Shown: piece after piece, positions 1-64,000 of the stretch
Layout: every line of letters begins with the position of its first letter
How positions within the stretch are numbered: the stretch's first letter is position 1
The notes under the pieces: model-generated
What the model was told of the DNA's origin: nothing
Database searches by the model: none
What the model saw: only the letters and a program-made list of their open reading frames with translations
Assembly: GCA_016868355.1 (NCBI GenBank)
Contig: VGHB01000013.1
Span: 5,985 to 69,984 of the forward strand
Origin: Betaproteobacteria bacterium
GTDB taxonomy: Bacteria; Pseudomonadota; Gammaproteobacteria; Burkholderiales; Burkholderiaceae_C
DNA length: 64,000 nucleotides
Direction of reading: 5' to 3'
Made by a program: the position numbers and the translations under genes

Positions 1-906
1 ACGGCCTTGTGGGAGGCCGTATCGGCCCAGGGCACGAACTTCAGCGGCACTTCGCCTGGCATCGTCCCCCGCTGAACGTGCAATCACATTGAGGTAGTTC
101 TCTTCGCAGGTGAGGTAGGTTCCCCAAGGCGTGTAGCCGTTGCCGCAGTTGTTGTTTGTGCCGCGGGTCATGGTGCCATCGGGCGAATACTTGGTCTTGA
201 CCAAGTCGCTGCCGCGCACAGGGCCGCTGAAGGCCATCGGAGTGGCCGAGGTGATGCGCCGGTTCAGGCGCGAGCCCCGAACCATGGCCATGTCGGGGTT
301 GGTGCCGCTGCGCTTGACCTCGCAAATCGAAACGCCATGGGCGTGGATCTCTTTATCGACCTCGGAACCCACGCGCTGGGATCCGGGGGTCAGACCATTG
401 GGGTGCAGTCCGAAGGGCTGTACGACATATTCATGGTTAACGCACAAGACACCGCGGTCTGATCGGTCAGCGGCAAACTTGCCGTCTTCGCCCAACCCGA
501 AGTACCACATCCCATCGTGGCCATCTCCGATGCGGCGCTGATAGGAGTCGGCTGATTCGCTGCCATCATTTTTCCAGCTCTCGTCACCGAAGTGCAGGGG
601 ATCGCCCAAGGCATGCAGGATGCTGACTTGGTATCCATCTGGAACGGTCACCACATCCAAGCGGTTCTTGGCCACGGCACTGAAGCCCAGCGCCAATGGC
701 TTGGACTCAAGGCCACTATCCTGGCCACCGGCACAGGCGCTCAGGCTCAAGGTGCCGAACACGGCTGCAGTTGTGGCGCTGATGCCGCCAAACACGGTCT
801 GTCGACGCGAGAGGCGGGCGTTGAGGATGTCCTCAAAATGAAGGTTGTTTGAAGAATTGACGACTTCGTTGTCGTCATAGTGGTTGGGTTCAGACACTTG
901 GCTCAT
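1..906 (-). CDS. phoX: PhoX-family (DUF839) exported alkaline phosphatase, N-terminal part; 3' end lies beyond the window start
   Basis: Not in the ORF track because no stop falls inside the window. My translation of the minus strand from ATG 906-904 stays open to position 1. It reads MSQVSEPNHYDD..LNARLSRRQTVFGGISATTAAVFG (twin-arginine signal) .. GDGHDGMWYFG .. GVLCVNHEY .. TRGTNNNCGNGYTPWGTYLTCEEN. I associate this pattern with PhoX/DUF839 phosphatases. Confidence 0.7.
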   Translation of the reverse strand, partial: MSQVSEPNHYDDNEVVNSSNNLHFEDILNARLSRRQTVFGGISATTAAVFGTLSLSACAGGQDSGLESKPLALGFSAVAKNRLDVVTVPDGYQVSILHALGDPLHFGDESWKNDGSESADSYQRRIGDGHDGMWYFGLGEDGKFAADRSDRGVLCVNHEYVVQPFGLHPNGLTPGSQRVGSEVDKEIHAHGVSICEVKRSGTNPDMAMVRGSRLNRRITSATPMAFSGPVRGSDLVKTKYSPDGTMTRGTNNNCGNGYTPWGTYLTCEENYLNVIARSAGDDARRSAAEVRALGRYGLPQGR

Positions 907-986
907 AGAGGCTCCGGTTGGTTGACATGCAATTCACCGAAGAATGCCGAGGGCGTATGACGCTAGTGTGAAGGCAGCGGCCTGCC

Positions 987-1691
987 CTACCCGATCAGCA
1001 TACGCCCCAAGCAAACCAAACCCGCCGGCGCCTCCAGCCAAGCCTCGATCTGAACCGGACCCTCACCCACCGAAATGGCCTGGCCCTTGACCATCCCCAT
1101 ACAAGCCAAGGCCTGCGACAACGGTGTGGCCTGCGGGTGCTGCAAGCGCAGGGCCTGCAAGCGCAGACCCGAGGGCGGCATCTGAGCCACCGGGTGCACC
1201 GCACCCCACTGAATCAAGGTGGGCAGCGCGCCTCCAAACAGGCGATGACCATCGTCGCGAACGGTGATCTGCCACTCCAGCAAGCCTGCTGCGGTCATGC
1301 GCGAAGCACTCAACACAGGCCCGCGCTCGATACCCAGTGGGTACAAAGCGGCGCGCGCAGCTTGCACATCCGAGCTGCGGGCCACCCAATGGCACAGCTG
1401 CGGGCCTTCGTTTGCCAGGCGCTTGATCAGCGCGGGGTCATCCAAGTCAAACCATCGCTGCAAGCCGGGTGCACGTGTGGGCGTGGCACCCGGGTCAACC
1501 GCAATGATTTCCAGGTATGCCCTCTCGAAGCCCGGGCCATCCACCCGCAACAATCGGTTGTGGGTCCCCATCAGCGGGTGTGCCCCACCGGGGCCAGGTG
1601 TCACCCCAAGCACAGACTCACACCACCGCACGCCCTCATCCAAACTCGAAGCCGCCACCACCAGGTGGTCCAACACCGCCGTCAGCGGCAT
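987..1691 (-). CDS. VOC / glyoxalase-like domain protein
   Basis: 234-aa ORF. The N-terminus MPLTAVLDHLVVAASSLDEGVRWCESVLGV.. resembles glyoxalase-like (VOC fold) proteins. It overlaps the stop of the upstream gene by 10 nt (1682-1691), which suggests co-transcription. Confidence 0.55.
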   Translation of the reverse strand: MPLTAVLDHLVVAASSLDEGVRWCESVLGVTPGPGGAHPLMGTHNRLLRVDGPGFERAYLEIIAVDPGATPTRAPGLQRWFDLDDPALIKRLANEGPQLCHWVARSSDVQAARAALYPLGIERGPVLSASRMTAAGLLEWQITVRDDGHRLFGGALPTLIQWGAVHPVAQMPPSGLRLQALRLQHPQATPLSQALACMGMVKGQAISVGEGPVQIEAWLEAPAGLVCLGRMLIG

Positions 1692-4156
1692 GTTCCATCC
1701 CCCTGTTGTTCACCCACCTTCAAGCCCAGGTGGCTGGCCGACACCCGCTCGTTGCCCGGAATATTTCGGTGGATGGGCCGGTTGAGCAGCTCGGCTTGGC
1801 CCTGCTTGCCGCGCAGCACCAGGGCACTCGTGCCTCCGCCATCGAGGTTGATGCCCTCCGTGGCGCCCAATGCCTTGAGCCAGGCGGCCAGGTCATGCAG
1901 CGTGGCGCCCAAGCTGTATTCGAACTGCCGACCGTCCACCACCAGAAGCCACATCCAGCGGCCGTCAGCCGAAACACCCACCGCGGTGCGCGGATGCACC
2001 GAGGGCACCAGCACCCTGGGCGCCACATCGTGCCCCCCGCGCAAGACGATGTCGAATCCCCCGACGGCATTGCGCACACCCGTGGATGGGAAGGGCGGGG
2101 CTTGGATGCGCACCGCTCCGTCGTTCATCATCAACAGGGCCGGGTACTGCTTGCTCGGGCCCGACACCGGTCGTCCCTGGCTCACCTGAAAGCCGGCCAC
2201 TTCCATCAACAGTCCCTCTTGATCGACCACAGGCCCAAACGGTGCGGCATTGATGGCCAGGTGCAGCTGGTGTTCGCGCAGGAAGGTGCTGGTCTTGAGC
2301 CCGATGGTTTCGGGCGTGTGACGGCCGGGCGGCGCCATCGGGGCATCGCCCCATGTGGCCGGCGGTGTGGCCAACCACTGCAGGCAAGGCGTCTGCAGGT
2401 CAATTCGGGCCAGGTGTAAAACAGCTTGGCGCGGCTCCAACACCTGCAGTTCGGCCACGGCCACACCCGCAAAGCGGGGCTTCCAACTGGGGGACAGGAC
2501 CGGCCCAGCTTCAGCACCCAGGGCACCGGGGCGCAAGGTGGCGCGCATCGACTCGCGTCGATCAACCAACAGCTCCACCTCGGCCCAGTCCCCATCCACC
2601 GTCAGGGCCACCGGCCCGCCCTGAAGGTGATGCAGCCCTTGGATGTCCTGCCAGCCGGCGTTGGGCAAGCGGCGGCCCACCACTCGATACTGCCCAGCTG
2701 GCAGATGGTCAGCAGACCACAGCGCTGGTGCTGTAGACCCGTGGGGCTTGGGCGTTGGCGCAGCACGGCGCACCAGGGGCCAAGACCCCGGGCGCCAACC
2801 CACGGCAAAGCGCGGCGAATGGGCAGGCCCACGTTGCCGATACCAGGCCTGCAGTTCCTGCGCATAGAGGTCCAACACGCCACGGCTGAACCACAGTACA
2901 TGGCCCGCCTGCCCAAGGCTGTCGACCAACTCCATCGACCGCCTGAGTTGATCCCACGAAGAGTCAGGACCATCGCCGACGATGCGGATGCCGGCCACCA
3001 GCTCATCGGGCCGATAGGCGCCCCGCGCCTGCACCGCGGTGGTTTGCTCGCGCCAGGTTTTTTCGAACGCCGCGTAGCTCATGCGGTAGGCCTGGGGGAT
3101 GACCTCATCCCAATGCGGCACCACACGCTGGGCGGCTTCCTGGCGCACCGGCAAGCCGCTCAAGCGGTCGGCATCGGACCATGCCGTCCATCGTGGCCAA
3201 TCCAACAAGTAGTTCTCCCAGCTCCAGGGATAAACCGCAGGGCTGAGCGACACCACCAGACCAGGCCGGCGGGCTCTGACCTCTTGAACAAACCAGCGGG
3301 CGTATTCGTCAACCTTGGAGGCTCGCCAGCGCATCCAAGCCGGGTCTCGATGGTCTGCTGGCGGCTGTGCGCCGAGGTGCTCAGCCGCATAAACGCGGCG
3401 TGTGTAATCGTCATAGCCCATCGTCACGTGGGGCCACACGATGCGGTCGTCCAACTGAATGCCGTCGAGGTCATAGCGGTCGATGGCTTCCAGCACCAGG
3501 TCCAGCAACAGCGCTCGCGACTGCGGATGCAAGGGGTTGAGCCAGACGAACCCGTTGGGGGCCACCTCGCGGCCCTGCAGGTCACGGCTAAGCCACTCGG
3601 GTTTGCTCTGGCGCAAGTGGTTCATCGTGGACTGATGCGCGGCCATGAAGCCGTACTCAAACCAGGCTATGGCCAGCAAGCCCTGGCGGTGGGCCTCGGT
3701 TACCGCTTCATGCAACAGGTCTCGAGGTGCTTGTGCGCGGGTGTGCGGGGAATCGGCCGGGTCTTGCTCGCGGCCTGCAGGCCGCTGCGAAACGCCGATG
3801 GCCCGGCGCAGCACCTCCGAAGGGAACTGGGTGTAGCCGTTCTTCCAGGCCTCGATGTAGACGGTGTTCAAGCCAATCTCGCGCAGCCGCTGCATGGTGC
3901 GCGCCGTGTGCTCGGGGCTGGCCAGGGCGTCGTTGGCGGTGGTGGTGAGCCAGGTGCCACGCACTTGTGGGCGGCTGGGTGCTTCGGGCCTTGCAGCCTG
4001 CTGTTCCAGCGTACCTGGCGCTTGCTCTTGGCTCTGCGCAAAGCCCCACCCGCACGCCAACACGCACAGCAGCTTCAAAGCGGCCATTTGGATGCAAAGC
4101 CGACGTCCGGTCTTTGGTCCGCGAAGGCTCGCGCGACGGTTTGAAGGGTTCATCAT
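1682..4156 (-). CDS. Fusion protein: N-terminal GHL10 (glycosyl hydrolase-like 10, DUF187/YngK-type) domain plus C-terminal NAGPA-type phosphodiester glycosidase domain; exported
   Basis: 824-aa ORF. Signal-like MAALKLLCVLACGWGFAQS gives an alternative start near 4087. N-terminal half: RGTWLTT..GLNTVYIEAWKNGYTQFPS..LLAIAWFEYGF..LNPLHP..DLDGIQLDD (GHL10-like). C-terminal 250 aa: HPRTAVGVSADGRWMWLLVVDGRQ..GINLDGGGTSALVL (hallmark of the phosphodiester glycosidase / NAGPA family). Confidence 0.8.
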   Translation of the reverse strand: MMNPSNRRASLRGPKTGRRLCIQMAALKLLCVLACGWGFAQSQEQAPGTLEQQAARPEAPSRPQVRGTWLTTTANDALASPEHTARTMQRLREIGLNTVYIEAWKNGYTQFPSEVLRRAIGVSQRPAGREQDPADSPHTRAQAPRDLLHEAVTEAHRQGLLAIAWFEYGFMAAHQSTMNHLRQSKPEWLSRDLQGREVAPNGFVWLNPLHPQSRALLLDLVLEAIDRYDLDGIQLDDRIVWPHVTMGYDDYTRRVYAAEHLGAQPPADHRDPAWMRWRASKVDEYARWFVQEVRARRPGLVVSLSPAVYPWSWENYLLDWPRWTAWSDADRLSGLPVRQEAAQRVVPHWDEVIPQAYRMSYAAFEKTWREQTTAVQARGAYRPDELVAGIRIVGDGPDSSWDQLRRSMELVDSLGQAGHVLWFSRGVLDLYAQELQAWYRQRGPAHSPRFAVGWRPGSWPLVRRAAPTPKPHGSTAPALWSADHLPAGQYRVVGRRLPNAGWQDIQGLHHLQGGPVALTVDGDWAEVELLVDRRESMRATLRPGALGAEAGPVLSPSWKPRFAGVAVAELQVLEPRQAVLHLARIDLQTPCLQWLATPPATWGDAPMAPPGRHTPETIGLKTSTFLREHQLHLAINAAPFGPVVDQEGLLMEVAGFQVSQGRPVSGPSKQYPALLMMNDGAVRIQAPPFPSTGVRNAVGGFDIVLRGGHDVAPRVLVPSVHPRTAVGVSADGRWMWLLVVDGRQFEYSLGATLHDLAAWLKALGATEGINLDGGGTSALVLRGKQGQAELLNRPIHRNIPGNERVSASHLGLKVGEQQGDGTCR

Positions 4157-4162
4157 TAAGCT

Positions 4163-5020
4163 TCAGCCCTTGCTTTCCTGCTTGGGGTCTAAAGCATCGC
4201 GCAAGCCATCGCCCAACAGATTGAAGGCCAGACTTACCAGCAGAATCGTTGCGCCGGGGGCTGCAGCCACCCACCATTGATCAAGCAGGAACTGCCGCCC
4301 ATTGCTGATCATGGCACCCCACTCAGGAATGGGCGGTTGGGCTCCCAGACCCAAAAAGCCCAAGCCGGCAGCCGTCAGAATGATGCCTGACATGTCCAGG
4401 CTCACCCGCACCACCACCGACGGCAAACACAGAGGCACGATGTGCCGCCACACGATTCGACTGGAACTGGCACCCATGGCTTGCGCGGCCTGCACAAACC
4501 CAGCTTGCCGCAGTGTCAGCGTCTCCGCCCGTGCGATGCGGGCGTATGGCGGCCAGGACGTCACGGCAATGGCCAAGATAGCGTTTTCAATGCCGGGGCC
4601 CAGGGCTGCTACAAAGGCCAAGGCCAGGATCAGCCGCGGGAAGGCCAGAAAGATATCCGTCATGCGCATGAGGATGGTATCCAGCACTTTGGCGCGGCCA
4701 TGGGCACAGTAGCCAGCCACAGTGCCCACCAGCAAGCCGACCGGCGCAGCCAATACGGCCACCAAGACCACCACCAACAGCGTGATGCGGCTACCATGAA
4801 TGAGGCGTGACACGATGTCACGTCCCAGGTCGTCAGTACCCAACCAGTGGTCTGGCCCCGGCGGCAGAAGGCGCCGGTTTTGAAGGTCGCCATCGTAGGC
4901 TGAGTGGGGTGCCAAGACATCGGCGCCCAGGGCCACCACCAGAAACACCATCAAAATGACCAAGCCCAATGCCGACATGGGATTGCGCACCAAGCGATGC
5001 ACAGCAGTACGGATGATCAT
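4163..5020 (-). CDS. Opp/Dpp-type (peptide/nickel family) ABC transporter permease, DppC-like
   Basis: 285 aa, multi-pass hydrophobic protein. The N-terminus RLVRNPMSALGLVILMVFLVVALGADVLAPH is typical of OppC/DppC. 4-nt overlap with the upstream permease gene. Confidence 0.85.
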   Translation of the reverse strand: MIIRTAVHRLVRNPMSALGLVILMVFLVVALGADVLAPHSAYDGDLQNRRLLPPGPDHWLGTDDLGRDIVSRLIHGSRITLLVVVLVAVLAAPVGLLVGTVAGYCAHGRAKVLDTILMRMTDIFLAFPRLILALAFVAALGPGIENAILAIAVTSWPPYARIARAETLTLRQAGFVQAAQAMGASSSRIVWRHIVPLCLPSVVVRVSLDMSGIILTAAGLGFLGLGAQPPIPEWGAMISNGRQFLLDQWWVAAAPGATILLVSLAFNLLGDGLRDALDPKQESKG

Positions 5021-6084
5021 GGGGCTCGGGTACGGGGATCCAACAGCCGGTACAGCACATCACTGAGCAGATTTAATGCAATGAAGACACTGCCCACGAG
5101 CAAGGTGCCACCCAACACTGCATTCATGTCGCCATTCTGGAGTGAATTCGTGATGTACAGCCCCAGCCCTGGCCATGAAAAGACTGTCTCGGTCAAAACG
5201 GACCCCTCCAACAAAGCAGCGTAGGACATGGCCACCACCGTCAGCAAGGGTACAGCTGCATTTCGCAGTGCATGCCACCAAACCACGCGAGATTCAGCGA
5301 GCCCTTTGGCGCGAGCGGTCAGGATGTACTCTTTGCTCAGTTCGTTGAGCATGAATGAGCGTGTCATGCGGCTGATATAGGCCATGGAGTAAAAACCCAA
5401 CAGACCTGCCGGCAAGACCAGGTGGCTAAAGGCATTTCGGAATGCCTCCCATTGCCCAGCCCAAGCGGTATCCAAGAGCAACATCCCGCTCATGCGCGGC
5501 ACGCTGAACTCGTGCGAAACGTCCAGACGTCCGGGCCCGGATACCCATCCCAGCTGCGCATAAAACAGCAGCAAACCCATCAGACCGAGCCAAAAAATGG
5601 GGATCGAGTGACCCACCAGGCCCAGCAGCCGCGCCAGATGGTCCGGCCAGCGGCCGTGGTGAATCGCAGCCCACACGCCCAATGGAACGCCCAACCCCAC
5701 GCCCACGATGATGCCTGCGGTGGCCAACTCAACGGTCGCAGGAAAGGTTGCCAGGAGGTCTTGAAGGACCGGGTTGGAAGTCAGGATGGACGAGCCCAGG
5801 TCCCCCCTGAGCACCTGCGCCACGTATTGACTGAATTGGGTCCAAAGGGGTTGATCCAGTCCCAACTCCTGGCGAACCCGCTGCAGCACATGCTCTGGGG
5901 CGCGGTCTCCGGCCACGGCCAAGGCAGGATCAATGGGAATGACCCGACCGATAAAGAAGGTGGCGCCCAGCAGTCCCAGATAGGTCAAGCACAGCGCCAG
6001 GAGCAGCCCCGTCGCTGAACGCAAAGTTGACCACCAGCCGGTGACCGCTACTGGTTCCGAAGGGCTCTCAGCGCTTGCGGACAT
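5017..6084 (-). CDS. Opp/Dpp-type ABC transporter permease, DppB-like
   Basis: 355 aa. Contains ..IDPALAVAGDRAP..LGLDQPLWTQFSQYV.. and the EAA-like segment EYILTARAKGLAESRVVWWHALRNA, typical of OppB/DppB. Confidence 0.85.
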   Translation of the reverse strand: MSASAESPSEPVAVTGWWSTLRSATGLLLALCLTYLGLLGATFFIGRVIPIDPALAVAGDRAPEHVLQRVRQELGLDQPLWTQFSQYVAQVLRGDLGSSILTSNPVLQDLLATFPATVELATAGIIVGVGLGVPLGVWAAIHHGRWPDHLARLLGLVGHSIPIFWLGLMGLLLFYAQLGWVSGPGRLDVSHEFSVPRMSGMLLLDTAWAGQWEAFRNAFSHLVLPAGLLGFYSMAYISRMTRSFMLNELSKEYILTARAKGLAESRVVWWHALRNAAVPLLTVVAMSYAALLEGSVLTETVFSWPGLGLYITNSLQNGDMNAVLGGTLLVGSVFIALNLLSDVLYRLLDPRTRAP

Positions 6085-7678
6085 TAAACAGGTGTGTGGA
6101 CTCGCTGGTGGGCCCGATCAAAAGGCCCTCCACATGAGCCCTCATTGCAGCGACTTCCACCAATTGAAAGAGGATCGCAAACGGGCTAACCCTCAGAAAG
6201 TCCCCCTGCAGATCTTGGTACAGGCGAGTGCGACGGGACGCATCGCGCTCCATGACAGCCGCTTCCACCCGGCGACTGAATTCGGGGACTTGCCACCCGT
6301 TGCGCCAAGCCAGTGACTTTGTGGCGGCCGCATCCGAGTTGTCGAGGTTACGGGCAAAGGCATCGGCGTTGGTGTGAGGATCCCAGTAGTCCATTCCCCA
6401 TGACCCAAGGTATAGGTCATGCTGCCGCGCACGGTAACGGATGAGGGCCTGTTTTCCATCGCTAGGCATGACCTCAAGTGCAATGCCGACCTGTCGCAGG
6501 CTTTGCTGCAGCGCTTCGGTGATGGCCTGATAGGGTTGCACCGTACGCATGTCGATGGTGAGCTTAAATCCCTGTGAAAGGCCTGCTTGAGCCAACAAGG
6601 CGCGCGCCTTGGCCACGTCTAAACGATACGGCCTTTGCGCAGAAGATCCCAGCACACCAGCGGGCAAAAAGGTCTGGTGCACCTCAGCAATATTTCGCAC
6701 CAGTGTTTGCCCAATCACGTCGTAATCAATCAACCACTTCAGAGCCTCACGCACCTCAGCTTTGGCCAGGTTCGGGTTCCTTTGGTTCATCGCCAAATAC
6801 ATCAACTCACCCCGCCGCGCTGAAGCCAGCTTGAGCTCAGGGTTGGTTCTGACCGCATCGAGATCCTGGGGGCTGAGGTTACGCGCGACGTCGATGTCAC
6901 CTTTTTGCAGCAGGAGGCGCTGGGTGGTGGACTCCTTTACATGGCGCACGATCACACGCGCCAACGGAGCCTTGCTGCTGTGATGGTTGTCGTTACGCTC
7001 AAGAGCCACCAATTCGTTGGCACGCCACTGCAAGATTTTCAACGGTCCCGACCCCGCATAGTGTGTACGCAGCCATCCGTGCCCCAGGTCAGCATTGGAC
7101 TCCTTGCTCAGCAACAAACGGCGGTCAACCACAGAAGCCACATTGGCCGTTAGGCAGTTGTAGACCAGGCTGGGCGCCAAGTCGCGGTCAATCTCGATGC
7201 TCAGGCTCAGGGGGCCCGTTTGCAAGACTCGCTGTCGCACACTGTCTTTCTTCAAGCCCAGTTGAGCCAGGATGAAAGCAGGGGACTTATCCAACAGCAC
7301 AGCCCGGTGCAGCGAGAACACAACGTCTTCAGCGTCCAGTGGATTGCCCGAAGCAAAACGCAGCTGGGGCTTCAAATCGAATCGAAAGATGCGCCCTTCA
7401 GTTGAAACAGACCAACTGCGCGCAAGGTCACCCACCAGATTCGCCGGATTGGACGGGTCCACACGCAACAGTCGGTCGTATGTGTTGCCCATGATTTCGC
7501 CAGTAGAGATCTCGAAACTCTCCGCCGGATCCAAGGTGATCATGTCATCCAGCGCCTGGGCCAGCACCAGCGTGTCCTTGGGCGTGGCAGCCCAGGCATC
7601 TGAGGCCCCCACACCGGCCCAGGCTATACCCATGCTCAACAGTTCTCGGCGGTTCAGGGGGCTGTAAAACGGGCTCAT
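6068..7678 (-). CDS. ABC transporter substrate-binding protein, family 5 (peptide/oligosaccharide type), Tat signal
   Basis: The ORF track gives 6068..7744 from a TTG. The ATG at 7678 yields MSPFYSPLNRRELLSMGIAWAGVGASDAWA (Tat-like signal), followed by DTLVLAQALDDMITLDPAESFE, typical of SBP_bac_5. Confidence 0.8.
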   Translation of the reverse strand: MSPFYSPLNRRELLSMGIAWAGVGASDAWAATPKDTLVLAQALDDMITLDPAESFEISTGEIMGNTYDRLLRVDPSNPANLVGDLARSWSVSTEGRIFRFDLKPQLRFASGNPLDAEDVVFSLHRAVLLDKSPAFILAQLGLKKDSVRQRVLQTGPLSLSIEIDRDLAPSLVYNCLTANVASVVDRRLLLSKESNADLGHGWLRTHYAGSGPLKILQWRANELVALERNDNHHSSKAPLARVIVRHVKESTTQRLLLQKGDIDVARNLSPQDLDAVRTNPELKLASARRGELMYLAMNQRNPNLAKAEVREALKWLIDYDVIGQTLVRNIAEVHQTFLPAGVLGSSAQRPYRLDVAKARALLAQAGLSQGFKLTIDMRTVQPYQAITEALQQSLRQVGIALEVMPSDGKQALIRYRARQHDLYLGSWGMDYWDPHTNADAFARNLDNSDAAATKSLAWRNGWQVPEFSRRVEAAVMERDASRRTRLYQDLQGDFLRVSPFAILFQLVEVAAMRAHVEGLLIGPTSESTHLFNVRKR

Positions 7679-7724
7679 AGAGGATGATTTGAAAGAGAGC
7701 TGCGCCAGCCCGGGTAGTGCAAGC

Positions 7725-8660
7725 TTAGCGCGGGATTTCCGCAAAGTCTGCGGCTCGAATAGCCGCGCACCGATGGGCGGCCAGGTTCAAACGCGAGACG
7801 GCAATACCAGCAGGCAGGCTTGCCGCCAAGGACGACTGCAGCAGGGGGTGGAGTTCGAAGGCGCCGCCGGCCAGCCACACGGGACGGGGACCGAACTGCC
7901 GAAACAACAGAGTGGCCAAGCGCCCCAGCTCTAAGCCAGCACTCTGAAGGATTCCCCAGGCCAACGTGTCTTGATCGGCTACGGCCGCCACGGCCAGCGC
8001 CAAGCGTCCCACGTCACCCCGCGAGGCCAGATGCATAAAGCGCCGGGTATCTTCCCAGCGTGAGCCGCCAACAGCCTGGAACAAGGCCTGGGCCAAAAGG
8101 GACCCCTGGCAAAAGCCCGGGTCTTCATCCTCTGCGCGCCAAATCGCCTTGAGGGCCTGACAGGCAATCCAGTAGCCACTGCCATCATCGCCCAAGGTCT
8201 CACCGCGGCCCCCAACCCGATACAGCCGGTCTTGTTCATCCAAGTAGGTGGCGATGCACCCGGTACCGGCGTACACCAAATAGCCGCTGCCCTTTGCAAG
8301 GCTTACCCGGTGGGCCAACTCCACATCGTTGTAGAGCCGCAGAGCACCCGGGGCCAGGGCCAGGCAATGCTCCATGTGGGCCTGCAATGGCTCGCCGGCA
8401 TGCCCATCAAAGCCGGTGACGCCAGCCCAAGCCAAAACCGTTGCAGCCCCCCCAGCCACTGCCGCCGGCGCATGCGAGGCCTTGACCACTTCGCGCAGCG
8501 CCGACAAGGCTTGGGCAATGTGGTCCCGCCCGGCTTCGGTGTGAACCTGCTGCCCACTGAAACTGGGCGCTATGCCCTCTTGCATGACCTGCCCCCGGGC
8601 ATCGGCCAATGCCCAGCGGCACTGCGTACCGCCGACATCCAGGCCCAAGCCGAGGTGCAA
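7725..8660 (-). CDS. BadF/BadG/BcrA/BcrD-type ATPase; predicted N-acetyl-hexosamine (GlcNAc/MurNAc/ManNAc) kinase, paralog 1
   Basis: 311 aa. (TTG)HLGLGLDVGGTQCRWALAD phosphate-1 motif; GYLVYAGTGCIA; GGRGETLGDDGSGYWIA. Clear paralog of the 31543..32484 gene. Confidence 0.75.
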   Translation of the reverse strand: MHLGLGLDVGGTQCRWALADARGQVMQEGIAPSFSGQQVHTEAGRDHIAQALSALREVVKASHAPAAVAGGAATVLAWAGVTGFDGHAGEPLQAHMEHCLALAPGALRLYNDVELAHRVSLAKGSGYLVYAGTGCIATYLDEQDRLYRVGGRGETLGDDGSGYWIACQALKAIWRAEDEDPGFCQGSLLAQALFQAVGGSRWEDTRRFMHLASRGDVGRLALAVAAVADQDTLAWGILQSAGLELGRLATLLFRQFGPRPVWLAGGAFELHPLLQSSLAASLPAGIAVSRLNLAAHRCAAIRAADFAEIPR

Positions 8661-8679
8661 GTGCTGCAGAACGAACCCG

Positions 8680-11505
8680 TTACAGTTTGGCGCGCAAAGC
8701 TAGGAAATACTGTCTTCCGTTTTGATGCCAATAACCGGGCGCGTTCACATTCAGATAGTAGGTGTGACGAATCGGATCGTTGAGGTTGTTGCCATCAAAG
8801 TGCAGGCTGATGTCCTTGGTGATGCGATAACCCAGCGACATCGACAGGCTGCCGGCACCCGCATAGCGGTGCTGGCCGTTGTACTGCGTGATCACGCCAG
8901 CGGCATTGACCAGGGGCGTGAGCGTGCCATTTCCGACAAAGCCGATGGCGTAGTCGGAGCGATAGTTCCAAGCCAGACTGGCTGTGAGCTTGCTGTCTTC
9001 GTAGAAGCCCCGCATGTTGTAGGTGCGGGTTGAGGTACCCAGCAGCGGTGCACCATCGGCGTCTTTCGAGTCCACATAGGTGCCGTTCACCCCCAAGCCG
9101 AAGCCGCCACCAAAAGGCAGTTCCATGGCGGCTTCAGCCCCCTTGAGCTTGCCGGAAACCCCGATGCGAGAGCTCACCAGATAGGTCGTTACTTTGTTCT
9201 GCGCAATATTGAAGTAATCGATTGACGAGGTACCCGTCTTGACATAATTCTCCAGGCTTTGCGTGAACACCCCGGCAGACACATAGGCACGCGGGGCAAA
9301 GTAACGGGCCCAAGACAGGTCGACGTTATTGGACAGGATGGGCTTGAGGTTGGGGTTGCCGCTGGACCCGGTCAACAGAGTGTCGTTCAGGCTGACCGCA
9401 CCGGCGAGCTCGTTGTAATTGGGGCGGCCCAGACTGCGCGAGATGCCCACCCGAATATCATTCTGCCGATCAAGCTTCCACCGCAGGTTGAAACTGGGGA
9501 GCACGGCGTTGTTTTCAGTGGTGTTCAGGCGAGGCAGGTACGTGGCAATGCGCGAACCCACGATGGCACCGGGCACCGCACAGGGTTTCAAGACGGCGCA
9601 CTGCCCCAAGGCTTGGTACGACAAAGAATCAACTTCTGTCTTGGCCAAGCGAACCCCAAAATTGCCGCTCTTGCTGGCGTCAAGCTCAAACTCGCCCATT
9701 GCGTAGGTGGCCGTGTTCTGTTCCTTGATCTTGTAGCCACTAGTCAGTACGTCGTTCAGGCCCGGGGTCCAGTTGATGTACTTGTCGGTAAAGGCCTTCA
9801 TCTGTGCCATGTCATAGCGGAAGATGTCGCGCGGGAAGTTTCCGCTAGCCCCGTTAAACCAATTGGCCGGGTAGGACGTAGCGGGCACCGGCACGGCCGA
9901 TGCGGGCACCACGGTGGACTTGACCACCGAGCCACCGGTGATCAGGGTGAAGGGAAAGTCAGGCGATGACGAGGGAATCGGGCCTGCTGCATTGTCCTGA
10001 GCATTCCAGCGCGGGTTGACTACCGCGTAGCTGCGGTCGTGCGTCGAGCGGCGCGCACCGAACTTGATGTTGGTGAGGAAGCCAGTGGCCATCTTGTAGT
10101 CGCCATCCAAGTGGAAGTAGGACTCTTTGTCCAGGGCCTTCACTGCTGCGCCCTGGTTGCTCAGCAGTGAAAAGTTGGCGACGTTTCGCAGGTTTATGGG
10201 TTTGCCATCGGCGCCATTGATGGTGTACTGCGCCGGAGCATCAGGCGTCTGACTGAACTTGACGGTGGATGGACTGACCAGGCCATAGACCAAGCTGGGC
10301 TGCGACGCTGTGGTCCCACTGCCTTCTGTGTAGCCGGCGCGGCCCCGAATGCTGAAGGCCGAAGTCAGGTTGTACTTGGCGTCCAAGTCCCAGAATGAGC
10401 TCGTGGACTGGGCCCCCTGACGGTTGAAGTGGTCGAACTGCAGACCCACCACATTGGAAGTGGCACCGGTGGGGCGGGTGATGGTGGCCGAGGTCACCAC
10501 ATCACCGGTGATGACAGGGTCCCGAATCAGGTAGCTCGCATTGTTGACCAAGCCGTATGGCAAGGCATAGGCTGAGCTGTTGTAGTTGTCAGCGTTGAGT
10601 TCAGCGCGGAACAAAGAGGCGTTGACCTCGAGGGCTTTGCTGGGTTTGAACTGCAAGCCCAAGTAGCCACCGCTGCGCTGACGCACGCCTTCGAACATAG
10701 CCGAGTTCAAGCTGCCGGTCATGCGCTTGCCGGCCAAGTCGGGGTTACCGGAAGCTGTGGCCTGCGCCACAGTAATCACGTTGTAGCCAAAAATCTCTTG
10801 GCCATCGCGCCGCAGGTGACGATTTTCCTTGAAGACCTGCACCAGCAAGCCCATGGTGTTGTCGCCGTTCTTCCAGTTGATCAGGCCACTGACCTGCGGG
10901 TCGGTCTTGTTGGCTAAGGCGGCATGCACCATGCCCAAAGAGACTTCTCCACTGAGCGCTTGCCGGAAGCTCAGTGGCTTGCGCATGATGATATCCACGC
11001 TGCCGGAAATACCGCCTTCGGTAATGTCTGCACGGCTGCTCTTGTAGACGATGGTCTGACCGATGATCTGGGAAGGCATGAGACCGAAGCCCACGCTGCG
11101 GCCGCTACCGGCCTGATCGCCGACGTGCCAGTCACCCGAACTCAGCGCATGCCCGTTGACCGTCACGAGGTTGAGGTTGGGACTGGTGCCACGAATGGCC
11201 ACTCGCTCAGCTTCATCCATGGCCAATGCACCACCGTACTGCACGTTAACCCCGGGAAGGCGCGACAGCGCATCGGCAATGTTCTTGTCAGGCATCTTGC
11301 CGATGTCTTCGGCCGTGATGACATCCACATTGGTATCAGCGGCTCGTTTGGTGACCAGCGACTGTTCGATGGAGGCCCGGATCCCGGAGACTTCAACCCG
11401 TTGGGGCGCGTCCTTGGGTGCGGCCTGCTGGGCTTGCGCACCGGCAGCCAGGCTGAACAGCAGCGTTGATACCGCAACGGCGATGGGCTCTTGGCGGAAT
11501 TTCAT
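8680..11505 (-). CDS. TonB-dependent receptor (carbohydrate-scavenging type)
   Basis: The ATG at 11505 is preceded by GGAGA 8 nt upstream. Signal MKFRQEPIAVAVSTLLFSLAAGAQA. Plug region VEVSGIRASIEQSLVTKRAADTNVDVITAEDIGKMPDKNIADALSRLPGVNV. C-terminal ..QYFLALRAKL beta-barrel end. Confidence 0.9.
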   Translation of the reverse strand: MKFRQEPIAVAVSTLLFSLAAGAQAQQAAPKDAPQRVEVSGIRASIEQSLVTKRAADTNVDVITAEDIGKMPDKNIADALSRLPGVNVQYGGALAMDEAERVAIRGTSPNLNLVTVNGHALSSGDWHVGDQAGSGRSVGFGLMPSQIIGQTIVYKSSRADITEGGISGSVDIIMRKPLSFRQALSGEVSLGMVHAALANKTDPQVSGLINWKNGDNTMGLLVQVFKENRHLRRDGQEIFGYNVITVAQATASGNPDLAGKRMTGSLNSAMFEGVRQRSGGYLGLQFKPSKALEVNASLFRAELNADNYNSSAYALPYGLVNNASYLIRDPVITGDVVTSATITRPTGATSNVVGLQFDHFNRQGAQSTSSFWDLDAKYNLTSAFSIRGRAGYTEGSGTTASQPSLVYGLVSPSTVKFSQTPDAPAQYTINGADGKPINLRNVANFSLLSNQGAAVKALDKESYFHLDGDYKMATGFLTNIKFGARRSTHDRSYAVVNPRWNAQDNAAGPIPSSSPDFPFTLITGGSVVKSTVVPASAVPVPATSYPANWFNGASGNFPRDIFRYDMAQMKAFTDKYINWTPGLNDVLTSGYKIKEQNTATYAMGEFELDASKSGNFGVRLAKTEVDSLSYQALGQCAVLKPCAVPGAIVGSRIATYLPRLNTTENNAVLPSFNLRWKLDRQNDIRVGISRSLGRPNYNELAGAVSLNDTLLTGSSGNPNLKPILSNNVDLSWARYFAPRAYVSAGVFTQSLENYVKTGTSSIDYFNIAQNKVTTYLVSSRIGVSGKLKGAEAAMELPFGGGFGLGVNGTYVDSKDADGAPLLGTSTRTYNMRGFYEDSKLTASLAWNYRSDYAIGFVGNGTLTPLVNAAGVITQYNGQHRYAGAGSLSMSLGYRITKDISLHFDGNNLNDPIRHTYYLNVNAPGYWHQNGRQYFLALRAKL

Positions 11506-11563
11506 CAGAGTGTCTCCAGTCACTAGACCTATGGCCCAGTATAGAGAGGGCCATTCGATCGAT

Positions 11564-11582
11564 CTACTGGACCAATTGATCG
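11564..11582. promoter_or_regulatory. Possible second operator related to the GntR-type site at 13103-13124
   Basis: CTACTGGACCAATTGATCG lies in the 83-nt gap between nanE and the TonB-dependent receptor gene. It shares TGGACCA(A/T)TT with the 13103-13124 palindrome, but the right arm is degenerate. Confidence 0.3.
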
Positions 11583-11588
11583 TTTTCC

Positions 11589-12311
11589 CTAGCCTGTGAC
11601 CCGGCCTGCGCGGGTGTCCTCCAAACCCGCGGCAAACCAGGAGGTCATGACTTCCAACCGGGTCAGCGCAGTACCCACGGTTACCGACCAGGCCCCTGCC
11701 TGCAGGGCGCAGGCAGCCCGATCAGGGGTGTCATACCGGCCCTCTGCCATGACCCGGCAGCCCGCGCGCGCCAAATCGGCGACCAGAGCCAGGTCGGGCT
11801 CTGCCGGCATGGGGCCAGTGATGTAGCCCGACAACGTGGTGCCGATGATGTCAAAGCCCATTTGCCAAGCCTGCAGGCCGTCCTCCAAACAAGAGGCGTC
11901 GGCCATGGCCAGACAACCCTGCTCATGAACGGCCTGCAGCAGTTCGACCAATTGGCAGGGACGGCTGCGCTGGGTAGCGTCCACGGCGATTACGTCGGCA
12001 CCGGATGCGGCCAAGGACAGCACATCTTGGCGCAGCGGTGTAATGCGCACTGGCCAGTCGGGAAGGTCGCGCTTGACGATGCCAATGATGGGCACCTGCG
12101 TTGAGGCACGCACCCGTGCCAGACGCCGAACTCCTTCCACCCGCAACGCGCGCGCGCCGCCAACCACGGCCGCCTGAGCCATGCGCACGACCACATCGTC
12201 ATGATCCAGAGGGCCGCCGTCCACCGGCTGACAAGAAACCACCAATCCGCCCCGCAAGCGGTCGTGCAACAGCGGCATGTTCCAACGCGTCGATTGGGGC
12301 TGTGCTGCCAT
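11589..12311 (-). CDS. nanE: N-acetylmannosamine-6-phosphate 2-epimerase
   Basis: 240 aa. The motifs GGLVVSCQPVDGGPL .. ALRVEG .. VPIIGIVKRDLPDWPVRITP match the NanE signature blocks (VSCQ, IGIVKRD). Confidence 0.85.
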   Translation of the reverse strand: MAAQPQSTRWNMPLLHDRLRGGLVVSCQPVDGGPLDHDDVVVRMAQAAVVGGARALRVEGVRRLARVRASTQVPIIGIVKRDLPDWPVRITPLRQDVLSLAASGADVIAVDATQRSRPCQLVELLQAVHEQGCLAMADASCLEDGLQAWQMGFDIIGTTLSGYITGPMPAEPDLALVADLARAGCRVMAEGRYDTPDRAACALQAGAWSVTVGTALTRLEVMTSWFAAGLEDTRAGRVTG

Positions 12312-13096
12312 CAGGACAGGGCCTCCAATTCAGCCGGGGGGCGACCCACATTCACCTCGAAGCGGTAACGATCGGCCCGGTAGATGGTCTTGCCATACTC
12401 AAAGGCTTGGCCGAGAGTCGAAAACACCTGACGCTCCACCATCAGCGCTGGGCTGAATGGTGCCACGTCCAGCAAGAGCGCCTCATCCTCTGACAAGACC
12501 GTGGCCTGGATCTCCTGTGCGGCATTACGGGGTACCACGCCGTAATCCCGACGCAGCACTTCGTAAAGCGACTCCACTGCAAAACACTCCACGTCAAAGC
12601 CCGGCAGCATCTGAAGGCACAGGTAGGTCTCCTCCAGGGCCATCGGCTCGCCGCTGGCCAGTCGCAGGCGGCGCAACTCTAGCACCCGGCTACCCGGGAC
12701 CAATTTCAGGTTGCGGGCTACCCGCGCGTCTGCTCGCGTGGCGCGCGACGATAGGATTTCGCTGGAGGGCACCAAACCACGCGCGGCCATGTCCTCTGAA
12801 AAGGATCGCAGCAACAGGGGCTTGAGCCAGCTTTGTCCCGAGACAAAAGTGCCCGCACCCTGTCGCCGCTCCAGCACCCCGTCTTGCTGAAGATCGCGCA
12901 GGGCACGGCGCAGCGTCTCTCGCGCCACGCCCATGCGCGCGGCCAACTCCCGTTCGGGCGGTAAACGCATCCCCTCACCCGCTTGCTGCAAGATAGCCTT
13001 CAGGCCCCGCTTGAGTTCTTCGCGCCGCTGCGCCCGGTACATGTCGATTCGCTTCCCTGCGGCCAAGCCGCCGTGTTGCAGGAACAGGTCAATCAT
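12311..13096 (-). CDS. GntR/HutC-family transcriptional regulator with UTRA effector domain (NagR/DasR-like)
   Basis: 261 aa. Winged-helix LPPERELAARMGVARETLRRALRDLQQDGVLERRQGAGTFV followed by a UTRA-like C-terminus. Its stop shares one base with the nanE ATG. Confidence 0.85.
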   Translation of the reverse strand: MIDLFLQHGGLAAGKRIDMYRAQRREELKRGLKAILQQAGEGMRLPPERELAARMGVARETLRRALRDLQQDGVLERRQGAGTFVSGQSWLKPLLLRSFSEDMAARGLVPSSEILSSRATRADARVARNLKLVPGSRVLELRRLRLASGEPMALEETYLCLQMLPGFDVECFAVESLYEVLRRDYGVVPRNAAQEIQATVLSEDEALLLDVAPFSPALMVERQVFSTLGQAFEYGKTIYRADRYRFEVNVGRPPAELEALS

Positions 13097-13102
13097 AGAA
13101 CA

Positions 13103-13124
13103 AATGGACCATTTGGTCTAATTT
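13103..13124. promoter_or_regulatory. Imperfect palindrome AATGGACCA-TT-TGGTCTAAT; candidate operator of the adjacent GntR/HutC regulator in the divergent promoter region
   Basis: AT-rich 22-mer in the 73-nt gap between the gntR-like start (13096, minus) and the SBP gene start (13170, plus). The arms match 7/9. TGGTCTA / TAGACCA-type half-sites are typical of HutC-subfamily operators such as DasR/NagR dre sites. Confidence 0.45.
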
Positions 13125-13169
13125 TGAGGCCAACAAGGTATAGTTCCTCAGCTCAACTGGCAGCAGTCT

Positions 13170-14447
13170 GTGAACAGAAGATCGTTCTACACCACCTTGG
13201 GCGCCAGCACGGCGTGGGCGTGGTGCGCTGCAGCCGGCGCGGTGGCGGCGCCTGCGGTGGCAGTTCCATCGAAGAGCCTGACCCTGTGGACCATGCAGTT
13301 GGCCCCCTTTCACAACGACTATGTGAAGGGGCTGCTTGACAACTTCGAGGCCCGGCATCCGGGTGTACGGGTGAAGTGGGTCGACGTGGCTTGGGCAGAA
13401 ATGGAGCGCAAGGTCCTGGCCAGCCTGGCCGCGGGTACGGCGCCCGATGTGGTCAACCTCAACCCTCAGTTCTCAGCACGGTTGGCGGAACTGGGCGCTT
13501 TGGAAAATCCAAGACGCCACCTCTCTGATCAAGAGATCGGTGCCTTTGTGCCAGCAGCTTGGCACGCCAATCAGTTGGCTGGAGTGCCCTTCGCATTGCC
13601 CTGGTACTTGAGCACCACGATCCACGTGGTTCGCCAAGACCTCCTGGAGCAATCGGGCGTGCAAGCGCCGCGCAGCTTTGATGAATTGCCCGCGGTAGCG
13701 CAAGCCCTGCGTCGACATGCACAGTGCTACGCCTGGTTCGCCCCCATGGATGGATCGCTGGCGCTGGAAACACTGGTGTCCATGACAGGAGCCTTGCTAA
13801 GCCCCGACGGTTGCCGCCCGGCATTCGAAGGAGAGACAGGCCGCCTAGCCTTTGAGTTTTTACACCGCCTGTATCGTCAAGGCTGGGTACCGCCGACCGT
13901 GCTTACCGAAGGCCACCGCGGCGCGGTGCAACAGTTTTTGGCTGGCGATGTGGCAATGATGCCCACTGGCATGCAGTTCATCTCCCAGATGAAGCGGACC
14001 AACCCCCAACTGCATCAGCACCTGCGGATCACACCCCAATGGCTACGACCGGGCACCCCGCCCAACATCGCTGTGATGAACCTGGCCGTACCGCGAACAG
14101 CCCGTAACCCGGAGCTGGCGATGAGGCTGGCGCAGTTCATAGCCAACAGTGACAACCAACTCGACCTGGTGAAGCGGGTACCCTTGCTGCCCAGCACTCG
14201 CCGCAGCTATGAGGACCCCTTTTTCGAACGGTCCACTGGTGACGACTTACTGGATGAAGCCCGGCGGGTGTCGCAACAACAGGTGTTCGAAGGTGCGGTT
14301 CAAGTGCCGCCCTTGCGCCACTACGCCAAGTTGCGTGCGAGCTTTGTGCGGCAGTTGCAGCTGGCAATGACAGGGCGGATCGGCTCTGAAGCCGCTATTG
14401 TCGAGATCAGCCGGGTGTGGGTACCCTTGCTAGGGTGCCGCAAATGA
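13170..14447 (+). CDS. CUT1-type sugar ABC transporter substrate-binding protein (Tat-like signal)
   Basis: 425 aa, GTG start. (M)NRRSFYTTLGASTAWAWCAAAGAVAA signal, then LTLWTMQLAPFHNDYVKGLLDNFEARHPGVRVKWVDVAW, typical of SBP_bac_1. Confidence 0.85.
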   Translation: MNRRSFYTTLGASTAWAWCAAAGAVAAPAVAVPSKSLTLWTMQLAPFHNDYVKGLLDNFEARHPGVRVKWVDVAWAEMERKVLASLAAGTAPDVVNLNPQFSARLAELGALENPRRHLSDQEIGAFVPAAWHANQLAGVPFALPWYLSTTIHVVRQDLLEQSGVQAPRSFDELPAVAQALRRHAQCYAWFAPMDGSLALETLVSMTGALLSPDGCRPAFEGETGRLAFEFLHRLYRQGWVPPTVLTEGHRGAVQQFLAGDVAMMPTGMQFISQMKRTNPQLHQHLRITPQWLRPGTPPNIAVMNLAVPRTARNPELAMRLAQFIANSDNQLDLVKRVPLLPSTRRSYEDPFFERSTGDDLLDEARRVSQQQVFEGAVQVPPLRHYAKLRASFVRQLQLAMTGRIGSEAAIVEISRVWVPLLGCRK

Positions 14448-14484
14448 AAGCCACCGCCGGTCTTGAACTGCAGCAGGGGGCGCC

Positions 14485-15351
14485 GTGAAGAGCCCAGGCT
14501 GGTCACTGCCCATCCCTTTGCTTTTTCTGCTGCCCGCATGCGCAGTGATTGGCGCGGTGGTGCTGTATCCGGCCCTGCGGGTGGTGATGCTGAGCTTCAC
14601 AGACTACAACATGATCAACCCGCCACAGTCAGTGGGTTGGGCCAACTACCAGCGGCTGTGGGCTGATCCGCTGTTCTGGTCGGCCCTGGCCAACAGCGCC
14701 CTGTATTTGATTGTTGTGGTACCTGTTTTGGTGCTGATACCGGCCTTGCTTGCCATTTTGGTCAACCGTGCGCTGCCGGGTCTGGCTTTCTTTCGCGCAG
14801 CCTTGTATCTGCCCGTGGTGACGTCTCTGGTCATCAGTGCGCTGGTGTGGAAGTGGCTGTACGCCGAACAAGGCCTGCTCAACACGGCGCTGCGGGCCAG
14901 CGGCCTGGTCGATGACCCGATTCGCTTCTTGACTGAGCCAGAAAACGCTCTTCTGAGCGTCATGGCGGTCACCGTGTGGAGCGGCCTGGGGTACTACATG
15001 GTTATCTATCTGGCTGGCCTTCAATCAATCCCAGCGGCACTGTTGGAAGTGGCCGAACTTGAGGGCGTGAGCAGGCGTCAGCAGATTCAATACATCGTCC
15101 TGCCACTGCTAAGGCCTCAGATGGCGGTTGTCGCTGTCATGTCGGGCATGGCATCCATGAAGGTATTTGAAGAGGTTTATGTGATGACCCAGGGCGGCCC
15201 ATTGGAGAGCACCAAGACCCTGGTGTTCTACCTGTACGAGTCAGCCTTCGTCGACTTCGAGCTGGGCTACGCGGCAGCGGCGGGTGTGTTGCTGTTTATC
15301 CTGACTCTGGGGCTTTCGCTGATCAATCTGCGGCTGTTGGGAAAGTCATGA
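14485..15351 (+). CDS. Sugar ABC transporter permease (MalF/UgpA-like)
   Basis: 288 aa, 6 predicted TM segments, EAA-type loop LLEVAELEGVSRRQQIQYIVLPLLRP. Confidence 0.85.
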   Translation: MKSPGWSLPIPLLFLLPACAVIGAVVLYPALRVVMLSFTDYNMINPPQSVGWANYQRLWADPLFWSALANSALYLIVVVPVLVLIPALLAILVNRALPGLAFFRAALYLPVVTSLVISALVWKWLYAEQGLLNTALRASGLVDDPIRFLTEPENALLSVMAVTVWSGLGYYMVIYLAGLQSIPAALLEVAELEGVSRRQQIQYIVLPLLRPQMAVVAVMSGMASMKVFEEVYVMTQGGPLESTKTLVFYLYESAFVDFELGYAAAAGVLLFILTLGLSLINLRLLGKS

Positions 15352-16205
15352 GACAGCCGCACTTGCCCCGATCAATCGCCTGGAGACGCCGCCAGGATGC
15401 AGCCCTTCGATATGCCGCACTGGTGATGGCCACGGCCATCACGGTGGGTCCGTTCCTGTGGCTGTTGAGTACCTCTTTGAAAGGACCGGGTGAGGTGCTG
15501 CAAGGCAGCGGCATGAGCCTGTGGCCGCAAAGCCCAACCCTGGAGAACTATCGGCAGGTTTGGGCTTCACAGCCGATGCTGCGCTATCTAATGAACAGCA
15601 TGACCGTATCCCTACTGGCCGTGGGATGCAACCTGTTGCTGTGCAGCTTGGCTGCCTACCCGCTGGCGCGGATGAAGTTCGCCGGCCGCAGCTGGATATT
15701 CATCGGTCTATTGGCCACGATGATGATGCCGTTTCAGTTGCTGATGATTCCCTTGTACGACTTGGCGATGTCGCTTGGGCTACACAACAGTACCTTGGGG
15801 CTTGTCCTGCCGCATGCCTGCACAGCTTTTGGCATCTTTTATCTCCGCCAAGCTTTCCTGGCTGTACCCCAGGCGCTGGAGGACGTTGCGCTGATGGAAG
15901 GCGTGGGGCGGCTGCAACTGTGGTGGCATGTCATGTTGCCGCTGGTGCGACCCTCACTAGCCACGCTGGCCGTATTTAGCTTTGTGGCCGTATGGGGCGA
16001 CTTTTTGTGGCCCCTGATTCTCTTGGACGACCCGCAGCACTACACCCTGCCGCTGGGTGTCAATCGCCTTGTTAACGCATTTTCGCTGGACTGGCGGTGG
16101 GTCGCCGCCGGGGCGGTGCTGTCGCTCATCCCCATTCTTATGGTCTTCGTTTTCAGCCAGCGCTTCTTCATCGAGGGAGCGTTGAAGGGGGCCATCAAGG
16201 CATGA
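15348..16205 (+). CDS. Sugar ABC transporter permease (MalG/UgpE-like)
   Basis: 285 aa. EAA loop LEDVALMEGVGRLQLWWHVMLPLVRP. ATGA overlap with the preceding gene. Confidence 0.85.
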   Translation: MRQPHLPRSIAWRRRQDAALRYAALVMATAITVGPFLWLLSTSLKGPGEVLQGSGMSLWPQSPTLENYRQVWASQPMLRYLMNSMTVSLLAVGCNLLLCSLAAYPLARMKFAGRSWIFIGLLATMMMPFQLLMIPLYDLAMSLGLHNSTLGLVLPHACTAFGIFYLRQAFLAVPQALEDVALMEGVGRLQLWWHVMLPLVRPSLATLAVFSFVAVWGDFLWPLILLDDPQHYTLPLGVNRLVNAFSLDWRWVAAGAVLSLIPILMVFVFSQRFFIEGALKGAIKA

Positions 16206-18892
16206 GCGTACTGCCCCCTGTGCCCCAGCCGACGAACCAGCGTATCGCCGTCGATGTGGTGGTGCACACCCATTGGGACCGAGAGTGGTACATGGATCGG
16301 GAAACCACCTTGGCACGCTTAGAAGAGGTCATGCAGCGCGTGGTAGCTGATCTGGATGCGGACCGGCTGCAACAGTTCCTCTTCGACGGCCAGACGGTGG
16401 CGCTCGAAGACCTGGCCAGCCGCGCGCCTAGCGGCCTTATCCAGCGCCTGAGGCAGCACGCGCAGGCTGGGCGACTGGTGTTGGGTCCGTGGTACGTAGC
16501 CAGCGATGAGTTCTTGGTCAGTGGAGAGTCCTTGCTGCGCAACCTTGCGCTGGGCATGGCGCAGGCGCGCGCCTGGGGTGGGGCCCAGGCCGTGGGCTAT
16601 CTTCCCGACACCTTTGGACATGCAGCTCAAATGCCGCAGATCTTGCGGCAGTTCGGTATCGCTCACGCGGTGGTGTGGCGCGGCGTCGAGTCCCCTTATG
16701 ACCTCTTAGATTGGCATGCGCCTGACGGTTCCATCGTGACCACGGTGTACCTCACAGAAGGCTACTACCTGCATCCACTGCATGGGCCAAGCTGGCTGCA
16801 TGAAACACAGTTGTTATTGAGCAAGCTTCAGGCGCGGCGCGACCCCGCCCTGGCGGGCCCCCTGCTGCTGACGCACGGAGGTGATCACCTTGCGCCGCAT
16901 CCCGAACTTGCGGCGCGCATTCAGGACTTCAATCGTAAGCAAGACCAGTTCGATCTCCAACAAGGTACGTTGCTCAAACACGTCCAAACCTTGGAGGCGC
17001 GTAAGGCCAAGCGACCCACACTCAGCGGTGAACTGCGCCAAAACCGCTCTGCCTTCGTACTGCCTGATGTACTGTCAACACGGCGCTACCTCAAGCGGCT
17101 GCACCAGACAGCAGAAGACCGATTGGTGGGGCATATCGAGCCGCTCATGGCCCAAACCGGAGCGCGGGCCACTGAGCATGCCTGGCTGCAGAGCGCTTGG
17201 CGCCTGCTGCTTCAGCAACAGGCGCATGACTCGATTTGCGGCTGCAGCCGCGACGAGGTGCATCAAGATATGGTGCAGCGATTTGCACAGTTGCATCGCT
17301 GCCTAGACGCGCTGGAGCAGCGCTTGCTGTACCGGGCAGGCCTGGTGGAATGGGACCGGCATACCGCAGACCGCGACGCATCAGTAAGAGCGACCGTTGA
17401 TGAACCGGTAGAGCATCAGGTTCCAAATGGGGGCGTATTCGCCGATGACACACGGTTCACCGTTTTCAATCCTTTGCCGTGGCAACGCCACGCATGGTTT
17501 GAGGTGAGTCTGTTCTTGAGGGGGCCGTCCCGGACCAGTTTGGGTGTTACAGGCCCCGAGGGCGAGACGATCCCGACGGTGGTGTTGAATATTGAACCGG
17601 CCTTTGAACTGGTCTCACCTCTGGACGAGTTTCCAGAGCGCTTGGACGGCCACCGCTACACCTTGGCGCTGAAACTGTCCCTTGGCGGCCTGGCAAACGC
17701 GCCACTGCAGATCATGCAGATCGCAGCATCGCCAGGCTCTGCTCCCGCGCGCCTGCCCGCACCGGCTGCGCAGTTGGACAACGGCGCTTGGCGGGTGGAG
17801 CTCAGCGCGCAGGGTCAACTGCTGCTGACTGATCGCCGCCAAACCCCGACCGTCGCTCGTCCTCTGGGTTTGATGTTGGAGCCCGATGCAGGTGACACCT
17901 ACAACCACAGTCCGGTCTTGGGCGCGCAGGCCTTGCTCAGCCCGGGGTGGCGTCTGCTGGAGCAGCGTCACGACGGCCCGTTGCAAGAGCTCCGGCTGGG
18001 AATAGCGCTTCAGGTACCGCAAGGCCTAGACGAGCAACGTCTGGCGCCTACGCTGACAACGGTGATTTGCAATGGCGAGTTGCGGCTTCGACTGCTTGGC
18101 GACGAACCACTGCTGCATCTGTATCTGAGCTGGGACAACCAAGCTCGAGACCAACGCACACGCTTGGTCCTTGGCGGGGTTGCCAGCGATACCGGTACCA
18201 CTTGGAGAGACACAGCTTTCGCCTGGACCGCGCACCCCGTGGTGCTGTCTTCAGTGCCGCACGACATAGGGCGCGGTGAGGCAACGGTATGTGTACAGCC
18301 CAGCCTGAGTGCCTTGGCAGCAGGCCCGTGGTGGGTGGCCCACCGTGCGCTGCATGAGCACGAAATCATCGTCGACCCCTGGGCCGTCAGCCGCGGTGAC
18401 CACGACCCAGGGCTGGCCTTGGCCCTCACCTTGGTGCGAAGCGTAGGCTGGATGTCGCGGCGCGACCTTCGAACCCGCGGCGTGGGGGCCGGACCTGATC
18501 TGCCGACGCCACAAGCGCAGTGCCTGGGGGAGGACCGGTTTGAGCTGGTACTGGTTTCACCCGAGCGCGATGCGCCGACTCATGTCCTGCTGCAGCGCGC
18601 CCAAGACTTCCGCTGGCCGGTACGACGGCTTCGCGGCCATGCGCAGCGCTGGGCTGCTTCGCTGAACCTACCCCGCACCGCTCTGCAACTCAGCGCATGT
18701 CGACCGTTGGAAGACGGTCGTCTTGAGTTGCGCCTGTGGAACCCAAGCGATGCACTGATCACCTTGGATGTGCCGCTAGGCATCTGGACGCGGGTGCGGG
18801 CCGATGGGCAAGTATGGAACGGTGATCAGCGTGCTGTACAGCCGCATCAGTTGATCACGCTTCACAGCATGGCCACCTGGAGCTTGGAGTGA
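16202..18892 (+). CDS. Glycoside hydrolase family 38 (alpha-mannosidase / mannosylglycerate-hydrolase-like), cytoplasmic
   Basis: The ATG at 16202 overlaps the permease stop (ATGA). The N-terminus MSVLPPVPQPTNQRIAVDVVVHTHWDREWYMDRE carries the GH38 HxHxDxxW metal-site block, followed by LGPWYVASDEFLVSGESLLRNL and YLPDTFGH. No signal peptide. Confidence 0.8.
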   Translation: MSVLPPVPQPTNQRIAVDVVVHTHWDREWYMDRETTLARLEEVMQRVVADLDADRLQQFLFDGQTVALEDLASRAPSGLIQRLRQHAQAGRLVLGPWYVASDEFLVSGESLLRNLALGMAQARAWGGAQAVGYLPDTFGHAAQMPQILRQFGIAHAVVWRGVESPYDLLDWHAPDGSIVTTVYLTEGYYLHPLHGPSWLHETQLLLSKLQARRDPALAGPLLLTHGGDHLAPHPELAARIQDFNRKQDQFDLQQGTLLKHVQTLEARKAKRPTLSGELRQNRSAFVLPDVLSTRRYLKRLHQTAEDRLVGHIEPLMAQTGARATEHAWLQSAWRLLLQQQAHDSICGCSRDEVHQDMVQRFAQLHRCLDALEQRLLYRAGLVEWDRHTADRDASVRATVDEPVEHQVPNGGVFADDTRFTVFNPLPWQRHAWFEVSLFLRGPSRTSLGVTGPEGETIPTVVLNIEPAFELVSPLDEFPERLDGHRYTLALKLSLGGLANAPLQIMQIAASPGSAPARLPAPAAQLDNGAWRVELSAQGQLLLTDRRQTPTVARPLGLMLEPDAGDTYNHSPVLGAQALLSPGWRLLEQRHDGPLQELRLGIALQVPQGLDEQRLAPTLTTVICNGELRLRLLGDEPLLHLYLSWDNQARDQRTRLVLGGVASDTGTTWRDTAFAWTAHPVVLSSVPHDIGRGEATVCVQPSLSALAAGPWWVAHRALHEHEIIVDPWAVSRGDHDPGLALALTLVRSVGWMSRRDLRTRGVGAGPDLPTPQAQCLGEDRFELVLVSPERDAPTHVLLQRAQDFRWPVRRLRGHAQRWAASLNLPRTALQLSACRPLEDGRLELRLWNPSDALITLDVPLGIWTRVRADGQVWNGDQRAVQPHQLITLHSMATWSLE

Positions 18893-20373
18893 AGCGCTCC
18901 CTGGCAGCCATCCCGGTGGATGCAAGACCCGTGGTGCGCAGCCAAGTTCAAGACATGGTGAGGTGCTGCGGATGGGAGCTTCGAATGCCGCCCAGGTCAA
19001 TCCTGGGTCACCTCCGAAACCCCGGTGATCGGGATGCTTTGCAAAGTTGGCTCCTGGACCAAGCCCCTGAAGTCGATGGTTTCGTTATATCGCTGGATAT
19101 GTTGGTCTATGGTGGCTTGGTACCCTCTCGCGTCGTAGAGGATGACAGCCAGGACCTGCTGTCTCGGCTGGAACTGCTGCGCATGCTGCGCCGGCTCGTA
19201 CCAAAGAGGCCTGTCTTCGCCTTTGCTGCCACGATGCGTATTTCCAACAGTGCGGTGGCTGAAGAGGAAAAAGACTACTGGGCTGAATATGGGCCACTGC
19301 TGTGGGCGTGGTCATACCACCAAGACCGCGCGCAACAGATTGCCGACCGGCAAGAAGCAGCGCGCAGCCACGCCGAATTCTTGCATCTGGAAACGGCTAT
19401 ACCGGCAGGCATACGCCAGGACTACCGGCACACCCGACAGCGCAACCTTCAGGTGACCCTGCAGGCGCTGCAGGCCGTACGCGAAGGAATCGTCGACCGC
19501 TTGGTCCTGCCGCAGGACGACACTGCTGAGTTCGGACTGAACGTGGCTGAGCGTCGCGTTCTTCAGGCCCAGGTCCAGACTCTTGCGCTGCAAGATCGGG
19601 TCCCGATCTACGCAGGCGCTGATGAGGTCATGCACACACTGTGCGCAAGGATGATCACTGAGTTAGAGGCTCGCCCGGCCTTGCGTATTTCGCTGTTGCC
19701 CAGCGATCCGGTGGGTCTGTCTGGCCTGAAAGCACGGTATGAAGACCGGCCCGTGTTGGACTCCATAGCGGCCCAGATTGCTGCGGTGGGCGCTGTTGCA
19801 GTGAGCCACGCGGCACAGGCCGATGTGGTGCTGGCCCTGCACACCCGAGGCAAGGAACAGGGCGATTGGGCTATGGGCATCAAGCTGCCAGAGCCTACGA
19901 TCATCTCTGAGCACTGGATCCAAACACTGCAACACCTGCACAAGCGCAATAAACCCTGGGCGTTGGCCGACTTGGCCTACGCCAACGGTGGAGACCCCGA
20001 GTGGCTGCTGCACGGTGTTCCCGTGCCGGACGCCTACGCGGGTTGGAATACCGCCAGCAACACCCTGGGCAGCGTCCTATCCCAGTGCGCATTGGGCGTC
20101 GGACATCTGCAGGAGGCGCCCTCGCGACGCGCCCTCAGCCTGCGCCTGCTTGAAGACATGCTCTACCAAGCCCAGGTGCGGCAAGCCGTGCGCGAGACGG
20201 TAGACGAGTCAGTGTGCACGCCTCTGGCTCTGCTGCAAACCGCCCGAGCGTTGATGGTGCCGGCCTCCCGGTCTTTCGCACAGGCTTACGGCTTGAGCCA
20301 TTGCGTGTCAGATCTAAGCCTGCCATGGGACCGCAGCTTTGAGGTCGATTTGCAACTGGAGGCCTTTGCATGA
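18889..20373 (+). CDS. DUF4127-family protein (function unknown)
   Basis: 494 aa. The GTG start overlaps the GH38 stop (GTGA). The N-terminus (M)KRSLAAIPVDARPVV .. DGFVISLDMLVYGGLVPSRV matches my memory of the DUF4127 N-terminal pattern (LPLDERP .. GGL..SR). The assignment is from recall only. Confidence 0.55.
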   Translation: MKRSLAAIPVDARPVVRSQVQDMVRCCGWELRMPPRSILGHLRNPGDRDALQSWLLDQAPEVDGFVISLDMLVYGGLVPSRVVEDDSQDLLSRLELLRMLRRLVPKRPVFAFAATMRISNSAVAEEEKDYWAEYGPLLWAWSYHQDRAQQIADRQEAARSHAEFLHLETAIPAGIRQDYRHTRQRNLQVTLQALQAVREGIVDRLVLPQDDTAEFGLNVAERRVLQAQVQTLALQDRVPIYAGADEVMHTLCARMITELEARPALRISLLPSDPVGLSGLKARYEDRPVLDSIAAQIAAVGAVAVSHAAQADVVLALHTRGKEQGDWAMGIKLPEPTIISEHWIQTLQHLHKRNKPWALADLAYANGGDPEWLLHGVPVPDAYAGWNTASNTLGSVLSQCALGVGHLQEAPSRRALSLRLLEDMLYQAQVRQAVRETVDESVCTPLALLQTARALMVPASRSFAQAYGLSHCVSDLSLPWDRSFEVDLQLEAFA

Positions 20374-21956
20374 GCCGACCCTGGCAGTGCGACATCGCCG
20401 TCATTGGTGCCAGCCTTGGCGGAGTGCTGGCTGCTTGGCGCGCCAGCCAAATGGGCCATAGCGTGCTGTTGGTGTGCGAGGAGCCTTGGATCGGCGGGCA
20501 AATGTCAGCCCAGGCCGTACCCCCCGACGAACATGCATGGATCGAGTCGGGCGGCGCGTCGGCCAGCTATCTTGGTTTTCGGCGCGACATCCGTGCTCAC
20601 TACCGAGCGCAAGCTGGCTTCCTGGACGACGCACGCCTGACCGAAGGTACCAATCCCGGGGACGGCTGGGTCAGCCGGCTTTGCTTTGAGCCAGTACTGG
20701 CCGCGCGCTGGATGGAGCGCCTGCTGCAACCCGCTCAGGCGCAGGGCAGCTTACGCGTCTTGCGACTGTGCCGCCCTGTGGCTGCTGCACGGCGCGGCTC
20801 GCAGATCGACAGCATCACCGTCAGGCGCGCAGCGCACAGCGGCTGCGACACCGTCTTTGCCTCTGTCTTCATCGACGCCACGGACACCGGAGAGTTGTTG
20901 TGTTTGGCTGAAGTGCCCTATCGAGTGGGTAAGGAAGGCCGGTCCGAGTTTGCCGAGCCCGATGCACCAGAGCAGGCCGACCCCTGGGATCAACAACCCA
21001 TCACCCACGTCATGGCCCTGCGCCGATGGGATCGACCCGGCCCGGTTGGAGTGCAGCCCGAGGGCTATGCACGCTGGCGTGCCCAAGGGGTCCCGGGCCA
21101 TCAACACCGCTTGTTCAGCCCGCACCTGCCTGGTCGGCCGCCTGGCCAATCCCACACCCTGCCCTTCAGTGCCGAAGAAGACAGCCCCACACTGGATTGG
21201 TGGCGCTACCGCCGCATCGTCAGTGCCCGTCAATGGCAGCCGGGTCGGGGATCAGCGCACGATGTGAGCCTGCTGAACTGGGCACAAAACGACTACGCGA
21301 TGGCCCCATTGATCGATGGGCCCATCAGCCGTCACCATATAGAGGCCGAAGCCCGACAGCTCACGACCTGCCTCCTGCACTGGCTGCAGACCGAAGCACC
21401 CCGGCCCGATGGCGGACAGGGCTACCCCCATTGGCAGCCGGCACCGGACGTCCTGGGCACTGCGGATGGCCTGGCCCTGCGGCCCTACGTTCGGGAGTCC
21501 CGCCGCATCAAGGCCTGCACCACGCTCACACAGGTCGACCTTATGAAACGCAGCGCCAAGCTAATTGATGGGGTGTCCATCGGCTGGTATCCCATGGACA
21601 TCCACCCGACCTGCCGTTCTGGCCACAGCGTGAATACAACGGTTGAGCCCTTCGTTATTCCGCTGGGCTGCATGGTTCCCACGGAGGTCGACAACGTGTT
21701 ACCTGGCTCCAAGAACTTGGGAGTGACCCACTTGGTCAATGCCTGTACCCGAGTGCATCCCATCGAATGGGCCATCGGGGAAGTGGCTGGCACCATGGCC
21801 AGCGTGCTCTTGGACCATCGGTGCGCAGCACAAGACCTCCTGCGTGACGGCAGCCCTGCGCGAACCCTGTACACGCGGCTGAATGCATACGGCGTACCAC
21901 GCGTTTGGCCCGATGAGTTGTCGAGTCGCCGCCACCAGGGGGCATCAACACCCTGA
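20370..21956 (+). CDS. FAD-dependent oxidoreductase (PF12831-like, function unknown)
   Basis: 528 aa. ATGA overlap with the DUF4127 gene. Dinucleotide-binding N-terminus CDIAVIGASLGGVLAAWRASQMGHSVLLVCEEPWIGGQ. C-terminal NVLPGSKNLGVTHLVNACTRVHPIEWAIGEVAG resembles the closing FAD motif of this family. Confidence 0.7.
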   Translation: MSRPWQCDIAVIGASLGGVLAAWRASQMGHSVLLVCEEPWIGGQMSAQAVPPDEHAWIESGGASASYLGFRRDIRAHYRAQAGFLDDARLTEGTNPGDGWVSRLCFEPVLAARWMERLLQPAQAQGSLRVLRLCRPVAAARRGSQIDSITVRRAAHSGCDTVFASVFIDATDTGELLCLAEVPYRVGKEGRSEFAEPDAPEQADPWDQQPITHVMALRRWDRPGPVGVQPEGYARWRAQGVPGHQHRLFSPHLPGRPPGQSHTLPFSAEEDSPTLDWWRYRRIVSARQWQPGRGSAHDVSLLNWAQNDYAMAPLIDGPISRHHIEAEARQLTTCLLHWLQTEAPRPDGGQGYPHWQPAPDVLGTADGLALRPYVRESRRIKACTTLTQVDLMKRSAKLIDGVSIGWYPMDIHPTCRSGHSVNTTVEPFVIPLGCMVPTEVDNVLPGSKNLGVTHLVNACTRVHPIEWAIGEVAGTMASVLLDHRCAAQDLLRDGSPARTLYTRLNAYGVPRVWPDELSSRRHQGASTP

Positions 21957-22006
21957 CACCCGGTCTGAGAAACCCGGCCCAGCCAAGCCCACCCACCAAT
22001 CCCCCC

Positions 22007-23095
22007 ATGTCGACCATCGAATTCAAATCTCTGAGCAAGCAATTCGGCGCGCAAGCGGTGCTGCAGGACATCAACCTGCGCGTCGAGGAGGGCGAATTGG
22101 TGGTGCTTGTAGGACCCTCGGGATGCGGCAAGACAAGCTTGCTGCGGGTGCTGGCTGGGCTGGAGCCCGCAAGCGCGGGTCAAGTTCTGATCAATGGACG
22201 GGATATGACCGATGCCCTGCCCAGCGATCGGGGGCTGGCCATGGTGTTCCAGTCATATGCCCTGTATCCGCACATGACGGTGCAACAGAACCTCAGCTTT
22301 GGCATGCGCATGCGCGGCACGGCCCCATCGGACCTCCAGGCCCGGCTGAATCGGGCGGTTGAAGTCCTTCAACTGAAAGATCTGTTGCACCGCCGCCCAG
22401 GCGAACTTTCTGGTGGTCAATGCCAGCGGGTGGCTATCGGGCGCGCCATCGTTCAGGAGCCAGGCGCCTTTCTTCTGGATGAACCGCTGAGCAATCTTGA
22501 TGCAGAGCTTCGACTGCACTTGCGGCTGGAGCTGATTCGTTTGCACCGCGAACTGCGAGCCACTATGGTCTGCGTCACACACGATCAGGTCGAGGCGATG
22601 ACCATGGCCGACCGGATCGTGGTGCTGCGCGATGGAAGGGTCGAACAGGTGGGTACCCCGCAGCAGATTTACCAGCAACCCCGAAACCGCTTTGTGGCTC
22701 AGTTTTTGGGCTCTCCACCCATGAATCTTTTGGCGTGTAACGAGGTGCCGCTGCCAGGTCATCAGTCTCGTAACGCAACAGCTGCAGGCGCAGTCGGCGC
22801 CCAAGCAAGTGCCGTCAGTGCCACACACTGGGGTCTACGGCCCGAGCATTGGCGCGTAGTTGACTCAAGCCTTCCAGACTCGATACCAATGCAGGTCTTG
22901 CACATCGAACGTCTGGGCGGCCAGAACTGCCTGCATGGCACAGTAGGACCAGGCCAGCAGCCGTTATGTGTACAGACCGACGCCTTGCTGCCCGCAGAGC
23001 GTGGCCAAATCCTGCATCTGCAGCCACAGATCGAGCAGATCCACCTGTTTGACGCGCAGGGGCAGCGGCTGCAGTCCGCCACTTCGAAACCGTGA
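22007..23095 (+). CDS. ugpC: Sugar ABC transporter ATP-binding protein (MalK/UgpC type)
   Basis: 362 aa. Walker A GPSGCGKTS, signature LSGGQCQRVAIGRA, Walker B FLLDEPLSNLD, plus a MalK-like C-terminal regulatory domain. Confidence 0.9.
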   Translation: MSTIEFKSLSKQFGAQAVLQDINLRVEEGELVVLVGPSGCGKTSLLRVLAGLEPASAGQVLINGRDMTDALPSDRGLAMVFQSYALYPHMTVQQNLSFGMRMRGTAPSDLQARLNRAVEVLQLKDLLHRRPGELSGGQCQRVAIGRAIVQEPGAFLLDEPLSNLDAELRLHLRLELIRLHRELRATMVCVTHDQVEAMTMADRIVVLRDGRVEQVGTPQQIYQQPRNRFVAQFLGSPPMNLLACNEVPLPGHQSRNATAAGAVGAQASAVSATHWGLRPEHWRVVDSSLPDSIPMQVLHIERLGGQNCLHGTVGPGQQPLCVQTDALLPAERGQILHLQPQIEQIHLFDAQGQRLQSATSKP

Positions 23096-23105
23096 GGCCG
23101 CAAAC

Positions 23106-24143
23106 ATGAGCACACCCTCAACACCGTCGAAGATGCGAGCCGAAGCGCTGGAATCAGCCAACGCAGTTGCCGATCAGCTTTCGCGGGATCAGGATACCTT
23201 GTCAGCGTTGGTGTCCGACCTGCTGCGCCGCCCGCCCAAGCACATCGTTACCATCGCTCGCGGCAGCAGCGACCATGCCGCGGCCTACTTTGCTTACCTG
23301 TGCATGCTGCGCCTGGGGCGTTATGTCACGTCGCTGCCGCCTTCGCTGCTGAGCTTGCATGGGGCTCCCTTGCAGCGTATCGGCACCTTGGCATTGGCCT
23401 TTTCGCAAAGCGGCCAGAGCCCCGATCTGGTGCGCGCCGCCGGCTACTTCAGCGGGCGCAGCACCCGAAGCGTAGCCCTGGTCAACGACGCCCAGTCGCC
23501 CTTGGCCCATGCGGCGCGAACGGTGTTGCCGCTGCATGCCGGCAAGGAATCCAGTGTGGCCGCTACCAAGAGCTTTGTTGCGCAACTGGTGGCCGGTGCC
23601 CGGCTCCTGGCCACTTGGCAGGGCGACGAACGCCTGCAAGCGGGTTTACAGGCGCTTCCGGCCGCCTTAGAGCACGCCTCGGGGCACGACTGGGGTGCAG
23701 CGCAGCACGCGTTGCTGAAGGCCGAGCGGTTGATGGTGGTCAGCCGAGGCACCGGTATGGCGGTGGCCTTGGAGGCCGCACTGAAATTCAAGGAAACCTG
23801 CTGCATCCAAGCCGAAACCTTCAGCAGCGCCGAGCTGCGCCACGGGCCCATGGCCCTGATCGACCAGGGCTATCCCCTGTTGATCTTGGCACCACGCGGC
23901 CCTGCTCAAGAAGAGATGCGGCAACTGGCTCAAGAAATGCAAGCCCGTGGCGCGCGGGTGCTGTTGGCTGTCACAGGGCCCGGTTCCCCTGGCAACCTGC
24001 CCTGCACCACCGCAGCGCACCCCGATTTGGACCCGGTGTGCCTGGTGCAGTCGTTTTATCTGATGGTCGAAGCCTTGGCGCGCGCTCGCGGCCGCGACCC
24101 CGATAAGCCCAGCTACTTGTCGAAGGTGACGCTGACCACCTGA
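23106..24143 (+). CDS. SIS-domain sugar-phosphate isomerase/deaminase (NagB-II / AgaS-like glucosamine-6-P deaminase)
   Basis: The ATG at 23106 lies inside the longer track ORF 22968..24143. It gives MSTPSTPSKMRAEALESANAVADQL .. HIVTIARGSSDHAAAYFAYL .. LAFSQSGQSPD, a two-SIS-domain layout of ~345 aa. Confidence 0.7.
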   Translation: MSTPSTPSKMRAEALESANAVADQLSRDQDTLSALVSDLLRRPPKHIVTIARGSSDHAAAYFAYLCMLRLGRYVTSLPPSLLSLHGAPLQRIGTLALAFSQSGQSPDLVRAAGYFSGRSTRSVALVNDAQSPLAHAARTVLPLHAGKESSVAATKSFVAQLVAGARLLATWQGDERLQAGLQALPAALEHASGHDWGAAQHALLKAERLMVVSRGTGMAVALEAALKFKETCCIQAETFSSAELRHGPMALIDQGYPLLILAPRGPAQEEMRQLAQEMQARGARVLLAVTGPGSPGNLPCTTAAHPDLDPVCLVQSFYLMVEALARARGRDPDKPSYLSKVTLTT

Positions 24144-25585
24144 TCCGGTGGGTGCGAAATACACCACAGCCCCAGGAACACCAGAGCTCCGTTGAGCAGC
24201 AGCAATTCCAAGCCGATACGCCAGGTCTCGAAGATCATCGGCTGCGTCGCATCCAACACGCCACAAGCCAGCGGGGCCAATACGGTGACCAGGGGTACCC
24301 ACGGGTCGCGCACCGGCCGCCGTGTCCACCAACCGAAGGCGAACAGGCCGAGCAAAGGCCCGTAGGTGTAGCTGGCCACCTTCAGGATGAGGCCGATCAT
24401 GCTGGGGTCGTCCAGCCAGCGAAAGCCCATCACCAAAAGCATAAACACCACCGCATAGGCCAAATGCACCTGCTTGCGAATGGACTCCTGCTGCGCCGGG
24501 GTCCAATCGCTGCGCCGTCCAAAGGCCAACATGTCGTTGCAGGTCGAAGAGGTCAGCGCGGTCAGCGCACCATCGGCGCTGGGAAAAAGTGCAGAGATCA
24601 GGGCCAGGATAAAAATCAGTTGGATCAGCGCCGGAAGGTGTCCCATCACCACGGCGGGGAAGAGTCGATCCCCGCGCTCAGTCATACCGGCCTGTTGCGC
24701 AAACAGCATCAGCAAGCCGCCCAGGAAGAGAAAGGCCAAGACCACCACCGACATGGCCAAAGCCATGCACAGCATGTTCAGCTGCGAGCCTCGCAGGGTG
24801 CGCACCGATATGTTCTTCTGCATCATCTCCTGGTCCATACCGGTCATGGCAATGGCTATAGCCGCACCAGCCAACAACTGCTTGAGCCAGTACTCCTTGG
24901 CCGCCGGCTCGGTACCCCACACCCGCGACAAGCCCTGCTCCTGCATCTGCAACAAGGCCTGCCAGCCGCTGAGGTCCAGCGCATGAAGAATGAAGACAAT
25001 GCAGGCCCCCAGGCCAAACAACATGCCTGCGGTCTGTAAGGTGTCGGTCCACACGATGGTCTTGACACCTCCGCGCCAGGTGTAGAGCAAGATCATCAGC
25101 ACCATCACCGCTGCCGTCACGCCGAAGGAAAGCCCCAGCTGCTCCAAGATCACGTCCTGCAGGATGCGCACGACCAGATACAACCGAGCGGTGGCGCCCA
25201 AGGTTCGAGACAGGATGAAAAAACCAGCGGCCATACGCAAAGCCGCCGGGCCTAAGCGGTCTTCGATCCAGCCGTAGATGGACACCAAGCCCAGCCGGTA
25301 GTAAAGAGGCAACAACACCCAGGCCACCACCGCATAACCCAGCAGATGGCCCATCATGATTTGCCAGTAGTGAAAGCCGCTGGCCCCCACCGCACCGGGC
25401 ACGCTGATGAAAGTCACACCCGACAAGGAGGTGCCGATCATGCCGAAGGCCACCAAAGGCCAGGCACTGTTGCGGTTGCCAACAAAGAAAGACTGGTTGT
25501 CAGCACCCCGAGAAGTCCGCCAGGCCACCGCAAACAGCAAGGCAAAGTAGACCAGTACGCAGGTGAATAACAACCAAGGGCTCAA
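24113..25585 (-). CDS. Sodium:solute symporter family transporter (candidate MurT-like MurNAc/amino-sugar importer)
   Basis: The track ORF extends to 25654. I prefer the TTG at 25585, which is preceded by GGAG at 6-nt spacing and sits 13 nt after the amidase stop. Polytopic protein: FFVGNRNSAWPLVAFGMIGTSLSGVTFISVPG (SSF block). Its 3' end overlaps the convergent SIS gene by 31 nt. Confidence 0.75.
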   Translation of the reverse strand: MSPWLLFTCVLVYFALLFAVAWRTSRGADNQSFFVGNRNSAWPLVAFGMIGTSLSGVTFISVPGAVGASGFHYWQIMMGHLLGYAVVAWVLLPLYYRLGLVSIYGWIEDRLGPAALRMAAGFFILSRTLGATARLYLVVRILQDVILEQLGLSFGVTAAVMVLMILLYTWRGGVKTIVWTDTLQTAGMLFGLGACIVFILHALDLSGWQALLQMQEQGLSRVWGTEPAAKEYWLKQLLAGAAIAIAMTGMDQEMMQKNISVRTLRGSQLNMLCMALAMSVVVLAFLFLGGLLMLFAQQAGMTERGDRLFPAVVMGHLPALIQLIFILALISALFPSADGALTALTSSTCNDMLAFGRRSDWTPAQQESIRKQVHLAYAVVFMLLVMGFRWLDDPSMIGLILKVASYTYGPLLGLFAFGWWTRRPVRDPWVPLVTVLAPLACGVLDATQPMIFETWRIGLELLLLNGALVFLGLWCISHPPDQVVSVTFDK

Positions 25586-25598
25586 GACAAACTCCGCT

Positions 25599-26291
25599 TC
25601 ACCGTGGCACGAGGGTCGCGCGCATGGCCGTGGCTTGGGCCCGCAGGTCTTCAAAAACCGACATCAGATGGGCGCCGGGACACACCGTCTGGTTGCTGTG
25701 GTGGCGGTGGCCCACGATGTGCTGCGGTGCCAGGCCGTAAACCGCCATCAGCTGACCCAAGAGCTGCGCCGTGGCCTGAAGTTGCGCTGCGCTGGGCTGC
25801 TGGTGCTCAAAGTTTCCCAGCAGCATCACCTGCACCTGCCCGGCGGTGTCGTAGTCGGTGTTGCTGTCGCCGGCCCACTGCAAACCCCGTCCGGCGTAGA
25901 CCTGGCCCTCAGGCGAAACGATGTAGTGGTAGGGCACGTCGACCCAGGCCCGCTCACGACGAGACCACTGCTGCAGGCGGCGAAGATAGGCTGCCACATC
26001 AGCGCCGGCCTGCCAGGTCTCGCCCTGGTGATGCACCGTCAGTCCCGTGATTACCCCATGCTCACGCGAACGGTATGCAGCCTGCGGTGGCGGCTCCGAC
26101 CCCCACTGCTCGGCACCGATGATGTTCAAGACCAAGGGGGTGGACATCGCATAGGCCCCCGGGCCCATGTCGACTTGCGCCCAGGCTCTGGGTAGAGCCG
26201 GGTCCAAGGCCAAAGCCGTCAGTCCAGCCAGCAGCGCGCTGCAAGAGCGGCAAAGCCCCACCAAGCCTGGCAGCCAGGGCCCGCGCTTCAT
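25599..26291 (-). CDS. Secreted N-acetylmuramoyl-L-alanine amidase (Amidase_2 / PGRP fold)
   Basis: 230 aa. Signal MKRGPWLPGLVGLCRSCSALLAGLTALA. Contains ITGLTVHHQG .. VPYHYIVSPEGQVYAGR .. MLLGNFE .. IVGHRHHSNQTVCPG, typical of zinc amidase_2 / PGRP domains. ATGA overlap with the upstream gene. Confidence 0.8.
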   Translation of the reverse strand: MKRGPWLPGLVGLCRSCSALLAGLTALALDPALPRAWAQVDMGPGAYAMSTPLVLNIIGAEQWGSEPPPQAAYRSREHGVITGLTVHHQGETWQAGADVAAYLRRLQQWSRRERAWVDVPYHYIVSPEGQVYAGRGLQWAGDSNTDYDTAGQVQVMLLGNFEHQQPSAAQLQATAQLLGQLMAVYGLAPQHIVGHRHHSNQTVCPGAHLMSVFEDLRAQATAMRATLVPR

Positions 26292-27265
26292 CCCGCTGAG
26301 GGTTCAGGCGCCGCCTGCGGCCGCTGTGCCACCCGAGCGCTGAGGTAGGTCCACACGAAATGGGCGGCTGCTTGACTGGTCAACTCCGCATGGTCGTAGG
26401 GCGGGCTCACCTCCACGCAGTCCATGCCCACAAAGTTCAAATCAGCCCAGCCTTCCAGCAGCGTCATCACCTGGGCCGTGCTCAGGCCCGCTGGCTCCGG
26501 CGTACCCGTACCCGGTGCGTGCGCAGGGTCCAGGCAATCGATGTCCAAGGTGAGGTACAGCGGAGGGTGCCCCGCTGCGGCCATGCGTGTGCGCACCGCC
26601 TGCATCACCTCCGCCAGTTGCCCTGTGCTCTCCAAGCCCCGCAGGGCCCGCGCCTCATAGATCAGCCCGCCCTCGATGCGCACGCGTTCGCGGGTTTCAC
26701 GTTGAGCCGAACTGCGGATACCCAGTTGTGCCACGCACTCGGGCCTCACCAGGCCCTGTTCGTAGGCCTCATGCAACCAAGTGCCGTGGCCGCTGGGTTC
26801 ACCAAAGTGGTCGGGCCAGGTGTCGCAGTGCGCATCGAAATGCACCAGCGCCACGGGCTGGCCATGATGCTGGCGGTACAGCTGCAACAGCGGCAGGGTG
26901 ACGGAGTGGTCGCCGCCCAGCCACACCATGTGCTGCCGCGCAATCAAGGCGCGCGCCTGCGGCAGCAGCGCCTGGCGCATTGCTGCCAAGGACGTATTGG
27001 GCATGGTCAGGTCGCCGTGGTCTTCCAGAAACGCCAGCGGTGACACATCGAACAGCGGGTGAATGCCGTCACACAGCATGTGACTGGCCTGCCGGATGGC
27101 CGCCGGCCCCTGTCGTGCTCCGCTGCGGTTGGTCACCGAACCGTCCCACGGCAGGCCGGCTACGCCAAAAGGCAGCGGCAAGGCCCAGCCTGCGTCAGAG
27201 GGTTGGGCCGCGGTGCGGCAGCGCAGGAAGCTGGAGTTGCTGGAATAAGGAAACATCATGGGCAC
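26288..27265 (-). CDS. speB: Agmatinase / ureohydrolase (arginase family)
   Basis: 325 aa (GTG at 27265; alternative ATG at 27259 or 27256). Mn-site blocks LGGDHSVTLP, HFDAHCDTW, LTLDIDCLDPAHAPGTGTPEPAGL. Confidence 0.8.
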   Translation of the reverse strand: MPMMFPYSSNSSFLRCRTAAQPSDAGWALPLPFGVAGLPWDGSVTNRSGARQGPAAIRQASHMLCDGIHPLFDVSPLAFLEDHGDLTMPNTSLAAMRQALLPQARALIARQHMVWLGGDHSVTLPLLQLYRQHHGQPVALVHFDAHCDTWPDHFGEPSGHGTWLHEAYEQGLVRPECVAQLGIRSSAQRETRERVRIEGGLIYEARALRGLESTGQLAEVMQAVRTRMAAAGHPPLYLTLDIDCLDPAHAPGTGTPEPAGLSTAQVMTLLEGWADLNFVGMDCVEVSPPYDHAELTSQAAAHFVWTYLSARVAQRPQAAPEPSAG

Positions 27266-27368
27266 GCCTTCAGCCTGAGGAGCTGCTTGCCAAGGACCTC
27301 GTGACTGTAGCGAGGCACCAGCCGACCTGACCTCCGTAGGACCCCTGCTTGCGGTGTTTCAGTGGGAT

Positions 27369-27398
27369 GTGCATACTTTATTCAACCAGGGTATGCAC
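27369..27398. promoter_or_regulatory. Perfect 8-bp inverted repeat GTGCATAC-N14-GTATGCAC in a divergent intergenic region
   Basis: Read directly: GTGCATAC at 27369-27376 and GTATGCAC at 27391-27398, flanking an AT-rich spacer. It sits in the 253-nt gap between the speB-like gene (minus) and the TonB-dependent receptor gene (plus). Confidence 0.3.
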
Positions 27399-27518
27399 CT
27401 TGGGCCAATGGAATAGAGCGTGGGTTTGCATCCATAACGGGTTCACGACTCTAGCGCGACACGGACTCTGGTCTATGTCTGCGGTCGTAAACCGAGCAAT
27501 GAGTCCAGGAGACCCCCC

Positions 27519-30074
27519 ATGAAATTCCCGCGTACGCCGATTGCCGGTGCCACACAGGCCTTTTGCTCCGTCAGCTTGGCAGTGATTGCCTTGTATCCGA
27601 ATGCTGCGCAGGCGCAAAGCGCCGCGGGGGCAGCGGGCTCGGCATCGGCTGCCCAACCGGCCAAAGCCGACCTCCAGCAAATCACCGTAACGGCTACTCG
27701 GCGCGAGGAGGCCGCGCATCGCGTGCCCTTCAACATCAGCGCACTGTCCGAAGATGAACTTCGAGACCAAAACATCACCGATGCAAAGAAGTTGATTGCC
27801 GCCAGCGAAGCCATCAACGCGCCTGGCAACAGCGCGCGCTTTGCTGACTCGGTGACCGTGCGCGGCCTTAATGTGTCCCCGGTAGCGGCCAACAACTTGG
27901 AGCAGTTCATCCGCTCCACCCTGGCGTACTACCTAGATGACACCATGCTGCCCCATCTGGGCTACCGAATTAAAGACATCGCGCGGGTGGAGACACTTTT
28001 GGGCCCGCAAGGCACCTTGTACGGTGCTGGCAGCCTTGGTGGAACGATCCGATTTATTTCCAATCAGCCGAAGCTAGGCAAGACCGAAGGCCGCATCGGC
28101 ACCTCCTTCTACCAAACCAAGCATGGCGGGATTTCCAGCGATATCGATGGCGTCATCAACCTGCCGCTGGCTCAGGACATAGCCCTTCGCGCATCGGTGG
28201 CCCGGCTGGACGAGAAGGGTTACATCGACCGACTGTCCAACCCACCGTGGCGCACCGGCATTTGGGCATGGTCAAGCAAGCCAGACGCCAACCGCAACCT
28301 CTATGAGGACGATAACTGGCAAAAGGTCAACACGGGGCGTGTTGCCCTACGCTGGCGGCTCACACCCACCGCTGAGTTGACCTTCACACATGCGCAGCAA
28401 AGCCAGTTGGCCAACGGCAGCAATGGCGCCAGCGTCACACCGGTGAATATCGCCAACGCCACCAACGCAGCCCAGGTGGATGCCGCTTGGAGGCTCGGTC
28501 GTAACTGCACAGCCCAAGGGATCGCCTGCACCTATAAAGTGGCCACCGATGCGCCGTATGTGGTCAACGATCACACGATCGTCTCGCGATACCCCGAGTT
28601 TGCTGACCGCAGCTTCCGCTTGGACAGCCTTGCGCTGGACCTCAACCTCGGCTTTGCCAAGCTGAACTCCAACACCTCACGTTTTCGCGACGCCCGAGTA
28701 GGACAAGCCGACTATGCCCGCCAAGGTAATCTTTTCTACAACTGGTTCACCGCCGGCAACATCCAGAAGTCGAACAATTCTCTGTACATGACGTTTGACA
28801 ACACCTACACGGGTACCACGCATGAAACACGACTGGTATCGACGGGTACAGGTCCCATGAGTTGGGTTGCGGGTGTGTTTCTGATGCAGCAAAAGCGCAA
28901 CTTCAAGTTTGACGAGATGTTCCCGGGCTTGGACACCCTGCCATCACAGGGTGACTTCATCTCGATTGCTGCTCAGGGTGGCCGCAAGGCCCTGGGAGGC
29001 GTTACCGACTCGGGCTATGCCGAAAACCTGGGCAGTGAGTACCGCGAGAAGGCCGTCTTTGGTGAGGTGAGCTACGCTCTGACCCCGGCACTGAAGGTGA
29101 CCTATGGCACACGGATATTCAACTACGAAGATGTAGGAACGGCCTTTGTTTTCGACTATGCCGGCGGTTTATCTGATAACAATTCCCGTGCAAGCAGCAG
29201 CGGCAGCAACAAAGCTATTCATAAGCTTAATTTTGTCTACAACCTCAACCGCGACCTGCTGAGCTATCTGACCTATTCACAGGGTTTCCGTCGCGGCGGC
29301 AACAACGGTTTCAAGAGCTTTCCGAGCAAGAATCAAATCGTCGCACCGGACACCAATGGCTACGGGCCTGACACCACGAATAACCTGGAGTTGGGACTCA
29401 AGGGCTTCTTGCTGGATCGTCGCCTGTTGCTGCAGACGGCGATTTATCGGATCGACTGGAAGAACGTTCAAACCTACTACTCGCAGGGGCTGCCGGACCC
29501 CTTTGGTTTGGGGATTGACTTCCCCATCAACGGCACTACCAATGGCCCCAACGCAAGGTCAGCAGGAGGTGAGCTTTCGGCCAGGCTGGCGCTCAACCAA
29601 AATTGGCAGACTCACTTCAGCGCAGCCACCACGGGGGCTGAGTGGACCTCCACGCTCAAGCGCTGCACCTACATCGCAAACAACAGACCCGCAGACTGTC
29701 GCACCTGGACTGCTGGCGGCAAGCTCTACGGCGCGCCCAGCTTGAAGTACACGATGGGGGTTCAGTACAACCATCTGCTGAGCAGCGGTCACGAGTTCAC
29801 TTCAAGCCTAAGCCGGCGTTGGGTGGGAAAGATCGGTAATGACCGGACCGACGCGCCAGATACCAACCCGCCCCTGTTCTACCCCTCCTATGCCCTGGTC
29901 AATGCCAGCGCTGGTCTGGCCAAGGGGCCATGGAACGCAACGCTGTGGGTTCAAAACTTGGGTGACACGCGGGCCTTGGTCTCCATTCAAAATGCGCTTG
30001 ACCAAGTGGTCGGGCCGCGCTTGATCTACAACGTGCCACGCACGGTGGGTCTGAACCTGGGCTACCGCTTTTGA
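27519..30074 (+). CDS. TonB-dependent receptor
   Basis: 851 aa. GGAG lies 8 nt upstream of the ATG. Signal MKFPRTPIAGATQAFCSVSLAVIALYPNAAQA. Plug ITVTATRREEAAHRVPFNISALSEDEL .. VTVRGLN. C-terminal NVPRTVGLNLGYRF. Confidence 0.9.
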   Translation: MKFPRTPIAGATQAFCSVSLAVIALYPNAAQAQSAAGAAGSASAAQPAKADLQQITVTATRREEAAHRVPFNISALSEDELRDQNITDAKKLIAASEAINAPGNSARFADSVTVRGLNVSPVAANNLEQFIRSTLAYYLDDTMLPHLGYRIKDIARVETLLGPQGTLYGAGSLGGTIRFISNQPKLGKTEGRIGTSFYQTKHGGISSDIDGVINLPLAQDIALRASVARLDEKGYIDRLSNPPWRTGIWAWSSKPDANRNLYEDDNWQKVNTGRVALRWRLTPTAELTFTHAQQSQLANGSNGASVTPVNIANATNAAQVDAAWRLGRNCTAQGIACTYKVATDAPYVVNDHTIVSRYPEFADRSFRLDSLALDLNLGFAKLNSNTSRFRDARVGQADYARQGNLFYNWFTAGNIQKSNNSLYMTFDNTYTGTTHETRLVSTGTGPMSWVAGVFLMQQKRNFKFDEMFPGLDTLPSQGDFISIAAQGGRKALGGVTDSGYAENLGSEYREKAVFGEVSYALTPALKVTYGTRIFNYEDVGTAFVFDYAGGLSDNNSRASSSGSNKAIHKLNFVYNLNRDLLSYLTYSQGFRRGGNNGFKSFPSKNQIVAPDTNGYGPDTTNNLELGLKGFLLDRRLLLQTAIYRIDWKNVQTYYSQGLPDPFGLGIDFPINGTTNGPNARSAGGELSARLALNQNWQTHFSAATTGAEWTSTLKRCTYIANNRPADCRTWTAGGKLYGAPSLKYTMGVQYNHLLSSGHEFTSSLSRRWVGKIGNDRTDAPDTNPPLFYPSYALVNASAGLAKGPWNATLWVQNLGDTRALVSIQNALDQVVGPRLIYNVPRTVGLNLGYRF

Positions 30075-30094
30075 TGTTCAAGGGGCAGGGCGCT

Positions 30095-31546
30095 TCAGCG
30101 CCCAACGACGCTTGTCCACAAGGCGGTCAGCACGCGGCCCTCGTCAGGCGCGAGTGAGGTCCATCCCAGCTTCGGTCCATAAGGAGATCGGCTCGGGCTA
30201 CCCAAGAGCACGATCAAGCCGTTGCGCCGCACCGGATCCAGTGCAAAGGTCCCCAGCAGGCCGTAGGCATCTCCCAGATGGCCCCAGCCGCTGAAACCAC
30301 CGCCTTCAACCAGACGGTCGCCTAAGCCGGGGCCCCTGTTGCGGTCGGTGAAGCGTTGCGGCCCAAGCGCCCAGGAGACCATGGCCTCGTCCAAGGTGTC
30401 GCCGTTGGGCGCTTGCGGTTCATAGCGCCACTGTTCGGTGCTGAGCAAGCGCATCGCGTTATCGCTCAACAAGCTTTGGCCGCGGTGGCGTCCACCATTG
30501 AGCAGCATCTGCATCAACACCCCCAAGTCATCGCTGGAAATCCGCAAGCCGCCTTGTGGGCTGAAAACCGTCGCATTGCTGCCCGGCACATAGCGGTCCA
30601 GGCCCAGCGGTGCGGCCGGCCGGCTTGCGCGGTGGTCGTCGACCTGCGGCCACCAAGGGCCCTCAGGTTCCCAAATTTCACGCTCGCCCTCCAAGCGGCG
30701 CCGGCGGTACAGGGTGGCCAGGTCCTGGAGCTCATCGCGGGAAAGCGCCGAGGGCAAAAAGCCACCACGAAGCCCCAGCGGTTGCAAGACCAGGCGCTGC
30801 ATCAGCTGATCGAATCGCTCACCGGTGGCGCGCTCCATCACGGTGCCCACCACACCCCAGTTCAGGTTCACATAGTTGAACCAGCTGCCCGGTGCGCGCT
30901 GGCGCCGCCAGCTCAGCCCCCCACGGTACAAGGCCCCCGCGGGGTGCAACACGTCGCGCAAAGCCACGTCCGGGCCCCAAACATAGAAGCCCGCATCACT
31001 CAAGCCCGAGCGATGCGACATCAACAGGCGCAAGGTGATCGGCTGTTGCGCAAAGTCCGGGTGCCGCAGGCGCCAGCCCAACACATCGCCCACATCGGCA
31101 TCCACATCCAAGCGGCCCTGGTCCACCAAGCGCATCACCGCCACCGACACCACCAATTTCGAAATTGAGGCCACCCGAAACAGGCTGCTTGGCGTGACGG
31201 GAAGATCTTGCGCACGGTCTGTGGGATGGATAAAGCGCCGTCCGTGGTGGCTGCGGTGCACCACCTGCCCATCGCGCAGGGCCAGGGTGCAGAGTTGACC
31301 CCAAGCGCCCGGGTGCTCACCAACCAGGGCCTGCAGTTCCCGGTGAAGTGCTGAGGACCCCTGAGGCGATGGTTGCAGCGCTGGGCTCAGCGCTGGCGCA
31401 GCAGGCCCAGCACCCCGCCCCGCGCTGCAAGCCGCCAAAGACGCCAAGGCGGCACAACCGCCGATCAGGCAGGCGCGGCGATGTGTATTCGCTCCGAGGG
31501 CTCGATCCACGCGAGGCGCGGAACAAGGCGTCAAGCCCTGCTTCAT
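30095..31546 (-). CDS. Beta-lactamase-fold serine hydrolase (PF00144 type; AmpH / DD-peptidase-like), probable lipoprotein
   Basis: The ATG at 31546 overlaps the upstream kinase stop (ATGA). MKQGLTPCSAPRVDRALGANTHRRACLIGGCAALASLAAC (Tat/lipobox-like). SxxK motif in FRVASISKLVV. Confidence 0.7.
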   Translation of the reverse strand: MKQGLTPCSAPRVDRALGANTHRRACLIGGCAALASLAACSAGRGAGPAAPALSPALQPSPQGSSALHRELQALVGEHPGAWGQLCTLALRDGQVVHRSHHGRRFIHPTDRAQDLPVTPSSLFRVASISKLVVSVAVMRLVDQGRLDVDADVGDVLGWRLRHPDFAQQPITLRLLMSHRSGLSDAGFYVWGPDVALRDVLHPAGALYRGGLSWRRQRAPGSWFNYVNLNWGVVGTVMERATGERFDQLMQRLVLQPLGLRGGFLPSALSRDELQDLATLYRRRRLEGEREIWEPEGPWWPQVDDHRASRPAAPLGLDRYVPGSNATVFSPQGGLRISSDDLGVLMQMLLNGGRHRGQSLLSDNAMRLLSTEQWRYEPQAPNGDTLDEAMVSWALGPQRFTDRNRGPGLGDRLVEGGGFSGWGHLGDAYGLLGTFALDPVRRNGLIVLLGSPSRSPYGPKLGWTSLAPDEGRVLTALWTSVVGR

Positions 31547-32484
31547 ACAACGCCCGCCCACAGCCTGCGGGCCCGCTGCGCAGCCGCCGTGGAAGGGTCA
31601 ATCTGACGCAGTTCCAAGGGGCACTCGGCAGGCAGGCCAGCGCGCACACCCTGGCCCACCAAGGGGTGCAGCAGCAGCACACGGCCCGCGGCCACCACGG
31701 GCTTGGGCCCAAATCGACGGAACAGCACTGCGCCCAAGCGGCCGATCTCGATACCGGCACGCCGCAGCAGCAAGGCCGCCTCTGCGTCACCCAGTTCCGC
31801 CGCTTCGGCCACAGCCAGGGCTAATCGCCCCACCTCACCGCGGTCTTGCCCGTAAATGAACTGCCGGGTGCTGGCCCAATCCGAACCCCCCATGCGCGCA
31901 AACAAGCAACGGGCCATGGGGCTCTCCACCCACTGACCAGGCCATTCGTCTTCGCGGCGCCAAATGGTGGACAACGCCTCCTTGGCAATCCAATACCCGC
32001 CGCCTTCATCACCCAGGACGAAGCCCCGCCCACCGGCCCGGTGCCACACACCGTCCCCGTCGATGAACGATGCAATCGAGCCGGTGCCTGCGTACACGAG
32101 ATAGCCACCACCAGGTTCATGGGCCGCGCGAAAGGCGATGTCCATGTCGCTGTGGCACTGCACCTGGTGCGGTGCAGTGCTCAGCCGCGCCGCCACCAGG
32201 CCCGCCAGCTCCAGGGCCAACCCGCCCTGCGGATCGCTAACACCCGTGATGCCGGCGTACGTGCCCGCCACGCGGTGCGCGGGCAGCCGATGTGCCAGTG
32301 TAGCGGCCAGCTCATGCAGCGCTTGGCCAAGCTGCGCGCGGCCGGCCTCCGAAGTCAGGCTCATGCCACTGAAGCCGCCCACCTGCGCCTGTGCCAGCAA
32401 CTGGCCCTGCGCGTCCACGGCGGTCCAGCGGCACGCCGTACCGCCCGCATCCAGGCCCAGGTAGATCACACCTTGATGAACCAT
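31543..32484 (-). CDS. BadF/BadG/BcrA/BcrD-type ATPase; predicted N-acetyl-hexosamine kinase, paralog 2
   Basis: The track ORF runs to 32829, but the homology starts at the ATG at 32484: MVHQGVIYLGLDAGGTACRWTAVD. It then has GYLVYAGTGSIA and GGRGFVLGDEGGGYWIA. Shares long blocks with the 7725..8660 product. Confidence 0.75.
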   Translation of the reverse strand: MVHQGVIYLGLDAGGTACRWTAVDAQGQLLAQAQVGGFSGMSLTSEAGRAQLGQALHELAATLAHRLPAHRVAGTYAGITGVSDPQGGLALELAGLVAARLSTAPHQVQCHSDMDIAFRAAHEPGGGYLVYAGTGSIASFIDGDGVWHRAGGRGFVLGDEGGGYWIAKEALSTIWRREDEWPGQWVESPMARCLFARMGGSDWASTRQFIYGQDRGEVGRLALAVAEAAELGDAEAALLLRRAGIEIGRLGAVLFRRFGPKPVVAAGRVLLLHPLVGQGVRAGLPAECPLELRQIDPSTAAAQRARRLWAGVV

Positions 32485-33596
32485 TGGCGTCGGGCCATCC
32501 AGGCCGCCACGGCATAAAAGACCAGCACAAATCCCAACGCAAACAGCAGCGAGACCTGGACCTCGGGCAGCCCGGTGGGGCGCAAGCCCGCCACCAGGTG
32601 CATCTTCAGGCTCACGCCATCGAACTTGATGAAGGCCAGTCCTTTGGCCACCAAGCCTGCCAGTACGAACAGGAACAGGGCATTCATGCCAAAGTCCACC
32701 AGCGGCTGGGCCCAAGGGCGCCAGCGCGCACGGCTGGCGGCATCGGCCTGGGCATCCAAGACCCAATGGAAAGCCGCCAAGATGAGCAGCGCCCAGCCGG
32801 CAGTGCTGGCCACATAGGCAGGGGTCCACAAGGATTTGTTGATGGGCATGTTCGAGGCCGCCAACAGCTCACCGGCCCACAAGGCCAACAAGCCGGCCAG
32901 CACCAGACCCATGCAGCGCCGCCCCGGCTCTTGGGCCTGCGCCATCCAATGCCCGGTCAACACACCGGCCAACAGTGTGGACACCGCCGGCAAGGTGCTT
33001 AACAAGCCCTCGGGGTCCCAGGTGCGAGACTGGGCCCACAAGTGGCCGCCCATCAGCAAGCGGTCAACATAGCTGCCGGTGTCTTGTCCGGCCAGCAGCG
33101 AACCCACGCGCACCACACCGTCATCACCCGGCACCGGTACCGCCAGCATCAGCACGCTGTACAGCACCAGCAGGCCCGCAGCTGTCCAAGCTTGGCCACG
33201 AACCTTTAACCACACCACCGCCGGCGCACACAGCACGATGCACAAACCAATGCGTTGCAACACACCCGGCCAGCGCAGCGTGTTCCAGTCAAAGGCGGGC
33301 ACCGCATTGAGCATCAAGCCGATCAACATGATCACCAGCCCGCGGCGCATCAGGCCCCGGCACAGGGTCAAGGGCCCAGCGCCTTCGTGCTGCCGACGGG
33401 CCAAGCTCATGGGCATGGCCACGCCGCTGATGAAGATGAAGAAGGGAAAGATCCAGTCGGTGAAGGTCCACCCGTCCCACGGTGCGTGCAGCAAAGGACC
33501 GTACACATGCTTCCAGTCGCCCGGGTTGTTGACCAGCAGCATCGCCGCGATCGTCATGCCACGAAAGGCATCAAGGCTGTACAGCCGCCCGTTCAC
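32466..33596 (-). CDS. Transmembrane acyltransferase of the DUF1624/DUF5009, HGSNAT-like family (NagX-like)
   Basis: The GTG at 33596 overlaps the ampG stop (GTGA); the track ORF extends to 33731. (V)NGRLYSLDAFRGMTIAAMLLVNNPGDWKHVYGPLLHAPWDGWTFTDWIFPFFIFISG is the conserved N-terminal block of heparan-alpha-glucosaminide N-acetyltransferase-like membrane proteins. About 10 TM segments. Confidence 0.7.
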   Translation of the reverse strand: MNGRLYSLDAFRGMTIAAMLLVNNPGDWKHVYGPLLHAPWDGWTFTDWIFPFFIFISGVAMPMSLARRQHEGAGPLTLCRGLMRRGLVIMLIGLMLNAVPAFDWNTLRWPGVLQRIGLCIVLCAPAVVWLKVRGQAWTAAGLLVLYSVLMLAVPVPGDDGVVRVGSLLAGQDTGSYVDRLLMGGHLWAQSRTWDPEGLLSTLPAVSTLLAGVLTGHWMAQAQEPGRRCMGLVLAGLLALWAGELLAASNMPINKSLWTPAYVASTAGWALLILAAFHWVLDAQADAASRARWRPWAQPLVDFGMNALFLFVLAGLVAKGLAFIKFDGVSLKMHLVAGLRPTGLPEVQVSLLFALGFVLVFYAVAAWMARRQWFIKV

Positions 33597-34885
33597 GCAA
33601 CCGGCTCCCGTCGGCCGAAGTTTTCCGGCACCCGGATCAGGGCTGTCATCACAAAGGACGGAATGGCCGCCACCATCACCCACACGAAAAAGCCAGCATA
33701 GCCCAAGGCCTCCTGAAGCCAGCCGCTCCAAAAGCCCGGGATCATCATGCCCATGGCCATGAAGCCGGTGCAGATGGCGTAGTGCGCCGTCTTGTGCGGC
33801 CCCTCGGCGATCAAGATCATCACCATCAGGTAGGCCGCAAAACCGACGCCATAGCCGAACTGTTCAATGGCCAAGGCTGTGCTGACCACCCACAGCTGCT
33901 GCGGCGGCGACAACGCCATGGCCAAGAACACCAGGTTGGGCAGGTGCATGCCCCACACCAAAGGCCACAAGCAGGCCTTCAAGCCAAACCGCGAAATCAG
34001 CAGCCCGCCCACGATACCCCCGACCGTCAAGGCGATCAGGCCCACCGTGCCATAGGCCACCCCCACCTCGCGGGTGGAAAGGCCCAAGCCGCCTGCTTCA
34101 GCGGGGTCTAGCAGAAAGGGCGTCGCCATCTTCAGCAACTGCGCTTCCGGAAAACGGTAGAGCAAGAGGTAGGCGATGCCCACCGCGATGGCAGGCTTGC
34201 GGAAGAACGTACCCAACACCGAGAAGAACTCGATGAACAAGCTGGAGTGGACCGTACCCGGCCGGTCTTCAGCCGGATAGGGCAAGCGCCAAGCGTGGTA
34301 CAGGCCCACCACGCCGAAGCACACCGCCAATAAAGCCATCACCACCTGCCACGCCACCACCGCCGAGCCGCTGCGTTCGGCCACCTCGCCGGCCAGGTAC
34401 ACCAGCCCCCCCTGCCCGGCGATATTGGCCACGCGGTAAAAGGTGGAACGGATGCCCACGAAGGCCGCCTGCTGGTGCGTGGGCAGGGCCATCATGTAGT
34501 AGCCATCGGCTGCAATATCGTGGCTGGCACTGGCAAAGGCCATGAGCCACAACAGGGCCAGGCTCCAGCGCACCCACTGCTCGGTGGGCAGGCTCAGCGC
34601 CACCATCGCCACCATCGCACCCACCGCAAACTGCAGCAGCCAAATCCAGCGCCGCCGCGTGCCCAAGAGTTCAATCAAGGGGCTCCAAAGCGGCTTGATC
34701 ACCCACGGCAGGTACAGCCAGCTTGTGTACAGCGCGATGTCGGTGTTGGACATCCCCAAGTTCTTGTACATCACCACGCTCAGTGACATCACCACCACAT
34801 AGGGCAGGCCCTGCAGCAAGTAGAGGCTAGGCACCCAGGCCCAGGGGCCAGGGCCGGGCCCTTCAGTTCGAAGCGTCGAGGTCAA
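33593..34885 (-). CDS. ampG: AmpG-family MFS muropeptide permease
   Basis: PWAWVPSLYLLQGLPYVVVMSLSVVMYKNLGMSNTDIALYTSWLYLPWVIKPLWSPLIE matches the AmpG block (..LWSPL..). The start is uncertain: TTG at 34885 with a GAAGGG 7 nt upstream is preferred, and the track start at 34969 would overlap nagA by 107 nt. Confidence 0.75.
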   Translation of the reverse strand: MTSTLRTEGPGPGPWAWVPSLYLLQGLPYVVVMSLSVVMYKNLGMSNTDIALYTSWLYLPWVIKPLWSPLIELLGTRRRWIWLLQFAVGAMVAMVALSLPTEQWVRWSLALLWLMAFASASHDIAADGYYMMALPTHQQAAFVGIRSTFYRVANIAGQGGLVYLAGEVAERSGSAVVAWQVVMALLAVCFGVVGLYHAWRLPYPAEDRPGTVHSSLFIEFFSVLGTFFRKPAIAVGIAYLLLYRFPEAQLLKMATPFLLDPAEAGGLGLSTREVGVAYGTVGLIALTVGGIVGGLLISRFGLKACLWPLVWGMHLPNLVFLAMALSPPQQLWVVSTALAIEQFGYGVGFAAYLMVMILIAEGPHKTAHYAICTGFMAMGMMIPGFWSGWLQEALGYAGFFVWVMVAAIPSFVMTALIRVPENFGRREPVA

Positions 34886-36014
34886 TGGCCTGCCCTTCCA
34901 CCACCACCTGCTGCAGCTGCAGCGAGTGGGGGTCCAACACCACCAGGTCTGCCCAGGCACCCTGCGCAATCACCCCGCGGTCGCTCAAGCCCAGGTACTG
35001 CGCGGCGTGCGTGCTCACACGCGCGCTGGCCTGGGCCACCGACAGCCCAATCTGCACCAGGTTTCGCAAGGCCTGGTCCATGGTCAAGGCGCTGCCGGCC
35101 AGGGTGCCATCGGCCAGGCGCACGCCACCCAAGCACTTGTGCACCGTGTATTGCCCCAAGGGATAGGCGCCATCGGGCATGCCCGCTGCAGCCGTTGCAT
35201 CGGTCACGGCAAACAGGCCGGGCACTGCACGCACGGCTGCATGGATGGCGCCAGGGTGTACATGCAACAGGTCGGGAATGATTTCCGCATGCTCTGCGTG
35301 GGCCAAGGCAGCCCCGACCGCACCGGGCGCCCGGTGGTGCATCGGGCCCATGGCGTTGAACAAATGGGTGAAGCCAGAAGCGCCGTGCCGCAACGCCTGT
35401 AAGGCCTCTTCATAGGTGGCCCGGGTATGGCCCACCTGAACCCGGATACCGGCGGCCACCAATTCAGGAATCAGGGCCAGATTGCCAGGCATCTCAGGGG
35501 CCAGCGTCAGCACGCGAATCGGCGCCAACGCATTCAGGCGCAGGATGTCCTGCAAGGAGGCCGCTTGGGCGTGTGGTGGTTGCGCCCCAAGCTGATCAGG
35601 ACTGATGTAAGGCCCCTCCAGGTGCACACCCAAGACACGCGCGGCCTGATCGGCGCGCTGCAAGCACTGCGCAGACAAGGCCCTCAGGGCGGCCTCAATC
35701 TCCGGTAGTGGCGCGGTCATGGTGGTGGCCAACAAAGAGGTGGTGCCATGTCGCGCATGGGTGCGCGCCAAGCACTGCACCGCATCCTGGCCTTCCATGG
35801 TGTCGCGGCCGCCGCCGCCGTGGATATGCAGATCGATAAAGCCCGGCAGGATCAAAGGCGGCGCTTGCTCCGCCCGAAGCTCGTGCTCGACAAGCGTGCC
35901 CTGCACGCCAACCACGCGGCCCTGCGACCAGTGCACCTGCCCCTGCACCCAGCCACCAGGGGCCAAGACCTGACCGCTCAGGAAGGCTGAACGACTCTGA
36001 GCAGCTTGGCCCAT
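34863..36014 (-). CDS. nagA: N-acetylglucosamine-6-phosphate deacetylase
   Basis: LILPGFIDLHIHGGGGRD, HLEGPYISP, GFTHLFNAM and AVTDATAAAGMPDG are NagA amidohydrolase blocks. Start taken at ATG 36014 (alternatives 36053 and 36071). Confidence 0.85.
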   Translation of the reverse strand: MGQAAQSRSAFLSGQVLAPGGWVQGQVHWSQGRVVGVQGTLVEHELRAEQAPPLILPGFIDLHIHGGGGRDTMEGQDAVQCLARTHARHGTTSLLATTMTAPLPEIEAALRALSAQCLQRADQAARVLGVHLEGPYISPDQLGAQPPHAQAASLQDILRLNALAPIRVLTLAPEMPGNLALIPELVAAGIRVQVGHTRATYEEALQALRHGASGFTHLFNAMGPMHHRAPGAVGAALAHAEHAEIIPDLLHVHPGAIHAAVRAVPGLFAVTDATAAAGMPDGAYPLGQYTVHKCLGGVRLADGTLAGSALTMDQALRNLVQIGLSVAQASARVSTHAAQYLGLSDRGVIAQGAWADLVVLDPHSLQLQQVVVEGQAIDLDASN

Positions 36015-36230
36015 GGAGGCCCCGCCCTTGACATTTCGGCGTGGTGCGTGCATTCCGCGATCATCGCTCAAAAGTCAGGCCATGCCCTTGTTCACCGCCG
36101 CCAGACGCAACCGCACACGGCGCGAGCGATGGCACCGGTGCCCGGCCAGCGCCGCAGGCCCTGATGCCTGCGGGCTCTGATGCCCCCAGGCCCTTTCTAT
36201 ACTGCGCACCGCACAGACCCGAGACCACAC

Positions 36231-37478
36231 ATGGCGCTGAATTTCATTTGGATCGGCTTCATCCTCATTGGCTTTGCCGTAGCGGCGGTCAAGGTGGCCA
36301 TGGGGCAAACAGCCCTGTTTGGCCAAATGCTCAGCGGGCTGTTTGACATGGCCAAGACGGGCTTTGACATCTCACTGGGCCTGGTGGGAGTGATGACGCT
36401 GTGGCTGGGCATCATGAAGATCGGCGAGCAGGCCGGCGTCATCCAATTATTTGCGCGCGGCGTGGCGCCGTTCTTCCGCCGCATCTTTCCCGGCATTCCA
36501 CCGGGCCACCCGGCCAGCGGCAGCATTGCGATGAATGCATCGGCCAACATGCTGGGGTTGGACAACGCAGCCACCCCATTGGGTCTGAAGGCCATGCGCG
36601 AGCTTCAGGAGATCAACACCGACAAGTCGGTAGCCTCCGACCCCATGATCATGTTTCTGGTGCTCAACACGGCTGGCATCACCTTGATTCCCGCTTCTGT
36701 GATCGCCATCCGCCAAAGCTTGGCAGCCGAACAAGGGCTGAGCAACTTCAACGGCGCCGACATCTTTTTGCCCACCCTGATCGGTACCTTCATCTCGTTC
36801 ACCGCAGGCCTGCTGGCCGTGGCCTGGGTGCAGCGCATCAAGCTGCTGTGCGCACCGGTGCTGGCCTTCTTTGGCGGCTTTGCGGCCCTGATGGGCGTGC
36901 TGTACCTGTGGCTGTCCGGTATGCCGGCAGCTCAAATGGCACAGTCGATTTCGGTCCTGGGCAGCGGCATCATTTTGGCCATCATCGTCACCTTCGTTGC
37001 GGTCGGTGCGCTAAGGCGCGTGAATGTTTATGAAGCCTTTGTGGACGGTGCCAAGGAAGGCTTTGGGGTGGCGGTGCAGATCATTCCCTACCTGGTGGCC
37101 ATGCTGGCGGCCATCTCTGTGTTTCGCAGCAGCGGCTGCATGGACTATCTGGTGCAGGGCATTGGTGCGGGTGTGCGGGCCCTGGGGCTGGACGACCAGT
37201 TCGTGCCCGCACTGCCCGTGGGCTTGATGAAGACCATGTCGGGCAGCGGCGCACGCGGCCTGATGGTCGATGTGCTCAAGACCTATGGCGTGGACTCTTT
37301 TGAGGGGCGACTGGCCAGCATCATTCAGGGGTCTACCGAAACCACCTTCTATGTGTTGGCGGTGTACTTTGGCAGCGTGGGAATCAAGAAGACGCGCCAT
37401 GCCCTGGGCTGCGCGCTGACCGCCGACGCCGTGGGTTTGATCGGCGCCATCATTGTCGGATATGCGTTTTACGGCTGA
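36231..37478 (+). CDS. Fused SpmA/SpmB-like nucleoside-recognition (Gate) domain membrane protein
   Basis: The ATG at 36231 gives MALNFIWIGFILIGFAVAAVKV.. Two Gate-like halves in ~415 aa, including GVMTLWLGIMKIGEQAGVIQLFARGVAPFFRRIFPGIP. The architecture matches fused spore-maturation-protein A/B homologs. Confidence 0.65.
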   Translation: MALNFIWIGFILIGFAVAAVKVAMGQTALFGQMLSGLFDMAKTGFDISLGLVGVMTLWLGIMKIGEQAGVIQLFARGVAPFFRRIFPGIPPGHPASGSIAMNASANMLGLDNAATPLGLKAMRELQEINTDKSVASDPMIMFLVLNTAGITLIPASVIAIRQSLAAEQGLSNFNGADIFLPTLIGTFISFTAGLLAVAWVQRIKLLCAPVLAFFGGFAALMGVLYLWLSGMPAAQMAQSISVLGSGIILAIIVTFVAVGALRRVNVYEAFVDGAKEGFGVAVQIIPYLVAMLAAISVFRSSGCMDYLVQGIGAGVRALGLDDQFVPALPVGLMKTMSGSGARGLMVDVLKTYGVDSFEGRLASIIQGSTETTFYVLAVYFGSVGIKKTRHALGCALTADAVGLIGAIIVGYAFYG

Positions 37479-37517
37479 ACGGCGCAGCCAGCTGGGTTGA
37501 AGGGCAGGACCACCGGC

Positions 37518-38771
37518 ATGCGAACGTTCACACACGCTGAACTGGCCCACGCCCTTTGCGACGGTCTTCAAGCCAGCCTTGGCCAAGCTCCGGCCTTTGA
37601 CCCGTCGCCGACCATTGATTTGGCGGTGGTGGCCTTTGCGCCGGGTGCGCCCGCGGTGTGGGCCAATGCGCTGTGCACTCGAGGCCATGCGGCCCCCGTG
37701 GTGGCAGACATCGGCCCGGATGCCTCCAGTGTTCGGGGCATACGCTATTGGGCCGACCCGACCGACGATCAGCGGCGCTCCATCGCATGGCTGCCCGGGT
37801 CCGACTGGCGGAAGCTCGATGGCCTGCAAAGCCTGTACGGCAGCGGCCCCGTGGAGTCGATTGCCCCCTACCCGGCTTCGCTGATCAAGTTGATGGTGGC
37901 CGTTGGCGTAGGCCTGTTGGTGGATCGCAACCGGGCTCAATGGAGCGAAGCCTGGGCTTGGGGTGGCCGCACACGAACCGTGCTTCAGTGGACCGACGGC
38001 ATGGTCACCGAAAGCCGCAACGAGGACACCAGCGCCTTGGTGGCCTTGCTACATGTGCGGGGCCTGATCAAAACTCCGCATTCAGGTGATCACGCCCAGG
38101 CCGGCCGCCAAGTTGCCCCTGCTGGGGTGAACCGGCTGCACGATGTGTTTCGGGCGTACGGCTTGCCCACTTTGCGTCTGGACCGCACGCGCGCTGATGG
38201 GGGCTGGCTCAACCAAGACGGTTCAGGCGTGGGCCACCTGCAGATGACCGCCTGGGATACCGCACGGCTGCTGTGGTTGATGCTGCCGGCGGTGATGCCC
38301 GCGTGCCCTGCGCCTGCCTGGCTGCCGGCCCAAACGCCCGCCCTGCTGCAGCCACACACCGCCCGTGTCCTGTGGCAACTGCTGGACGACCAGGCGCTGC
38401 ATGAGGTGTTGTCGTCCTCGGTCAGCGTAGGCATGCCCGGGTGGAGGCCCGGCATCCCGGCCGCGGTACCCGAGCGTTGGGTGATGCCCAACGGGCGCGT
38501 GGCCGCGGCCGACCGACAGTGGCCGGGAGACACCCGCGCCGTGCATGCACAAGCCCAGGTGAAGTTCGCCCACAAGACGGGCACGACCGAGAACTATGCC
38601 TCAGACGCAGGTTGGGTGCGCAGCCTGCGCCCCGGTGGGCGGCAGTACCTGGTGGCGATGCTGTCGACGCTGGGATCGCGCCATGCACCCCAGCCCGGTT
38701 TGGCCACCGATTGGTGCATTCCAGCCCTGGGCGCACGCATCGATGCCTGGCTTGCCGATCGGCTTGGTTAG
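37518..38771 (+). CDS. Class-A-beta-lactamase-like / DD-peptidase-fold serine hydrolase
   Basis: ATG at 37518 (the track start at 37497 is a TTG). SxxK in YPASLIKLMVAVG, SxN-like ESRNED, KTG in FAHKTGTTENY. Lies 39 nt downstream of the SpmAB-like gene. Confidence 0.6.
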   Translation: MRTFTHAELAHALCDGLQASLGQAPAFDPSPTIDLAVVAFAPGAPAVWANALCTRGHAAPVVADIGPDASSVRGIRYWADPTDDQRRSIAWLPGSDWRKLDGLQSLYGSGPVESIAPYPASLIKLMVAVGVGLLVDRNRAQWSEAWAWGGRTRTVLQWTDGMVTESRNEDTSALVALLHVRGLIKTPHSGDHAQAGRQVAPAGVNRLHDVFRAYGLPTLRLDRTRADGGWLNQDGSGVGHLQMTAWDTARLLWLMLPAVMPACPAPAWLPAQTPALLQPHTARVLWQLLDDQALHEVLSSSVSVGMPGWRPGIPAAVPERWVMPNGRVAAADRQWPGDTRAVHAQAQVKFAHKTGTTENYASDAGWVRSLRPGGRQYLVAMLSTLGSRHAPQPGLATDWCIPALGARIDAWLADRLG

Positions 38772-38902
38772 GCGCGCGCCGCCAGGCTGCTTGGGTTGAC
38801 CCTCTGTGCCTTTCTGGCAACACCCAGGCCTCGTGTTTTCCCGAGTGCAGGGTGCCGCGAACAGCAGATTGCGCGAGGATCAATGCCCCACCTGTCAGCC
38901 TT

Positions 38903-38919
38903 CATAACCAAAGGTTATG
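38903..38919. promoter_or_regulatory. Perfect dyad CATAACC-AAA-GGTTATG containing a T-N11-A LysR-type box
   Basis: Read directly at 38903-38919, about 140 nt upstream of the TonB-dependent receptor ATG (39059). A LysR-family gene lies in the same gene string at 41949. Confidence 0.4.
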
Positions 38920-39058
38920 GTGTAGGTCGGATTCGTCAGCTTGCCCTGACCACTGACCGCTGGCCACTGGCCGGTACGCCGGCGCGCCGGTACGCTACAG
39001 TCTCCGACAACTCTACAACCATGGCCGTTCGCGGCGTGCCCCGTTCAGGAGATACCCC

Positions 39059-41929
39059 ATGAAACTCAAGCCGATCGCACAAACACTGGCTGCCCTCAGC
39101 CTCATCTCGCCCGTTCTGGCGCAACAGGCAGCCGAACAACGGGTGGAGATCACCGGCTCGAGCATCAAACGCCTGGCCAGCGAAGGCGCCCTGCCCGTAC
39201 AGGTCATCACCCGTGCCGAGATCGAACAGCAGGGCCTGACCAGCACCGAGCAGGTGATCCTGTGGTTGTCCACCAACGGCAACGGTTTAGATAACCTGGC
39301 CTCCAACGCCGACGTGGTGGGCGGTGCCCAACGGGGCAACAACGGTGCCACCAGCGCCAACCTGCGCGGCCAAGGCAGCAACGCCACCTTGATTTTGTTG
39401 AACGGCCGGCGTGTGGCCGCGCACGGTCTGAACGGCGGCGTGGTCGACCTGAACCAGGTTCCAATAGCCGCCATCCAGCGCATTGAAGTGCTCAAGGACG
39501 GCGCCAGTTCGATCTACGGTACCGACGCCATCGGCGGCGTGATCAACTTCATCCTGCGCACCGACTACCGCGGGGCCTCGATTCAGGGCACCAGCGACGT
39601 CACGCAGGCCGGTGGTGGCAACATCTACCGTGCTTCGGTGGTCGCCGGCACCGGTGACCTCAGCCGAGATGGCTACAACCTGATGGCGGTTTTGGCGCGG
39701 CGCGAGCACCAGGCCCTGCGTGGCGACCAACGCGACTTTGTCAACACCTTTCAGCCCAACCGAGGCTTGAGCGTGGACACCCGCGGCACACCGTTTGCCA
39801 CCATCTTCCCCTTGGCCGGCACCCTATTCCCCGCCGCCACATCTTTCCCCTTCGTACCCGGCAGCACCACGGTGCGGGCCTCGGGTGGACTGAATGTGCT
39901 GGACCTGCCGGGTGCCGAAGGATGCGGCTCGATCACCGGCCAAGCACCCTACGACGCCCTGTTGTGGAACGTGCCCACGGCCGCCCTGGCTTGCGCCTGG
40001 GACACTGGCCGCGCGGCGGTGCTGCAACAACCCATCAGCGGCACCAACCTGGTGGCACGCGCCACCTTCAAGTTGGGTGAGCACCAGTTGGCCGCCGAGT
40101 TCACCGGCAGCCAAACCGAGTCGGCCAAGCGTTTTTCGAACGTACAGTTGACGCCCAACACCACAACTCAACAGCTTCGCTTCCCCCGCAACGCTGCCTC
40201 GCAGGCAGCCTATGACGCGGTCTTCAATCGCTTGCGGTCGGCCTTCCCGAGCCAGATCACCGAGGCGCAGCGCGGCCAGTCGCTTGCCTACCGCTGGCGT
40301 TGCATGGAGTGCGGCCCGCGTGAACTGGAAACCGACACCACCACACAACGTTGGGCTGTCACCATGGACGGCCCACTGGGCAAAGGGTGGGACTACCGTG
40401 CAGGCCTGATCCAAGCCACCAGCCAAGCCAAGTCCAAGCTCGGCTCGGGCTACTACTACCGCGGCACCACAGCCACCGGCGCATCCGATGGCGGCCCGGG
40501 CATCATCCCGGCGCTGAACAGCGGGCGCATCAACATCTTCCTGTTCCCCGGTCAGACCCAAAGCGCCGACGGCCTTGCGGCCCTGCAAGAAGCCTCGGCG
40601 GCTGGCGTGGTGCTGTACGGCGGCAAGTTCACCATGCAACAAGCCGACTTCACGGCTTCGGGCCCGGTGGCCAAGTTACCCGCCGGCGAGGTCATGGCCG
40701 CACTGGGGGCCGATGTGCGGCGGGAAGAGTACCGTTTCAATGGCGACGAACGCGACCTGCCTGCCCAGCGCATCATCGTTGCCGCGCCCTTTGACCAGAC
40801 CAACGTGCTTTTGGGCGCCAAACGTGAGGTCAAGGCCCTCTACGGCGAATTGCTGGTGCCCATCACCAAGCAACTGGAAACCACGTTGTCGGCTCGGCGC
40901 GACGACTACACCGGTTTTGGTGTCACCACCAATCCCAAGGTGTCGGCCCGCTGGAAGCCTTTTCAACAGTTCCTGGGCCGTGGCTCCTACAGCACCGGGT
41001 TCCGGGTGCCCACCTTCAACCAACTCTACAACGGCTCGGCCGAGTCACTGTTCACCGGCACCACGCTGGTGGACCCCAAGACCTGCCCCGGCGGTCGCCC
41101 GAACACCACCGATCCTGGCTGCGCGTTCATTGACCGTGCCGCCAACATCATCAACGGTGGCAAGCCTGACCTCGGCCCCGAAGAGGCCAAGATGGGTTCC
41201 GTGGGCTTCATCGTCGAGCCCAGCGCCAATCTGAGCATCGGACTGGACTGGTGGTCCATCCGCCGCGAGGGCACGATCCAAATCCTGTCACTGACCCAGC
41301 TGATCGACAACTACAAGCTTTTCCCCGAGCGCTTCATTCGGGATGGGGCCGGCAAGATCATCGCGGTCGACCAACGCTGGATCAACGCCGGCGAGACCGA
41401 AACCTCGGGTGTTGAGGTGACCCTGCGCAGTGGCTTCATGGCGATGGACGCACGCTGGACCGCCGGGTTGGACGGCACCTATTTGCTCAAGAAGCGTTCG
41501 CGCGTGGTGCCCTCTGCGGCCTGGAGCGCCAGCGAAGTCGGCCAATTCAGCTTTGCCGGTGACTTGGGGCTGCGTTGGAAGCACAGCGCCTTCCTCACCC
41601 GCAGCAAGGGCTCATGGGTCAGCACCATTTCGCAGGTCTTCCGCAGCGGCTACAACGACCAGGTGCTGCCCGGCGTGGCCGCTGGCGCCGTCACGCCGCC
41701 CGATTGGAAGAGCCGTGTGGACAGCTACACCACCTACAACATGGCGCTGACCTACACCGGCATCAAGAACCTGCGGGTGACCGGCCTGATCAAGAATGTG
41801 TTCGACCGTGACCCGCCGTTTGCCATCACCTATGACAGCAACTTCGGCTCGGGCAGCTCGTGGGAGCCCCGTGTTACAGACCCGCGCGGCCGTGCCTTCG
41901 TGGTCAGCTTCGATTACAGGTTCCGCTGA
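39059..41929 (+). CDS. TonB-dependent receptor
   Basis: 956 aa. GGAG upstream of the ATG. Signal MKLKPIAQTLAALSLISPVLAQ. Plug VEITGSSIKRLASEGALPVQVITRAEIEQQGLTS .. ANLRGQGSNATLILLNGRR. C-terminal RAFVVSFDYRFR. Confidence 0.9.
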   Translation: MKLKPIAQTLAALSLISPVLAQQAAEQRVEITGSSIKRLASEGALPVQVITRAEIEQQGLTSTEQVILWLSTNGNGLDNLASNADVVGGAQRGNNGATSANLRGQGSNATLILLNGRRVAAHGLNGGVVDLNQVPIAAIQRIEVLKDGASSIYGTDAIGGVINFILRTDYRGASIQGTSDVTQAGGGNIYRASVVAGTGDLSRDGYNLMAVLARREHQALRGDQRDFVNTFQPNRGLSVDTRGTPFATIFPLAGTLFPAATSFPFVPGSTTVRASGGLNVLDLPGAEGCGSITGQAPYDALLWNVPTAALACAWDTGRAAVLQQPISGTNLVARATFKLGEHQLAAEFTGSQTESAKRFSNVQLTPNTTTQQLRFPRNAASQAAYDAVFNRLRSAFPSQITEAQRGQSLAYRWRCMECGPRELETDTTTQRWAVTMDGPLGKGWDYRAGLIQATSQAKSKLGSGYYYRGTTATGASDGGPGIIPALNSGRINIFLFPGQTQSADGLAALQEASAAGVVLYGGKFTMQQADFTASGPVAKLPAGEVMAALGADVRREEYRFNGDERDLPAQRIIVAAPFDQTNVLLGAKREVKALYGELLVPITKQLETTLSARRDDYTGFGVTTNPKVSARWKPFQQFLGRGSYSTGFRVPTFNQLYNGSAESLFTGTTLVDPKTCPGGRPNTTDPGCAFIDRAANIINGGKPDLGPEEAKMGSVGFIVEPSANLSIGLDWWSIRREGTIQILSLTQLIDNYKLFPERFIRDGAGKIIAVDQRWINAGETETSGVEVTLRSGFMAMDARWTAGLDGTYLLKKRSRVVPSAAWSASEVGQFSFAGDLGLRWKHSAFLTRSKGSWVSTISQVFRSGYNDQVLPGVAAGAVTPPDWKSRVDSYTTYNMALTYTGIKNLRVTGLIKNVFDRDPPFAITYDSNFGSGSSWEPRVTDPRGRAFVVSFDYRFR

Positions 41930-41948
41930 GATCGGTTGAGCCGCCAAG

Positions 41949-42902
41949 GTGAGGCTACGCCACCTTGAGGTCTTTCATGCTGTGATGCGCGCTGGCACCG
42001 TCAGTGGTGCCGCGCGTCTGCTGCACATCTCGCAGCCGGCGGTCAGCAAGGTGCTGCAGCATGCGGAAGCCCAACTGGGCCTGACCTTGTTCGAACGGGT
42101 GGCGGGGAAGTTTCACCCCACGCCTGAAGCGCGCCGCTTGTTCGCCGAGGTGGACAAGCTGCACGCTGAGTTGATGTCGATACGGCGCCTGGCCGTCAAC
42201 CTCAAGAGCGGGCCGCAGCAGCGGGTGCGGCTGTCGGTGACGCCGGCCTTGGGTGCCACCGTCGTGCCTTTGGCCGTAGCGCGTTGGTCCCGCAGCTTTG
42301 CTTCTGGCCACTGCGAACTGGCCACCCACCACACGCGCGAACTGGTCCAAGCCTTGATCCTGTCAGAGCTGGATCTGGGCCTGACGCTGCAAGACCCGCA
42401 GCACCCTGGAGTGCATGCAGAGGTGCTCACCCGAGCGCCGATGATGGCCCTGCTGCCGGCGCGTGGGGCCGCTCTGCGCGCCCGCACCGCGGTGCGCCTG
42501 GAGTCCCTGCCCCGTCACTTGATTGGCCTGTCACCGCAAGACCCACTGGGCCTGAGGCTCACGGCCGAATGTGAGGCACTGGGCCTGTCGCTGCAGCCGC
42601 AGGTTTCGGTGCAGACCTATCAGCTGGCGCGGCAGTTGGCGGAGGCCGGCGTGGGTACCGCCATCGTGGACCCGTTCACCGCAGCACAGGCCGATCGTGG
42701 TCGGGTGGCGGTTCGGCCCGTTGAGCCCTTGATCACCGTTCCCCTGGTCCTGTTGACCCCAGTGGCCGCCCCGCTGTCGCAGCCCGCGCGGCGCTTGGTG
42801 CAGGAGCTGCGCCAGTCGGCCAGTGTCTGTCTGCATGAGGCCGGCATTGCCGAAGTTGCCGAGCCCGGCTCGGCAGCCGAGCGGCGTGCACGGACGCGTT
42901 GA
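41949..42902 (+). CDS. LysR-family transcriptional regulator
   Basis: 317 aa. HTH (M)RLRHLEVFHAVMRAGTVSGAARLLHISQPAVSKVLQHAE. Confidence 0.9.
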   Translation: MRLRHLEVFHAVMRAGTVSGAARLLHISQPAVSKVLQHAEAQLGLTLFERVAGKFHPTPEARRLFAEVDKLHAELMSIRRLAVNLKSGPQQRVRLSVTPALGATVVPLAVARWSRSFASGHCELATHHTRELVQALILSELDLGLTLQDPQHPGVHAEVLTRAPMMALLPARGAALRARTAVRLESLPRHLIGLSPQDPLGLRLTAECEALGLSLQPQVSVQTYQLARQLAEAGVGTAIVDPFTAAQADRGRVAVRPVEPLITVPLVLLTPVAAPLSQPARRLVQELRQSASVCLHEAGIAEVAEPGSAAERRARTR

Positions 42903-42917
42903 TCACCGCCTGCAGCC

Positions 42918-43577
42918 ATGACCCCACACCCGAGCGCTTCTGGACCCGCCCGCGAGCCTGAGCCGGTGGCACCCACGCTGACCTGCGAAACCATAGGGCG
43001 GCACGCCGACTTTGTGCACCTGTCCACCGTCCCCGGCATTGCTGTGGACATCCGCTACGCCAGCGAGTCCAACTTTGCCGGGCGCAGTCTGTACAAGGGA
43101 CTGGACTGCGCTTGGCTGCGCCGGCCGGCCGCGCAGGGTCTGGCCCGCGCGGCGCAGTGGTTGGCTGCGCAGCGCCCGGGCTACGCGCTGCGGGTGCTGG
43201 ATGCCCTGCGCCCGCAGCGTGTGCAGGAAGCCATTTGGCAAGAGGTGCGCGGCACGCCGATGGCCGCCTACTTTGCCGAGCCTGTGCGCGGCTCGATCCA
43301 CTCATTCGGCATGGCGGTCGACGTGACGCTGTTGAATCCGCAAGGCCTGGAGTGCGATATGGGCAGCCGGTACGACGAAATGAACCGACTCTCTCACCCC
43401 AACCTGGAAGCGCAGCACCTGGCCCTCGGGCACTTGGAGGCCCAGCACTTGGTGGACCGGGGCTGGCTGTATGCGGCCATGGCCCAGGGTGGTTTTGTGG
43501 GCATTTCCACCGAGTGGTGGCACTTCGATCATGGCGATCGCGAACAAGTACGACGGGAGATGCAACGTGTGTGGTGA
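42918..43577 (+). CDS. ddpX: D-alanyl-D-alanine dipeptidase (VanX/DdpX, peptidase M15D), cytoplasmic
   Basis: 219 aa. IAVDIRYASESNFAGRSLY, VLDALRPQRVQ, SIHSFGMAVDVTL and EWWHFD are VanX-family zinc-site blocks. No signal peptide. Confidence 0.8.
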   Translation: MTPHPSASGPAREPEPVAPTLTCETIGRHADFVHLSTVPGIAVDIRYASESNFAGRSLYKGLDCAWLRRPAAQGLARAAQWLAAQRPGYALRVLDALRPQRVQEAIWQEVRGTPMAAYFAEPVRGSIHSFGMAVDVTLLNPQGLECDMGSRYDEMNRLSHPNLEAQHLALGHLEAQHLVDRGWLYAAMAQGGFVGISTEWWHFDHGDREQVRREMQRVW

Positions 43578-44655
43578 GACCGGATCCATCAAGCGCCGTG
43601 CGGTGCTTCAAAAGGCGGCAGCGGTGTGGATGGCCGGTCTCGCTGGCAGTGTGGCCGTGCCCCTGGCCGCAGCGGCCAACCCCAAAGCAGCTGCGGCTTC
43701 GGCACTGCCCTTGATCAAGCCACCGAGGCTGCAAAGCGGTCAAACCATCGGCCTGGTGGCGCCATCGGGTGCCATGCATGAACGGCTGCCGGTGGAGATT
43801 GCCATCGACACCTTGACCGCCCTGGGCTTCAAGGTGAAGGAGTCGCCACATCTGCGGGCGCGGCGCGGCCACTTCGCCGGCACCGATGCGCTGCGCGCTG
43901 CAGCGCTGAACGCCATGTTCAAGGACCCCGATGTACACGGCGTGCTGGCCATCACCGGCGGCTCTGGCGCCAATCGCATCCTGCCCCTGCTGGACTACGC
44001 ACAGTTGCGCCGCACGCCGAAGTTCGTGGGTGGGTTTTCCGACATCACCGCGCTGTTGAATGCGGTGCACAGCCAAACCGGCTTGGTCACCTACCACTGC
44101 CCGGCAGCGGTCTCAGAGTGGAACGAATTCAGCTGGCGGCACTTCAGGGGCGTGGCCATGGAAGGCACGCCGGTGCTCATGCGCAACGAAGCCGACAAGG
44201 GTTCACTGCCGGCCCCGCGCGAGGACCGAACGCTGACCATCCGCCCAGGCGTGGGCCGTGGGCCGCTGTTGGGCGGTAACCTGGCGGTGCTGTCGTCCTT
44301 ATGCGGTTCCGGCTATCTGCGGTCCTTTGACGGTGCCATCCTGTTCCTGGAAGAAGTCAACGAGTTCATCTACCGGGTAGACCGCATGCTGTCGACGCTG
44401 AAGCTGGCCGGGGTGTTGGACCGGCTGTCGGGTGTGATGCTGGGGGCCTTCACCAACTGCACGCCCGGTGATGGCTTCTGGACCCTGACACTGGACGAAG
44501 TATTTGAGGACTACTTCGGCAGCCTGGGGGTTCCGGTGTACCGCGGTGCATCGTTTGGCCACATCAAGCGCAAATTCACCCTGCCGCTGGGCGTGCCCGC
44601 CGAAATTGATGCAGGTGCCGGCACGGTGCGCCTGCTCGAGTCGGCGGTGGCCTGA
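43531..44655 (+). CDS. ldcA: LD-carboxypeptidase (peptidase S66, LdcA-like) with Tat-type signal
   Basis: The S66 core is IGLVAPSGAM .. AITGGSGANRILPLLDY .. FVGGFSDITALL .. SFGHI. The N-terminus GSIKRRAVLQKAAAVWMAGLAGSVAVPLAAAA looks like a twin-arginine signal. The start is ambiguous (ATG 43531, or GTG near 43566); either overlaps the ddpX 3' end. Confidence 0.75.
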   Translation: MAIANKYDGRCNVCGETGSIKRRAVLQKAAAVWMAGLAGSVAVPLAAAANPKAAAASALPLIKPPRLQSGQTIGLVAPSGAMHERLPVEIAIDTLTALGFKVKESPHLRARRGHFAGTDALRAAALNAMFKDPDVHGVLAITGGSGANRILPLLDYAQLRRTPKFVGGFSDITALLNAVHSQTGLVTYHCPAAVSEWNEFSWRHFRGVAMEGTPVLMRNEADKGSLPAPREDRTLTIRPGVGRGPLLGGNLAVLSSLCGSGYLRSFDGAILFLEEVNEFIYRVDRMLSTLKLAGVLDRLSGVMLGAFTNCTPGDGFWTLTLDEVFEDYFGSLGVPVYRGASFGHIKRKFTLPLGVPAEIDAGAGTVRLLESAVA

Positions 44656-44737
44656 ACGCCGCACGGGCCAAGCCGCGCCGGGCCTTCAACTCAACTACAT
44701 CGGGCTTGGGGCTCAGGGCCCAAGGCTCAGCCCTGAA

Positions 44738-46354
44738 CTACCGTTGACCGGCGGCCACCCAATCGGCCACGGCATCCAAGACCGGGCGGCCACGCCGCGG
44801 CGCTTCGTCGTGGTTGATGATGGCAGCCATCACCCACAGCCTTCCCTGCGCATCCTCGACATAACCCGCCAGGGCCACCGCGTTTCGCAAGGTTCCGGGC
44901 TTGAGCCGCGCGCGGGCACGGGCCGCGGTGTCCGTCATCCGGTTGCGCAAGGATCCATCGACCCCGGCAATCGGCAGGCTCATCAGCAATTCGCTGGCAT
45001 GCAGCTGGGTACTCGCCGCTCGCAGCACCATCGCCAACTGGCGCGGCGTGATGCGCTCACTGCGCGAAAGGCCTGAACCGTTGTCCAGCACCAAGCCCTC
45101 GGTGGCAATGCCCTGTTGTTCAAACCACCGCCGAACCGAAAGTTCAGCCCATTCGCGGGTGCTGCGTGGCGGCAGCGCGGCACCGGCCTGGCCCGCGCGG
45201 CGCTCTTCTTCCAAGCCCGTCAAAAGGTACAGGACCCGCGTGGCCACGTTGTCCGACGTCTTGTTCAAGGGCCGCAGCCATTCGCCCCAGGGGCGGGCTT
45301 CGCGCCGCGCCAACAATCGCGTGGGCTGAGGCGCGGCTGCCGAAGCTGAGGCGGCCACGGGCGCTGAGGCCTGCCGGCTGAGGGTACCCGCGCCTGCGGC
45401 CTCGCCCGCGGCCTCATAGGCAAATTCGCCTCGCTGGGCCTCTCGCACACGGCCGCTCCACTGCCCACCCAACTCGGTCCACACCCAGCGCAGCTGCGCC
45501 TGTGCTTGGCGGTTACGCTCCATCAACTGCAGCGGCTGGCGTTGGGTGCAATCGGCCGGAAAGCGGCCCTGCAGTTGAACCACCACCGTCCCATCGGTCT
45601 GCTCCTGGGTGCTTGGGGTGGCCCAGCCCGCCCTGCTCCAATCGCGACAGGCCACCGTACCCGGTTGGTGCAAGCTCAAGCGGTTGTCCACACGCACGCC
45701 CGGCAGTTCCGGCCTGAGGCGGGCCCGAACCTCGCTGCGGTCGGACACCAATTCCAAGACCTGCAAATTGCCCCCCAACTGCAGGGCATCGGGAATCACG
45801 TTGTAAGGGAACTCGGGCGACTCATCAAACGGGGGGATGCCGATGTCCAGGCGCGCGGGGTTGAACAGATGCCGGTCCAGTACGATGTCGCCATCGATGT
45901 GACGAATGCCCGCTTCTCGCAACTCCAGCATCAAGGCCCACAACTGGGCCAAGCCCAGTTCCAGATCGGCACCACCGCGCAACACCAGGTCACCGCGCAG
46001 ATGGCCTGCTTCGACCGGTGCGGCGGTGCGCAGTTCGGTGTAGCCCCGCAAATTGGGACCCACGCGGTCCAGGGCCACGGCACTGGTAACCACCTTCATC
46101 GCCGAAGCCGGCTGCATGGGACGGTCGGCCTGGTGCAGCAGGCCAACCGCGGAGCCCGCGCGCGCAGGCCTATCCACCGGCAATACCGCCACCGCCAGGG
46201 TCGAGGCATCCAAACCGGCGCGCTCCAGGGCTGCCCGAACTGGACCCGGTAGGGCCTGAGCTGGCTCAGGCGCGTGGGCGCAGCCGCCCAAAACCCAGGC
46301 CACGCTGAAAGCCAAGAGAGGTGGGGCCCACCAGCGCCGACGGCGCGGGTGCAT
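44738..46354 (-). CDS. dacB: D-alanyl-D-alanine carboxypeptidase/endopeptidase, PBP4 family (peptidase S13), probable lipoprotein
   Basis: The ATG at 46354 gives MHPRRRRWWAPPLLAFSVAWVLGGC (lipobox). SxxK in PASAMKVVTSAVAL. Ends with KPGTLRNAVALAGYV. The track ORF to 46699 reads through the upstream repeat region and is rejected. Confidence 0.8.
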   Translation of the reverse strand: MHPRRRRWWAPPLLAFSVAWVLGGCAHAPEPAQALPGPVRAALERAGLDASTLAVAVLPVDRPARAGSAVGLLHQADRPMQPASAMKVVTSAVALDRVGPNLRGYTELRTAAPVEAGHLRGDLVLRGGADLELGLAQLWALMLELREAGIRHIDGDIVLDRHLFNPARLDIGIPPFDESPEFPYNVIPDALQLGGNLQVLELVSDRSEVRARLRPELPGVRVDNRLSLHQPGTVACRDWSRAGWATPSTQEQTDGTVVVQLQGRFPADCTQRQPLQLMERNRQAQAQLRWVWTELGGQWSGRVREAQRGEFAYEAAGEAAGAGTLSRQASAPVAASASAAAPQPTRLLARREARPWGEWLRPLNKTSDNVATRVLYLLTGLEEERRAGQAGAALPPRSTREWAELSVRRWFEQQGIATEGLVLDNGSGLSRSERITPRQLAMVLRAASTQLHASELLMSLPIAGVDGSLRNRMTDTAARARARLKPGTLRNAVALAGYVEDAQGRLWVMAAIINHDEAPRRGRPVLDAVADWVAAGQR

Positions 46355-46457
46355 CGCAGCAAGGGCACACAAAACGGTTGTGTTCACCGCGCCATCATTC
46401 CACGGCGGAGCGACGGTGCACAAGTGCGCAGGCCGGCCGGCGACGCCCATGCCTTTG

Positions 46458-46501
46458 GGTAATGGGGCGGTGATGGGGCGGTAATGGGGCGGTAATGGGG
46501 C
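46458..46501. repeat. Four tandem 11-bp units GGTAATGGGGC / GGTGATGGGGC / GGTAATGGGGC / GGTAATGGGGC
   Basis: Read directly from the sequence. Located in the divergent intergenic region between dacB (start 46354, minus) and the amiD-like gene (start 46584, plus). Confidence 0.9.
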
Positions 46502-46583
46502 GCATTTCAACTTTTGAACTGCAGCGCCGGCATCAGGGCTGCAACGGGTGTTCGACCTTGATGGCCAGGCGCACAATTGGTGC

Positions 46584-47429
46584 ATGCAACCTGACTCAAA
46601 GCGATGCGGGCCGCTGAAATTGCTGGCCCATTGGTGCGGCGTGCTGTTGGCGGCGGCCCTGGTGGCCGGCTGCGCAGGCCCACGCATAGACGCCCACACC
46701 CACCGTGCGGTCAGCCATGACAGCCGGGCCCAGTTCCTGATCCTGCACTACACAGCCGTCGACTTGGCCACGTCGATCCGCATCCTGACGCAGCAACGCG
46801 TGTCTTCGCACTACCTGGTCACCGACGAGCAGCCCCCCCGCATCTACCGCTTGGTTGATGAGGACCGACGGGCTTGGCACGCCGGGATCAGCGCCTGGGA
46901 CGGGCACGCCATGCTCAACGGCAACTCTATTGGCATTGAGATCGTGAATCTGGGCTACCGGTCTGGGACCGACGGTCGGCCCACCGATTTCCAGCCCTAT
47001 TCGCCCGAGCAGGTCGAGTTGGTGGTGGAGTTGGTGCGTGACATCGTCAAGCGTCACCAGATCCGGCCCGACCGCGTACTCGGGCACAGCGACATTGCGC
47101 CGCAGCGCAAGATCGATCCGGGGCCCCTGTTTCCCTGGAAACGGCTGGCCGATGAAGGGCTGGTGACGTGGCCCAAGCCTGACGACGTTCGCCAGGCGCA
47201 AGCCCTGTACGCCACGGCAGTCCCACCAGTGCAATGGTTCCAACAGGCCCTGGCTAAACACGGCTTTCTGGTGGCCCAACATGGCGAACTCGATGAACCC
47301 ACGCGGCGAGTGGTGGCTGCATTCCAGATGAAGTACCGACCCGCGAGATACGACGGCCAGCCCGATGCTGAAACGGCCGCCCTGTTGACCGCGCTGACCG
47401 GTCTGCGCCACCAGGCCAAGGCACCGTGA
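46584..47429 (+). CDS. amiD: N-acetylmuramoyl-L-alanine amidase, AmiD/AmpD family, outer-membrane lipoprotein type with C-terminal peptidoglycan-binding domain
   Basis: The ATG at 46584 gives MQPDSKRCGPLKLLAHWCGVLLAAALVAGC (lipobox VAGC). Core FLILHYTA .. SSHYLV .. RAWHAGIS .. NSIGIEIVN .. GHSDIAPQRKIDPGPLFPW. C-terminal PGRP-type binding repeat (..VVAAFQMKYRPARYDGQPD..). Confidence 0.8.
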   Translation: MQPDSKRCGPLKLLAHWCGVLLAAALVAGCAGPRIDAHTHRAVSHDSRAQFLILHYTAVDLATSIRILTQQRVSSHYLVTDEQPPRIYRLVDEDRRAWHAGISAWDGHAMLNGNSIGIEIVNLGYRSGTDGRPTDFQPYSPEQVELVVELVRDIVKRHQIRPDRVLGHSDIAPQRKIDPGPLFPWKRLADEGLVTWPKPDDVRQAQALYATAVPPVQWFQQALAKHGFLVAQHGELDEPTRRVVAAFQMKYRPARYDGQPDAETAALLTALTGLRHQAKAP

Positions 47430-49057
47430 GCCCGCAGCGCCGCCAGTGGCTTGAGCAATCGGCGGCGCTGCTGTACACCGCAGCCGCGGGTGTGGCCGGG
47501 CTGGCCACAGCAGGCTGCAGCAGCACGGCACCCGCGGTGGCGCCCGCGTTGCCCAGTGCCGCCGGGCTGCCAGCCCAGGCCGTGCCCGCGGGTGCCCGTG
47601 CGCTGGCCCAGGCCCACCTCAGCCAGGCCGAACTGCCCCCAACCGCCCCGCGCGAGTGGCGCGCGGCCTGGGTGGCCAGCGTGGCCCACATCGACTGGCC
47701 CAAGCAAGCGGGCTTGAGCGCAGCCACCCTGCGCGCGCAGATTCTGGATATCGTTCAGCGATCGCAGGCCATGGGGCTTAACGCTTTGATCGTGCAGGTA
47801 CGCCCTGCCGCTGACGCCCTGTACCGGTCCAGCCTGGAGCCGCCCAGCGACTATCTGCATGCACAGGATCAACCAGGTGCTGACTTCGATGCATTGGCCT
47901 TGTGGGTACAAGCCTGCCACGCCCAAGGGCTGGAACTGCACGCGTGGTTCAACCCCTATCGGGCACGCCATCCATCGGCTCGTGGGCCGCTGCATGAGCA
48001 ACACGTGGCCCGTCGCCACCCGGCCTGGGTGCACCGTTATGGCGACATGCTGTGGCTCGATCCCGGCCAACCTGGGGTGCAAGAGCACAGCCTGAAAGTG
48101 ATCGCCGACGTGGTGCAACGCTATGACCTGGACGGTGTGCACGTTGACGACTATTTCTACCCCTATCCCGTCAAAGGCGCTGATGGACGCCATCTGCCCT
48201 TCCCCGATGAAGACAGCTTCAAGCAGCACCGGCCCGCGGGCATGGGCAACAGCCAGGCCGAGCGTGACCAGTGGCGGCGGCGCAATGTTGACCACTTTGT
48301 TGAGCAGATGTACCGCCGTGTGCACGCCATCAAACCCTGGGTGCAGGTCAGTATCAGCCCCTTTGGTATCGGTCGCCCCGACCGGCGTCCTGAGGGCATC
48401 GCAGGGTTCAGTCAATACGATCAGCTGCACGCTGATGTGGAACATTGGTGTGAGCGCGGATGGCTAGATGCACTGGTGCCGCAGCTGTATTGGCCTCGCA
48501 GCCGTCCGGCCCAATCGTTTGAGAAGCTCTTGGACTACTGGCTGGCCACCAACCCGCACGGGCGCCATGTGTGGGCCGGGCTGTACACCAGCTCCGTGGC
48601 CAACGGAACGCCCACGGCCTGGTCGCCTGATGAGATCCTCTGGCAGATCGACCGCCAGCGTGAGCGCAGCGCAAGCACCGGTCATGCGCACTTCAGCCTG
48701 AAGGCCTTGCTGCAAGACCGCGGCGGCTTGGCCCAAGCTTTGCCGCGCAGCCGCTACACCCAACGGGCCCTGACGCCGGCCATGCCCTGGTTGGCCCAGG
48801 GCCCCGCGCCAGCAGCGCCCCAAGCCCACCGCCTGCAAGACGGATACATCACTCTGACGGCCAGCCCGGGAACGGCCGCCCGGCGCTTTGCGGTGTGGCG
48901 CCGCCCACTGACGGGGTCGATTGGCAGCTGGCGCCTTGACCTGGTGCCGGCCCACCAAACCCTGCCGGTCACAGCAGGCAGCGAGGTGATCGTGGTGCAG
49001 GCCCTGGATGCAGCCGGCCGCGAGGGACCGCGCCAAGCCTTTGTTGTCAACACCTGA
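47426..49057 (+). CDS. GHL10-family (DUF187/YngK-like) putative glycoside hydrolase, exported
   Basis: The GTG start overlaps the amiD stop (GTGA). Tat-like (M)SPQRRQWLEQSAALLYTAAAGVAGLATAGC. Contains REWRAAWVASVAHIDWP .. GLNALIVQVRP .. LHAWFNPY .. DLDGVHVDDYFYP. Paralog of the N-terminal half of 1682..4156. Confidence 0.75.
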   Translation: MSPQRRQWLEQSAALLYTAAAGVAGLATAGCSSTAPAVAPALPSAAGLPAQAVPAGARALAQAHLSQAELPPTAPREWRAAWVASVAHIDWPKQAGLSAATLRAQILDIVQRSQAMGLNALIVQVRPAADALYRSSLEPPSDYLHAQDQPGADFDALALWVQACHAQGLELHAWFNPYRARHPSARGPLHEQHVARRHPAWVHRYGDMLWLDPGQPGVQEHSLKVIADVVQRYDLDGVHVDDYFYPYPVKGADGRHLPFPDEDSFKQHRPAGMGNSQAERDQWRRRNVDHFVEQMYRRVHAIKPWVQVSISPFGIGRPDRRPEGIAGFSQYDQLHADVEHWCERGWLDALVPQLYWPRSRPAQSFEKLLDYWLATNPHGRHVWAGLYTSSVANGTPTAWSPDEILWQIDRQRERSASTGHAHFSLKALLQDRGGLAQALPRSRYTQRALTPAMPWLAQGPAPAAPQAHRLQDGYITLTASPGTAARRFAVWRRPLTGSIGSWRLDLVPAHQTLPVTAGSEVIVVQALDAAGREGPRQAFVVNT

Positions 49058-49062
49058 GGACC

Positions 49063-49959
49063 ATGAACGCGAGCACCAGCCGCACCGAAACCCCCAACGC
49101 CGAGCATGCCGAGCTCGACCGCTACGACACGCCACAGCTGCTGGAAACCCTGATCGAAGACCATGCGCTTGCGGTGCGGGCGGTGAAGGCCGCCGCACCG
49201 GAGCTGGTCAGGGCTGTGGAAGCCACCGCCGAGCGGCTGGCCCGCGGCGGACGCCTCATTTACGCCGGCGCAGGCACCAGCGGCCGTTTGGGCGTGCTCG
49301 ACGCGGTGGAACTCAACCCCACTTTCTCGTGGCCGCGCCACCGGGCACCAGCCCTCTTGGCCGGCGGCGAAGGCGCGATGTTCCTGGCGGTGGAAGGGGC
49401 CGAAGACGACGGTGCGCAAGGCGCCCAAGACCTGCACCGGCTGGGGCCCATGGCCGACGATGTGGTGTTTGCCATCGCGGCATCGGGCACCACACCTTTT
49501 GCCCTGGGGGTGTTATCGGCGGCCCGCTCCTTGGGTTGTCTGACCATCGGCATGGCCAACAACCCGGATGCGCCGCTGGTGGCCGCCGCTGAAATCGGCA
49601 TCGTGCTGGACACCGGGCCCGAGGTGATTTCCGGCAGCACCCGCTTGAAGGCCGGCACGTCGCAGAAGGTGGCCTTGAACAGTTTTTCCAGCGCCGTGAT
49701 GGTGCGGCTGCACAAGGTCTACGGCAACCTGATGGTCGACCTCAGGGCCACCAACATCAAGCTGGTACACCGCGCGGTTCGGCTGACCATGCAGGCCAGC
49801 GGTGTCGGGCAGATGCAGGCCGAAGCTGCACTGCGCGATTGTGGGTTCTCGGTGAAGGTGGCTGTGGTGATGCTGCGTCTGGGCCTGGATGCCAGCGCAG
49901 CCCAAGATCGCTTGGCGGCCTGCGCGGGCCATCTGCGCGCGGCCTTGGGCGAAGGCTGA
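49063..49959 (+). CDS. murQ: N-acetylmuramic acid 6-phosphate etherase
   Basis: 298 aa. GGRLIYAGAGTSGRLGVLDAVELNPTF and ISGSTRLKAGTSQK match the MurQ SIS-domain signature. Confidence 0.9.
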   Translation: MNASTSRTETPNAEHAELDRYDTPQLLETLIEDHALAVRAVKAAAPELVRAVEATAERLARGGRLIYAGAGTSGRLGVLDAVELNPTFSWPRHRAPALLAGGEGAMFLAVEGAEDDGAQGAQDLHRLGPMADDVVFAIAASGTTPFALGVLSAARSLGCLTIGMANNPDAPLVAAAEIGIVLDTGPEVISGSTRLKAGTSQKVALNSFSSAVMVRLHKVYGNLMVDLRATNIKLVHRAVRLTMQASGVGQMQAEAALRDCGFSVKVAVVMLRLGLDASAAQDRLAACAGHLRAALGEG

Positions 49960-50023
49960 AACCCGGCGGACCATCAGCAGTCTGTGCAAACCTCCAGGCC
50001 GCGTTGTCGGCCTGAGCAATCCG

Positions 50024-51271
50024 TCAAACCGCCTCGAGGCTGAACGACAGGCCTTGCAACATCGCCGGCGTGTCCTGGCCGTTCATCTGCGCGGCCAAGA
50101 GTTGCGCGCTGCCGGTGGCAAGGGTGAAGCCCAGGGCGCCTTGGCCCAGGTTCAACCACAGGCCCGGCACGCCGCTGGGGCCAATGATGGGCGCGCCGCT
50201 GGGCGTGGCGGGCCGCAAACCCGCCCAGGGTTGCGCATGCGCGTAGTCGCCCGCTTGGGGCATATCGGTTTGCGCCACGCGCAGCAGACTCTGCAAACGT
50301 CCTTGGTCAATGGCCTCGTTTTGGCCCACCAAGTCCACCATCGCAGCCACGCGCAGGCGAGACCCAATACGCGCGTACAGCACCTTGCGTTCGAAGTCCG
50401 TTATGCTGGCGCGCGGCGCGGTGTGCTGCGCTTCAATGGGTGCATCCAAGCTGTAACCCTTGAGGGGGTATAGCGGCAGCTTCACCCCGAGGGGCAAGGC
50501 CAGTGCACGGCTGGCAATGCCCGCGGCCAGCACCACCGCGTCGGCGCCGTAGGCCTGCGCGCGGCCCTGCACCGACACGCGCGGGCCATCAGATCGAAGC
50601 GCCAGCACCGTGTCCAACACCAGGCCCTGAAAGTTCGGGTGGCCCTGCAGCCGATCCATCAGGCTCACACAGAAGGCGTGACAGTCGGCCACTGCCTCGT
50701 CTTCGCTGTAGATGCCGCCTGCAATCCTAGGCCCCAGTTGGGCCAGTGCCGGCTCTTGCGCCATGCACTGTTCGCGGCTCCACTCCTGCTGGCTGCCGTC
50801 TATGGATGCGGCCGCGCGGCGCTGGGATGCGCTGCTGCGGTACAGCACCAGCTTGCCCGCCTGCTCCCATGCGAAGTGGCTCACCGCGTGGCGGTCCATG
50901 AGTTCATGCAGACACTGCCGGCTGAATTGACCCAAGCGGGCCAGGCGCGAAGCCGTGGCCCGGTTGTCCGCGCCGTTACAGAGCGCCAAAAAACGCCCCA
51001 GCCAAGACCACTGCACCGGGTCAGCTTGGGGCCGCCAGCGCAGCGGGCCATCCGGGTCCAAGAGCCAGCGCAAGGCTTTTGCAGGCACGCCCGCATCGGC
51101 CAAGGGTGCCACGTAGCGGTAGCTCAGCTGCCCCCCGTTTCGAAGGCTGGTGCCTTGACCCACGCCGCGGGCATCCAGCAGGCTAACCCGCCAGCCCGAT
51201 TCGGCCAAGGCCCAGGCCGTGGTGATGCCCACCACGCCAGCGCCCAGGACCATGGCTTGTCCTTGCATCAT
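50024..51271 (-). CDS. dadA: FAD-dependent D-amino-acid dehydrogenase-like oxidoreductase
   Basis: The N-terminus MMQGQAMVLGAGVVGITTAWALAESGWRVSLLDARGVGQGTSLRNGGQL is DadA/DAO-like. The start is ambiguous (51271, 51268 or 51253); the track ORF to 51364 is rejected. Confidence 0.7.
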   Translation of the reverse strand: MMQGQAMVLGAGVVGITTAWALAESGWRVSLLDARGVGQGTSLRNGGQLSYRYVAPLADAGVPAKALRWLLDPDGPLRWRPQADPVQWSWLGRFLALCNGADNRATASRLARLGQFSRQCLHELMDRHAVSHFAWEQAGKLVLYRSSASQRRAAASIDGSQQEWSREQCMAQEPALAQLGPRIAGGIYSEDEAVADCHAFCVSLMDRLQGHPNFQGLVLDTVLALRSDGPRVSVQGRAQAYGADAVVLAAGIASRALALPLGVKLPLYPLKGYSLDAPIEAQHTAPRASITDFERKVLYARIGSRLRVAAMVDLVGQNEAIDQGRLQSLLRVAQTDMPQAGDYAHAQPWAGLRPATPSGAPIIGPSGVPGLWLNLGQGALGFTLATGSAQLLAAQMNGQDTPAMLQGLSFSLEAV

Positions 51272-51439
51272 CGGCTCAGGGTACCAAGAAGGCCCAGGGT
51301 ACCGAATCACGATCAGCACGCGGGGTATAACCGTGGTACATGGCCATGGACCGACGTGCAGCACCGATCCTGAAGTCCACTACCTCAACACCGCAAGGCG
51401 CACTTGAATGTCGACTTCGATGGCATACAGGGTTTTGTG

Positions 51440-51685
51440 ACCATGGCTGACCTGGGCGGCTGCGGGCGCGCCAGGTGGAGCGCAGTGCGGTCGGCCAAGC
51501 GTTCCTGCCGCAGGCACGCGCGATGATCCAGATCGAGCTGATTGGCGTGAGCAACTTCACGGCCACGCGCATCGCGACGGGCCATCAACGGGCCAGGCAG
51601 CGGTGAAGAACTGGCTCGCTTCATTGCTGCCGAATCGGCACGGTGGGGCCGCGTCATCCGCGACCGCAAGATCAGTACCGAATAG
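51440..51685 (+). pseudogene. Decayed 3' remnant of a Bug/TctC-family (tripartite tricarboxylate transporter) periplasmic binding-protein gene
   Basis: Own translation. One frame ends ..GEELARFIAAESARWGRVIRDRKISTE-stop (51602-51685), a typical Bug C-terminus. Another frame upstream reads W-AAAG-AP-GG.. and ..DDPDRADWREQL.., resembling the Bug W-x4-AP-x-GTP and DPEVR..L blocks. Frameshifts and in-frame stops (for example 51548-51550) separate them. There is room for only ~140 codons, versus ~325 for an intact gene. Confidence 0.4.
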
Positions 51686-51697
51686 CGGCCGCGCGGC

Positions 51698-52669
51698 TCA
51701 GCCCCCGGCCAAGCGCCGATTGGGCTGAGCCAGATAGAACCATTCCTGGCGCGCCGCAGCAGCGGCGTTGGGGAACATGATGCGGCCCTGACTCGGGGCC
51801 CGCACCTCCTGACCGTCGCGGCGCACGCCGATCAGCTCACCGGCCTCGAAGGCATCAAAGCTCTGCCAATCGCGGGTAAAGCGGTCCTCGGCATGGTGCT
51901 TGTCCACCACCTCATGAAGGGTGAGGGTTTCAATCTCAGCCGCCGGCGCTGGCGGCTCTTCATCGGTCAGCCCAAAGTGCGCCAGGGTGCGCCGCACGGC
52001 CCGGTAGGCCACCTCGGGCGCATGAGGGTCGCGATGCTGACCACACTCCAGCGTCAACGCGCGCCCACCGATAGAGCGCATGTACTCGGTGGTCCCCACA
52101 CCGTAGTTGGGGTTGAGGTCCAGCCCTGCGGCCCGCTCGGCCGCTTCCTCGCGCCGGCGCGCCACACCGCGCACATAGGTGCCCAGCCAGCCATCCACCA
52201 CCCGGTCCACGCCCAAGACCTGTACCCAGGCCTCTTCGTCAGCGGCGTGGCGGTAGGGCTCGGTGCCGCCACGGTTGTTGCGCGGGCCCAGCATGGCAAA
52301 CGGCTTGCCCTGTGCATTGAAGGAATGCAAGTCCAACAAGACCTCGTGCTGTCCCATCAGCGGGCACAGCCAGTTGGCCACATGGTCCTCAAATTCGCGG
52401 GGCACCGCAGCTGGGCCCAAAGCGCGGTTGAGGTTGCGGTCTCCGTTTCGTGTGCCCTGTTTGAACGCCAGGCAATTGCTCACCGGCACCAAGGTCAATT
52501 GGCCCCTTGAAATCACCACCTCATCACGATCGAGTTCTTCGATCAGGCGGCGCAAGGCGTGCGTACCACAGACCTCATTGCCGTGAACGGCTGCCGTGAC
52601 CAAGAGCTTCACACCCGGTGCATAGCCGGTGTAGCTGAGAGACTTAAAAGGGTTCAGGGGCTGACTCAT
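51698..52669 (-). CDS. Succinylglutamate desuccinylase/aspartoacylase-family (M14-like zinc) hydrolase
   Basis: 323 aa. MSQPLNPFKSLSYTGYAPGVKLLVTAAVHGNEVCGTHALRRLIEEL carries the HxxE zinc block of the AstE/AspA family. Confidence 0.65.
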   Translation of the reverse strand: MSQPLNPFKSLSYTGYAPGVKLLVTAAVHGNEVCGTHALRRLIEELDRDEVVISRGQLTLVPVSNCLAFKQGTRNGDRNLNRALGPAAVPREFEDHVANWLCPLMGQHEVLLDLHSFNAQGKPFAMLGPRNNRGGTEPYRHAADEEAWVQVLGVDRVVDGWLGTYVRGVARRREEAAERAAGLDLNPNYGVGTTEYMRSIGGRALTLECGQHRDPHAPEVAYRAVRRTLAHFGLTDEEPPAPAAEIETLTLHEVVDKHHAEDRFTRDWQSFDAFEAGELIGVRRDGQEVRAPSQGRIMFPNAAAAARQEWFYLAQPNRRLAGG

Positions 52670-52737
52670 GGCGTGATTGTCGCGCTTACCGGCCGCCCAC
52701 CAAGTTTGGTGGGCGCTAGCCCCCTGGTTTCAACTGC

Positions 52738-52762
52738 TTGACTTCTAAACTATTTAGGTCAA
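52738..52762. promoter_or_regulatory. AT-rich partial palindrome TTGAC-N15-GTCAA (TTGACTTCTAAACTATTTAGGTCAA); candidate MarR operator / promoter of the aryl-CoA operon
   Basis: Read directly. It is the lowest-GC patch in this region and ends 10 nt before the ATG at 52773. No Shine-Dalgarno is visible, so a very short or absent leader is possible. A MarR gene is the second gene of the operon. Confidence 0.3.
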
Positions 52763-52772
52763 CAGTAGATGT

Positions 52773-55157
52773 ATGAATATCGTTTGCCTTGGTGGGGGGC
52801 CTTCGGGCCTGTACTTCGCATTACTCATGAAGAAGCGCAACCCAGGCCATCAGGTCATGGTGGTTGAGCGCAATCGTCCCTACGACACCTTTGGCTGGGG
52901 TGTGGTGTTCTCTGACCAAACCCTGGGCCGGCTGCACCAGGCCGACCCCTCCACCGCCAGCGAAATCCTACAGGCCTTCAACCACTGGGACGACATCGAG
53001 GTCAACATCCGGGGTGCGCGGGTGCGCTCTGGCGGTCATGGCTTCTGCGGCATTGGGCGCAAGCGCCTGCTCAACATCCTGCAAGCGCGTTGCGAAGCAT
53101 TGGGGGTGGAACTGCGCTTTGAAAGCGAGGCCCGCGACGAAGACTATCCCGACGCCGACCTGATCATCGCCAGCGACGGGCTGAACAGCCGCATCCGTCA
53201 AAAGTACGCAGCCACCTTCCAGCCCGACATCGACCTGCGGCAGTGCCGCTTCGTCTGGTTGGGCACCACACGCCGCTTTGAAGCCTTTACCTTTGACTTC
53301 CAAGAAACCGCCCACGGCTGGTTTCAGGCGCATGCCTACCGCTTCGACAATCACACCTCCACCTTCATCATCGAGGCCCCCGAAGCCGTATGGCAGGCTT
53401 CGGGCATGGCCGACATGGAAAAGGAAGAGTCCATTGCCTGGTGCGAGCGCCTGTTCGCCGACGTGCTGCAAGGCCACCCCCTGATGAGCAACGCCGCGCA
53501 TCTGCGCGGTTCGTCCCAGTGGATCCGATTCCCCCGTGTGGTGTGCCAACGCTGGGTGCACCACAACGGCCACGCGCCCGTGGTGCTCATGGGCGATTCG
53601 GCGCACACCGCTCATTTCTCCATCGGCTCGGGCACCAAGCTGGCTCTGGAGGACGCCATTGAGCTGGCGCAGCGCATCGACGAACACCCCGGCGATCTCC
53701 AGCAGGCGCTGCAGGTGTACGAACAAACCCGCTCGGTAGAGGTACTGCGCATTCAAAATGCGGCACGCAACAGCACCGAATGGTTCGAGAACGTGCAACG
53801 CTATGCGCACCTGCCCCCCGAGCAGTTCGCCTACACGCTGCTCACCCGCAGCCAGCGCATCAGCCACGAAAACCTGCGCCAGCGCGACAGCGGCTATCTT
53901 GAGGGTTATGAGCGCTGGTGGGAACAGCGTGCCCAGAGCCTGTTGGCTGAGCCCCTGCCACCGCAGCCCGGCGGCCAAACGCCCGCGCAGCGCCCCACGC
54001 CTCCCATGTTCACGCCCTTTCGGGTGCGCGATTGCACGCTGGCCAACCGGATCGTGGTGTCACCCATGGCCCAGTACATGGCCCGTGACGGGATGGTGGG
54101 CGACTGGCACTTGATGCACCTGGGCGCACGCGCTGTAGGCGGCGCGGGCCTGGTGATGGCAGAGATGACCTGCGTCAGTCCCGATGCCCGCATCACGCCC
54201 GGCTGCCCGGGCTTGTGGAACAACGAGCAGGCTCAGGCCTGGGCGCGCATCGTCGAGTTTGTGCACCAACACAGCTCGGCCAAGGTGGGGGTGCAGCTCG
54301 GCCACGCCGGCCCCAAGGGTTCTACCAATGTGCCCTGGGAAGGCCAGGGCATGGACACACCCTTGGCGCCCGACCACCCGCAGCGCAACTGGCCCTTGCT
54401 GGCCGCCAGTGCGCAGGCTTATGTGGCTGGTGTCAATGCCACGCCTCGCGCCATGTCGCGTGCGGACATGGACCAGGTTCTGCAAGCGTTTGTTGCTGCC
54501 ACCGAACGCGCAGCGGCTGCGGGTTTCGATTGGCTGGAGCTGCACTGTGCGCATGGCTACTTGCTGTCTTCCTTCATTTCCCCCTTGACCAATCACCGCA
54601 GCGACGCATACGGCGGTTCGCTGCACCAGCGACTGGCCTATCCACTTGAGGTGTTCGCCGCGGTGCGCCGGGCATGGCCCGAGCAGCGGCCCATCTCGGT
54701 TCGCATATCGGCGCACGACTGGGTAGAGGGCGGCATCACCCCTGACGATGCGGTTGAAATCGGCCGAGCCTTCAAGGCTGCGGGATCGGACATGATCGAT
54801 TGCTCATCGGGCCAGGTGAGTGCCGAGCAAAAGCCGGTGTACGGCCGCCTGTACCAAACCCCCTTTGCCGACCGCATCCGCAACGAAGCGGGCATTCCCA
54901 CCATAGCGGTGGGTGCCATCACCGACGCTGACCAGGTCAACGGCATCATCGCTGCCGGTCGCGCCGACCTGTGTGCGGTGGCCAGGCCCCATTTGGCGCA
55001 CCCGGCCTGGACGCTTCAGGAAGCAGCCCGCTGGGGCTACATGGCGGCGCCTTGGCCACAGCCCTATATCGCAGGCAAGCAGCAAATGGAGCGCCTGTTC
55101 GAACGCGAGCGCGCACAGGCACCAGTCGTCAAGCCCACGCCGGAGATGGACGTATGA
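52773..55157 (+). CDS. Bifunctional aryl-CoA monooxygenase/reductase: N-terminal FAD aromatic hydroxylase fused to a C-terminal Old-Yellow-Enzyme-type NADH:flavin oxidoreductase (2-aminobenzoyl-CoA monooxygenase/reductase or salicylyl-CoA 5-hydroxylase type)
   Basis: 794 aa. [19 protein letters not shown] (GxGxxG at residue 6), [15 protein letters not shown] and [25 protein letters not shown] in the hydroxylase half. [25 protein letters not shown] .. [11 protein letters not shown] .. [22 protein letters not shown] in the OYE half. Confidence 0.8.
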
Positions 55158-55720
55158 GCCGCCTGGCCCGCTTGGAGTTGGGGCTGGAAGCCCGGGCCCA
55201 ACGGGAAGACCACCTGGACACGCGCATGTGGTTGCGGCTGTTGGCTTGCAGCGCCGACATCGAGCAAGCCATACGCCAGCGTTTACGGTTGCAGTTCGGC
55301 ACCACGCTTTCCCGCTTTGACTACCTGGCGCAATTGCAGCGCCACCCTAAGGGCTTGCGTATGAGCGAGCTGTCGGCCTGCCTGATGGTCACCGGAGGTA
55401 ACGTCACCGGGCTAACCGACCAACTCGTGCTCGAGGGCTGGGTGCAGCGCACCGAAGACATCCGCGACCGCCGCGTGTGGCGCGTGCGACTGACGGCCGA
55501 GGGCCGGCGCCGCTTCGAGCAAATGGCCACCGAACACGAGGGTTGGCTTCGGCAACTGTTCAAGCCCATGCAAAGCAGCGAGAAGAAGGCGTTGTTTGAG
55601 CTGCTGGGCCAACTGCGCGAGCACTTGCAAGCGCCACCCGATTCACCGGCCAAGCCTGCGCTTGCGTCCACAGCCGCTTGGCCCTTCAAGCGCGACCCAA
55701 ACCCCGGAGGCCGCACGTGA
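55154..55720 (+). CDS. MarR-family transcriptional regulator
   Basis: The ATG at 55154 overlaps the upstream stop (ATGA). [58 protein letters not shown], a winged-helix MarR pattern. Confidence 0.85.
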
Positions 55721-56574
55721 GCACACCTCACCCCCTAGACCCCGCGCTCACGCGGGGCAATCGCCGGCCGTTGGCAGGCTATGAAGCCCAGCACTTCCTG
55801 TGGGCATGCCACGCAGGCGTGGCCACCATCACCCTGAACCGCCCTGAGCGCAAGAACCCGTTGACCTTTGACAGCTATGCCGAACTGCGCGATACGTTCC
55901 AGGCTCTGCGCTTGGCGCACGACGTGCAGGTGGTGGTGTTGCAAGGCTCGGGCGGCAACTTCTGCTCTGGTGGCGATGTGCACGAAATCATCGGCCCGCT
56001 GGTGCGGCTGCCGGCGCCGGAACTGTTGATGTTCACCCGCATGACCGGCGATGTGGTCAAGGCTATGCGCACCTGCCCTCAGCCCATCGTTGCGGCCATT
56101 GATGGGGTGTGTGCGGGCGCTGGCGCCATCTTGGCGATGGCGTCGGACCTGCGCCTAGGGACCGCCCGAAGCAAGACCGCCTTCCTGTTTAATCGGGTGG
56201 GACTGGCGGGCTGCGACATGGCCGCATGCGCCATCTTGCCGCGCCTGATCGGCCACGGACGCGCCAGCGAACTGCTGTACACCGGCCGGGTGATGGATGG
56301 ACAAGAGGCCGAGCGCTGGGGGTTTTTCAACCGCCTGTGCAGCCCCGAAGACTTGCATGCCCAAGCCTTGGGCTTGGCTCAGGAGCTTCGCGCCGGGCCC
56401 ACCTTTGCCAACGGCATCACCAAGACCATGCTGCACCAAGAGTGGTCGATGACGATTGAACAGGCCCTGGAAGCCGAAGCACAGGCGCAGGCCCTGTGCA
56501 TGCTCACCCAGGACTACACCCGGGCCTATGAGGCCTTCGTGCAGCGGCAAAAGCCGGTGTTCAAGGGGAACTGA
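55717..56574 (+). CDS. Enoyl-CoA hydratase/isomerase (crotonase) family protein
   Basis: The GTG at 55717 overlaps the MarR stop (GTGA). [17 protein letters not shown] .. [10 protein letters not shown] .. [24 protein letters not shown]. Confidence 0.85.
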
Positions 56575-56576
56575 GC

Positions 56577-57803
56577 GTGAACCGCACACAGGCTTTAAAC
56601 GGCGCTGCGCCGATCGGGCTGGCCCACTTGGCGTGGCCCTTCTTCGACCCTGCGCACCGCGAACTGGCGCAGCAATTGGCCCAGTGGACTGCACAGCAAC
56701 CGGCCCACGAAGACCATTTGGGCACCGATGAACAGTGCCGCACCTGGGTGCGCCGCTTGGGCCAAGCCGGTTGGCTGCGCCATGTGGTGGCCTTGGAGCC
56801 TGGCGGCGCAAGCAGCAGCACGGCACACACGCGTCTGGACACGCGCACCATCTGCCTGTTGCGCGAAACCTTGGCGCAACACGATGGATTGGCTGACTTT
56901 GCCCTGGCGATGCAAGGGCTGGGTTCGGGGGCGATTTCCCTGTACGGCACGCCAGAGCAGCGCCAGCAGTGGCTGCCCGACGTGGCCCTGGGCCAGTGCA
57001 TCACAGCCTTTGCACTGAGCGAATCGCAGGCAGGATCAGATGTGGCGGCCATGCAGTGTCGTGCTGAAGAAACACCGAACGAGGTGGTGCTCAACGGCGA
57101 GAAGACCTGGATCTCCAATGGTGGGATCGCGGACCTCTACGTCGTCTTTGCCCGCTCCAGGCCTATGAACGCCGCAGCGTCAGCCAAGGCTTCTTCGGGC
57201 ATCTCGGCCTACTTGGTGCCGGCCAATACGCCGGGGCTGCGCATTGCCGAGCGTATTCAGGTGATGGCCCCGCACCCCTTGGCGCGACTGCAGCTCGAAG
57301 ACTGCCGGCTGCCCATTGAAAACAGGCTGGGGCAAGGGGGCCAAGGTTTCAAGATTGCGATGCAAACGCTGGATGTGTTTCGTACCTCGGTGGCTGCGGC
57401 TGGGCTGGGCTTTGCGCGGCGCGCGCTGGCCGAAGGCCTGCAACGTGCCCGCAGCCGGGCCATGTTTGGTGCCACGCTGGCCCAGCAACCACTGGCCCAA
57501 GCCAAGCTCGCCGACATGGCGATGCAGGTCGATGCCGCGGCTTTGCTGACCTACCGGGCGGCGTGGATGCGTGACCAAGGCCAGTCGGTCACCATGGAAG
57601 CGGCCATGGCCAAGCTCACAGCCACTGAAAACGCCCAACGCGTGATCGACTCCGCCGTACAGCTGTGGGGTGGCCTGGGTGTGGTCAGCGGGCAAACCGT
57701 TGAGCGCCTGTACCGCGAAATTCGTGCCCTTCGAATCTACGAGGGGGCCAGTGAAGTGCAACAACTCATCATCGGACGCGAGTTGTTGCGCGCGGCTTCA
57801 TGA
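56577..57803 (+). CDS. Acyl-CoA dehydrogenase
   Basis: 408 aa. [36 protein letters not shown], and C-terminal [26 protein letters not shown]. Confidence 0.85.
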
Positions 57804-57818
57804 ATCGAGGAGTTCTTC

Positions 57819-59453
57819 ATGTCCACTGCGCATCTGGACACCTTCACCGCTGATCACCTGCCCCCACCGCAGCAGTGGCCTGAATTGATCTTTGAGGGGC
57901 CTGAGTTACAAGCGCTGGCCGAGCGCGGCGTGTTGAACTGCGCATCGGAGCTGCTGGATACCGCGCTGCAAAAGGGCTGGGGTGAACGCAGCTGTGTCGT
58001 CAGCGACACCGAGCACTGGACCTACGCTGAGCTGGCGCAACGCAGCAACCGCGTGGCCCAGGTGCTGGTTCACGACATGGGGCTGGTACCCGGCAACCGC
58101 GTGCTGCTGCGCAGCCCGAACACACCCATGATGGCCGCCTGTTGGCTGGGCGTGGTCAAGGCCGGTGGCGTGGCGGTTCCCACCATGCCCTTGTTGCGCG
58201 CGCGCGAGTTGCGGGTGATTTTGGAAAAGGCGCAGATCAGCCATGCCTTGTGCGATGCCGCACTTGCCGACGAGTTGCACGCAGCGCAAGCGGGCAGCCC
58301 GCTGCGCGAGGTACGGTGGATCGCCGGGTCTGCTGCAGCCGGGCAGCCTGGCCAGGCCAGCCTTGAATCGGCCATGGAGCAGCACGGCCCGCACTTCGCT
58401 GCCGTGGCCACGGCCGCTACCGATACCGCCTTCTTGGCCTTCACCTCAGGCACCACGGGCGTGCCCAAAGCCACGATGCACTTCCACCGCGACGTCATCG
58501 CCGCATGCTTGTGCTGGCCGCGCCACACGCTGCGCGCGCAGGCTGATGATGTCTTCATCGGCAGTCCGCCCCTGGCCTTTACATTTGGGCTGGGCGGCCT
58601 GCTGCTGTTCCCGCTGCACATCGGGGCCAGCACCGTATTGCTGCCCCAGGCCTCACCACCGCTGCTGATTGAAGGCGTACGGCGGCATGGCGCCACGGTG
58701 ATCTTCACCTCACCCACCTCTTACCGCGCCATGGCCGCGCGCGGGCAGGAACTGCGGTCCAGCAGCCTGCGGCACTGTGTGTCGGCTGGTGAAGCGCTGC
58801 CGGCAGCCACTCGCGAGCAGTGGTCCAAAGCCACCGGATTGGGCTTGATTGATGGCATTGGGTCCACCGAACTGCTGCACATCTTCATATCAGCCCGCGC
58901 CGAGGAAGCCCTGCCGGGGGCCACCGGGCGCGAGGTGCCGGGCTACCGCGCGCGGGTGGTCGACGAGCAGGGGCAGGAGTTGCCTGATGGCACGGTCGGG
59001 CGGCTGGCGGTACGCGGCCCAACGGGCTGTCGATACCTGGCCGATGAGCGGCAACTGCAGTACGTGCAAGCAGGTTGGAACCTCACGGGCGACGCCTATC
59101 GGCGCGACGAAGCTGGCCACTTCCACTACGTCTCGCGTACCGATGACATGATCGTTTCCTCGGGCTACAACATCGGCGCGCCCGAGGTGGAAGACGCCCT
59201 GATGTCACACCCGGCCGTGGCTGAGTGCGGCGTCATTGGTGTGGCCGACGAAGAGCGCGGTCAGATCGTCAAGGCCTATGTGGTCTTGCGCGAAGGCCAC
59301 CTGCCGTCAGACGACACCATCAAGACCTTGCAAGACCATGTCAAGGCGACGATTGCCCCCTACAAATATCCCAGGGCGGTTTCCTTTGTGCCCGCTTTGC
59401 CCCGCACCGAGACCGGCAAGCTGCAGCGCTTTCGGCTTCGCGGGACACCCTAG
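57819..59453 (+). CDS. Aryl-CoA ligase (AMP-binding; benzoate / 2-aminobenzoate-CoA ligase family)
   Basis: 544 aa. GAGGAG upstream of the ATG. AMP motif AFTSGTTGVPKATMH, followed by GDAYRRDEAGHFHYVSRTDDMIVSSGYNI and PRTETGKLQRFRLR. Confidence 0.85.
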   Translation: MSTAHLDTFTADHLPPPQQWPELIFEGPELQALAERGVLNCASELLDTALQKGWGERSCVVSDTEHWTYAELAQRSNRVAQVLVHDMGLVPGNRVLLRSPNTPMMAACWLGVVKAGGVAVPTMPLLRARELRVILEKAQISHALCDAALADELHAAQAGSPLREVRWIAGSAAAGQPGQASLESAMEQHGPHFAAVATAATDTAFLAFTSGTTGVPKATMHFHRDVIAACLCWPRHTLRAQADDVFIGSPPLAFTFGLGGLLLFPLHIGASTVLLPQASPPLLIEGVRRHGATVIFTSPTSYRAMAARGQELRSSSLRHCVSAGEALPAATREQWSKATGLGLIDGIGSTELLHIFISARAEEALPGATGREVPGYRARVVDEQGQELPDGTVGRLAVRGPTGCRYLADERQLQYVQAGWNLTGDAYRRDEAGHFHYVSRTDDMIVSSGYNIGAPEVEDALMSHPAVAECGVIGVADEERGQIVKAYVVLREGHLPSDDTIKTLQDHVKATIAPYKYPRAVSFVPALPRTETGKLQRFRLRGTP

Positions 59454-59503
59454 CGGGCCTGCACGGCCCACACCGACGACCCTTCACTTCGGGAACCCAG
59501 CCC

Positions 59504-59908
59504 ATGAGCCTGCAGACCTTACTTCCTCCTGGATGGCCGCGCCCCAAGGGCTATGCCAATGGCGTCACCGCACGTGGCCGCATGGTTTTCGTGGCGGGTA
59601 TGGTGGGCTGGGACGCCCAAGGGCACTTTCACAGCCGTGAATTGGTGCCGCAGGTTGAGCAGGCGCTGCGCAACATCGTGGCAGTGCTGCACGAAGGTGG
59701 CGCTCGGCCTGAACACATTGTGCGCATGACCTGGTACGTGCTGGACAAGAAGGCCTATATGCAGGCCTGGCCGCAGATCGGGCGCCTGTTTCGCGACATC
59801 ATCGGCAGCTACAACGCAGCGATGACGGCGGTGGAAGTCTCAGGCCTGATGGAAGAGCCTGCGCAGGTGGAAATCGAAGTCACAGCCTTGATATCGGACC
59901 CCGATTGA
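59504..59908 (+). CDS. RidA/YjgF-family enamine/imine deaminase
   Basis: The ATG at 59504 gives MSLQTLLPPGWPRPKGYANGVTARGRMVFVAGMVGWD .. VEVSGLMEEPAQVEIEVTA. About 134 aa, typical RidA size and pattern. Confidence 0.8.
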   Translation: MSLQTLLPPGWPRPKGYANGVTARGRMVFVAGMVGWDAQGHFHSRELVPQVEQALRNIVAVLHEGGARPEHIVRMTWYVLDKKAYMQAWPQIGRLFRDIIGSYNAAMTAVEVSGLMEEPAQVEIEVTALISDPD

Positions 59909-59957
59909 GTCGCCCACGGCGCGTGACTCCAAAGCCGGGCCGCGAGGGCTGCGGCGC

Positions 59958-60656
59958 TTACACCACCCGAACCTTCAACTCACCCAGGGCGTCGATGCCA
60001 CCGTGCATCAGTTGACCACGGGTGACCGCGCCCACCCCATCAGGCGTGCCGGTGTAGATCAAATCGCCTGGCGCCAATTCGAAAAAGCGGGACAGCGTGG
60101 ACACGATCTCGGGCACGCTCCAAATCAGATGGGTGATGTCGCTGTTCTGGCGGTTCTGTCCGTCCACCTTCAACCAAATACCGGCCTGCGACACATGCCC
60201 ACATTGCGACACCGGCACGATGGGCGCCACGGGCGCCGAGTGGTCAAACGCCTTGGAAATGTCCCAGGGCCGGCCCTTGTCTCGCATCGCGAACTGCAGG
60301 TCGCGCCGCGTCATGTCCAGTCCCACTGCATAGCCGGCCACCAGGCTCAAGGCCTGGTCTTCGGGCACATCACGGCCAGCCTTGCCAATAGCCACCACCA
60401 ACTCAATCTCATGGTGGAAGTTTTCAGTTTGGCTTGGGTAGGGCACCGCCGTTTCCTGCCCTGGTGGACACACCACCACGGCGTTGGCCGGCTTGCAGAA
60501 GAAAAAGGGTGGCTCGCGGTCTGGGTCAAAACCCATCTCCCGGGCGTGGGCTGCATAGTTACGGCCGACGCAGTACACCCGGCGAACCGGGAACAGGTCG
60601 TTGTGCCCGACCACGGGCACCCCGACGGGGGCTTCAGGAGGGAAGAGGTAGCTCAT
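59958..60656 (-). CDS. Fumarylacetoacetate hydrolase (FAH) family protein
   Basis: The ATG at 60656 gives MSYLFPPEAPVGVPVVGHNDLFPVRRVYCVGRNYAAHAREMG .. HHEIELVVAIGK .. GDLIYTGTPDGVG, which are FAH-fold blocks. Confidence 0.8.
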   Translation of the reverse strand: MSYLFPPEAPVGVPVVGHNDLFPVRRVYCVGRNYAAHAREMGFDPDREPPFFFCKPANAVVVCPPGQETAVPYPSQTENFHHEIELVVAIGKAGRDVPEDQALSLVAGYAVGLDMTRRDLQFAMRDKGRPWDISKAFDHSAPVAPIVPVSQCGHVSQAGIWLKVDGQNRQNSDITHLIWSVPEIVSTLSRFFELAPGDLIYTGTPDGVGAVTRGQLMHGGIDALGELKVRVV

Positions 60657-60746
60657 CAAATTGATTGTGGACCGCACCCAACACCCCTGGGGCATCGGTG
60701 TTTCCTTGAAAAGACAAGCACTTGCGATTTCTAAGACAATAGAGGG

Positions 60747-60983
60747 ATGGCTGCGAACAACCCCCCTGTAACCAAGCTGGCCGATAACGGGCTTCGCTAC
60801 AAGAGCAAAGCCCCAGGCTCACCCTTCGAAACCTCCTCTCCCTTCTCGTCCACCACCATGTCCTGTTTCCTGTGCGGCAAACATCGCCAGCGCAGCCAGC
60901 TCAAGACCAGGCGTCTGCTGGGCAAACCCCAGGCAGTGTGTGCGCCCACTTGCAAGGAATTGGAAGCGACGCTTAAGGGCTGA
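60747..60983 (+). CDS. Small hypothetical protein with a CxxC..CxxxC cysteine cluster (coding status uncertain)
   Basis: 78-aa ORF with ..MSCFLCGKHRQRSQLKTRRLLGKPQAVCAPTCKE.. AGAGGG lies immediately before the ATG, which is unusually short spacing. No family recognised. Confidence 0.3.
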   Translation: MAANNPPVTKLADNGLRYKSKAPGSPFETSSPFSSTTMSCFLCGKHRQRSQLKTRRLLGKPQAVCAPTCKELEATLKG

Positions 60984-61093
60984 TCAGCCCCAGTTGAGGT
61001 TATAAAGATAAGGGTTTACCCTTAACTTTACCCCATCGATGCGCTTGGAGGCCCGGTTGCACTCGGGCACGACCACGCGCGGCCTTCAAGGTA

Positions 61094-63148
61094 TCAGCGC
61101 TTGGCCACCAGAGTCAGGATGTCGTAGCTGGCAACCACCTCACCATGCTGATTGGTGACTTCCACGTCCCATGCCACCACGCCCTGCCCCTTCCCATCGG
61201 CACCAAGCTTCATGCGGTCGATCTTGCGCTTGGCCGTCAGCCGCGCTCGAATGGTGTCGCCCAATGCCACCGGCTTGGTAAAGCGCAGGGTGTCCAGGCC
61301 ATAGTTGGCCAACAGCGGGCCCGGAGCGGTCCACACGAACAGCCCCGCGGCGGCCGACAGCACGAGATAGCCGTGAGCGATGCGCTGACCGAAGGTCGAG
61401 GCCTTGGCCGCCTGCTCGTCGAAGTGCATGTAGAAGGTGTCGCCCGTGAGATCTCCGAAGGCTTGCACGTCCTCGGCGCTGATCACCCGCGGGGGGGTCA
61501 ACAGACTGTGCCCAATCTGTAAATCCTCAAAGGCCTGACGCATGGGGTGCACATCGGTTTCAATCAACGTGGCCCCGCGCACATATTCACCAGTGACGGC
61601 CATCACCATGTCGGGTGAGCCCTGAATCGCACTGCGCTGCAGGTTGTGCTTGACCGCCCGTATGCCGCCGAGTTCTTCACCGCCGCCGGCCCGGCCAGGC
61701 CCGCCGTGCTTGAGATAGGGCAAGGGAGAACCATGCCCCGTCGACTCGGCCGAAGAACGTGCGTCCAGGATGTGCAGCCGGCCGTGCAAGGCCGCGGCCC
61801 TGGGCACCACATGAGCGGCCACCGCCGGTGTCTTGGTGACGAGCGAGCCCACCAGACTTCCCTGGCCGCGGGCTGCCAAAGCCACCGCCTCATCCATGTC
61901 GTCATAAGGCATAAGGGTGCTGACTGGGCCAAAGGCTTCCAGCTCATGCACCACAGCGACCTCCAGGGGCTTGGCGCATGCCAGCAGGGTCGGGCTGAAG
62001 AAGGCGCCTTCGGCCGCGCCTTGTCCGTGCGGCACAAATCCGTCGGGCTGGGCGTAGACCACGCTCATGTGCGGCGCGGCCAAGAGCTGCCGCACCCTAT
62101 CCGCCACATCAAGCTGTTGAGCTTTGCAAGCCAAGGCCCCCATCTTCACCCCCTGTGCCGCAGGGTCGCCCACCACCACCTTGGACAGCCGATCGCGCAG
62201 GCGCTCGGCCACTGCATCCAGATGCCGGCGCGGCACGATGGCTCGGCGAATGGCGGTGCACTTCTGCCCTGCTTTGACAGTCATCTCGCGCGCCACTTCC
62301 TTGACGAACAGATCGAACTCGGGATCGTCGGGTGTCACGTCATCGGCCAAGATCGCGCAGTTCAATGAATCAGCCTCAGCATTGAATGGAATACCGTTGT
62401 GCAACAGATGCGGCCGCGCACGCAACAGGGCTGCGGTGTCGGCGCTGCCGGTGAAGGTCACCATGTCCTGGCCGTTGAGGCGGTCCAACAGGTCACCGGT
62501 CCCACCGATCACCAGTTGAACGGCACCCGGTGGCAGCAAATTGGAATCCAGCATCATGCGTACCAGGGCATATGTGAGGTAGCTGGTGGCCGTGGCGGGC
62601 TTGCCAATACAGGGCTGCCCGGCCAGAAAGCCCGGCGCAAACTTTTCCAACAAACCCCAAACGGGGAAGTTGAAGGCATTGATGTGAACTGCCAGGCCGC
62701 GGCGCGGCACCAGAATGTGTGTACCCAGGAACTGCCCGCCCTTGCCCAGGGTATGCACCGGCCCTTCGTGGACCACATTGCCTGAGGGCAGTTCGCTGCT
62801 GCCCATGCTGGCGTAGGCAAACAACGTTGCCGTTCCGCCCTCGATGTCGATCCAACTGTCGTTACGCGTGGCCCCGGTATGTGCCGAAATGGCATAGAGC
62901 TCTTCCTTGCGCCCCACGAGGTACTTGGCCAGTGCCTTGAGGATGGCCGCACGCTGTTGAAAGTCGGTCTTGAGCAGTTCACGCAAGCCCAAGGCGCGGG
63001 CATGGTCGACAGCCGACTGGAAGTCCAGGCTTTCGGCATGGGTGTGGGCCACCACCTGTGCGTTGATGGCGCTGCACAGGGGTGCAGCGGCTTGTTGGCC
63101 AACCCACTGGCCAGCAATGAAACTTTGAAGAACGGACGGCGCACTCAT
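61094..63148 (-). CDS. paaZ: Bifunctional PaaZ-type protein: aldehyde dehydrogenase fused to a MaoC-like (R)-hydratase domain (oxepin-CoA hydrolase / 3-oxo-5,6-dehydrosuberyl-CoA semialdehyde dehydrogenase)
   Basis: 684 aa. MSAPSVLQSFIAGQWVG.., an ALDH core with ..EMTVKAGQKCTAIRR.., and a C-terminal hot-dog domain ..GDTFYMHFDEQAAKASTFGQRIAHGYLVLS.. Confidence 0.85.
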   Translation of the reverse strand: MSAPSVLQSFIAGQWVGQQAAAPLCSAINAQVVAHTHAESLDFQSAVDHARALGLRELLKTDFQQRAAILKALAKYLVGRKEELYAISAHTGATRNDSWIDIEGGTATLFAYASMGSSELPSGNVVHEGPVHTLGKGGQFLGTHILVPRRGLAVHINAFNFPVWGLLEKFAPGFLAGQPCIGKPATATSYLTYALVRMMLDSNLLPPGAVQLVIGGTGDLLDRLNGQDMVTFTGSADTAALLRARPHLLHNGIPFNAEADSLNCAILADDVTPDDPEFDLFVKEVAREMTVKAGQKCTAIRRAIVPRRHLDAVAERLRDRLSKVVVGDPAAQGVKMGALACKAQQLDVADRVRQLLAAPHMSVVYAQPDGFVPHGQGAAEGAFFSPTLLACAKPLEVAVVHELEAFGPVSTLMPYDDMDEAVALAARGQGSLVGSLVTKTPAVAAHVVPRAAALHGRLHILDARSSAESTGHGSPLPYLKHGGPGRAGGGEELGGIRAVKHNLQRSAIQGSPDMVMAVTGEYVRGATLIETDVHPMRQAFEDLQIGHSLLTPPRVISAEDVQAFGDLTGDTFYMHFDEQAAKASTFGQRIAHGYLVLSAAAGLFVWTAPGPLLANYGLDTLRFTKPVALGDTIRARLTAKRKIDRMKLGADGKGQGVVAWDVEVTNQHGEVVASYDILTLVAKR

Positions 63149-63184
63149 GACTGGGTTTAGAGCTGATTCAAACAGTGTGAAGCG

Positions 63185-63218
63185 GCGCGGCCCCGGCAGG
63201 TGAGCACCGGGGCCGCGC
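63185..63218 (-). terminator. Strong GC hairpin (12-bp perfect stem GCGCGGCCCCGG / CCGGGGCCGCGC, 10-nt loop) downstream of the binding-protein gene
   Basis: Read directly. It lies 22 nt after the stop at 63240 on the minus strand and ~36 nt upstream of the paaZ start. Only a weak T-run (TGTTTG) follows on the minus strand, so intrinsic-terminator function is plausible but unproven. Confidence 0.5.
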
Positions 63219-63239
63219 GAAACGGGGGCTGGGCGCTGC

Positions 63240-64000
63240 TCAGTCGCCGAGGTATTTCCAGGTGCCGTTGCTGATGGTCACCATCACGCGGCCGCGCTGG
63301 TCCAAACCGTTATGGTCACCCGTGGACATGTTGAAGATACCGTGGGCGCCAGGCAGTTCCCTGACCGCCTCAAGCGCGTCGCGCATGGCAGCGCGGAAGG
63401 CGGGCGTGCCGGGCTTGGCCTTCTTCAGAGCCTCGGTGGCAGCACGCTCGACCAAAAGGCCTGCATCCCAACCGTGGCCGCCGAAGGTGGACACGCTGCC
63501 CTTGCCGTACTTGGCTTCGTACGCGCCCACATACACCAAGGCGCTCTTGCGCACCGGATGGTCAGCCGGCAGCTGCGCGGCCACCAGCATCGGGCCGGCC
63601 GGCAAAACGGTGCCTTCCACGTCTTTACCGCCCACGCGCAGGAAGTCGTTGTTGGCCACTCCGTGGGTTTGATAGATCTTGCCGGTGTAGCCCCGCTCGC
63701 GCAGGGTCTTCTGCGGTAACGCTGCGGGCGTGCCAGAGCCGGCGATGAGGATGGCGTCGGGCTTGGCCGTGGTGAGCTTGAGCACCTGGCCGGTCACCGA
63801 CGTGTCGGCGCGGTTGTAGCGCTCGACGGCCAACACATTGAGACTCTTGATGCCAGCAGCCTTTTGGAATTCCTGCAGCCAGCCTTCGCCATACGCGTCT
63901 GCAAATCCGATGAAGCCCACGGTCTTGATGCCGGCGTTGGCCATGTGCTGCGCGATGGCAATGGCCATCATGATGTCATTCTGCGGGGTCTTGAAGACCC
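63240..64000 (-). CDS. Branched-chain-amino-acid-type (LivK-like, PBP type 1) ABC substrate-binding protein, C-terminal part; 5' end beyond window
   Basis: The frame stays open upstream of the track start (..VFKTPQNDIMMAIAIAQHMANAGIKTVGFIGFADAYGEGW..). Further blocks are ILIAGSGTPAALPQKTLRERGYTGKIYQTHGV and VMVTISNGTWKYLGD-stop. Confidence 0.75.
   Translation of the reverse strand, partial: VFKTPQNDIMMAIAIAQHMANAGIKTVGFIGFADAYGEGWLQEFQKAAGIKSLNVLAVERYNRADTSVTGQVLKLTTAKPDAILIAGSGTPAALPQKTLRERGYTGKIYQTHGVANNDFLRVGGKDVEGTVLPAGPMLVAAQLPADHPVRKSALVYVGAYEAKYGKGSVSTFGGHGWDAGLLVERAATEALKKAKPGTPAFRAAMRDALEAVRELPGAHGIFNMSTGDHNGLDQRGRVMVTISNGTWKYLGD

Follow-up and report, generated by a model that had tools for sequence, protein, structure and literature searches.

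Locus extent and gene content

A multi-operon island of approximately 53 kb in a freshwater betaproteobacterium raises the question of whether bacterial cell-wall debris can be taken in through outer-membrane receptors and used as food. On the basis of its gene content and that of related loci, we consider it likely, at roughly two chances in three, that the island serves this scavenging function. The window analyzed (a stretch of 64 kb) contained all 39 genes of the island, from a PhoX gene at the left edge to a gene for an AstE-like protein ending at 52669; 38 of them lie within 987-52669, and operon 1 extends left beyond 987 into the truncated PhoX gene (1-906). Genes following the AstE-like gene were unrelated, both in the window and in a relative (locus L010, 68% identity), supporting 52669 as the putative right border.

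Domains were assigned with Pfam and NCBIfam profiles, and the N-termini were inspected directly for signal peptides, lipoboxes, and Tat motifs. On this inspection, the hydrolases bear export signals and the enzymes of the cytoplasmic funnel carry none. Since peptidoglycan-metabolism genes make up an estimated 1% of a typical genome, the presence of at least 15 among 39 adjacent genes is far beyond chance.

The scans recovered every element listed in a preliminary description of this DNA, including the exported murein-hydrolase families (two amidases, PBP4, LD-carboxypeptidase, two beta-lactamase-fold, and two GHL10 proteins) and three TonB-dependent receptors: TBDR1 (8680-11505, minus strand; Xanthomonas/Caulobacter carbohydrate type, TIGR01782, 518 bits against a cut-off of 310), TBDR2 (27519-30074, plus; Plug domain match), and TBDR3 (39059-41929, plus; Plug plus barrel). 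Six genes within 987-52669 had been left out, encoding GH38-like, DUF4127, FAD oxidoreductase, agmatinase-like, NagX-like, and Glyoxalase_3 proteins. All five inner-membrane importer families were found (AmpG-like MFS, sodium:solute symporter, OppBC with a family-5 binding protein, CUT1 ABC, and a two-Gate-domain protein), but the Opp-type system had no ATPase genes (OppD/F) in the 64 kb window.

Genes of the right part

Operon 5 (30095-36014, minus) encodes NagA (34863-36014, above cut-off), an AmpG-like MFS transporter (33593-34885), a NagX-like membrane acetyltransferase (32466-33596), BadF-type kinase 2 (31543-32484), and Bla1 (30095-31546), an AmpH/R61-like serine hydrolase of the beta-lactamase fold with a Tat signal plus lipobox and the motifs SxxK, YxN, and HxG. 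On the plus strand, an SpmA/B-like two-Gate-domain membrane protein (36180-37478) and Bla2 (37518-38771), a penicillin-binding-fold (beta-lactamase-fold) protein that has SxxK/SxN/KTG motifs but lacks a signal peptide, are both kept next to TBDR3 in relatives.

Beyond TBDR3 lie plus-strand genes for a LysR regulator (41949-42902), a D-Ala-D-Ala dipeptidase of the DdpX/VanX type (42918-43577), and an LD-carboxypeptidase (LdcA, 43531-44655; profile match) with a twin-arginine signal for export, whereas the LdcA of murein recycling is cytoplasmic. A PBP4-type DD-carboxypeptidase/endopeptidase lipoprotein (44738-46354, minus; Pfam S13, lipobox) matched TIGR00666 at 170 bits (cut-off 108). Operon 8 (46584-49959, plus) encodes an AmiD-type amidase lipoprotein (46584-47429; Amidase_2 plus PG_binding_1, lipobox), the DigH-family GHL10 lipoprotein GHL10b (47426-49057), and the MurQ etherase (49063-49959; 365 bits, cut-off 168). 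The GHL10b gene thus stands after the amidase gene and before MurQ, an order kept in Ideonella and Aquabacterium. GHL10b shares 31% identity over 376 aa (E 7e-55) with E. coli DigH, which specifically hydrolyzes denuded peptidoglycan glycans (PMC12288456). Since starch has been reported as the substrate of one GHL10 family member (PMC9967864), family membership is no proof of a murein substrate. The last two genes, both on the minus strand, encode a DadA-family D-amino-acid dehydrogenase (50024-51253; NF001933, 395 bits against a cut-off of 383; Pfam DAO) and a cytoplasmic AstE/AspA-family zinc amidohydrolase (51698-52669; Pfam PF24827), a candidate stem-peptide or N-acyl-amino-acid hydrolase. 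Most exported enzymes of the island are homologous to housekeeping remodelling enzymes.

The cytoplasmic funnel had been described as complete. Two BadF kinases, MurQ, NagA, the SIS deaminase, NanE, the VanX-type dipeptidase, and DadA are indeed present, but beta-N-acetylglucosaminidase, D-lactate dehydrogenase, and D-Glu or DAP catabolic enzymes were absent from the window. The presence of DdpX, DadA, NagB-II, and MurQ, together with the absence from the window of Mpl, AnmK, NagZ, and cytoplasmic AmpD, supports an enzyme set that would be catabolic rather than of the recycling type. The absence of these four genes agrees with the preliminary description, but its suggestion of non-anhydro substrates is weak, because the missing genes could be located outside the 64 kb window.

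Synteny of TBDR3

Neighbours within 10 kb of TBDR3 orthologues were compared in species-level genomes (the best 80 of 351 relatives, 53-96% identity). At least one peptidoglycan gene was found beside 64 of the 80 orthologues and at least four beside 35. LdcA was the commonest neighbour (36/80), followed by AmpG-like (33), PBP4 (31), and, in fourth place, DdpX (29), and then by AstE-like (28), Bla1 (21), GHL10b (20), MurQ (17), and NagX (13); AnmK, NagZ, and AmpD-like amidases were found in none of these 80 loci. The linkage might be explained by common descent of one arrangement. However, gene orders around these orthologues were numerous, shuffled, and different across loci, which speaks against shared ancestry, and the persistence of the linkage despite them argues for selection on it. 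A 49%-identity receptor in Lacunisphaera (Verrucomicrobia) appears to be an independent case of such linkage; this counterpart locus does contain AnmK and NagZ, along with MurQ, GHL10, AmpG, an amidase, and an MR_MLE epimerase.

Some TBDR3 homologues of Steroidobacteraceae and Sphingomonadales (~57% identity) are surrounded by unrelated genes, and no receptor lies within 10 kb of the AmiD-GHL10-MurQ-Opp-PBP4 core in Ideonella and Aquabacterium. TBDR3 resembles solved receptors in the plug domain only. We regard it as the conserved anchor receptor and a candidate for carrying muropeptides or stem peptides across the outer membrane.

Genes of the left part

Operon 1, on the minus strand, begins with a GntR/HutC-type regulator with a UTRA domain (12311-13096) and the ManNAc-6-P 2-epimerase NanE (11589-12311), both profile matches; a palindrome, CAAATGG-A-CCATTTG, lies at 13101-13115 within the divergent promoter. 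TBDR1 is followed by the cytoplasmic BadF/NagK-type sugar kinase 1 (7725-8585; Pfam PF01869; 61 bits to NagK_SO3507, below cut-off) and an Opp/Dpp-type importer (4163-7678) consisting of a family-5 binding protein with a Tat signal (6068-7678), OppB-like (5017-6084), and OppC-like (4163-5020) proteins. In Ideonella and Aquabacterium, Opp orthologues (59-72% identity) form part of the PBP4-Opp/BadF-AmiD-GHL10-MurQ core, there accompanied by OppD/F. The next gene encodes an exported protein (1682-4156, signal/lipobox) combining GHL10 (165 bits) with a C-terminal phosphodiester glycosidase domain, NAGPA (91 bits), which was missing from the preliminary description; its PDB sequence matches were Cwp19 and human NAGPA, and its identity to DigH was only 23%. 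Operon 1 ends with a Glyoxalase_3-domain protein (987-1691; PF13468, E 1.3e-37) and the PhoX alkaline phosphatase (PF05787, E 1.4e-47), of which the N-terminal 302 aa, with a Tat/lipobox-like signal, precede the window edge; the full gene on source contigs encodes 725 aa.

Operon 2 (13170-24143, plus) encodes a CUT1 binding protein (13170-14447) and permeases (14485-15351 and 15348-16205), a cytoplasmic GH38-like hydrolase (16202-18892), DUF4127 (18889-20373), an FAD oxidoreductase (PF12831, 20370-21956), a MalK/UgpC-like ATPase (22007-23095), and a NagB-II-like SIS deaminase (23106-24143). Its gene order is retained in Paucibacter, Chitinimonas, and Pseudoduganella (44-69% identity), with the GntR-NanE pair kept beside it. 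The predicted DUF4127 model (pLDDT 90) had no structural relatives in the PDB. Operon 3 (24113-27259, minus) encodes an agmatinase-like arginase-family protein (26288-27259), a secreted PGRP-fold Amidase_2 (25599-26291), and a sodium:solute symporter (24113-25585).

The TBDR2 gene region has the lowest G+C within the window. Its orthologues have both Plug and barrel domains and lie beside NanE/Bla1 in Paucibacter, NAGPA/GHL10 in Chitinimonas, and a GHL10-NAGPA orthologue (66% identity) in locus L092; the arginase-family/TBDR2/Bla1 trio recurs in Pseudoduganella. TBDR2 was found in loci L011 and L091 and was missing in L012 and L016. Two close relatives without it have TBDR3 at 92% and 84% identity, so that an organization around three receptors is overstated; TBDR2 is apparently a variable element, dispensable in close relatives.

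One system or two modules

The island had been read as about 40 genes of one theme dedicated to importing and catabolizing exogenous peptidoglycan. For the right part (~30-52.7 kb), the synteny of TBDR3 makes a convincing case for a predicted peptidoglycan-fragment catabolic unit anchored on this receptor. The left part (1-30 kb) is separable: it lies away from the peptidoglycan core in Pseudoduganella, and Ideonella and Aquabacterium have the core without it. Across relatives, TBDR3 is tied to peptidoglycan genes in rearranged orders; one theme for the whole block is not supported. The left part, comprising GntR-NanE-TBDR1-...-GHL10/NAGPA-PhoX, CUT1-GH38-DUF4127-FAD oxidoreductase, and agmatinase-like/TBDR2/Bla1, is by this distribution apparently a linked but distinct co-travelling module. 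Chitinimonas has a comparable supercluster of ~45 kb, with left-module genes plus AstE, LdcA, DdpX, LysR, Bla2, AmpG, and Amidase_2, and also carries a pair of TBDR1-type genes (41% and 53% identity), which neighbour NanE-GntR and an operon of the form GHL10-...-NAGPA. Given its NAGPA, phosphatase, and NanE content, the left module may target a phosphodiester-linked, ManNAc/GlcNAc-containing wall-associated glycan rather than murein proper.

Proposed pathway and comparison with known systems

Wall fragments that are soluble but exceed the size limit of porins (e.g., disaccharide-tetrapeptide, ~940 Da) would pass the TonB-dependent receptors, with TBDR3 as the conserved one. As family and export signals suggest, the two amidases would strip stem peptides in the periplasm, PBP4 and the exported LD-carboxypeptidase would trim cross-links and terminal D-Ala, the AmpH-like hydrolase would play a helper role, and the DigH-type GHL10 lipoprotein would hydrolyze the denuded glycan. 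Candidates for inner-membrane import are the AmpG-like MFS, Opp-type, sodium symporter, Gate-domain, and CUT1 ABC proteins. From the family assignments, the BadF-type kinases would form MurNAc-6-P and GlcNAc-6-P in the cytoplasm, which MurQ, NagA, and NagB-II would convert to fructose-6-P, freeing D-lactate at the MurQ step; DdpX and DadA would take D-Ala-D-Ala to pyruvate. The remaining peptide is probably handled by the AstE-like amidohydrolase and the cytoplasmic penicillin-binding-fold protein, and products of the left module most likely join the same NagA/NagB-II funnel.

In agreement with the preliminary description, no characterized TonB-dependent peptidoglycan system of Proteobacteria was found in the literature searched, and the only precedent was indirect evidence for Xanthomonas NixC (PMC4173781). 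The island would combine two known kinds of system, TonB-dependent carbohydrate-utilization loci and murein recycling.

Organization and regulation of the gene island

ORFs were selected on their length, their G+C by codon position, and the genes called on identical contigs, and domains were assigned by Pfam scans of all ORFs and NCBIfam scans of most of them. These scans recovered every element listed in the preliminary description, each in its place; that listing was correct, but it overlooked six genes, a NAGPA domain carried by the first GHL10 protein, and the missing ATPases of the Opp importer. Freshwater metagenome contigs of 50-88 kb matched the window (JGI 3300021093 and others, ENA assemblies), and the closest named relatives were uncultured "Betaproteobacteria" and Rubrivivax-like MAGs. 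The G+C content of the window ranged from 0.58 to 0.68, with about 0.60 in the left part versus about 0.66 in the right part.

Based on gene orientation and overlaps of 1-4 bp, the genes of the island appear to group into about ten transcription units. The first unit (13096 to 1, minus strand) would contain genes for a GntR regulator, NanE, the TonB-dependent receptor TBDR1 (8680-11505), BadF kinase 1, a family-5 binding protein, OppB, OppC, a GHL10-NAGPA fusion protein (1682-4156), Glyoxalase_3, and the alkaline phosphatase PhoX. The second (13170-24143, plus strand) would contain those for a CUT1 binding protein, two permeases, a GH38-like protein, DUF4127, an FAD oxidoreductase, a MalK-like ATPase, and a NagB-II-like protein. 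The third (27259-24113, minus strand) carries agmatinase-like, secreted Amidase_2, and sodium:solute symporter genes, and is followed by the receptor TBDR2 alone (27519-30074, plus strand). The peptidoglycan core (about 30-52.7 kb) begins with a unit for NagA, the AmpG-like permease, a NagX-like protein, BadF kinase 2, and the AmpH-like serine hydrolase Bla1 (36014-30095, minus strand; Bla1 at 30095-31546), and continues with a unit for a Gate-domain protein, the penicillin-binding-fold protein Bla2 (37518-38771), the receptor TBDR3 (39059-41929), a LysR regulator, DdpX, and LdcA (36180-44655, plus strand). The remaining units would be PBP4 (46354-44738, minus strand), AmiD with GHL10b and MurQ (46584-49959, plus strand), DadA (51253-50024, minus strand), and an AstE/AspA-like protein (52669-51698, minus strand).

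The PhoX gene (1-906, minus strand) lies directly downstream of Glyoxalase_3, encodes a Tat/lipobox-like signal, and is cut by the window edge. Since it belongs to the first operon, the island begins to the left of position 987, where the preliminary description had placed its start. The right flank (52773-63148) encodes an FAD-monooxygenase/OYE fusion, MarR, enoyl-CoA hydratase, acyl-CoA dehydrogenase, an AMP-dependent ligase, FAA hydrolase, and a PaaZ-like aldehyde dehydrogenase-MaoC fusion, and looks like an unrelated aromatic or acyl-CoA degradation cluster. One frame of 44 codons (51551-51685), considered as the C-terminus of a Bug/TctC binding protein, was dropped because it had no Pfam match.

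N-termini, read directly, carried lipoboxes in AmiD, PBP4, GHL10b, and Bla1, twin-arginine motifs in LdcA, GHL10b, Bla1, and both binding proteins, and Sec signals in the three receptors and the small Amidase_2. No export signal was found at the N-terminus of the kinases, MurQ, NagA, NagB-II, NanE, DdpX, DadA, or the AstE-like, GH38-like, DUF4127, FAD oxidoreductase, and Bla2 proteins. Plug and barrel domains were found for three genes, the barrel of TBDR2 being seen only in the precomputed Pfam annotation of its orthologues.

A search for a single operator common to all intergenic regions, as would mark a single regulon, found only local features. The perfect 7-1-7 palindrome CAAATGG-A-CCATTTG at 13101-13115, between the divergent GntR and CUT1 operons and absent upstream of the remaining operons, is a candidate operator of a HutC/NagR-type regulator. 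The divergent PBP4/AmiD promoter region contained an 11-bp tandem repeat, GGTAATGGGGC (46458-46502, 4.1 copies, 94% match), a possible binding array for a regulator or a spacer subject to phase variation. An Rfam scan of the window found no non-coding RNA.

Conserved linkage of TBDR3 to peptidoglycan genes

A one-genome-per-species scan with TBDR3 yielded 351 relatives, and all window proteins were compared by tblastn with the best 80 of these 351 loci (53-96% identity). Within 10 kb of the TBDR3 orthologue, at least one peptidoglycan-related neighbor was found in 64 of these best 80 loci, at least two in 51, and at least four in 35, many of the contigs being short. The most frequent neighbors among the same best 80 loci were LdcA (36), the AmpG-like permease (33), PBP4 (31), DdpX (29), and the AstE-like protein (28), followed by Bla1 (21), GHL10b (20), Bla2 (17), MurQ (17), and AmiD (15). 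Because a genome holds only one copy, or a few, of each of these genes, we estimate that well under 1% of random 20-kb neighborhoods hold one; therefore, the linkage between TBDR3 and these genes is far beyond chance. The genera include Undibacterium, Massilia, Rhodoferax, Inhella, Leptothrix, and Aquabacterium, together with many Rubrivivax-like MAGs, and the loci vary widely in gene order and strand. Of the contiguous block presented in the preliminary description, the linkage between TBDR3 and core genes is conserved in most of the best 80 of the 351 loci, but the left module (1-30 kb) is separable and the gene order is not kept as one unit.

A counterpart was found in Lacunisphaera (Verrucomicrobia), in which a receptor 49% identical to TBDR3 is accompanied by MurQ, GHL10, AmpG-like, AnmK, NagZ, Amidase_2, M20 peptidase, and MR_MLE epimerase genes. 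A uniform association with peptidoglycan genes below about 58% identity was ruled out by unrelated neighbors at two annotated alpha- and gammaproteobacterial loci (L040 and L060). The two homologues, of about 57% identity, adjoin PucC, UbiA, and PhzF in Steroidobacteraceae, and SDR, MFS, and PQQ dehydrogenase in Thermaurantiacus; elsewhere in Steroidobacteraceae, LdcA, a symporter, and an acyltransferase with a fused transglycosylase-like domain are retained.

The likeness of TBDR3 to solved receptors is confined to the plug domain. Because TBDR3 is most often accompanied by enzymes for stem peptides and by the AmpG-like permease, the neighborhood points to muropeptides or stem peptides as the likeliest cargo. 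A disaccharide-tetrapeptide of about 940 Da exceeds the usual porin limit, which makes a TonB-dependent route sensible.

The preliminary description had treated three receptors as the organizing feature, which does not hold across relatives. Those with 84-96% identical TBDR3 retain the order from the agmatinase-like to the AstE-like gene; however, the distance from agmatinase-like to Bla1 in one of them (L012) is 170 bp, leaving no room for TBDR2, and in another (L016) only 40 bp separate agmatinase-like from BadF kinase 2, both TBDR2 and Bla1 being absent. TBDR2 is present in two others (L011 and L091), and G+C reaches its minimum for the window (0.576) in the TBDR2 region. These results suggest recent gain or loss of TBDR2, so that three receptors are a trait of this lineage and not of the system.

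Enzymes of the peptidoglycan core and gaps in the pathway

MurQ and NagA scored above their family cut-offs (NF003915, 365 versus 168 bits; TIGR00221, 254 versus 226 bits). LdcA had S66 domains and a twin-arginine export signal, and reached 181 of the 378 bits required by the LdcA equivalog. The AmpG-like MFS protein scored 167 bits against TIGR00901 (cut-off 350) and 101-110 bits against the AmpG equivalogs (656-756), and by these scores represents a related yet distinct subfamily. Other scores were also under the equivalog cut-offs, namely NagK (61-64 versus 370 bits), NagB-II (268 versus 430), and NagX (173 versus 480). The BadF/NAGK-family kinases matched solved MurK weakly (E 5e-6 to 5e-5), the DdpX-type dipeptidase reached 136 bits (cut-off 176), and OppC resembled DdpC (285 bits).

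GHL10b (47426-49057), a lipoprotein with a Pfam GHL10 score of 191 bits, was 31% identical to Escherichia coli DigH over 376 aa (E 7e-55). DigH breaks down peptide-free ("denuded") peptidoglycan glycans (PMC12288456). Given this homology, the order AmiD, GHL10b, and MurQ may reflect three steps, in which peptides would be stripped, the bare glycan hydrolyzed, and MurNAc-6-P de-etherified. Ideonella and Aquabacterium keep this triad with a BadF kinase, an Opp-type importer, and PBP4, free of receptors within 10 kb. The GHL10 domain of the NAGPA fusion showed just 23% identity to DigH, and it is this domain, not GHL10b, that matches Cwp19, a peptidoglycan-cleaving autolysin of Clostridioides difficile. 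Bla2 (417 aa) retains SxxK (121), SxN (166), and KTG (353) motifs, has no PDB relative by sequence (E up to 1), and could work in the cytoplasm as a DD- or LD-peptidase on stem peptides that have been imported.

The cytoplasmic "complete funnel" of the preliminary description proved incomplete within the window, as domain scans found no GH3/GH20 beta-N-acetylglucosaminidase, D-lactate dehydrogenase, glutamate racemase or other D-Glu enzyme, DAP enzymes, or OppD/F. The Opp/Dpp-type importer (4163-7678, minus strand) has permeases and a binding protein without ATPase genes, while the orthologous system of Ideonella and Aquabacterium has two ATPases, whose position is occupied here by the GHL10-NAGPA gene. 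Either the importer does not function, or it relies on ATPases from genes in other places.

In addition, no window gene had a GH3, AnmK, or Mur-ligase domain, Mpl and a cytoplasmic AmpD were absent from the window, and tblastn with the Lacunisphaera AnmK, NagZ, and AmpD-like proteins found nothing in the window or in the best 80 of the 351 TBDR3 loci. This absence would fit a route through hydrolases and kinases, as the preliminary description had inferred, better than one through anhydro fragments. AnmK, NagZ, and AmpD are usually housekeeping genes sited elsewhere in the genome, and the presence of AnmK and NagZ inside the Verrucomicrobial counterpart locus is a counterpoint to this reading.

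The left module

TBDR1 scored above the TIGR01782 cut-off, and TBDR2 and TBDR3 were not members of this family. A metagenome scan with TBDR2 found three loci only; in one metagenomic relative of the TBDR2 locus, the GHL10-NAGPA orthologue directly follows the TBDR2 orthologue.

Paucibacter sp. JuS9 has two divergent units, one with the FAD oxidoreductase, DUF4127, GH38, two permeases, ROK, and the CUT1 binding protein, and the other with GntR, NanE, TBDR2-type, Bla1-type, DUF5009, esterase, GlcNAc 2-epimerase, and PfkB genes. Pseudoduganella aquatica carries an arginase-family/TBDR2-type/Bla1-type trio at one site and the GntR-NanE/CUT1-GH38-DUF4127-FAD oxidoreductase genes about 0.8 Mb off, the module adjoining a gene for a 1507-residue NAGPA, purple-acid-phosphatase, and metallophosphatase protein (L098). 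The agmatinase-like arginase-family gene of the window (26288-27259, minus strand; above the NF002564 cut-off) has relatives next to TBDR2- and Bla1-type genes in Pseudoduganella (L095) and at two further TBDR3 loci (L047 and L082); we know of no obvious role for a ureohydrolase in cell-wall catabolism.

In Chitinimonas sp. BJYL2, two loci (L096 and L097) abut to form a supercluster of about 45 kb (JANZKW010000001.1, 860579-905937) with about 19 orthologues of window genes and three receptors. It holds AmpG-like, D-lactate-dehydrogenase-like, Amidase_2, and LysR genes; TBDR2-type, NAGPA, PfkB, epimerase, DUF5009, GHL10, and two TBDR1-type receptor genes; NanE and GntR, then the whole CUT1-GH38-DUF4127-FAD oxidoreductase-MalK operon; and AstE-like, LdcA, DdpX, LysR, family-5 binding protein, and Bla2 genes. 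The D-lactate-dehydrogenase-like FAD/Fe-S protein and the GlcNAc 2-epimerase with PfkB are not encoded in the window. This isolate could serve as an experimental model.

By these gene orders, the left module is a conserved unit of its own, in places detached from the peptidoglycan core and elsewhere rejoined to it in a new order, which is evidence for functional coupling with the core, not for the same substrate. Three features are constant in the module: a phosphodiester glycosidase of the NAGPA type, a phosphatase (PhoX in the window, part of a fusion in Pseudoduganella), and a ManNAc-to-GlcNAc-6-P route, represented by NanE and a kinase in the window and by an epimerase and PfkB elsewhere. 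We tentatively propose, with low confidence, that the substrate is a phosphodiester-linked ManNAc/GlcNAc glycan, a candidate being the unit linking teichoic acids or secondary polymers to MurNAc.

The GH38-like protein, which is similar to streptococcal GH38, has kept both its N-terminal catalytic domain and its middle domain. The DUF4127 gene (18889-20373, plus strand) stands between the genes for the GH38-like protein and the PF12831 FAD oxidoreductase in all four genomes (window, Paucibacter, Chitinimonas, and Pseudoduganella), and its protein alignment has about 100 invariant residues. The AlphaFold model of DUF4127 (pLDDT 90.4, pTM 0.91) had no Foldseek match better than E 2.5e-3 or TM 0.29, and a PDB search by sequence was empty. 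The FAD oxidoreductase likewise had no informative solved relative by sequence. In the open-access literature searched, no relevant paper was found on the function of DUF4127 or bacterial NAGPA, and the DUF4127 family was unmentioned.

Proposed function and alternative explanations

The new element of this locus is the conserved wiring of an uncharacterized receptor family to murein and D-amino-acid catabolism, all the protein families being known, together with the recurrent association of the TBDR3-core system with a second module. We place at roughly 40% the joint reading that TBDR3 is a widespread transporter family dedicated to peptidoglycan fragments and that the linked GHL10-NAGPA/PhoX/NanE/GH38/DUF4127/FAD module is a new wall-glycopolymer pathway. 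The TBDR3 family, with members in Burkholderiales and counterparts in Verrucomicrobia, would then gate a "peptidoglycan utilization locus" for feeding on bacterial necromass, the module would detach and consume phosphodiester-anchored wall glycopolymers (e.g., the teichoic-acid ManNAc-GlcNAc-1-P linkage unit), and DUF4127, judged from its model, would be an enzyme whose fold has no solved relative. Of the foraging system proposed in the preliminary description, a receptor-linked system for exogenous peptidoglycan fragments is upheld by TBDR3 synteny, but its unity, its completeness, and the role of all three receptors were overstated.

It is possible, though we consider it rather unlikely, that two or more independent systems stand side by side, a peptidoglycan module at about 30-52.7 kb and an unrelated amino-sugar glycan module at 1-30 kb, the latter directed at capsule, exopolysaccharide, glycoprotein glycans, or teichoic-acid-like polymers and joined to the former only by the GlcNAc-6-P end-pathway. 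The separate regulators (GntR versus LysR), the step in G+C, the distance in Pseudoduganella, the core standing alone in Ideonella and Aquabacterium, the carbohydrate-type family of TBDR1, and GH38, NanE, NAGPA, and PhoX, which have no known role in murein breakdown, all favor such independence. However, the modules are rejoined in Chitinimonas, where the TBDR2 orthologues adjoin Amidase_2 and an AmpG-like gene, and the left module itself has a GHL10 domain, a secreted Amidase_2, the AmpH-like Bla1, and the Opp and BadF orthologues of the Ideonella core. Remodeling or recycling of the cell's own murein, with receptors that recapture self-lost fragments or are unrelated neighbors, is improbable. 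The AmpG-like, LdcA, PBP4, AmiD, DigH-like, and MurQ proteins are indeed homologous to housekeeping turnover and recycling proteins of E. coli, but AnmK, NagZ, and AmpD are lacking in both the window and the 80 related loci, Mpl is lacking in the window, LdcA is exported via Tat rather than cytoplasmic, the AmpG-like protein is far under the AmpG cut-offs, and catabolic DdpX, DadA, and NagB-II are present. Moreover, the locus is accessory and reshuffled among relatives, while the receptor linkage is conserved.

A generic GlcNAc/chitin-oligosaccharide regulon of the Shewanella/Xanthomonas/Caulobacter type was rejected as quite improbable. Caulobacter and Xanthomonas are documented to take up GlcNAc in a TonB-dependent manner (PMC13046382, PMC4173781), and a TIGR01782 receptor, a BadF NagK-like kinase, NagB-II-like, NagA, and NagX-like proteins, and a GntR regulator are all encoded here; nevertheless, the window has no GH18/GH19 chitinase, GH20/GH3 hexosaminidase, or NagP permease, its sole MFS protein is AmpG-like, the NagK, NagB-II, and NagX matches are all below equivalog level, and MurQ, two muramoyl-L-alanine amidases, PBP4, LdcA, DdpX, and DadA play no part in chitin use. 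We likewise rejected, as having very little likelihood, an island for beta-lactam sensing or resistance as in AmpR-AmpC circuits, to which the pair of beta-lactamase-fold genes, the LysR gene, and the gene for the AmpG-like permease might point: the best match of Bla1 was AmpH (50 bits), and the class C beta-lactamase models, whose cut-offs exceed 400 bits, all gave 25-39 bits; Bla2 has no signal peptide, the LysR protein did not match an AmpR model, and most of the 39 genes encode transporters and enzymes of sugar or peptide catabolism.

In water and soil, organic carbon and nitrogen are held everywhere in large amounts as peptidoglycan, and we know of no established mechanism by which peptidoglycan fragments above porin size pass the outer membrane of Gram-negative bacteria. 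A receptor family wired to murein and D-amino-acid catabolism is a concrete and testable answer to the question of fragment import, and TBDR3-type genes could be used as markers for necromass turnover in metagenomes and metatranscriptomes. If the joint reading of TBDR3 and the linked module is true, it would also provide candidate transporters for muropeptide-based "Trojan horse" compounds and roles for GHL10 subfamilies, bacterial NAGPA, DUF4127, NagX-like proteins, Bla2-type cytoplasmic penicillin-binding-fold proteins, and AstE-like amidohydrolases.

Comparison with known systems

As the preliminary description had supposed, no described TonB-dependent peptidoglycan utilization system was found in the open-access literature searched; the nearest precedent is Xanthomonas NixC, proposed on indirect genetic evidence to import peptidoglycan degradation products (PMC4173781). 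Muropeptides are not among the TonB-dependent substrates given in a 2024 review (PMC11658791). The TonB-dependent CUT loci comprise the Xanthomonas/Caulobacter GlcNAc system, with the NixA-D receptors, NagP, NagK, NagB-II, NagA, and NagX in addition to the Caulobacter NagA receptor, for which GlcNAc uptake is established in Caulobacter (PMC13046382). The window resembles these loci in the TIGR01782 subfamily of TBDR1, in NagA, the NagB-II-like protein, the BadF-type kinase, and the NagX-like protein, and in combining local regulators (GntR and LysR) with five transporter systems and with exported hydrolases, of which there are at least eight. In contrast, its enzymes are murein-specific (MurQ, amidases, PBP4, LdcA, DdpX, DadA, and DigH-type GHL10) instead of chitinases, hexosaminidases, or N-glycan glycosidases, an AmpG-like permease takes the place of NagP, and TBDR2 and TBDR3 are outside TIGR01782.

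Canonical Gram-negative recycling (AmpG-NagZ-AmpD-LdcA-AnmK-MurQ-Mpl in E. coli, AmgK-MurU in Pseudomonas and Caulobacter) shares with the window homologous parts, namely an AmpG-like permease, LdcA, MurQ, NagA, AmiD, PBP4, and DigH, but it requires no receptor, processes 1,6-anhydro fragments via AnmK, NagZ, and AmpD, and returns peptides via Mpl, none of these genes being in the window, where LdcA is periplasmic and the end-points (fructose-6-P, pyruvate, and ammonia) are catabolic. The MurT-MurK-MurQ scavenging of Tannerella forsythia (with AmpG) is similar to the proposed system in its use of exogenous MurNAc or muropeptides, a BadF-family kinase, and MurQ. Unlike it, the window has no MurT-type transporter (no PTS-type domain in scans of the window), has receptors and a full peptide branch, and apparently serves catabolism rather than auxotrophy rescue. 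The ddp operon of E. coli (ddpXABCDF), which allows D-Ala-D-Ala use in starvation, likewise combines a DdpX-type dipeptidase with Dpp/Opp-type permeases, whereas in the window these are about 37 kb apart, without ATPase genes, and set in a far larger wall-degrading locus. Compared with the SusC/SusD polysaccharide utilization loci of Bacteroidota, the window has no SusD partner, receptors that are not SusC/RagA (TIGR04056, 26 bits), and a multi-operon proteobacterial organization, but it shares with them the principle of a single locus for receptor import, surface or periplasmic depolymerases, and cytoplasmic catabolism of one polymer.

Follow-up and report, generated by a model that had tools for sequence, protein, structure and literature searches.

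In a 64,000-nt stretch of DNA from a Betaproteobacteria bacterium (GCA_016868355.1, contig VGHB01000013.1, positions 5,985-69,984; hereafter the window), a single ORF joins a divergent GHL10 barrel to a NAGPA-type phosphodiester-glycosidase domain. We tentatively propose, at slightly less than even confidence, that its product is exported, probably to the periplasm, and processes glycans in two steps, as part of a TonB-dependent locus that scavenges the wall amino-sugar polymers of other microbes. Sequence and structure comparisons show the identities and folds of the domains, the retained catalytic motifs, the formation of the fusion from genes that were adjacent, the repeated pairing of GHL10 with NAGPA, and surroundings devoted to amino-sugar and peptidoglycan catabolism; from these we infer where the protein acts, in which order the two steps run, which bond each domain cuts and what the natural substrate is.

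Domain architecture of the fused protein

The ORF and its parts are as follows.

1682..4156 (-): whole ORF, GHL10::NAGPA fusion, 824 aa (ORF list, translation, Pfam, 12 fused homologue clusters)
4037..4156 (-): export signal, residues 1-40 (read from sequence; AF2 model)
2822..3973 (-): catalytic TIM barrel of 'GHL10n', a divergent subfamily of GHL10, residues ~62-445 (Pfam, AF2, Foldseek, 107 homologues)
3446..3451 (-): Asp-Asp pair D236-D237 after strand β4 (HMMER alignment to Cwp19, invariant columns)
2561..2779 (-): C-terminal β-sandwich of the GHL10n module, residues ~460-532 (DSSP strands, stand-alone homologues)
2486..2560 (-): fusion linker, residues ~533-557 (comparison with P0014 and P0123)
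1712..2485 (-): NAGPA/DUF2233-fold phosphodiester-glycosidase domain, residues ~558-815 (Pfam, AF2, Foldseek, PDB profile matches)
1829..1843 (-): D772-G-G-G-T776 loop (sequence; conservation in 117 homologues)

The ORF begins with ATG and its 824-aa translation is free of stops. A first-pass annotation had described a single exported ORF with GHL10-like residues ~60-330 and a phosphodiester-glycosidase-like region in the last ~250 residues, and these assignments hold: Pfam places GHL10 (PF02638) at residues 65-330 (E 2e-48; 165.5 bits, cut-off 27.9) and NAGPA (PF09992) at residues 632-810 (E 1.7e-25; 90.6 bits, cut-off 25), and the peptides that it had singled out (YIEAWKNGYTQFPS and DLDGIQLDD for GHL10, GINLDGGGTSALVL for NAGPA) are found in the translation. 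The N-terminus (residues 1-40) has a basic n-region with two RR pairs followed by a hydrophobic core, and contains candidate processing sites of the lipobox type (VLAC, C35) or for signal peptidase (GFA|QS); in the AF2 model it is a lone helix (19-35), with low pLDDT up to residue ~55. Sec, Tat and lipoprotein export are all candidate routes for the protein.

The model of residues 1-545 (pLDDT 89.9) consists of a TIM barrel (mostly >90) and a C-terminal β-sandwich, whose strands span residues 462-531 according to DSSP. Stand-alone GHL10n homologues align with the query to about residue 540, so the β-sandwich is present there too. In Foldseek searches, the best match is Cwp19 of Clostridioides difficile (PDB 5oq2/5oq3; 5oq3, E 7e-17, TM 0.72 on target), a member of the same Pfam family that has in common with the window protein an Asp-Asp pair after β4, an SPA motif and a QxY motif. 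D236-D237 is invariant across the GHL10n subfamily (107 homologues, 53-70% identity to the query) and aligns with Cwp19 D195-D196 in HMMER; the role of D196 is discussed in PMC5765458. However, identity to Cwp19 is about 17%. Cwp19, which carries CWB2 repeats, is a surface autolysin of a Gram-positive bacterium and cuts MurNAc-GlcNAc bonds in the peptidoglycan of its own wall (PMC6016235), whereas the window protein has the C-terminal β-sandwich and the NAGPA domain in addition and is encoded in a catabolic operon.

DigH (YddW) of E. coli, a divisome-localised hydrolase that degrades denuded glycans (PMC12288456), is likewise an exported GHL10 protein, and homologues of the window protein are often auto-annotated 'lipoprotein YddW'. 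With Cwp19 (PMC6016235) and DigH/YddW (PMC12288456) both characterised, the earlier statement that GHL10 has no defined substrate is outdated. The fused GHL10 was considered as a DigH orthologue and rejected, since identity is 23% over 287 residues and the window encodes a separate DigH-like paralogue. This low identity, the lower Pfam score (165 bits, against 453 for DigH) and the paralogue together mark the fused domain as a paralogous subfamily. Compared with peptidoglycan-active GHL10 proteins, GHL10n has changes at conserved positions of the active site (Cwp19 Q77 to E102, WFNPYR to WFEYGF, DDY to DDR), and because of these changes and the 23% identity to DigH, activity on peptidoglycan glycans is not simply transferable to it. 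The second-best barrel fold is the C-terminal GH153 domain of PgaB/BpsB (dPNAG hydrolase; E 7e-12 to 1e-10, TM ~0.68 on target), the substrate of which is also an N-acetylhexosamine polymer; a profile search detects no sequence similarity between it and GHL10n, and PgaB belongs to a biosynthesis and export machine, not to an uptake operon.

The C-terminal region has the NAGPA fold by both profile and structure analysis. The model of residues 546-824 (mean pLDDT 94.3) retrieves only NAGPA-fold structures in Foldseek (3ohg, E 7e-16, TM 0.70; vertebrate NAGPA 6pku/6u11, TM 0.68), and a profile search against the PDB also gives matches for this domain. Its closest solved bacterial relatives, BACOVA_00430 (DUF2233; PDB 3ohg, 23% identity) and BPSS2145 (PDB 6ozd), are structural-genomics targets that have no established physiological substrate and are not fused to GHL10. 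The D772-GGG-T loop takes the place of the DGGGS loop that is invariant in NAGPA, contains catalytic D286 and touches both GlcNAc and phosphate (PMC13474241); D772 corresponds to human D286. Among 117 NAGPA-domain homologues, the loop positions D227/G228-230 are invariant and T231 is >90% conserved. R804, also invariant, lies 32 residues past D772, and human phosphate-binding R316 lies 30 past D286, a match in spacing only. The domain has in common with vertebrate NAGPA the RTA...DG and NLDGGG[ST] core including the catalytic Asp (PMC13474241), but it is without the EGF/stalk region and the propeptide, and no counterparts of the residues with which the human enzyme reads the N-acetyl group (E226, T227) were mapped in it, a point that weighs against the two-step reading.

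A NAGPA-fold domain might instead act without phosphodiester cleavage, as an exo-α-N-acetylhexosaminidase or as a sugar-binding module feeding the GHL10 barrel. Several points are in keeping with this: identity to vertebrate NAGPA is ~20% and the alignment covers the RTA...DGGG core only, the motif is DGGGT rather than DGGGS, the literature searched yielded no bacterial family member with demonstrated activity or substrate, and linkage to PhoX, a pointer to phosphate chemistry, is not conserved (see below). Nevertheless, we consider it rather improbable, given that the catalytic Asp, the Gly-rich phosphate-contact loop and the Arg at the expected spacing are kept across the 117 homologues, and that the compact high-confidence model shows a complete NAGPA fold and not a pared-down binding module.

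Origin of the fusion and pairing of the two domains

The fusion is confined to one 50%-identity cluster of freshwater Betaproteobacteria. Separate genes are seen in a related locus (L005), in which those for GHL10 (530 aa) and NAGPA (324 aa), 74-76% identical to the query halves, overlap by 7 nt and the NAGPA product starts with a signal peptide of its own. The linker of ~25 residues stands in place of the GHL10 stop codon and the NAGPA signal peptide, as seen from comparison with P0014 (GHL10), which ends ...DRREDMRSVPACRLEGRC, and P0123 (NAGPA), which has its own signal peptide and a mature part beginning ...PWPEPQWHSRFPGV. An overlap such as that in L005 means that a small error, a frameshift or mis-assembly, could merge two genes into an artefactual ORF. 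This is highly improbable here: the part encoding the NAGPA signal peptide is gone and replaced by the linker, so the junction is not a simple frameshift, and both domains occur together in twelve 90%-identity clusters (72-99% identity; NCBI, JGI, ENA, Logan) and on three independent MAG contigs (L010-L012). As judged from these comparisons, the fusion is real but young and arose from adjacent genes.

The first-pass annotation had raised the question of how often the two domains are fused or adjacent. Eighty species-level loci with GHL10n were surveyed, of which 71 were assessable and 9 were not. The NAGPA gene is fused in 3 loci, immediately downstream in 20 and within 10 kb in 5, i.e., in 28 of the 71, and the remaining 43 have no nearby NAGPA gene. 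NAGPA is thus an accessory, not an obligate, partner of GHL10n. The stand-alone NAGPA proteins most similar to the query are found in unrelated settings as well (L006, L008). The pairing is, on genomic grounds, not due to chance: the two are adjacent or fused in both Burkholderiales and Planctomycetota, and the survey shows the domains to be functionally coupled.

In Planctomycetota, the gene immediately downstream of a 50-65% identical GHL10-module orthologue, in GlcNAc-catabolic surroundings, encodes NAGPA, a second GHL10 and a dockerin in one exported polypeptide (annotated 'phosphodiester glycosidase family protein'); this architecture accounts for 97 of 120 clusters among the matches listed. 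These proteins have the same two Pfam domains as the window protein, but differ in the reversed order, the added dockerin and a GHL10 part of a third subfamily (22% identity), so that the reverse-order form is, by its sequence, an independent fusion event. A same-order fusion (P0456) has a GHL10 part ~30% identical to that of the query (BLASTP). Occurrence of the same pairing in other phyla provides a testable clue to the role of uncharacterised bacterial NAGPA-type enzymes.

Gene neighbourhood

The ORF belongs to a string of genes that all run in one direction, with several overlaps and no gap longer than 80 nt; the other members are listed here.

12311..13096 (-): GntR/UTRA (HutC/NagR-class) regulator, first in the string (Pfam GntR, UTRA)
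11589..12311 (-): NanE, ManNAc-6-phosphate 2-epimerase (Pfam NanE, E 8e-76; NCBIfam PRK01130, 283.6 bits, cut-off 189)
8680..11523 (-): TonB-dependent outer-membrane receptor, carbohydrate-type TonB-Xanth-Caul subfamily (TIGR01782, 517.9 bits, cut-off 310)
7725..8660 (-): BadF/BcrA-type sugar kinase, GlcNAc/ManNAc/MurNAc kinase class (Pfam BcrAD_BadFG; weak NagK_SO3507 match)
6068..7744 (-): family-5 periplasmic solute-binding protein (Pfam SBP_bac_5, E 7.9e-69; no NCBIfam model at its cut-off)
5017..6084 (-): OppB-like ABC permease (Pfam)
4163..5020 (-): OppC-like ABC permease (Pfam BPD_transp_1, OppC_N)
987..1691 (-): Glyoxalase_3 (VOC-superfamily) gene (Pfam, E 1.3e-37)
1..906 (-): PhoX alkaline phosphatase, 5' part, running off the window; membership doubtful (Pfam PhoX, E 1.4e-47)

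The sole sigma-70-like match of the region (13120-13092) is just upstream of the regulator gene. The ATG of the Glyoxalase_3 gene overlaps the stop of the fusion ORF by 10 nt, an arrangement found again only in L010 and L012, and the PhoX fragment follows after 80 nt. With these two genes downstream, the fusion ORF is the third-last gene of the string and not its end, as had first been thought, and PhoX is not its immediate neighbour, the Glyoxalase_3 gene (987-1691) lying between. PhoX weighs little as evidence, because it is near GHL10n in only 2 of the 80 loci, both close relatives, and the linkage is not conserved. nanE, originally taken to head the string, does belong to it, but is preceded by the regulator gene (12311-13096).

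Housekeeping remodelling of the cell's own envelope, DigH-like on septal glycans or PgaB-like on its own exopolysaccharide, would bring the protein into line with DigH, Cwp19 and the nearest fold PgaB, all of which act on polymers of the producer (PMC12288456, PMC6016235), and with the annotation of some NAGPA-family proteins as 'exopolysaccharide biosynthesis protein'. We regard this as improbable, since the layout is one of uptake and catabolism (GntR/UTRA regulator first, TonB-dependent receptor, binding-protein transporter, sugar kinase, NanE) that is repeated in distant genera, glycosyltransferase and polymer-export genes are absent nearby, and a separate DigH-like paralogue is present in the window. 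That paralogue (47426-49057; 30% identical to DigH, E 1e-54) lies beside murQ.

Candidate substrates and proposed mechanism

The cell-wall link suggested in the first-pass annotation gains independent support from two sides. Within the window, a cluster at 39-50 kb encodes a TonB-dependent receptor, LdcA, a PBP4-like peptidase, the DigH-like GHL10 and MurQ; AmpD-like amidase, NagX, NagA and NagB-II are also encoded in the window. Elsewhere, P0466 is an LD-carboxypeptidase::NAGPA fusion with a NAGPA part 45% identical to that of the query, and its operon encodes an MR_MLE-family enzyme, an S11 DD-carboxypeptidase with PG_binding_1, an M19 dipeptidase, a DigH-like GHL10 and an AmpG-like MFS protein. 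The MR_MLE family includes L-Ala-D/L-Glu epimerases, and from its gene content this operon is a peptidoglycan-peptide catabolic one. A link to ManNAc comes from NanE or GlcNAc-2-epimerase-family genes, which are found beside GHL10n in Chitinimonas, Massilia, Rubrivivax and Pseudoduganella, and NagX/DUF5009 N-acetyltransferase-type membrane proteins in sister loci suggest partly de-N-acetylated substrates.

The same two-step mechanism could act on a substrate that is not peptidoglycan-anchored, namely a phosphoglycan, a capsule or exopolysaccharide, or a eukaryotic phosphomannan or N-glycan with sugar-1-phosphate caps, derived from algae, fungi or other bacteria. The divergent operon and sister loci contain a GH38 α-mannosidase-like gene, an AGE-family gene and a PfkB kinase gene, a set that would fit conversion of mannose via fructose to fructose-6-P and perhaps a mannose-containing, non-wall substrate. 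Likewise, the Planctomycetota versions have a dockerin, and their neighbours include GFO/IDH/MocA and xylose-isomerase-like genes of the kind usual in polysaccharide degraders; the FAD_oxidored (PF12831) gene, which recurs beside the pair in three lineages, is not known to take part in the catabolism of peptidoglycan; and the one NAGPA substrate defined by biochemistry is GlcNAc-P-Man on N-glycans (PMC13474241). We nonetheless consider a non-wall substrate unlikely, though less so than the two functional alternatives discussed above: the LdcA::NAGPA fusion, like its operon, is specific to the catabolism of peptidoglycan, muropeptide and MurNAc genes dominate the surroundings in the window, and mannan or N-glycan breakdown leaves NanE unexplained.

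For the scavenging of wall polymers that we favour, the TonB-dependent receptor would admit wall fragments, and the GHL10n barrel would break a glycosidic bond of an N-acetylhexosamine in a secondary wall polymer. This polymer could be a teichoic acid or a secondary cell-wall polysaccharide, cut in its ManNAc-GlcNAc linkage unit, or the GlcN/ManN/Man polysaccharide bound to cyanobacterial peptidoglycan. The NAGPA domain would then hydrolyse the remaining HexNAc-α-1-phosphate diester at the sugar side ('uncovering'), yielding free sugar and a phosphomonoester such as MurNAc-6-P. After import of the freed ManNAc and GlcNAc, the BadF-type kinase would phosphorylate them and NanE would carry out the epimerisation, before NagA and NagB-II take over. 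The prior trimming step must be assumed, because the GlcNAc of wall linkage units is substituted and vertebrate NAGPA needs a terminal, unsubstituted GlcNAc. The earlier idea that one enzyme both trims a wall glycan and cuts its diester is supported in part; the specific teichoic-acid-linkage chemistry in it is putative.

Phosphodiester attachment of the cyanobacterial polysaccharide was reportedly described by Jurgens and Weckesser in 1986. This polysaccharide, composed of GlcN, ManN, GalN, Man and Glc, has a covalent link to the peptidoglycan (PMC4488944). The related loci were sampled from lakes and rivers, and one came from a cyanobacterial culture.

Domain Structure and Putative Active Sites of the Fusion Protein

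The fusion ORF (1682–4156, minus strand) begins with ATG, encodes 824 amino acids and has no internal stop codon. The Pfam GHL10 model (PF02638) matches residues 65–330 (model positions 2–254 of 311) with 165.5 bits against a cut-off of 27.9 (E 2e-48), and the NAGPA model (PF09992) matches residues 632–810 (model positions 4–166 of 169) with 90.6 bits against a cut-off of 25 (E 1.7e-25). The first-pass annotation of a single GHL10–NAGPA ORF is thus borne out by an intact reading frame in which both models score far over their curated cut-offs. NCBIfam contains no model that matches the ORF. The N-terminus (MMNPSNRRASLRGPKTGRRLCIQMAALKLLCVLACGWGFAQSQ) has RR pairs in its basic part, followed by a hydrophobic core and then by a lipobox-like VLAC or a GFA|QS cleavage site, and the protein is therefore predicted to be exported. 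Motifs resembling the twin-arginine signal precede the hydrophobic core in this protein (GRRLCIQ, within 4037–4156) and in the proteins P0011 (SRRFLLL) and P0034 (PRRLLLA), and Tat export of the folded fusion protein is possible.

The two halves were modelled separately with AF2, using alignments of 107 homologues for the N-half and 116 for the C-half. The model of residues 1–545 (pLDDT 89.9) contains a (β/α)8 barrel at residues ~62–445 and a β-sandwich at ~460–532. Its top Foldseek matches are the GHL10 enzyme Cwp19 of Clostridioides difficile (5oq3/5oq2), followed by the GH153 domains of PgaB/BpsB, and a profile of the barrel's own GHL10 type (here termed GHL10n) has Cwp19 as its sole match in the PDB. 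The conserved putative active site of Cwp19 consists of W36, Q77, W127, R132, D195/D196, Y197, S250, Q295, Y297, G328 and F367-S368 (PMC5765458). The HMMER alignment between the fusion barrel and Cwp19 stops near residue 307, and so covers only the first part of this site; within it, W165 and D236/D237 are retained (D236-D237 corresponding to Cwp19 D195-D196), S305 is located in an SPA motif, and Q77, R132 and Y197 are replaced by E102, F170 and R238, respectively, replacements that are invariant in the subfamily. By motif inspection only, W69, Q355, Y357, G389 and F423-S424 correspond to Cwp19 W36, Q295, Y297, G328 and F367-S368. Motifs conserved in Cwp19 and E. coli DigH (YddW) are altered to residues that are in turn invariant in GHL10n: VQVRP is changed to YIEAW (E102), WFNPYR to WFEYGF (E167) and DDY to DDR.

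The fusion barrel is only 23% identical to DigH (E 7e-11, pairwise), and its Pfam GHL10 score is 165 bits compared with 453 bits for DigH; it represents a separate, uncharacterised GHL10 subfamily. Orthology to DigH/YddW was rejected, as the DigH-like gene of the window is instead that at 47426–49057, which encodes a lipobox-bearing protein with the canonical motifs that is 30% identical to DigH (E 1e-54). An enzyme of the DigH kind that serves peptidoglycan glycans is thus already present, and the target of the fused barrel is most likely a different one. The first-pass statement that GHL10 has no defined substrate is outdated, as Cwp19 cleaves the MurNAc–GlcNAc bonds of peptidoglycan (PMC6016235) and DigH degrades denuded glycans (PMC12288456). 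DogH, a GHL10 protein reported to convert starch to maltose (PMC9967864), was set aside as a guide to the activity of the barrel on account of its remote link to GHL10n.

The model of residues 546–824 has a pLDDT of 94.3, and all 15 Foldseek matches with E ≤ 0.001 are NAGPA/DUF2233 structures (3ohg, 6u11, 6pku, 6pky, 6pki, 6pkg, 5h3k and 6ozd), with TM scores of 0.70 for 3ohg and 0.68 for guinea-pig or frog NAGPA. The C-half therefore resembles NAGPA/DUF2233 structures only, in keeping with the fold on which the first-pass interpretation depended, and for both halves profile searches and structure models agree on a GHL10 barrel and a NAGPA fold. A 2026 structure paper describes the DGGGS loop of NAGPA as invariant from bacteria to man, touching both GlcNAc and phosphate and holding the catalytic D286 (PMC13474241). 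Its counterpart here is D772-G-G-G-T776, in which the Asp and three Gly are invariant and the Thr is more than 90% conserved among 117 homologues; this change from Ser to Thr relative to the human loop is conservative, yet departs from a "strictly invariant" DGGGS. The HPRT, DGRQ and NRP motifs and R804 are likewise invariant in these homologues of the NAGPA half, and DGRQ (741–744) occupies the DGQT region of NAGPA. In the human enzyme, phosphate is bound by R316 and T260, and the N-acetyl group is read by E226 and T227. As HMMER alignments to vertebrate NAGPA extend over no more than ~65 residues at the RTA...DGGG core, spacing is the only guide to the residues that bind sugar and phosphate in the human enzyme: R804 is 32 residues past D772, and human R316 is 30 past D286. 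Equivalents of E226/T227 were not found by sequence mapping within this ~65-residue alignment. With the Ser-to-Thr change on one side and the invariant Asp, Gly and R804 residues on the other, a NAGPA fold that does not carry out phosphodiester chemistry is rather improbable.

Origin of the Fusion and Pairing of the Two Domains

In a word-indexed search, both domains were present only in the 12 closest clusters (72–99% identity) among the 120 matches listed; the other 108 are GHL10-only proteins of 468–581 amino acids that cover the query to about residue 540. When 1.84 billion 50%-identity representatives were searched exhaustively with phmmer, a single one covered the entire query. The NAGPA half has 1327 matches at E ≤ 0.001, of which the best 120 are all stand-alone NAGPA proteins of 237–352 amino acids. 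In contig L005, a 530-aa GHL10 gene and a 324-aa NAGPA gene, which are 74% and 76% identical to the respective query halves, overlap by 7 nt, and the NAGPA protein has a signal peptide of its own; the fusion ORF has a linker of ~25 residues where this stop codon and signal peptide would be. The fusion is a recent in-frame joining of neighbouring genes for two exported proteins, and not an assembly error. This close form, GHL10 followed by NAGPA at 72–99% identity, was found only in one small freshwater clade of Betaproteobacteria in the searches run here. In another close relative (L013, 1466–5050), the GHL10 gene stands alone (82% identity): PhoX comes directly after it, and the locus lacks any NAGPA gene or domain, which indicates that the NAGPA part was gained or lost inside the clade.

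The first-pass annotation left open how often the two domains are fused or adjacent. This was surveyed at 80 GHL10n loci (one genome per species), in which ORFs were called and labelled by BLASTP against the window proteins.

Position of the NAGPA gene or domain at 80 GHL10n loci
Fused GHL10n–NAGPA: 3 loci
NAGPA gene directly downstream on the same strand: 20 loci
NAGPA gene within 10 kb: 5 loci
Contig end too near to judge: 9 loci
No NAGPA gene seen: 43 loci

The loci with a directly downstream gene include Rubrivivax, Casimicrobium and other Burkholderiales as well as twelve Planctomycetota/Phycisphaerales. The downstream gene of Planctomycetota encodes NAGPA together with a second GHL10 domain of a third type and a dockerin, an independent fusion in the reversed order, and this architecture was found in 97 of 120 clusters among the matches listed. 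A distant same-order fusion (P0456) has the motifs of the subfamily and a GHL10 part ~30% identical to that of the query. In Chitinimonas, the two are separate genes of one operon (GntR-NanE-TBDR-TBDR-GHL10-DUF5009-epimerase-PfkB-NAGPA). The NAGPA domain thus repeatedly stands next to, or in one protein with, members of three different GHL10 subfamilies. The pairing is not due to chance: several independent fusions, and adjacency as well, link GHL10 to NAGPA across phyla.

Examples of the Planctomycetota proteins (L080, 11383–13854; L065, 11641–14220; L067, 11219–13705) have 810–870 amino acids, with an N-terminal NAGPA domain, a divergent GHL10 barrel and a type I dockerin, and some of their relatives carry extra EF-hand domains. 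Type I dockerin is unusual outside cellulosome-forming Firmicutes. The GHL10/NAGPA pair of Phycisphaerales is adjoined by a gene in which a glucosamine-6-phosphate isomerase/deaminase-family domain is fused to a PIG-L-type de-N-acetylase domain (L080, 6653–8782; L065, 6422–8677); its product may carry out both a NagB-like and a NagA-like step.

Catabolic Neighbourhood and the Link to Peptidoglycan

The genes from a GntR/UTRA regulator through Glyoxalase_3 run in one direction with overlaps or gaps of at most 65 nt, and include, besides the fusion ORF, NanE, a TonB-dependent receptor (TIGR01782, carbohydrate-type), a BadF-type sugar kinase and an SBP5/OppBC transporter. A divergent operon encodes an SBP1 ABC system, a GH38 protein, DUF4127, a PF12831 flavoprotein, a MalK-type ATPase and NagB-II, and beyond it are NagX, NagA, an AmpD-like amidase and a second BadF kinase. 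The locus is one for uptake and catabolism of GlcNAc and ManNAc. An exported enzyme might also remodel the envelope of its own cell, which is highly improbable beside such a set of genes. In other genera, the neighbours of GHL10n are NanE or an AGE-family epimerase, ROK/PfkB/BadF kinases, NagX/DUF5009, NagA, NagB-II and TonB-dependent receptors, and 35 of the 80 loci carry one or more of these genes even at strict thresholds. A terminator/promoter scan of the operon gave counts equal to the shuffle expectation; its one informative result is a promoter-like site ahead of the GntR gene.

PhoX was described in the first-pass annotation as immediately downstream of the fusion ORF and was used there as an argument for its function. 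The Glyoxalase_3 gene (987–1691) comes first, and the PhoX fragment (1–906) follows. The Glyoxalase_3 ATG overlaps the stop codon of the fusion ORF by 10 nt, an arrangement that predicts translational coupling. PhoX and Glyoxalase_3 are present near GHL10n in only 2 of the 80 loci, both of close relatives, so the argument is weak; PhoX was rejected as a functional partner, as it is a neighbour in close relatives alone (the window, L003, L012 and L013). The position of Glyoxalase_3 (VOC superfamily) is kept in L010 and L012 and in no more distant locus.

No OppD/F ATPase genes accompany the SBP5/OppB/OppC transporter (4163–7744), and the same is seen in L003 and L012; the only ABC ATPase near it is the MalK-type protein (22007–23095) of the divergent SBP1 operon. 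The GH38-like protein, DUF4127 and the PF12831 FAD-dependent oxidoreductase accompany GHL10n in Burkholderiales (window 16097–21956; L026, L033, L035, L061, L077). A PF12831 gene and an SBP1 ABC system are also located near the GHL10 gene in Phycisphaerales, together with a NAGPA gene in L062 and L067 and with none detected in L071, and a PF12831 gene adjoins the distant fusion P0456 (L091). To our knowledge, none of these three families is known to act in the catabolism of amino sugars or peptidoglycan.

A direct tie to peptidoglycan breakdown is provided by P0466 (L090, 8371–10188), a fusion of LD-carboxypeptidase (Peptidase_S66) and NAGPA, the NAGPA part of which is 45% identical to that of the window. 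Its gene is followed by a DigH-like GHL10 and then by an AmpG-like MFS. Further products of the operon are an MR_MLE-family enzyme, an M19 dipeptidase and an S11 DD-carboxypeptidase that carries a peptidoglycan-binding domain. This NAGPA type has its place within the catabolism of peptidoglycan and amino sugars. The cell-wall part of the first-pass interpretation, which had proposed phosphodiesters such as those of teichoic acids, is strengthened by this operon; its GHL10 substrate claim and its PhoX argument required correction. The substrate could also be a phosphoglycan from outside the cell wall, which is unlikely in view of the P0466 operon.

The window contains a second, separate cell-wall scavenging cluster at 39059–51364.

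Genes of the second cell-wall scavenging cluster
39059–41929: TonB-dependent receptor
Within 39059–51364: LysR regulator
43471–44655: LD-carboxypeptidase
44738–46699: PBP4-like S13 peptidase
47426–49057: DigH-like GHL10 lipoprotein
49063–49959: MurQ-type etherase, directly after the DigH-like GHL10
50024–51364: D-amino-acid oxidase

A further cluster (30095–34969) encodes an AmpG-like MFS, NagX, a BadF kinase and a beta-lactamase-family protein. NagX and the kinase of this cluster are separated by a DigH-like GHL10 gene in L027, L028 and L084, which indicates that the DigH-like paralogue moves between amino-sugar clusters.

Proposed Mechanism and Candidate Substrates

Both domain families are known, and their combination is already present in databases, where it is unstudied. 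Bacterial NAGPA/DUF2233 proteins are numerous, none with an established substrate in the literature searched, and the search revealed no characterised bacterial NAGPA enzyme or GHL10–NAGPA system, only mentions of the domains. We know of no enzyme that cuts the phosphodiester between a secondary wall polymer and MurNAc from the sugar side.

The best-supported reading, to which we give slightly less than even confidence, is that the fusion protein is a periplasmic two-step enzyme that scavenges wall-derived amino-sugar polymers. The barrel would cut an N-acetylhexosamine glycosidic bond, and the NAGPA domain would hydrolyse a HexNAc-α-1-phosphate diester at C1, leaving a phosphomonoester; the products would be imported, phosphorylated, epimerised by NanE and passed to NagA and NagB-II. 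We infer the location of the protein, its bond specificity, the order of action and the natural substrate.

The recurrent pairing of GHL10 and NAGPA, the GlcNAc/ManNAc locus and the LD-carboxypeptidase fusion together turn a vague annotation into a concrete biochemical hypothesis. On a wider and distinctly speculative reading, the GHL10–NAGPA pair might be an unrecognised, widespread catabolic uncovering system that detaches peptidoglycan-anchored polymers (teichoic acids, secondary cell-wall polysaccharides and the cyanobacterial peptidoglycan-polysaccharide) by cutting the sugar-1-phosphate–MurNAc linkage on its sugar side. With such a system, the bacterial DUF2233/NAGPA family would gain its first physiological substrate and a GHL10 subfamily a new class of substrates, and freshwater Burkholderiales and Phycisphaerales would have a way to recycle bacterial necromass. 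A step of cell-wall necromass turnover in lakes would thereby be identified, and enzymes would be gained for the release of intact wall polymers.

For the two-step enzyme, plausible substrates are polymers attached to MurNAc-O6 via GlcNAc-1-P. The ManNAc-GlcNAc unit through which teichoic acids and secondary wall polysaccharides are linked would be one such candidate; a second is the polysaccharide on cyanobacterial peptidoglycan, which was reportedly found by Jurgens and Weckesser in 1986 to be phosphodiester-linked, although a literature search yielded nothing usable on this linkage. This polysaccharide contains GlcN, ManN, GalN, Man and Glc and is covalently bound to the peptidoglycan (PMC4488944). 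As a substrate, it would also explain NanE, the GH38 gene and the N-acetyltransferase-type NagX. The related loci originate mostly from lakes and rivers.

Follow-up and report, generated by a model that had tools for sequence, protein, structure and literature searches.

A multi-phylum DUF4127 gene module beside ManNAc kinase and epimerase genes: a candidate route of cell-envelope sugar breakdown

Gene content and organization of the locus

We analyzed a 64,000-nucleotide stretch of DNA from a Betaproteobacteria bacterium (contig VGHB01000013.1; hereafter, the window). An operon in the window encodes, in order, a solute-binding protein (SBP), two permeases, a GH38 enzyme, a DUF4127 protein, a PF12831 flavoprotein, a MalK-type ATPase, and a NagB-II protein, and is divergent from gntR-nanE (Table 1). 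Open reading frames and family assignments agree with a preliminary description of this DNA, which had placed the three central genes between the permeases and the ATPase of a CUT1 transporter, with an SIS-type deaminase at the operon end and gntR-nanE on the divergent side. The four consecutive 4-nt stop/start overlaps that it listed (ATGA at 15348, 16202, and 20370; GTGA at 18889) are all present in the sequence. These overlaps had been read as locking the proteins into one translational unit; at least two further 4-nt overlaps exist in the window (5017–5020 and 26288–26291), hence such overlaps are ordinary here and are evidence of operon organization but of nothing beyond.

Table 1. Genes and sites of the window, with the family matches on which each assignment is based.
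Feature	Position	Strand	Assignment
GHL10+NAGPA lipoprotein	1682..4156	-	PF02638, E 2e-48; PF09992, E 2e-25; lipobox ...VLAC
BadF/BadG-type sugar kinase, NagK_SO3507-like	7725..8660	-	PF01869; weak NF046058 match
TonB-dependent outer-membrane receptor	8680..11523	-	TIGR01782, 518 bits (cut-off 310 bits)
NanE, N-acetylmannosamine-6-phosphate 2-epimerase	11589..12311	-	PF04131, E 8e-76; NF002231, 284 bits (over the 189-bit cut-off)
GntR/HutC-family regulator, UTRA effector domain	12311..13096	-	PF00392 + PF07702
39-nt imperfect palindrome, candidate GntR/HutC operator	13089..13127	.	divergent promoter region
SBP_bac_1/8 solute-binding protein, CUT1 type	13170..14447	+	PF13416/PF01547
ABC permease 1	14485..15351	+	PF00528 (BPD_transp_1)
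ABC permease 2	15348..16205	+	PF00528 (BPD_transp_1); ATGA overlap with permease 1
GH38 alpha-mannosidase-like enzyme	16202..18892	+	PF01074 + PF09261
DUF4127 protein	18889..20373	+	PF13552, E 2e-117, full length
PF12831 FAD-dependent oxidoreductase-like protein	20370..21956	+	PF12831, E 3e-82
MalK/UgpC-type ABC ATPase	22007..23095	+	PF00005 + TOBE_2; NF008653, 418 bits
NagB-II-like double-SIS glucosamine-6-phosphate deaminase	23106..24143	+	PF01380 twice; NF046059, 269 bits (under the 430-bit cut-off)
Candidate NagA, Amidohydro_1 family	34863..36071	-	PF01979
Second GHL10	47426..49057		
MurQ	49063..49959		

The palindrome has 19-nt arms that are 79% complementary and separated by 1 nt; it is unique within the window and overlaps the sole sigma-70-like promoter match. 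Orthologs of the GntR regulator flank the operon in related loci (L001, L003, L005, L008–L011, L095–96), and the position of the TonB receptor, likely the outer-membrane uptake step, next to NanE is conserved in four (L001, L005, L007, L010). Permease orthologs (50–72% identity) adjoin DUF4127 in proteobacterial and Bacillaceae loci. The SBP begins with MNRRSFYTTLG and carries a Tat-like signal peptide. Its nearest solved structure (6WPM, E = 1e-62) is MsBP of Synechococcus, a protein with a cationic cleft and a preference for anionic or phosphorylated sugars (PMC8938411). We noted that such a cleft suits anionic sugars and counted it for the import of envelope oligosaccharides discussed below.

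Judging by sequence, the BadF/BadG-type protein is the candidate ManNAc/GlcNAc kinase of this genome. A ROK gene is absent from the operon itself, and orthologous loci in other genera carry an in-operon ROK kinase; the kinase is of the ROK type in 32 of 80 related loci, its specificity not being readable from sequence. The candidate NagA, whose orthologs were found by tblastn next to the operon in L005, L006, L021, and L096, is placed as expected to link NanE to NagB-II. No NanA/DHDPS was found in any scanned ORF of the window, nor among the 25 commonest families in the neighborhoods of 90 related ORFs.

The wider surroundings are rich in cell-wall genes. The divergent gntR-nanE pair heads a run of genes whose distal end is the GHL10+NAGPA lipoprotein, and an NAGPA phosphodiester glycosidase adjoins the module both here and in Pseudoduganella. 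Together with the second GHL10 gene, the lipoprotein corrects the earlier statement that no other glycosidase is present. MurQ follows this second GHL10 gene directly; the operon itself has no MurNAc-6-P etherase, its SIS protein being NagB-II-like. The window also encodes an AmpD-like amidase, an LD-carboxypeptidase (LdcA-like), an S13 peptidase, and an HGSNAT-domain protein, and a generic MFS match can be read as an AmpG-like transporter. With MurQ, the AmpD-like and LdcA-like enzymes, the candidate NagA, and two GHL10 genes, the window has the predicted make-up of a cell-wall scavenging island. Of the GHL10 members, Cwp19 and DigH have been characterized, and both cut the glycan strands of peptidoglycan. 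That these enzymes act on peptidoglycan and not on ManNAc polymers speaks against the substrate we favor below. SLH domains were not found in the large secreted GHL10 proteins beside DUF4127, which likewise counts against that substrate.

The GH38, DUF4127, and flavoprotein components

Residues 7–488 of the DUF4127 protein match positions 3–488 of the 489-position PF13552 profile (E = 2.4e-117), and the family comprises 1798 representative clusters in a 50% identity library. P9, D11, and R13 are invariant among 112 diverse family members. The public gene call P0001 (462 aa) starts downstream of these three residues, which supports the GTG start used here. The invariant residues include D11, R13, R81, R117, D211, D245, D361, N366, W386, N387, T388, and N391; a dinucleotide-binding motif is absent. 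An AlphaFold2 (AF2) model of high confidence (pLDDT 93.7) had no real match in the PDB by Foldseek (TM ≤ 0.29), and so the fold search yielded no homolog with a catalytic clue. Neither a sequence match in the PDB nor a mention of DUF4127 in the searched literature was found, consistent with the initial view that the family lacks an assigned function. Two fusion proteins, P0192 and P0253, set DUF4127 directly before or after a ROK sugar kinase. We propose DUF4127 as a putative ManNAc(-6-P)-releasing enzyme and the core of the module; it may represent a new family of glycosidases or lyases.

The GH38 protein matches PF01074 (E = 9.5e-30) and PF09261 (E = 5.4e-11), both over gathering scores. Its nearest structures are 2WYH and 3LVT, and alignment to 2WYH recovered the motifs HxHWDREW, PDTFG, GGDH, and HDSICG. 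In an alignment, 17 sequences of the clade and 72 generic ones all share H24, D26, D136, D228, H229, H342, and D343 as conserved positions; clade-specific changes are limited to M to T224, H to Q651, and K to R834, leaving catalytic and metal-binding residues intact. The C-terminal PF07748 domain gave no Pfam match and only a weak second HMMER stretch to the C-terminal region of 2WYH. Nevertheless, the protein length and the conserved R652, R654, E719, and R746 suggest that this domain is present but divergent. The score with the MngB equivalog model, 316 bits, falls short of its 1138-bit cut-off, hence the enzyme is not an MngB ortholog. It has no signal peptide and is predicted to be cytoplasmic.

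DUF4127 co-occurs with close orthologs of this GH38 only, and 0 of 78 generic GH38 loci contained DUF4127, PF12831, or NanE. The protein belongs to a separate, catalytically intact clade confined to the DUF4127 operon context. Genes for a mannose isomerase and a fructokinase come directly after the operon at two loci, L008 and L011 (NCBIfam assignment for L008 only), and ManA was found in a Priestia locus and two further loci. Given the intact GH38 residues and these recurrent mannose-catabolic genes, the enzyme is most simply predicted to be a true α-mannosidase, with mannose as a presumed product of the module. The preliminary description had seen no other glycosidase here that would make sense of an α-mannoside pathway; on these data, an α-mannoside portion of the substrate is plausible. 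We know of no abundant envelope glycan that joins α-mannose and ManNAc in one small fragment, hence the role of mannose is so far loosely explained.

The flavoprotein matches PF12831 (E = 3.2e-82), and its dinucleotide-binding motif G13-A-S-L-G17-G18 is invariant among 56 homologs. Its AF2 model (pLDDT 91) aligns with the FAD domains of two-domain flavoproteins; sequence and fold searches of the PDB matched only generic folds of this kind, including fumarate-reductase-type flavoproteins. A literature search for a function came back empty, as had been presumed. The gene adjoins DUF4127 in 19 loci, five of which show a –4 overlap. Homologs of 35–40% identity sit in minimal LacI+ABC+FAD cassettes, and the flavoprotein occurs with an importer in the absence of DUF4127 in Rhizobium, Streptomyces, Thermaceae, and one Bacteroidota PUL. 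It is thus presumably a cytoplasmic FAD-dependent accessory enzyme, independent of DUF4127, and oxidation-elimination is a possible reaction.

Recurrence of DUF4127 loci across phyla

We surveyed 80 DUF4127 loci from Pseudomonadota, Bacillota, Chloroflexota, Deinococcota, Actinomycetota, and Mollicutes. Many lie on short contigs, hence the counts are lower bounds and absences are weak. NanE was present in 37 loci, a ROK kinase in 32, the SBP and permeases of the same ABC importer in 34–35, PF12831 in 28–29, GHL10 in at least 20, GH38 in 14–15, esterases in at least 10, and GDPD in four. None of these partners was found in 36 of the 80 loci, mainly of Melainabacteria and Sericytochromatia, and the role of the family may therefore be other or broader. 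The gene order at our locus is shared with a betaproteobacterial MAG (69% identity in DUF4127) and with Pseudoduganella (51%). This recurrence across many phyla, sought through the neighborhood census that had been suggested as a check, rules out an accident of one genome. The trio of GH38, DUF4127, and flavoprotein, by contrast, does not hold as an evolutionary unit: GH38 is present in about 15 of 80 loci, and DUF4127 and the flavoprotein each occur apart. The frequencies of NanE and ROK, together with the DUF4127-ROK fusions, favor the earlier idea of ManNAc as the likely key intermediate.

Two PTS variants were informative. In Carnobacterium, NanE, an HAD phosphatase, DUF4127, a Lac/cellobiose-family IIC, and RpiR are encoded together; Priestia has an esterase, DUF4127, ROK, ManA, a Glc-family IIBC, NanE, and RpiR. 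Both are compatible with a phospho-disaccharide that is cleaved to ManNAc-6-P. The flavoprotein is lacking from PTS-type loci and from 10 ABC-type loci. From PTS variants with DUF4127 and NanE but no flavoprotein, and from the ROK fusions, DUF4127, a kinase, and NanE emerge as the conserved core, to which PF12831 and GH38 are add-ons.

A proposed route and its alternatives

That this gene set recurs across phyla beside genes for a ManNAc kinase and epimerase suggests a so far undescribed route of cell-envelope sugar breakdown. In the reading that we favor (probability roughly 0.45), the operon would import a small oligosaccharide of the envelope, probably acidic and bearing O-acetyl groups, from which ManNAc and mannose would be obtained, with DUF4127 releasing the ManNAc. 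Outside the cytoplasm, the GHL10/NAGPA lipoprotein, the proposed depolymerase, would free fragments, which would enter through the TonB receptor and then the CUT1 ABC importer. Cytoplasmic GH38 would trim α-mannose, and DUF4127 would liberate ManNAc (ManNAc-6-P in PTS-type relatives), to be converted to GlcNAc-6-P by the sugar kinase and NanE and on to fructose-6-P by NagA and NagB-II. The flavoprotein might remove a decoration of the carboxyethyl type, either a pyruvate ketal or a lactyl ether; alternatively, it might aid cleavage of a bond resistant to ordinary hydrolases. Both divergent operons would be under GntR control through the palindrome.

ManNAc lies at the junction of peptidoglycan with wall teichoic acids or secondary cell-wall polymers (SCWPs) in most Gram-positive bacteria. 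We know of no enzyme or pathway for the recycling or scavenging of this unit, and of no described β-N-acetylmannosaminidase family. We infer that the substrate probably comes from envelope glycopolymers apart from the peptidoglycan backbone, candidates being wall-polymer linkage units or SCWPs that include β-ManNAc-(1→4)-GlcNAc, together with mannose-containing stubs. This disaccharide is the core that the linkage units of wall teichoic acids have in common with pyruvylated SCWPs (PMC6801904). The multi-phylum DUF4127 module, tied by fusion and synteny to a ManNAc kinase and epimerase, offers an experimental handle on ManNAc scavenging and on a fold without a solved relative in a family of ~1800 clusters.

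A bolder generalization, which we regard as rather unlikely, is that DUF4127 founds a β-N-acetylmannosaminyl-cleaving family and that PF12831 is a widespread and so far unrecognized glycan-active class, stripping carboxyethyl decorations or assisting cleavage through its flavin. The bonds might be the β-ManNAc-(1→4)-GlcNAc of linkage units and SCWPs or, in PTS systems, that of its 6'-phosphate; the decorations might be 4,6-pyruvate ketals, carried by Man or ManNAc, or else lactyl ethers. A glycan-active PF12831 would account for the stand-alone cassettes with an importer seen in rhizobia, Streptomyces, Thermaceae, and PULs of Bacteroidota, and perhaps for those of the xanthan loci. Should either assignment prove true, the carbohydrate-active enzymes would gain a new family, and the turnover of microbial necromass a step that has been missing.

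Could DUF4127, perhaps with the flavoprotein, instead replace NanA? It would then release ManNAc and pyruvate from Neu5Ac, or mannose and pyruvate from Kdn, with O-acetyl groups removed by esterases. Canonical nan clusters encode NanA, NanK (ROK), NanE, an RpiR/GntR regulator, a SatABC-type importer, and a NanS esterase, and the DUF4127 loci share with them NanE, ROK (in orthologous loci), RpiR/GntR, esterases, the NagA/NagB end, and a CUT1-type importer, a class with known sialic acid transporters. They have NanK-like and NanE genes without any NanA; DUF4127, with or without PF12831, GH38, and GHL10, occupies the lyase position and is fused to ROK. This scheme would account neatly for both NanE and the mannose genes (ManA, mannose isomerase, and fructokinase), and the many invariant Arg/Asp residues of DUF4127 could bind carboxylate and metal. 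Nevertheless, DUF4127 has no invariant lysine, which excludes a NanA-like Schiff-base mechanism, and no sialidase/BNR family was found among recurrent neighbors. The Carnobacterium variant imports through a Lac/cellobiose-family IIC, which carries β-disaccharides, and we know of no sialic-acid PTS. Moreover, the dedicated intact GH38 clade and the GHL10 glycanases would be left without a role and the flavoprotein without an obvious one. We therefore consider this explanation improbable.

Slightly less credible is a peptidoglycan-disaccharide route, in which GHL10 cuts denuded strands, GlcNAc-MurNAc is imported, and the flavoprotein oxidizes the lactyl ether (reverse MurB-type) or C3 before DUF4127 completes removal; a C2-labile intermediate ending as ManNAc would explain the need for NanE, although such chemistry is speculative. 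Outside the cell, GHL10 is the most frequent partner, and both of its characterized members cleave peptidoglycan glycans; in Deinococcus sp. KNUC1210, the PF12831-DUF4127 pair is bordered by NagZ and a GH20-like gene; MurR/RpiR-type regulators are present; and the entire window resembles a peptidoglycan-recycling island. The SBP homolog has a cationic cleft and adjoins mreBCD, and the fumarate-reductase-type fold neighbors of the flavoprotein desaturate next to carboxylates. However, the canonical MurQ directly downstream of GHL10 makes a second MurNAc route unneeded here. Peptidoglycan contains no mannose, hence the GH38 clade and the mannose-catabolic genes would go unexplained, and many DUF4127 loci have no flavoprotein at all.

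Plain use of α-mannosides or N-glycans, with DUF4127 and the flavoprotein as auxiliaries or passengers and NanE a mere neighbor, would suit the standard, intact GH38 and the mannose-catabolic genes of some loci, but is very improbable and largely refuted by the census, since about 65 of the 80 DUF4127 loci have no GH38 yet keep NanE, ROK, ABC genes, and the flavoprotein, the 78 generic GH38 loci lack DUF4127, PF12831, and NanE, DUF4127-ROK fusions exist, and different phyla have kept both the order of the genes and their translational coupling.

Other known systems resemble the module in part. MupG (DUF871, GH170, a 6-phospho-N-acetylmuramidase) and NamZ (DUF1343, GH171, an exo-muramidase) are former DUF enzymes of MurQ/MurP/MurR operons. 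Like them, DUF4127 is a cytoplasmic DUF enzyme whose amino-sugar operon includes an RpiR-type regulator and relies on a PTS or an ABC system for import, and it would likely split a wall-derived HexNAc disaccharide to feed a kinase, epimerase, or etherase; it differs in having no sequence or fold similarity to them and in its partner, NanE instead of MurQ. Redox-assisted glycoside cleavage is known from GH4 and GH109 (NAD+) and from the Bacteroides 3-keto-glycoside pathway (Gfo/Idh/MocA dehydrogenase, lyase, and hydratase). Here too a nucleotide-cofactor oxidoreductase is encoded beside glycan-processing genes, and GH4 in Lac/Glc-family PTS operons holds the position taken by DUF4127 in Carnobacterium and Priestia. 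Unlike in those systems, the cofactor protein has the PF12831 FAD fold, DUF4127 lacks a dinucleotide-binding motif, and the two proteins each occur singly.

PF12831 flavoproteins are very common in polysaccharide-utilization loci and soil bacteria, where their annotation is generic, and the module provides a first functional context for them. Xanthan loci of Microbacterium and Paenarthrobacter, which unlike our module contain neither DUF4127 nor NanE, encode an intracellular GH38 and an esterase, adjoin a PL8 lyase that frees pyruvylated mannose, and include a sub-operon in which a ~534-aa 'FAD-dependent oxidoreductase' is joined by an ABC importer and a regulator (bioRxiv 10.64898/2026.04.20.719765; PMC12772297). 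This architecture is that of the LacI+ABC+PF12831 cassettes; XutN/PAI8 are likened to them on architecture, their PF12831 membership being putative. The flavoprotein of the xanthan loci was induced 42–60-fold on xanthan (bioRxiv 10.64898/2026.04.20.719765; PMC12772297).

Operon structure and protein families

The operon is real and conserved, and holds two enzyme families without assigned function, DUF4127 (PF13552) and the PF12831 flavoprotein. Its ORFs and families agree with the preliminary description, and the four stop/start overlaps from which that description derived a single translational unit were confirmed in the sequence (ATGA at 15348, ATGA at 16202, GTGA at 18889 and ATGA at 20370). 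Since such overlaps are common in the window (e.g. 5017–5020 and 26288–26291), we take them as evidence of an operon and of nothing rarer. The same order and overlaps were found in a MAG betaproteobacterium (DUF4127 identity 69%) and in Pseudoduganella aquatica (51%), the latter with an extra ROK kinase and an aldose epimerase. We also noted a palindrome in the divergent promoter region; a search of the window found no further copies above chance.

Coordinates of the operon and of other features in the window
Feature	Position	Remark
SBP	13170–14447	Tat-like signal peptide
Permeases, two	14485–16205	
GH38	16202–18892	no signal peptide
DUF4127	18889–20373	no signal peptide
PF12831 flavoprotein	20370–21956	no signal peptide
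ATPase	22007–23095	MalK/UgpC-type
Double-SIS protein	23106–24143	NagB-II-like
GntR/UTRA regulator and NanE		minus strand, divergent from operon
Palindrome, 39 nt	13089–13127	divergent promoter region
Opp/Dpp-type SBP and two permeases	4163–7744	inside NanE–TonB operon
Peptidoglycan-recycling-like block	24113–36071	downstream of operon
Gate-domain protein and the protein after it	36180–38771	between NagA block and third TonB receptor
Second GHL10 lipoprotein	47426–49057	lipobox ...TAGC
MurQ (MurNAc-6-P etherase)	49063–49959	PDB 4S12, E 9e-74

Residues P9, D11 and R13 of DUF4127 were invariant among 112 diverse family members, which supports the long GTG start. The public call of the identical protein (P0001) begins 32 codons later, loses all three residues in its 462 amino acids, and is probably mis-called at its start.

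Structure prediction, proposed earlier as a source of catalytic-site clues, gave a confident AlphaFold model of DUF4127 with alpha/beta domains (pLDDT 93.7), but the PDB matches yielded no such clue. The best Foldseek matches in the PDB were unrelated Rossmann or TIM proteins (TM 0.2–0.29), and a profile search against the PDB returned none even at E 10. DUF4127 is a family with no solved structural relative, and is linked to ManNAc metabolism by synteny and gene fusion. It lacks both a glycine-rich dinucleotide motif and an invariant lysine. Asp, Arg, Asn and Trp make up the invariant positions, as is usual for proteins that bind a sugar, carboxylate, phosphate or metal. The flavoprotein model (pLDDT 91) matched FAD domains only, namely those of halogenase, fumarate reductase, geranylgeranyl reductase and pyranose oxidase (TM 0.2–0.44); these matches are generic, hence a specific function cannot be derived from them.

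Across a literature of 8 million papers there was no mention of DUF4127 or PF13552, and PF12831 appeared in two irrelevant lists only. Nothing relevant emerged on a MurNAc/NanE/FAD link or ManNAc/SCWP catabolism, one Listeria ManNAc operon excepted. That operon has RpiR, ROK, PTS, HAD, an oxidoreductase and NanE, but is without DUF4127.

Genomic partners of DUF4127 and of the flavoprotein

We searched one genome per species for DUF4127 loci, with a tighter alignment as query; a very diverse alignment offered no conserved stretch. At least 544 loci were found, and the best 80 were compared (Pseudomonadota, Bacillota, Chloroflexota, Deinococcota, Actinomycetota, Mollicutes, Melainabacteria and others). 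Partners were called by tblastn with the window's proteins, de novo ORF clustering, and Pfam scans of cluster representatives. Many contigs are short, and the counts are lower bounds. Among these best 80 loci, DUF4127 was accompanied by NanE in 37, an SBP with two permeases in 34–35, a ROK kinase in 32, the PF12831 flavoprotein in 28–29, GHL10 in at least 20, an RpiR regulator in 15, GH38 in 14–15, a GntR regulator in 12, a PF00756 esterase in 10 and GDPD in four. SGNH and alpha/beta esterases occurred in other loci. Thirty-six of the 80, mostly from Melainabacteria and Sericytochromatia, had neither NanE, PF12831, ROK nor GH38. Both partners highlighted in the preliminary description thus recur, the flavoprotein lying directly after DUF4127 in 19 loci, with a –4 overlap in five and a gap of 4–12 nt in six others (Bacillaceae, Paenibacillus, Chloroflexota, Deinococcota). 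The GH38–DUF4127–FAD trio nevertheless did not hold up as the conserved unit, given the GH38 count and the occurrence of DUF4127 and the flavoprotein each without the other.

Two representative proteins (P0192 and P0253) are DUF4127–ROK fusions. A Carnobacterium sp. 17-4 plasmid encodes NanE, a HAD-IIB phosphatase, DUF4127, a Lac/cellobiose-family PTS IIC and RpiR, and a Priestia megaterium plasmid encodes an acetylxylan esterase, DUF4127, a ScrK-like ROK kinase, ManA, a Glc-family PTS IIBC, NanE and RpiR, both without the flavoprotein, which is also missing from 10 ABC-type DUF4127 loci with NanE. Conversely, a Mesobacillus foraminis plasmid (L175) carries NanE, ROK, a 612-aa protein, PF12831 and an AXE1 esterase without DUF4127. 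From the fusions, the PTS variants, and the flavoprotein-free and DUF4127-free loci, we conclude that the core is DUF4127, a sugar kinase, NanE and an importer. An obligate two-component enzyme of DUF4127 and flavoprotein was rejected, since each is found without the other; the flavoprotein is an independent enzyme, frequently recruited, and not an obligate subunit. The 612-aa protein of L175 (7004–8842), which has no Pfam match, lies downstream of NanE between ROK and PF12831, at the slot expected for DUF4127, and may be an analogue of it.

Homologues of the flavoprotein (35–40% identity) occur in stand-alone cassettes that combine LacI, SBP, two permeases and the FAD protein, with or without UgpC, in Streptomyces, Rhizobium (with a divergent SGNH esterase), Thalassospira, Deinococcus sp. 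QL22 and Allomeiothermus; the minimal cassettes, on plasmids and chromids, are L088, L089, L090, L092, L093 and L177. In Parabacteroides (L094) it appears in a SusC/SusD locus that encodes no other enzyme. The minimal cassettes and this locus suggest that the flavoprotein converts sugars without a partner enzyme. In Deinococcus sp. KNUC1210, the genes for DUF4127 and a divergent PF12831 protein share 4 nt, and NagZ and a GH20-like gene adjoin. This protein had no tblastn match and only NCBIfam matches before the Pfam scan; a non-orthologous FrdA/KstD-type replacement was rejected on its PF12831 match (E 1e-113).

Xanthan loci of Microbacterium and Paenarthrobacter contain a cassette of ABC transporter, regulator and a 534-aa 'FAD-dependent oxidoreductase' that is induced 42–60-fold on xanthan; close by is a PL8 lyase, which liberates pyruvylated mannose (bioRxiv 10.64898/2026.04.20.719765; PMC12772297). 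We liken this cassette, whose flavoproteins are XutN and PAI8, to the PF12831 cassettes by shared architecture, not by family assignment; the replicons of XutN and PAI8 were not among the plasmid matches.

Cell-wall scavenging genes in the window

The window is a cell-wall scavenging island. After the regulator and NanE, the minus strand encodes a TonB-dependent receptor, a BadF-type kinase, Opp-type ABC components, and a lipoprotein in which a GHL10 domain is fused to a NAGPA phosphodiester-glycosidase domain. The Opp/Dpp-type SBP and permeases have no ATPase genes nearby; as a second importer, they may take up a chitobiose-like or muropeptide-like substrate, sharing ATPases encoded elsewhere. 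The block downstream of the operon, which also follows it in the MAG loci L001 and L002, comprises a sodium:solute symporter, an AmpD-like Amidase_2, an arginase-family protein, a second TonB receptor, a PF00144 beta-lactamase-family protein, a BadF-type kinase, an HGSNAT-domain (NagX-like) protein, an MFS transporter and a candidate NagA of the Amidohydro_1 family. We read the MFS transporter, from a generic match, as AmpG-like. Next to this block lies the gene of a Gate-domain membrane protein of nucleoside-recognition type, and after it one whose product matches Beta-lactamase2 weakly. The window further encodes an S13 D-Ala-D-Ala carboxypeptidase, an LD-carboxypeptidase and a DAO flavoprotein. 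Moreover, MurQ begins 6 nt after the second GHL10 lipoprotein, which ties GHL10 directly to MurNAc catabolism in the genome of this betaproteobacterium of Burkholderiales type.

The characterized GHL10 enzymes Cwp19 and DigH cut peptidoglycan glycan strands. The NAGPA domain suggests substrates with sugar-1-phosphate diesters, the linkage that joins wall polymers to MurNAc; likewise, the GDPD genes point to glycerophosphodiesters and the esterase genes to O-acyl decoration. In P. aquatica (L003, 1–1856), a protein of ~1500 aa with NAGPA, purple-acid-phosphatase N-terminal and metallophosphatase domains adjoins NanE; it parallels the window's GHL10–NAGPA fusion and points to sugar-1-phosphate diester substrates.

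Candidate substrate and pathway

Our leading reading, to which we give a probability of about 0.45, is that the module imports an envelope oligosaccharide yielding ManNAc and mannose. DUF4127 would release ManNAc or ManNAc-6-P, GH38 would act on the imported oligosaccharide as an alpha-mannosidase, and the flavoprotein, as an accessory enzyme, would strip a decoration or aid bond cleavage; kinase, NanE, NagA and NagB-II would then form a funnel to fructose-6-P. The earlier proposal of a ManNAc-related oligosaccharide and possibly new chemistry is retained in outline, though not its conserved unit.

The nearest solved relatives of GH38 are the Streptococcus pyogenes and Enterococcus alpha-mannosidases. 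In an alignment of 17 clade members with 72 generic GH38s, the clade retained every family-conserved residue, metal ligands and catalytic aspartates included, and differed by three clade-specific substitutions only (M to T224, H to Q651 and K to R834). Downstream of the operon, L008 and L011 encode an AGE protein resembling D-mannose isomerase and a PfkB protein resembling fructokinase (with an NCBIfam assignment for L008), and ManA occurs in Priestia and two further loci. Because the conserved residues are intact and mannose-catabolic genes recur, GH38 is most simply a real alpha-mannosidase, and mannose a second pathway product. An Anaerolineae locus has an unrelated GH38 subtype beside ROK–DUF4127–FAD–NanE, and several Bacillaceae have a short cytoplasmic GHL10+DUF4985 protein directly upstream of DUF4127, in the slot held elsewhere by GH38.

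The SCWP of Paenibacillus alvei is a polymer of a pyruvylated beta-ManNAc-(1->4)-GlcNAc disaccharide, and P. alvei (L038) carries a GHL10–ABC–DUF4127–FAD–NanE–ROK–RpiR locus. A search of large secreted GHL10 proteins for SLH domains, as a tie to pyruvylated SCWP, found none. Beta-ManNAc-(1->4)-GlcNAc is common to wall teichoic acid linkage units and pyruvylated SCWPs (PMC6801904). The closest structure to the SBP is 6WPM (E 1e-62), from a Synechococcus protein that has a cationic cleft, prefers phosphorylated or anionic sugars, and whose gene adjoins mreBCD (PMC8938411).

A nonulosonic-acid route, with DUF4127 standing in for NanA, would account elegantly for ManNAc plus mannose, and none of the window ORFs scanned encodes NanA/DHDPS. 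We consider it unlikely, however, as it leaves GH38, GHL10 and the disaccharide-type PTS without a role, no sialidase was found among the recurrent neighbours, and DUF4127 has no invariant lysine. Rather less credible is a second MurNAc route: GHL10, NagZ and the peptidoglycan island fit it, but the window already has MurQ, and mannose is not part of peptidoglycan. Plain mannoside use by a standard GH38, the other genes being passengers, is very improbable and contradicted by the census. When 80 metagenomic GH38 loci were examined in turn, DUF4127, PF12831 and NanE accompanied only the two close orthologues (69% and 49% identity) and were absent from all 78 generic loci (24–44%). The remaining probability falls to substrates outside these readings. 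The result gives enzyme discovery a well-defined starting point rather than proof of a new mechanism.

The densest association of DUF4127 with GHL10 among the loci compared was in an Acholeplasmataceae MAG (L061, 1778–13874), where three large GHL10 proteins surround a tandem array of three DUF4127 paralogues.
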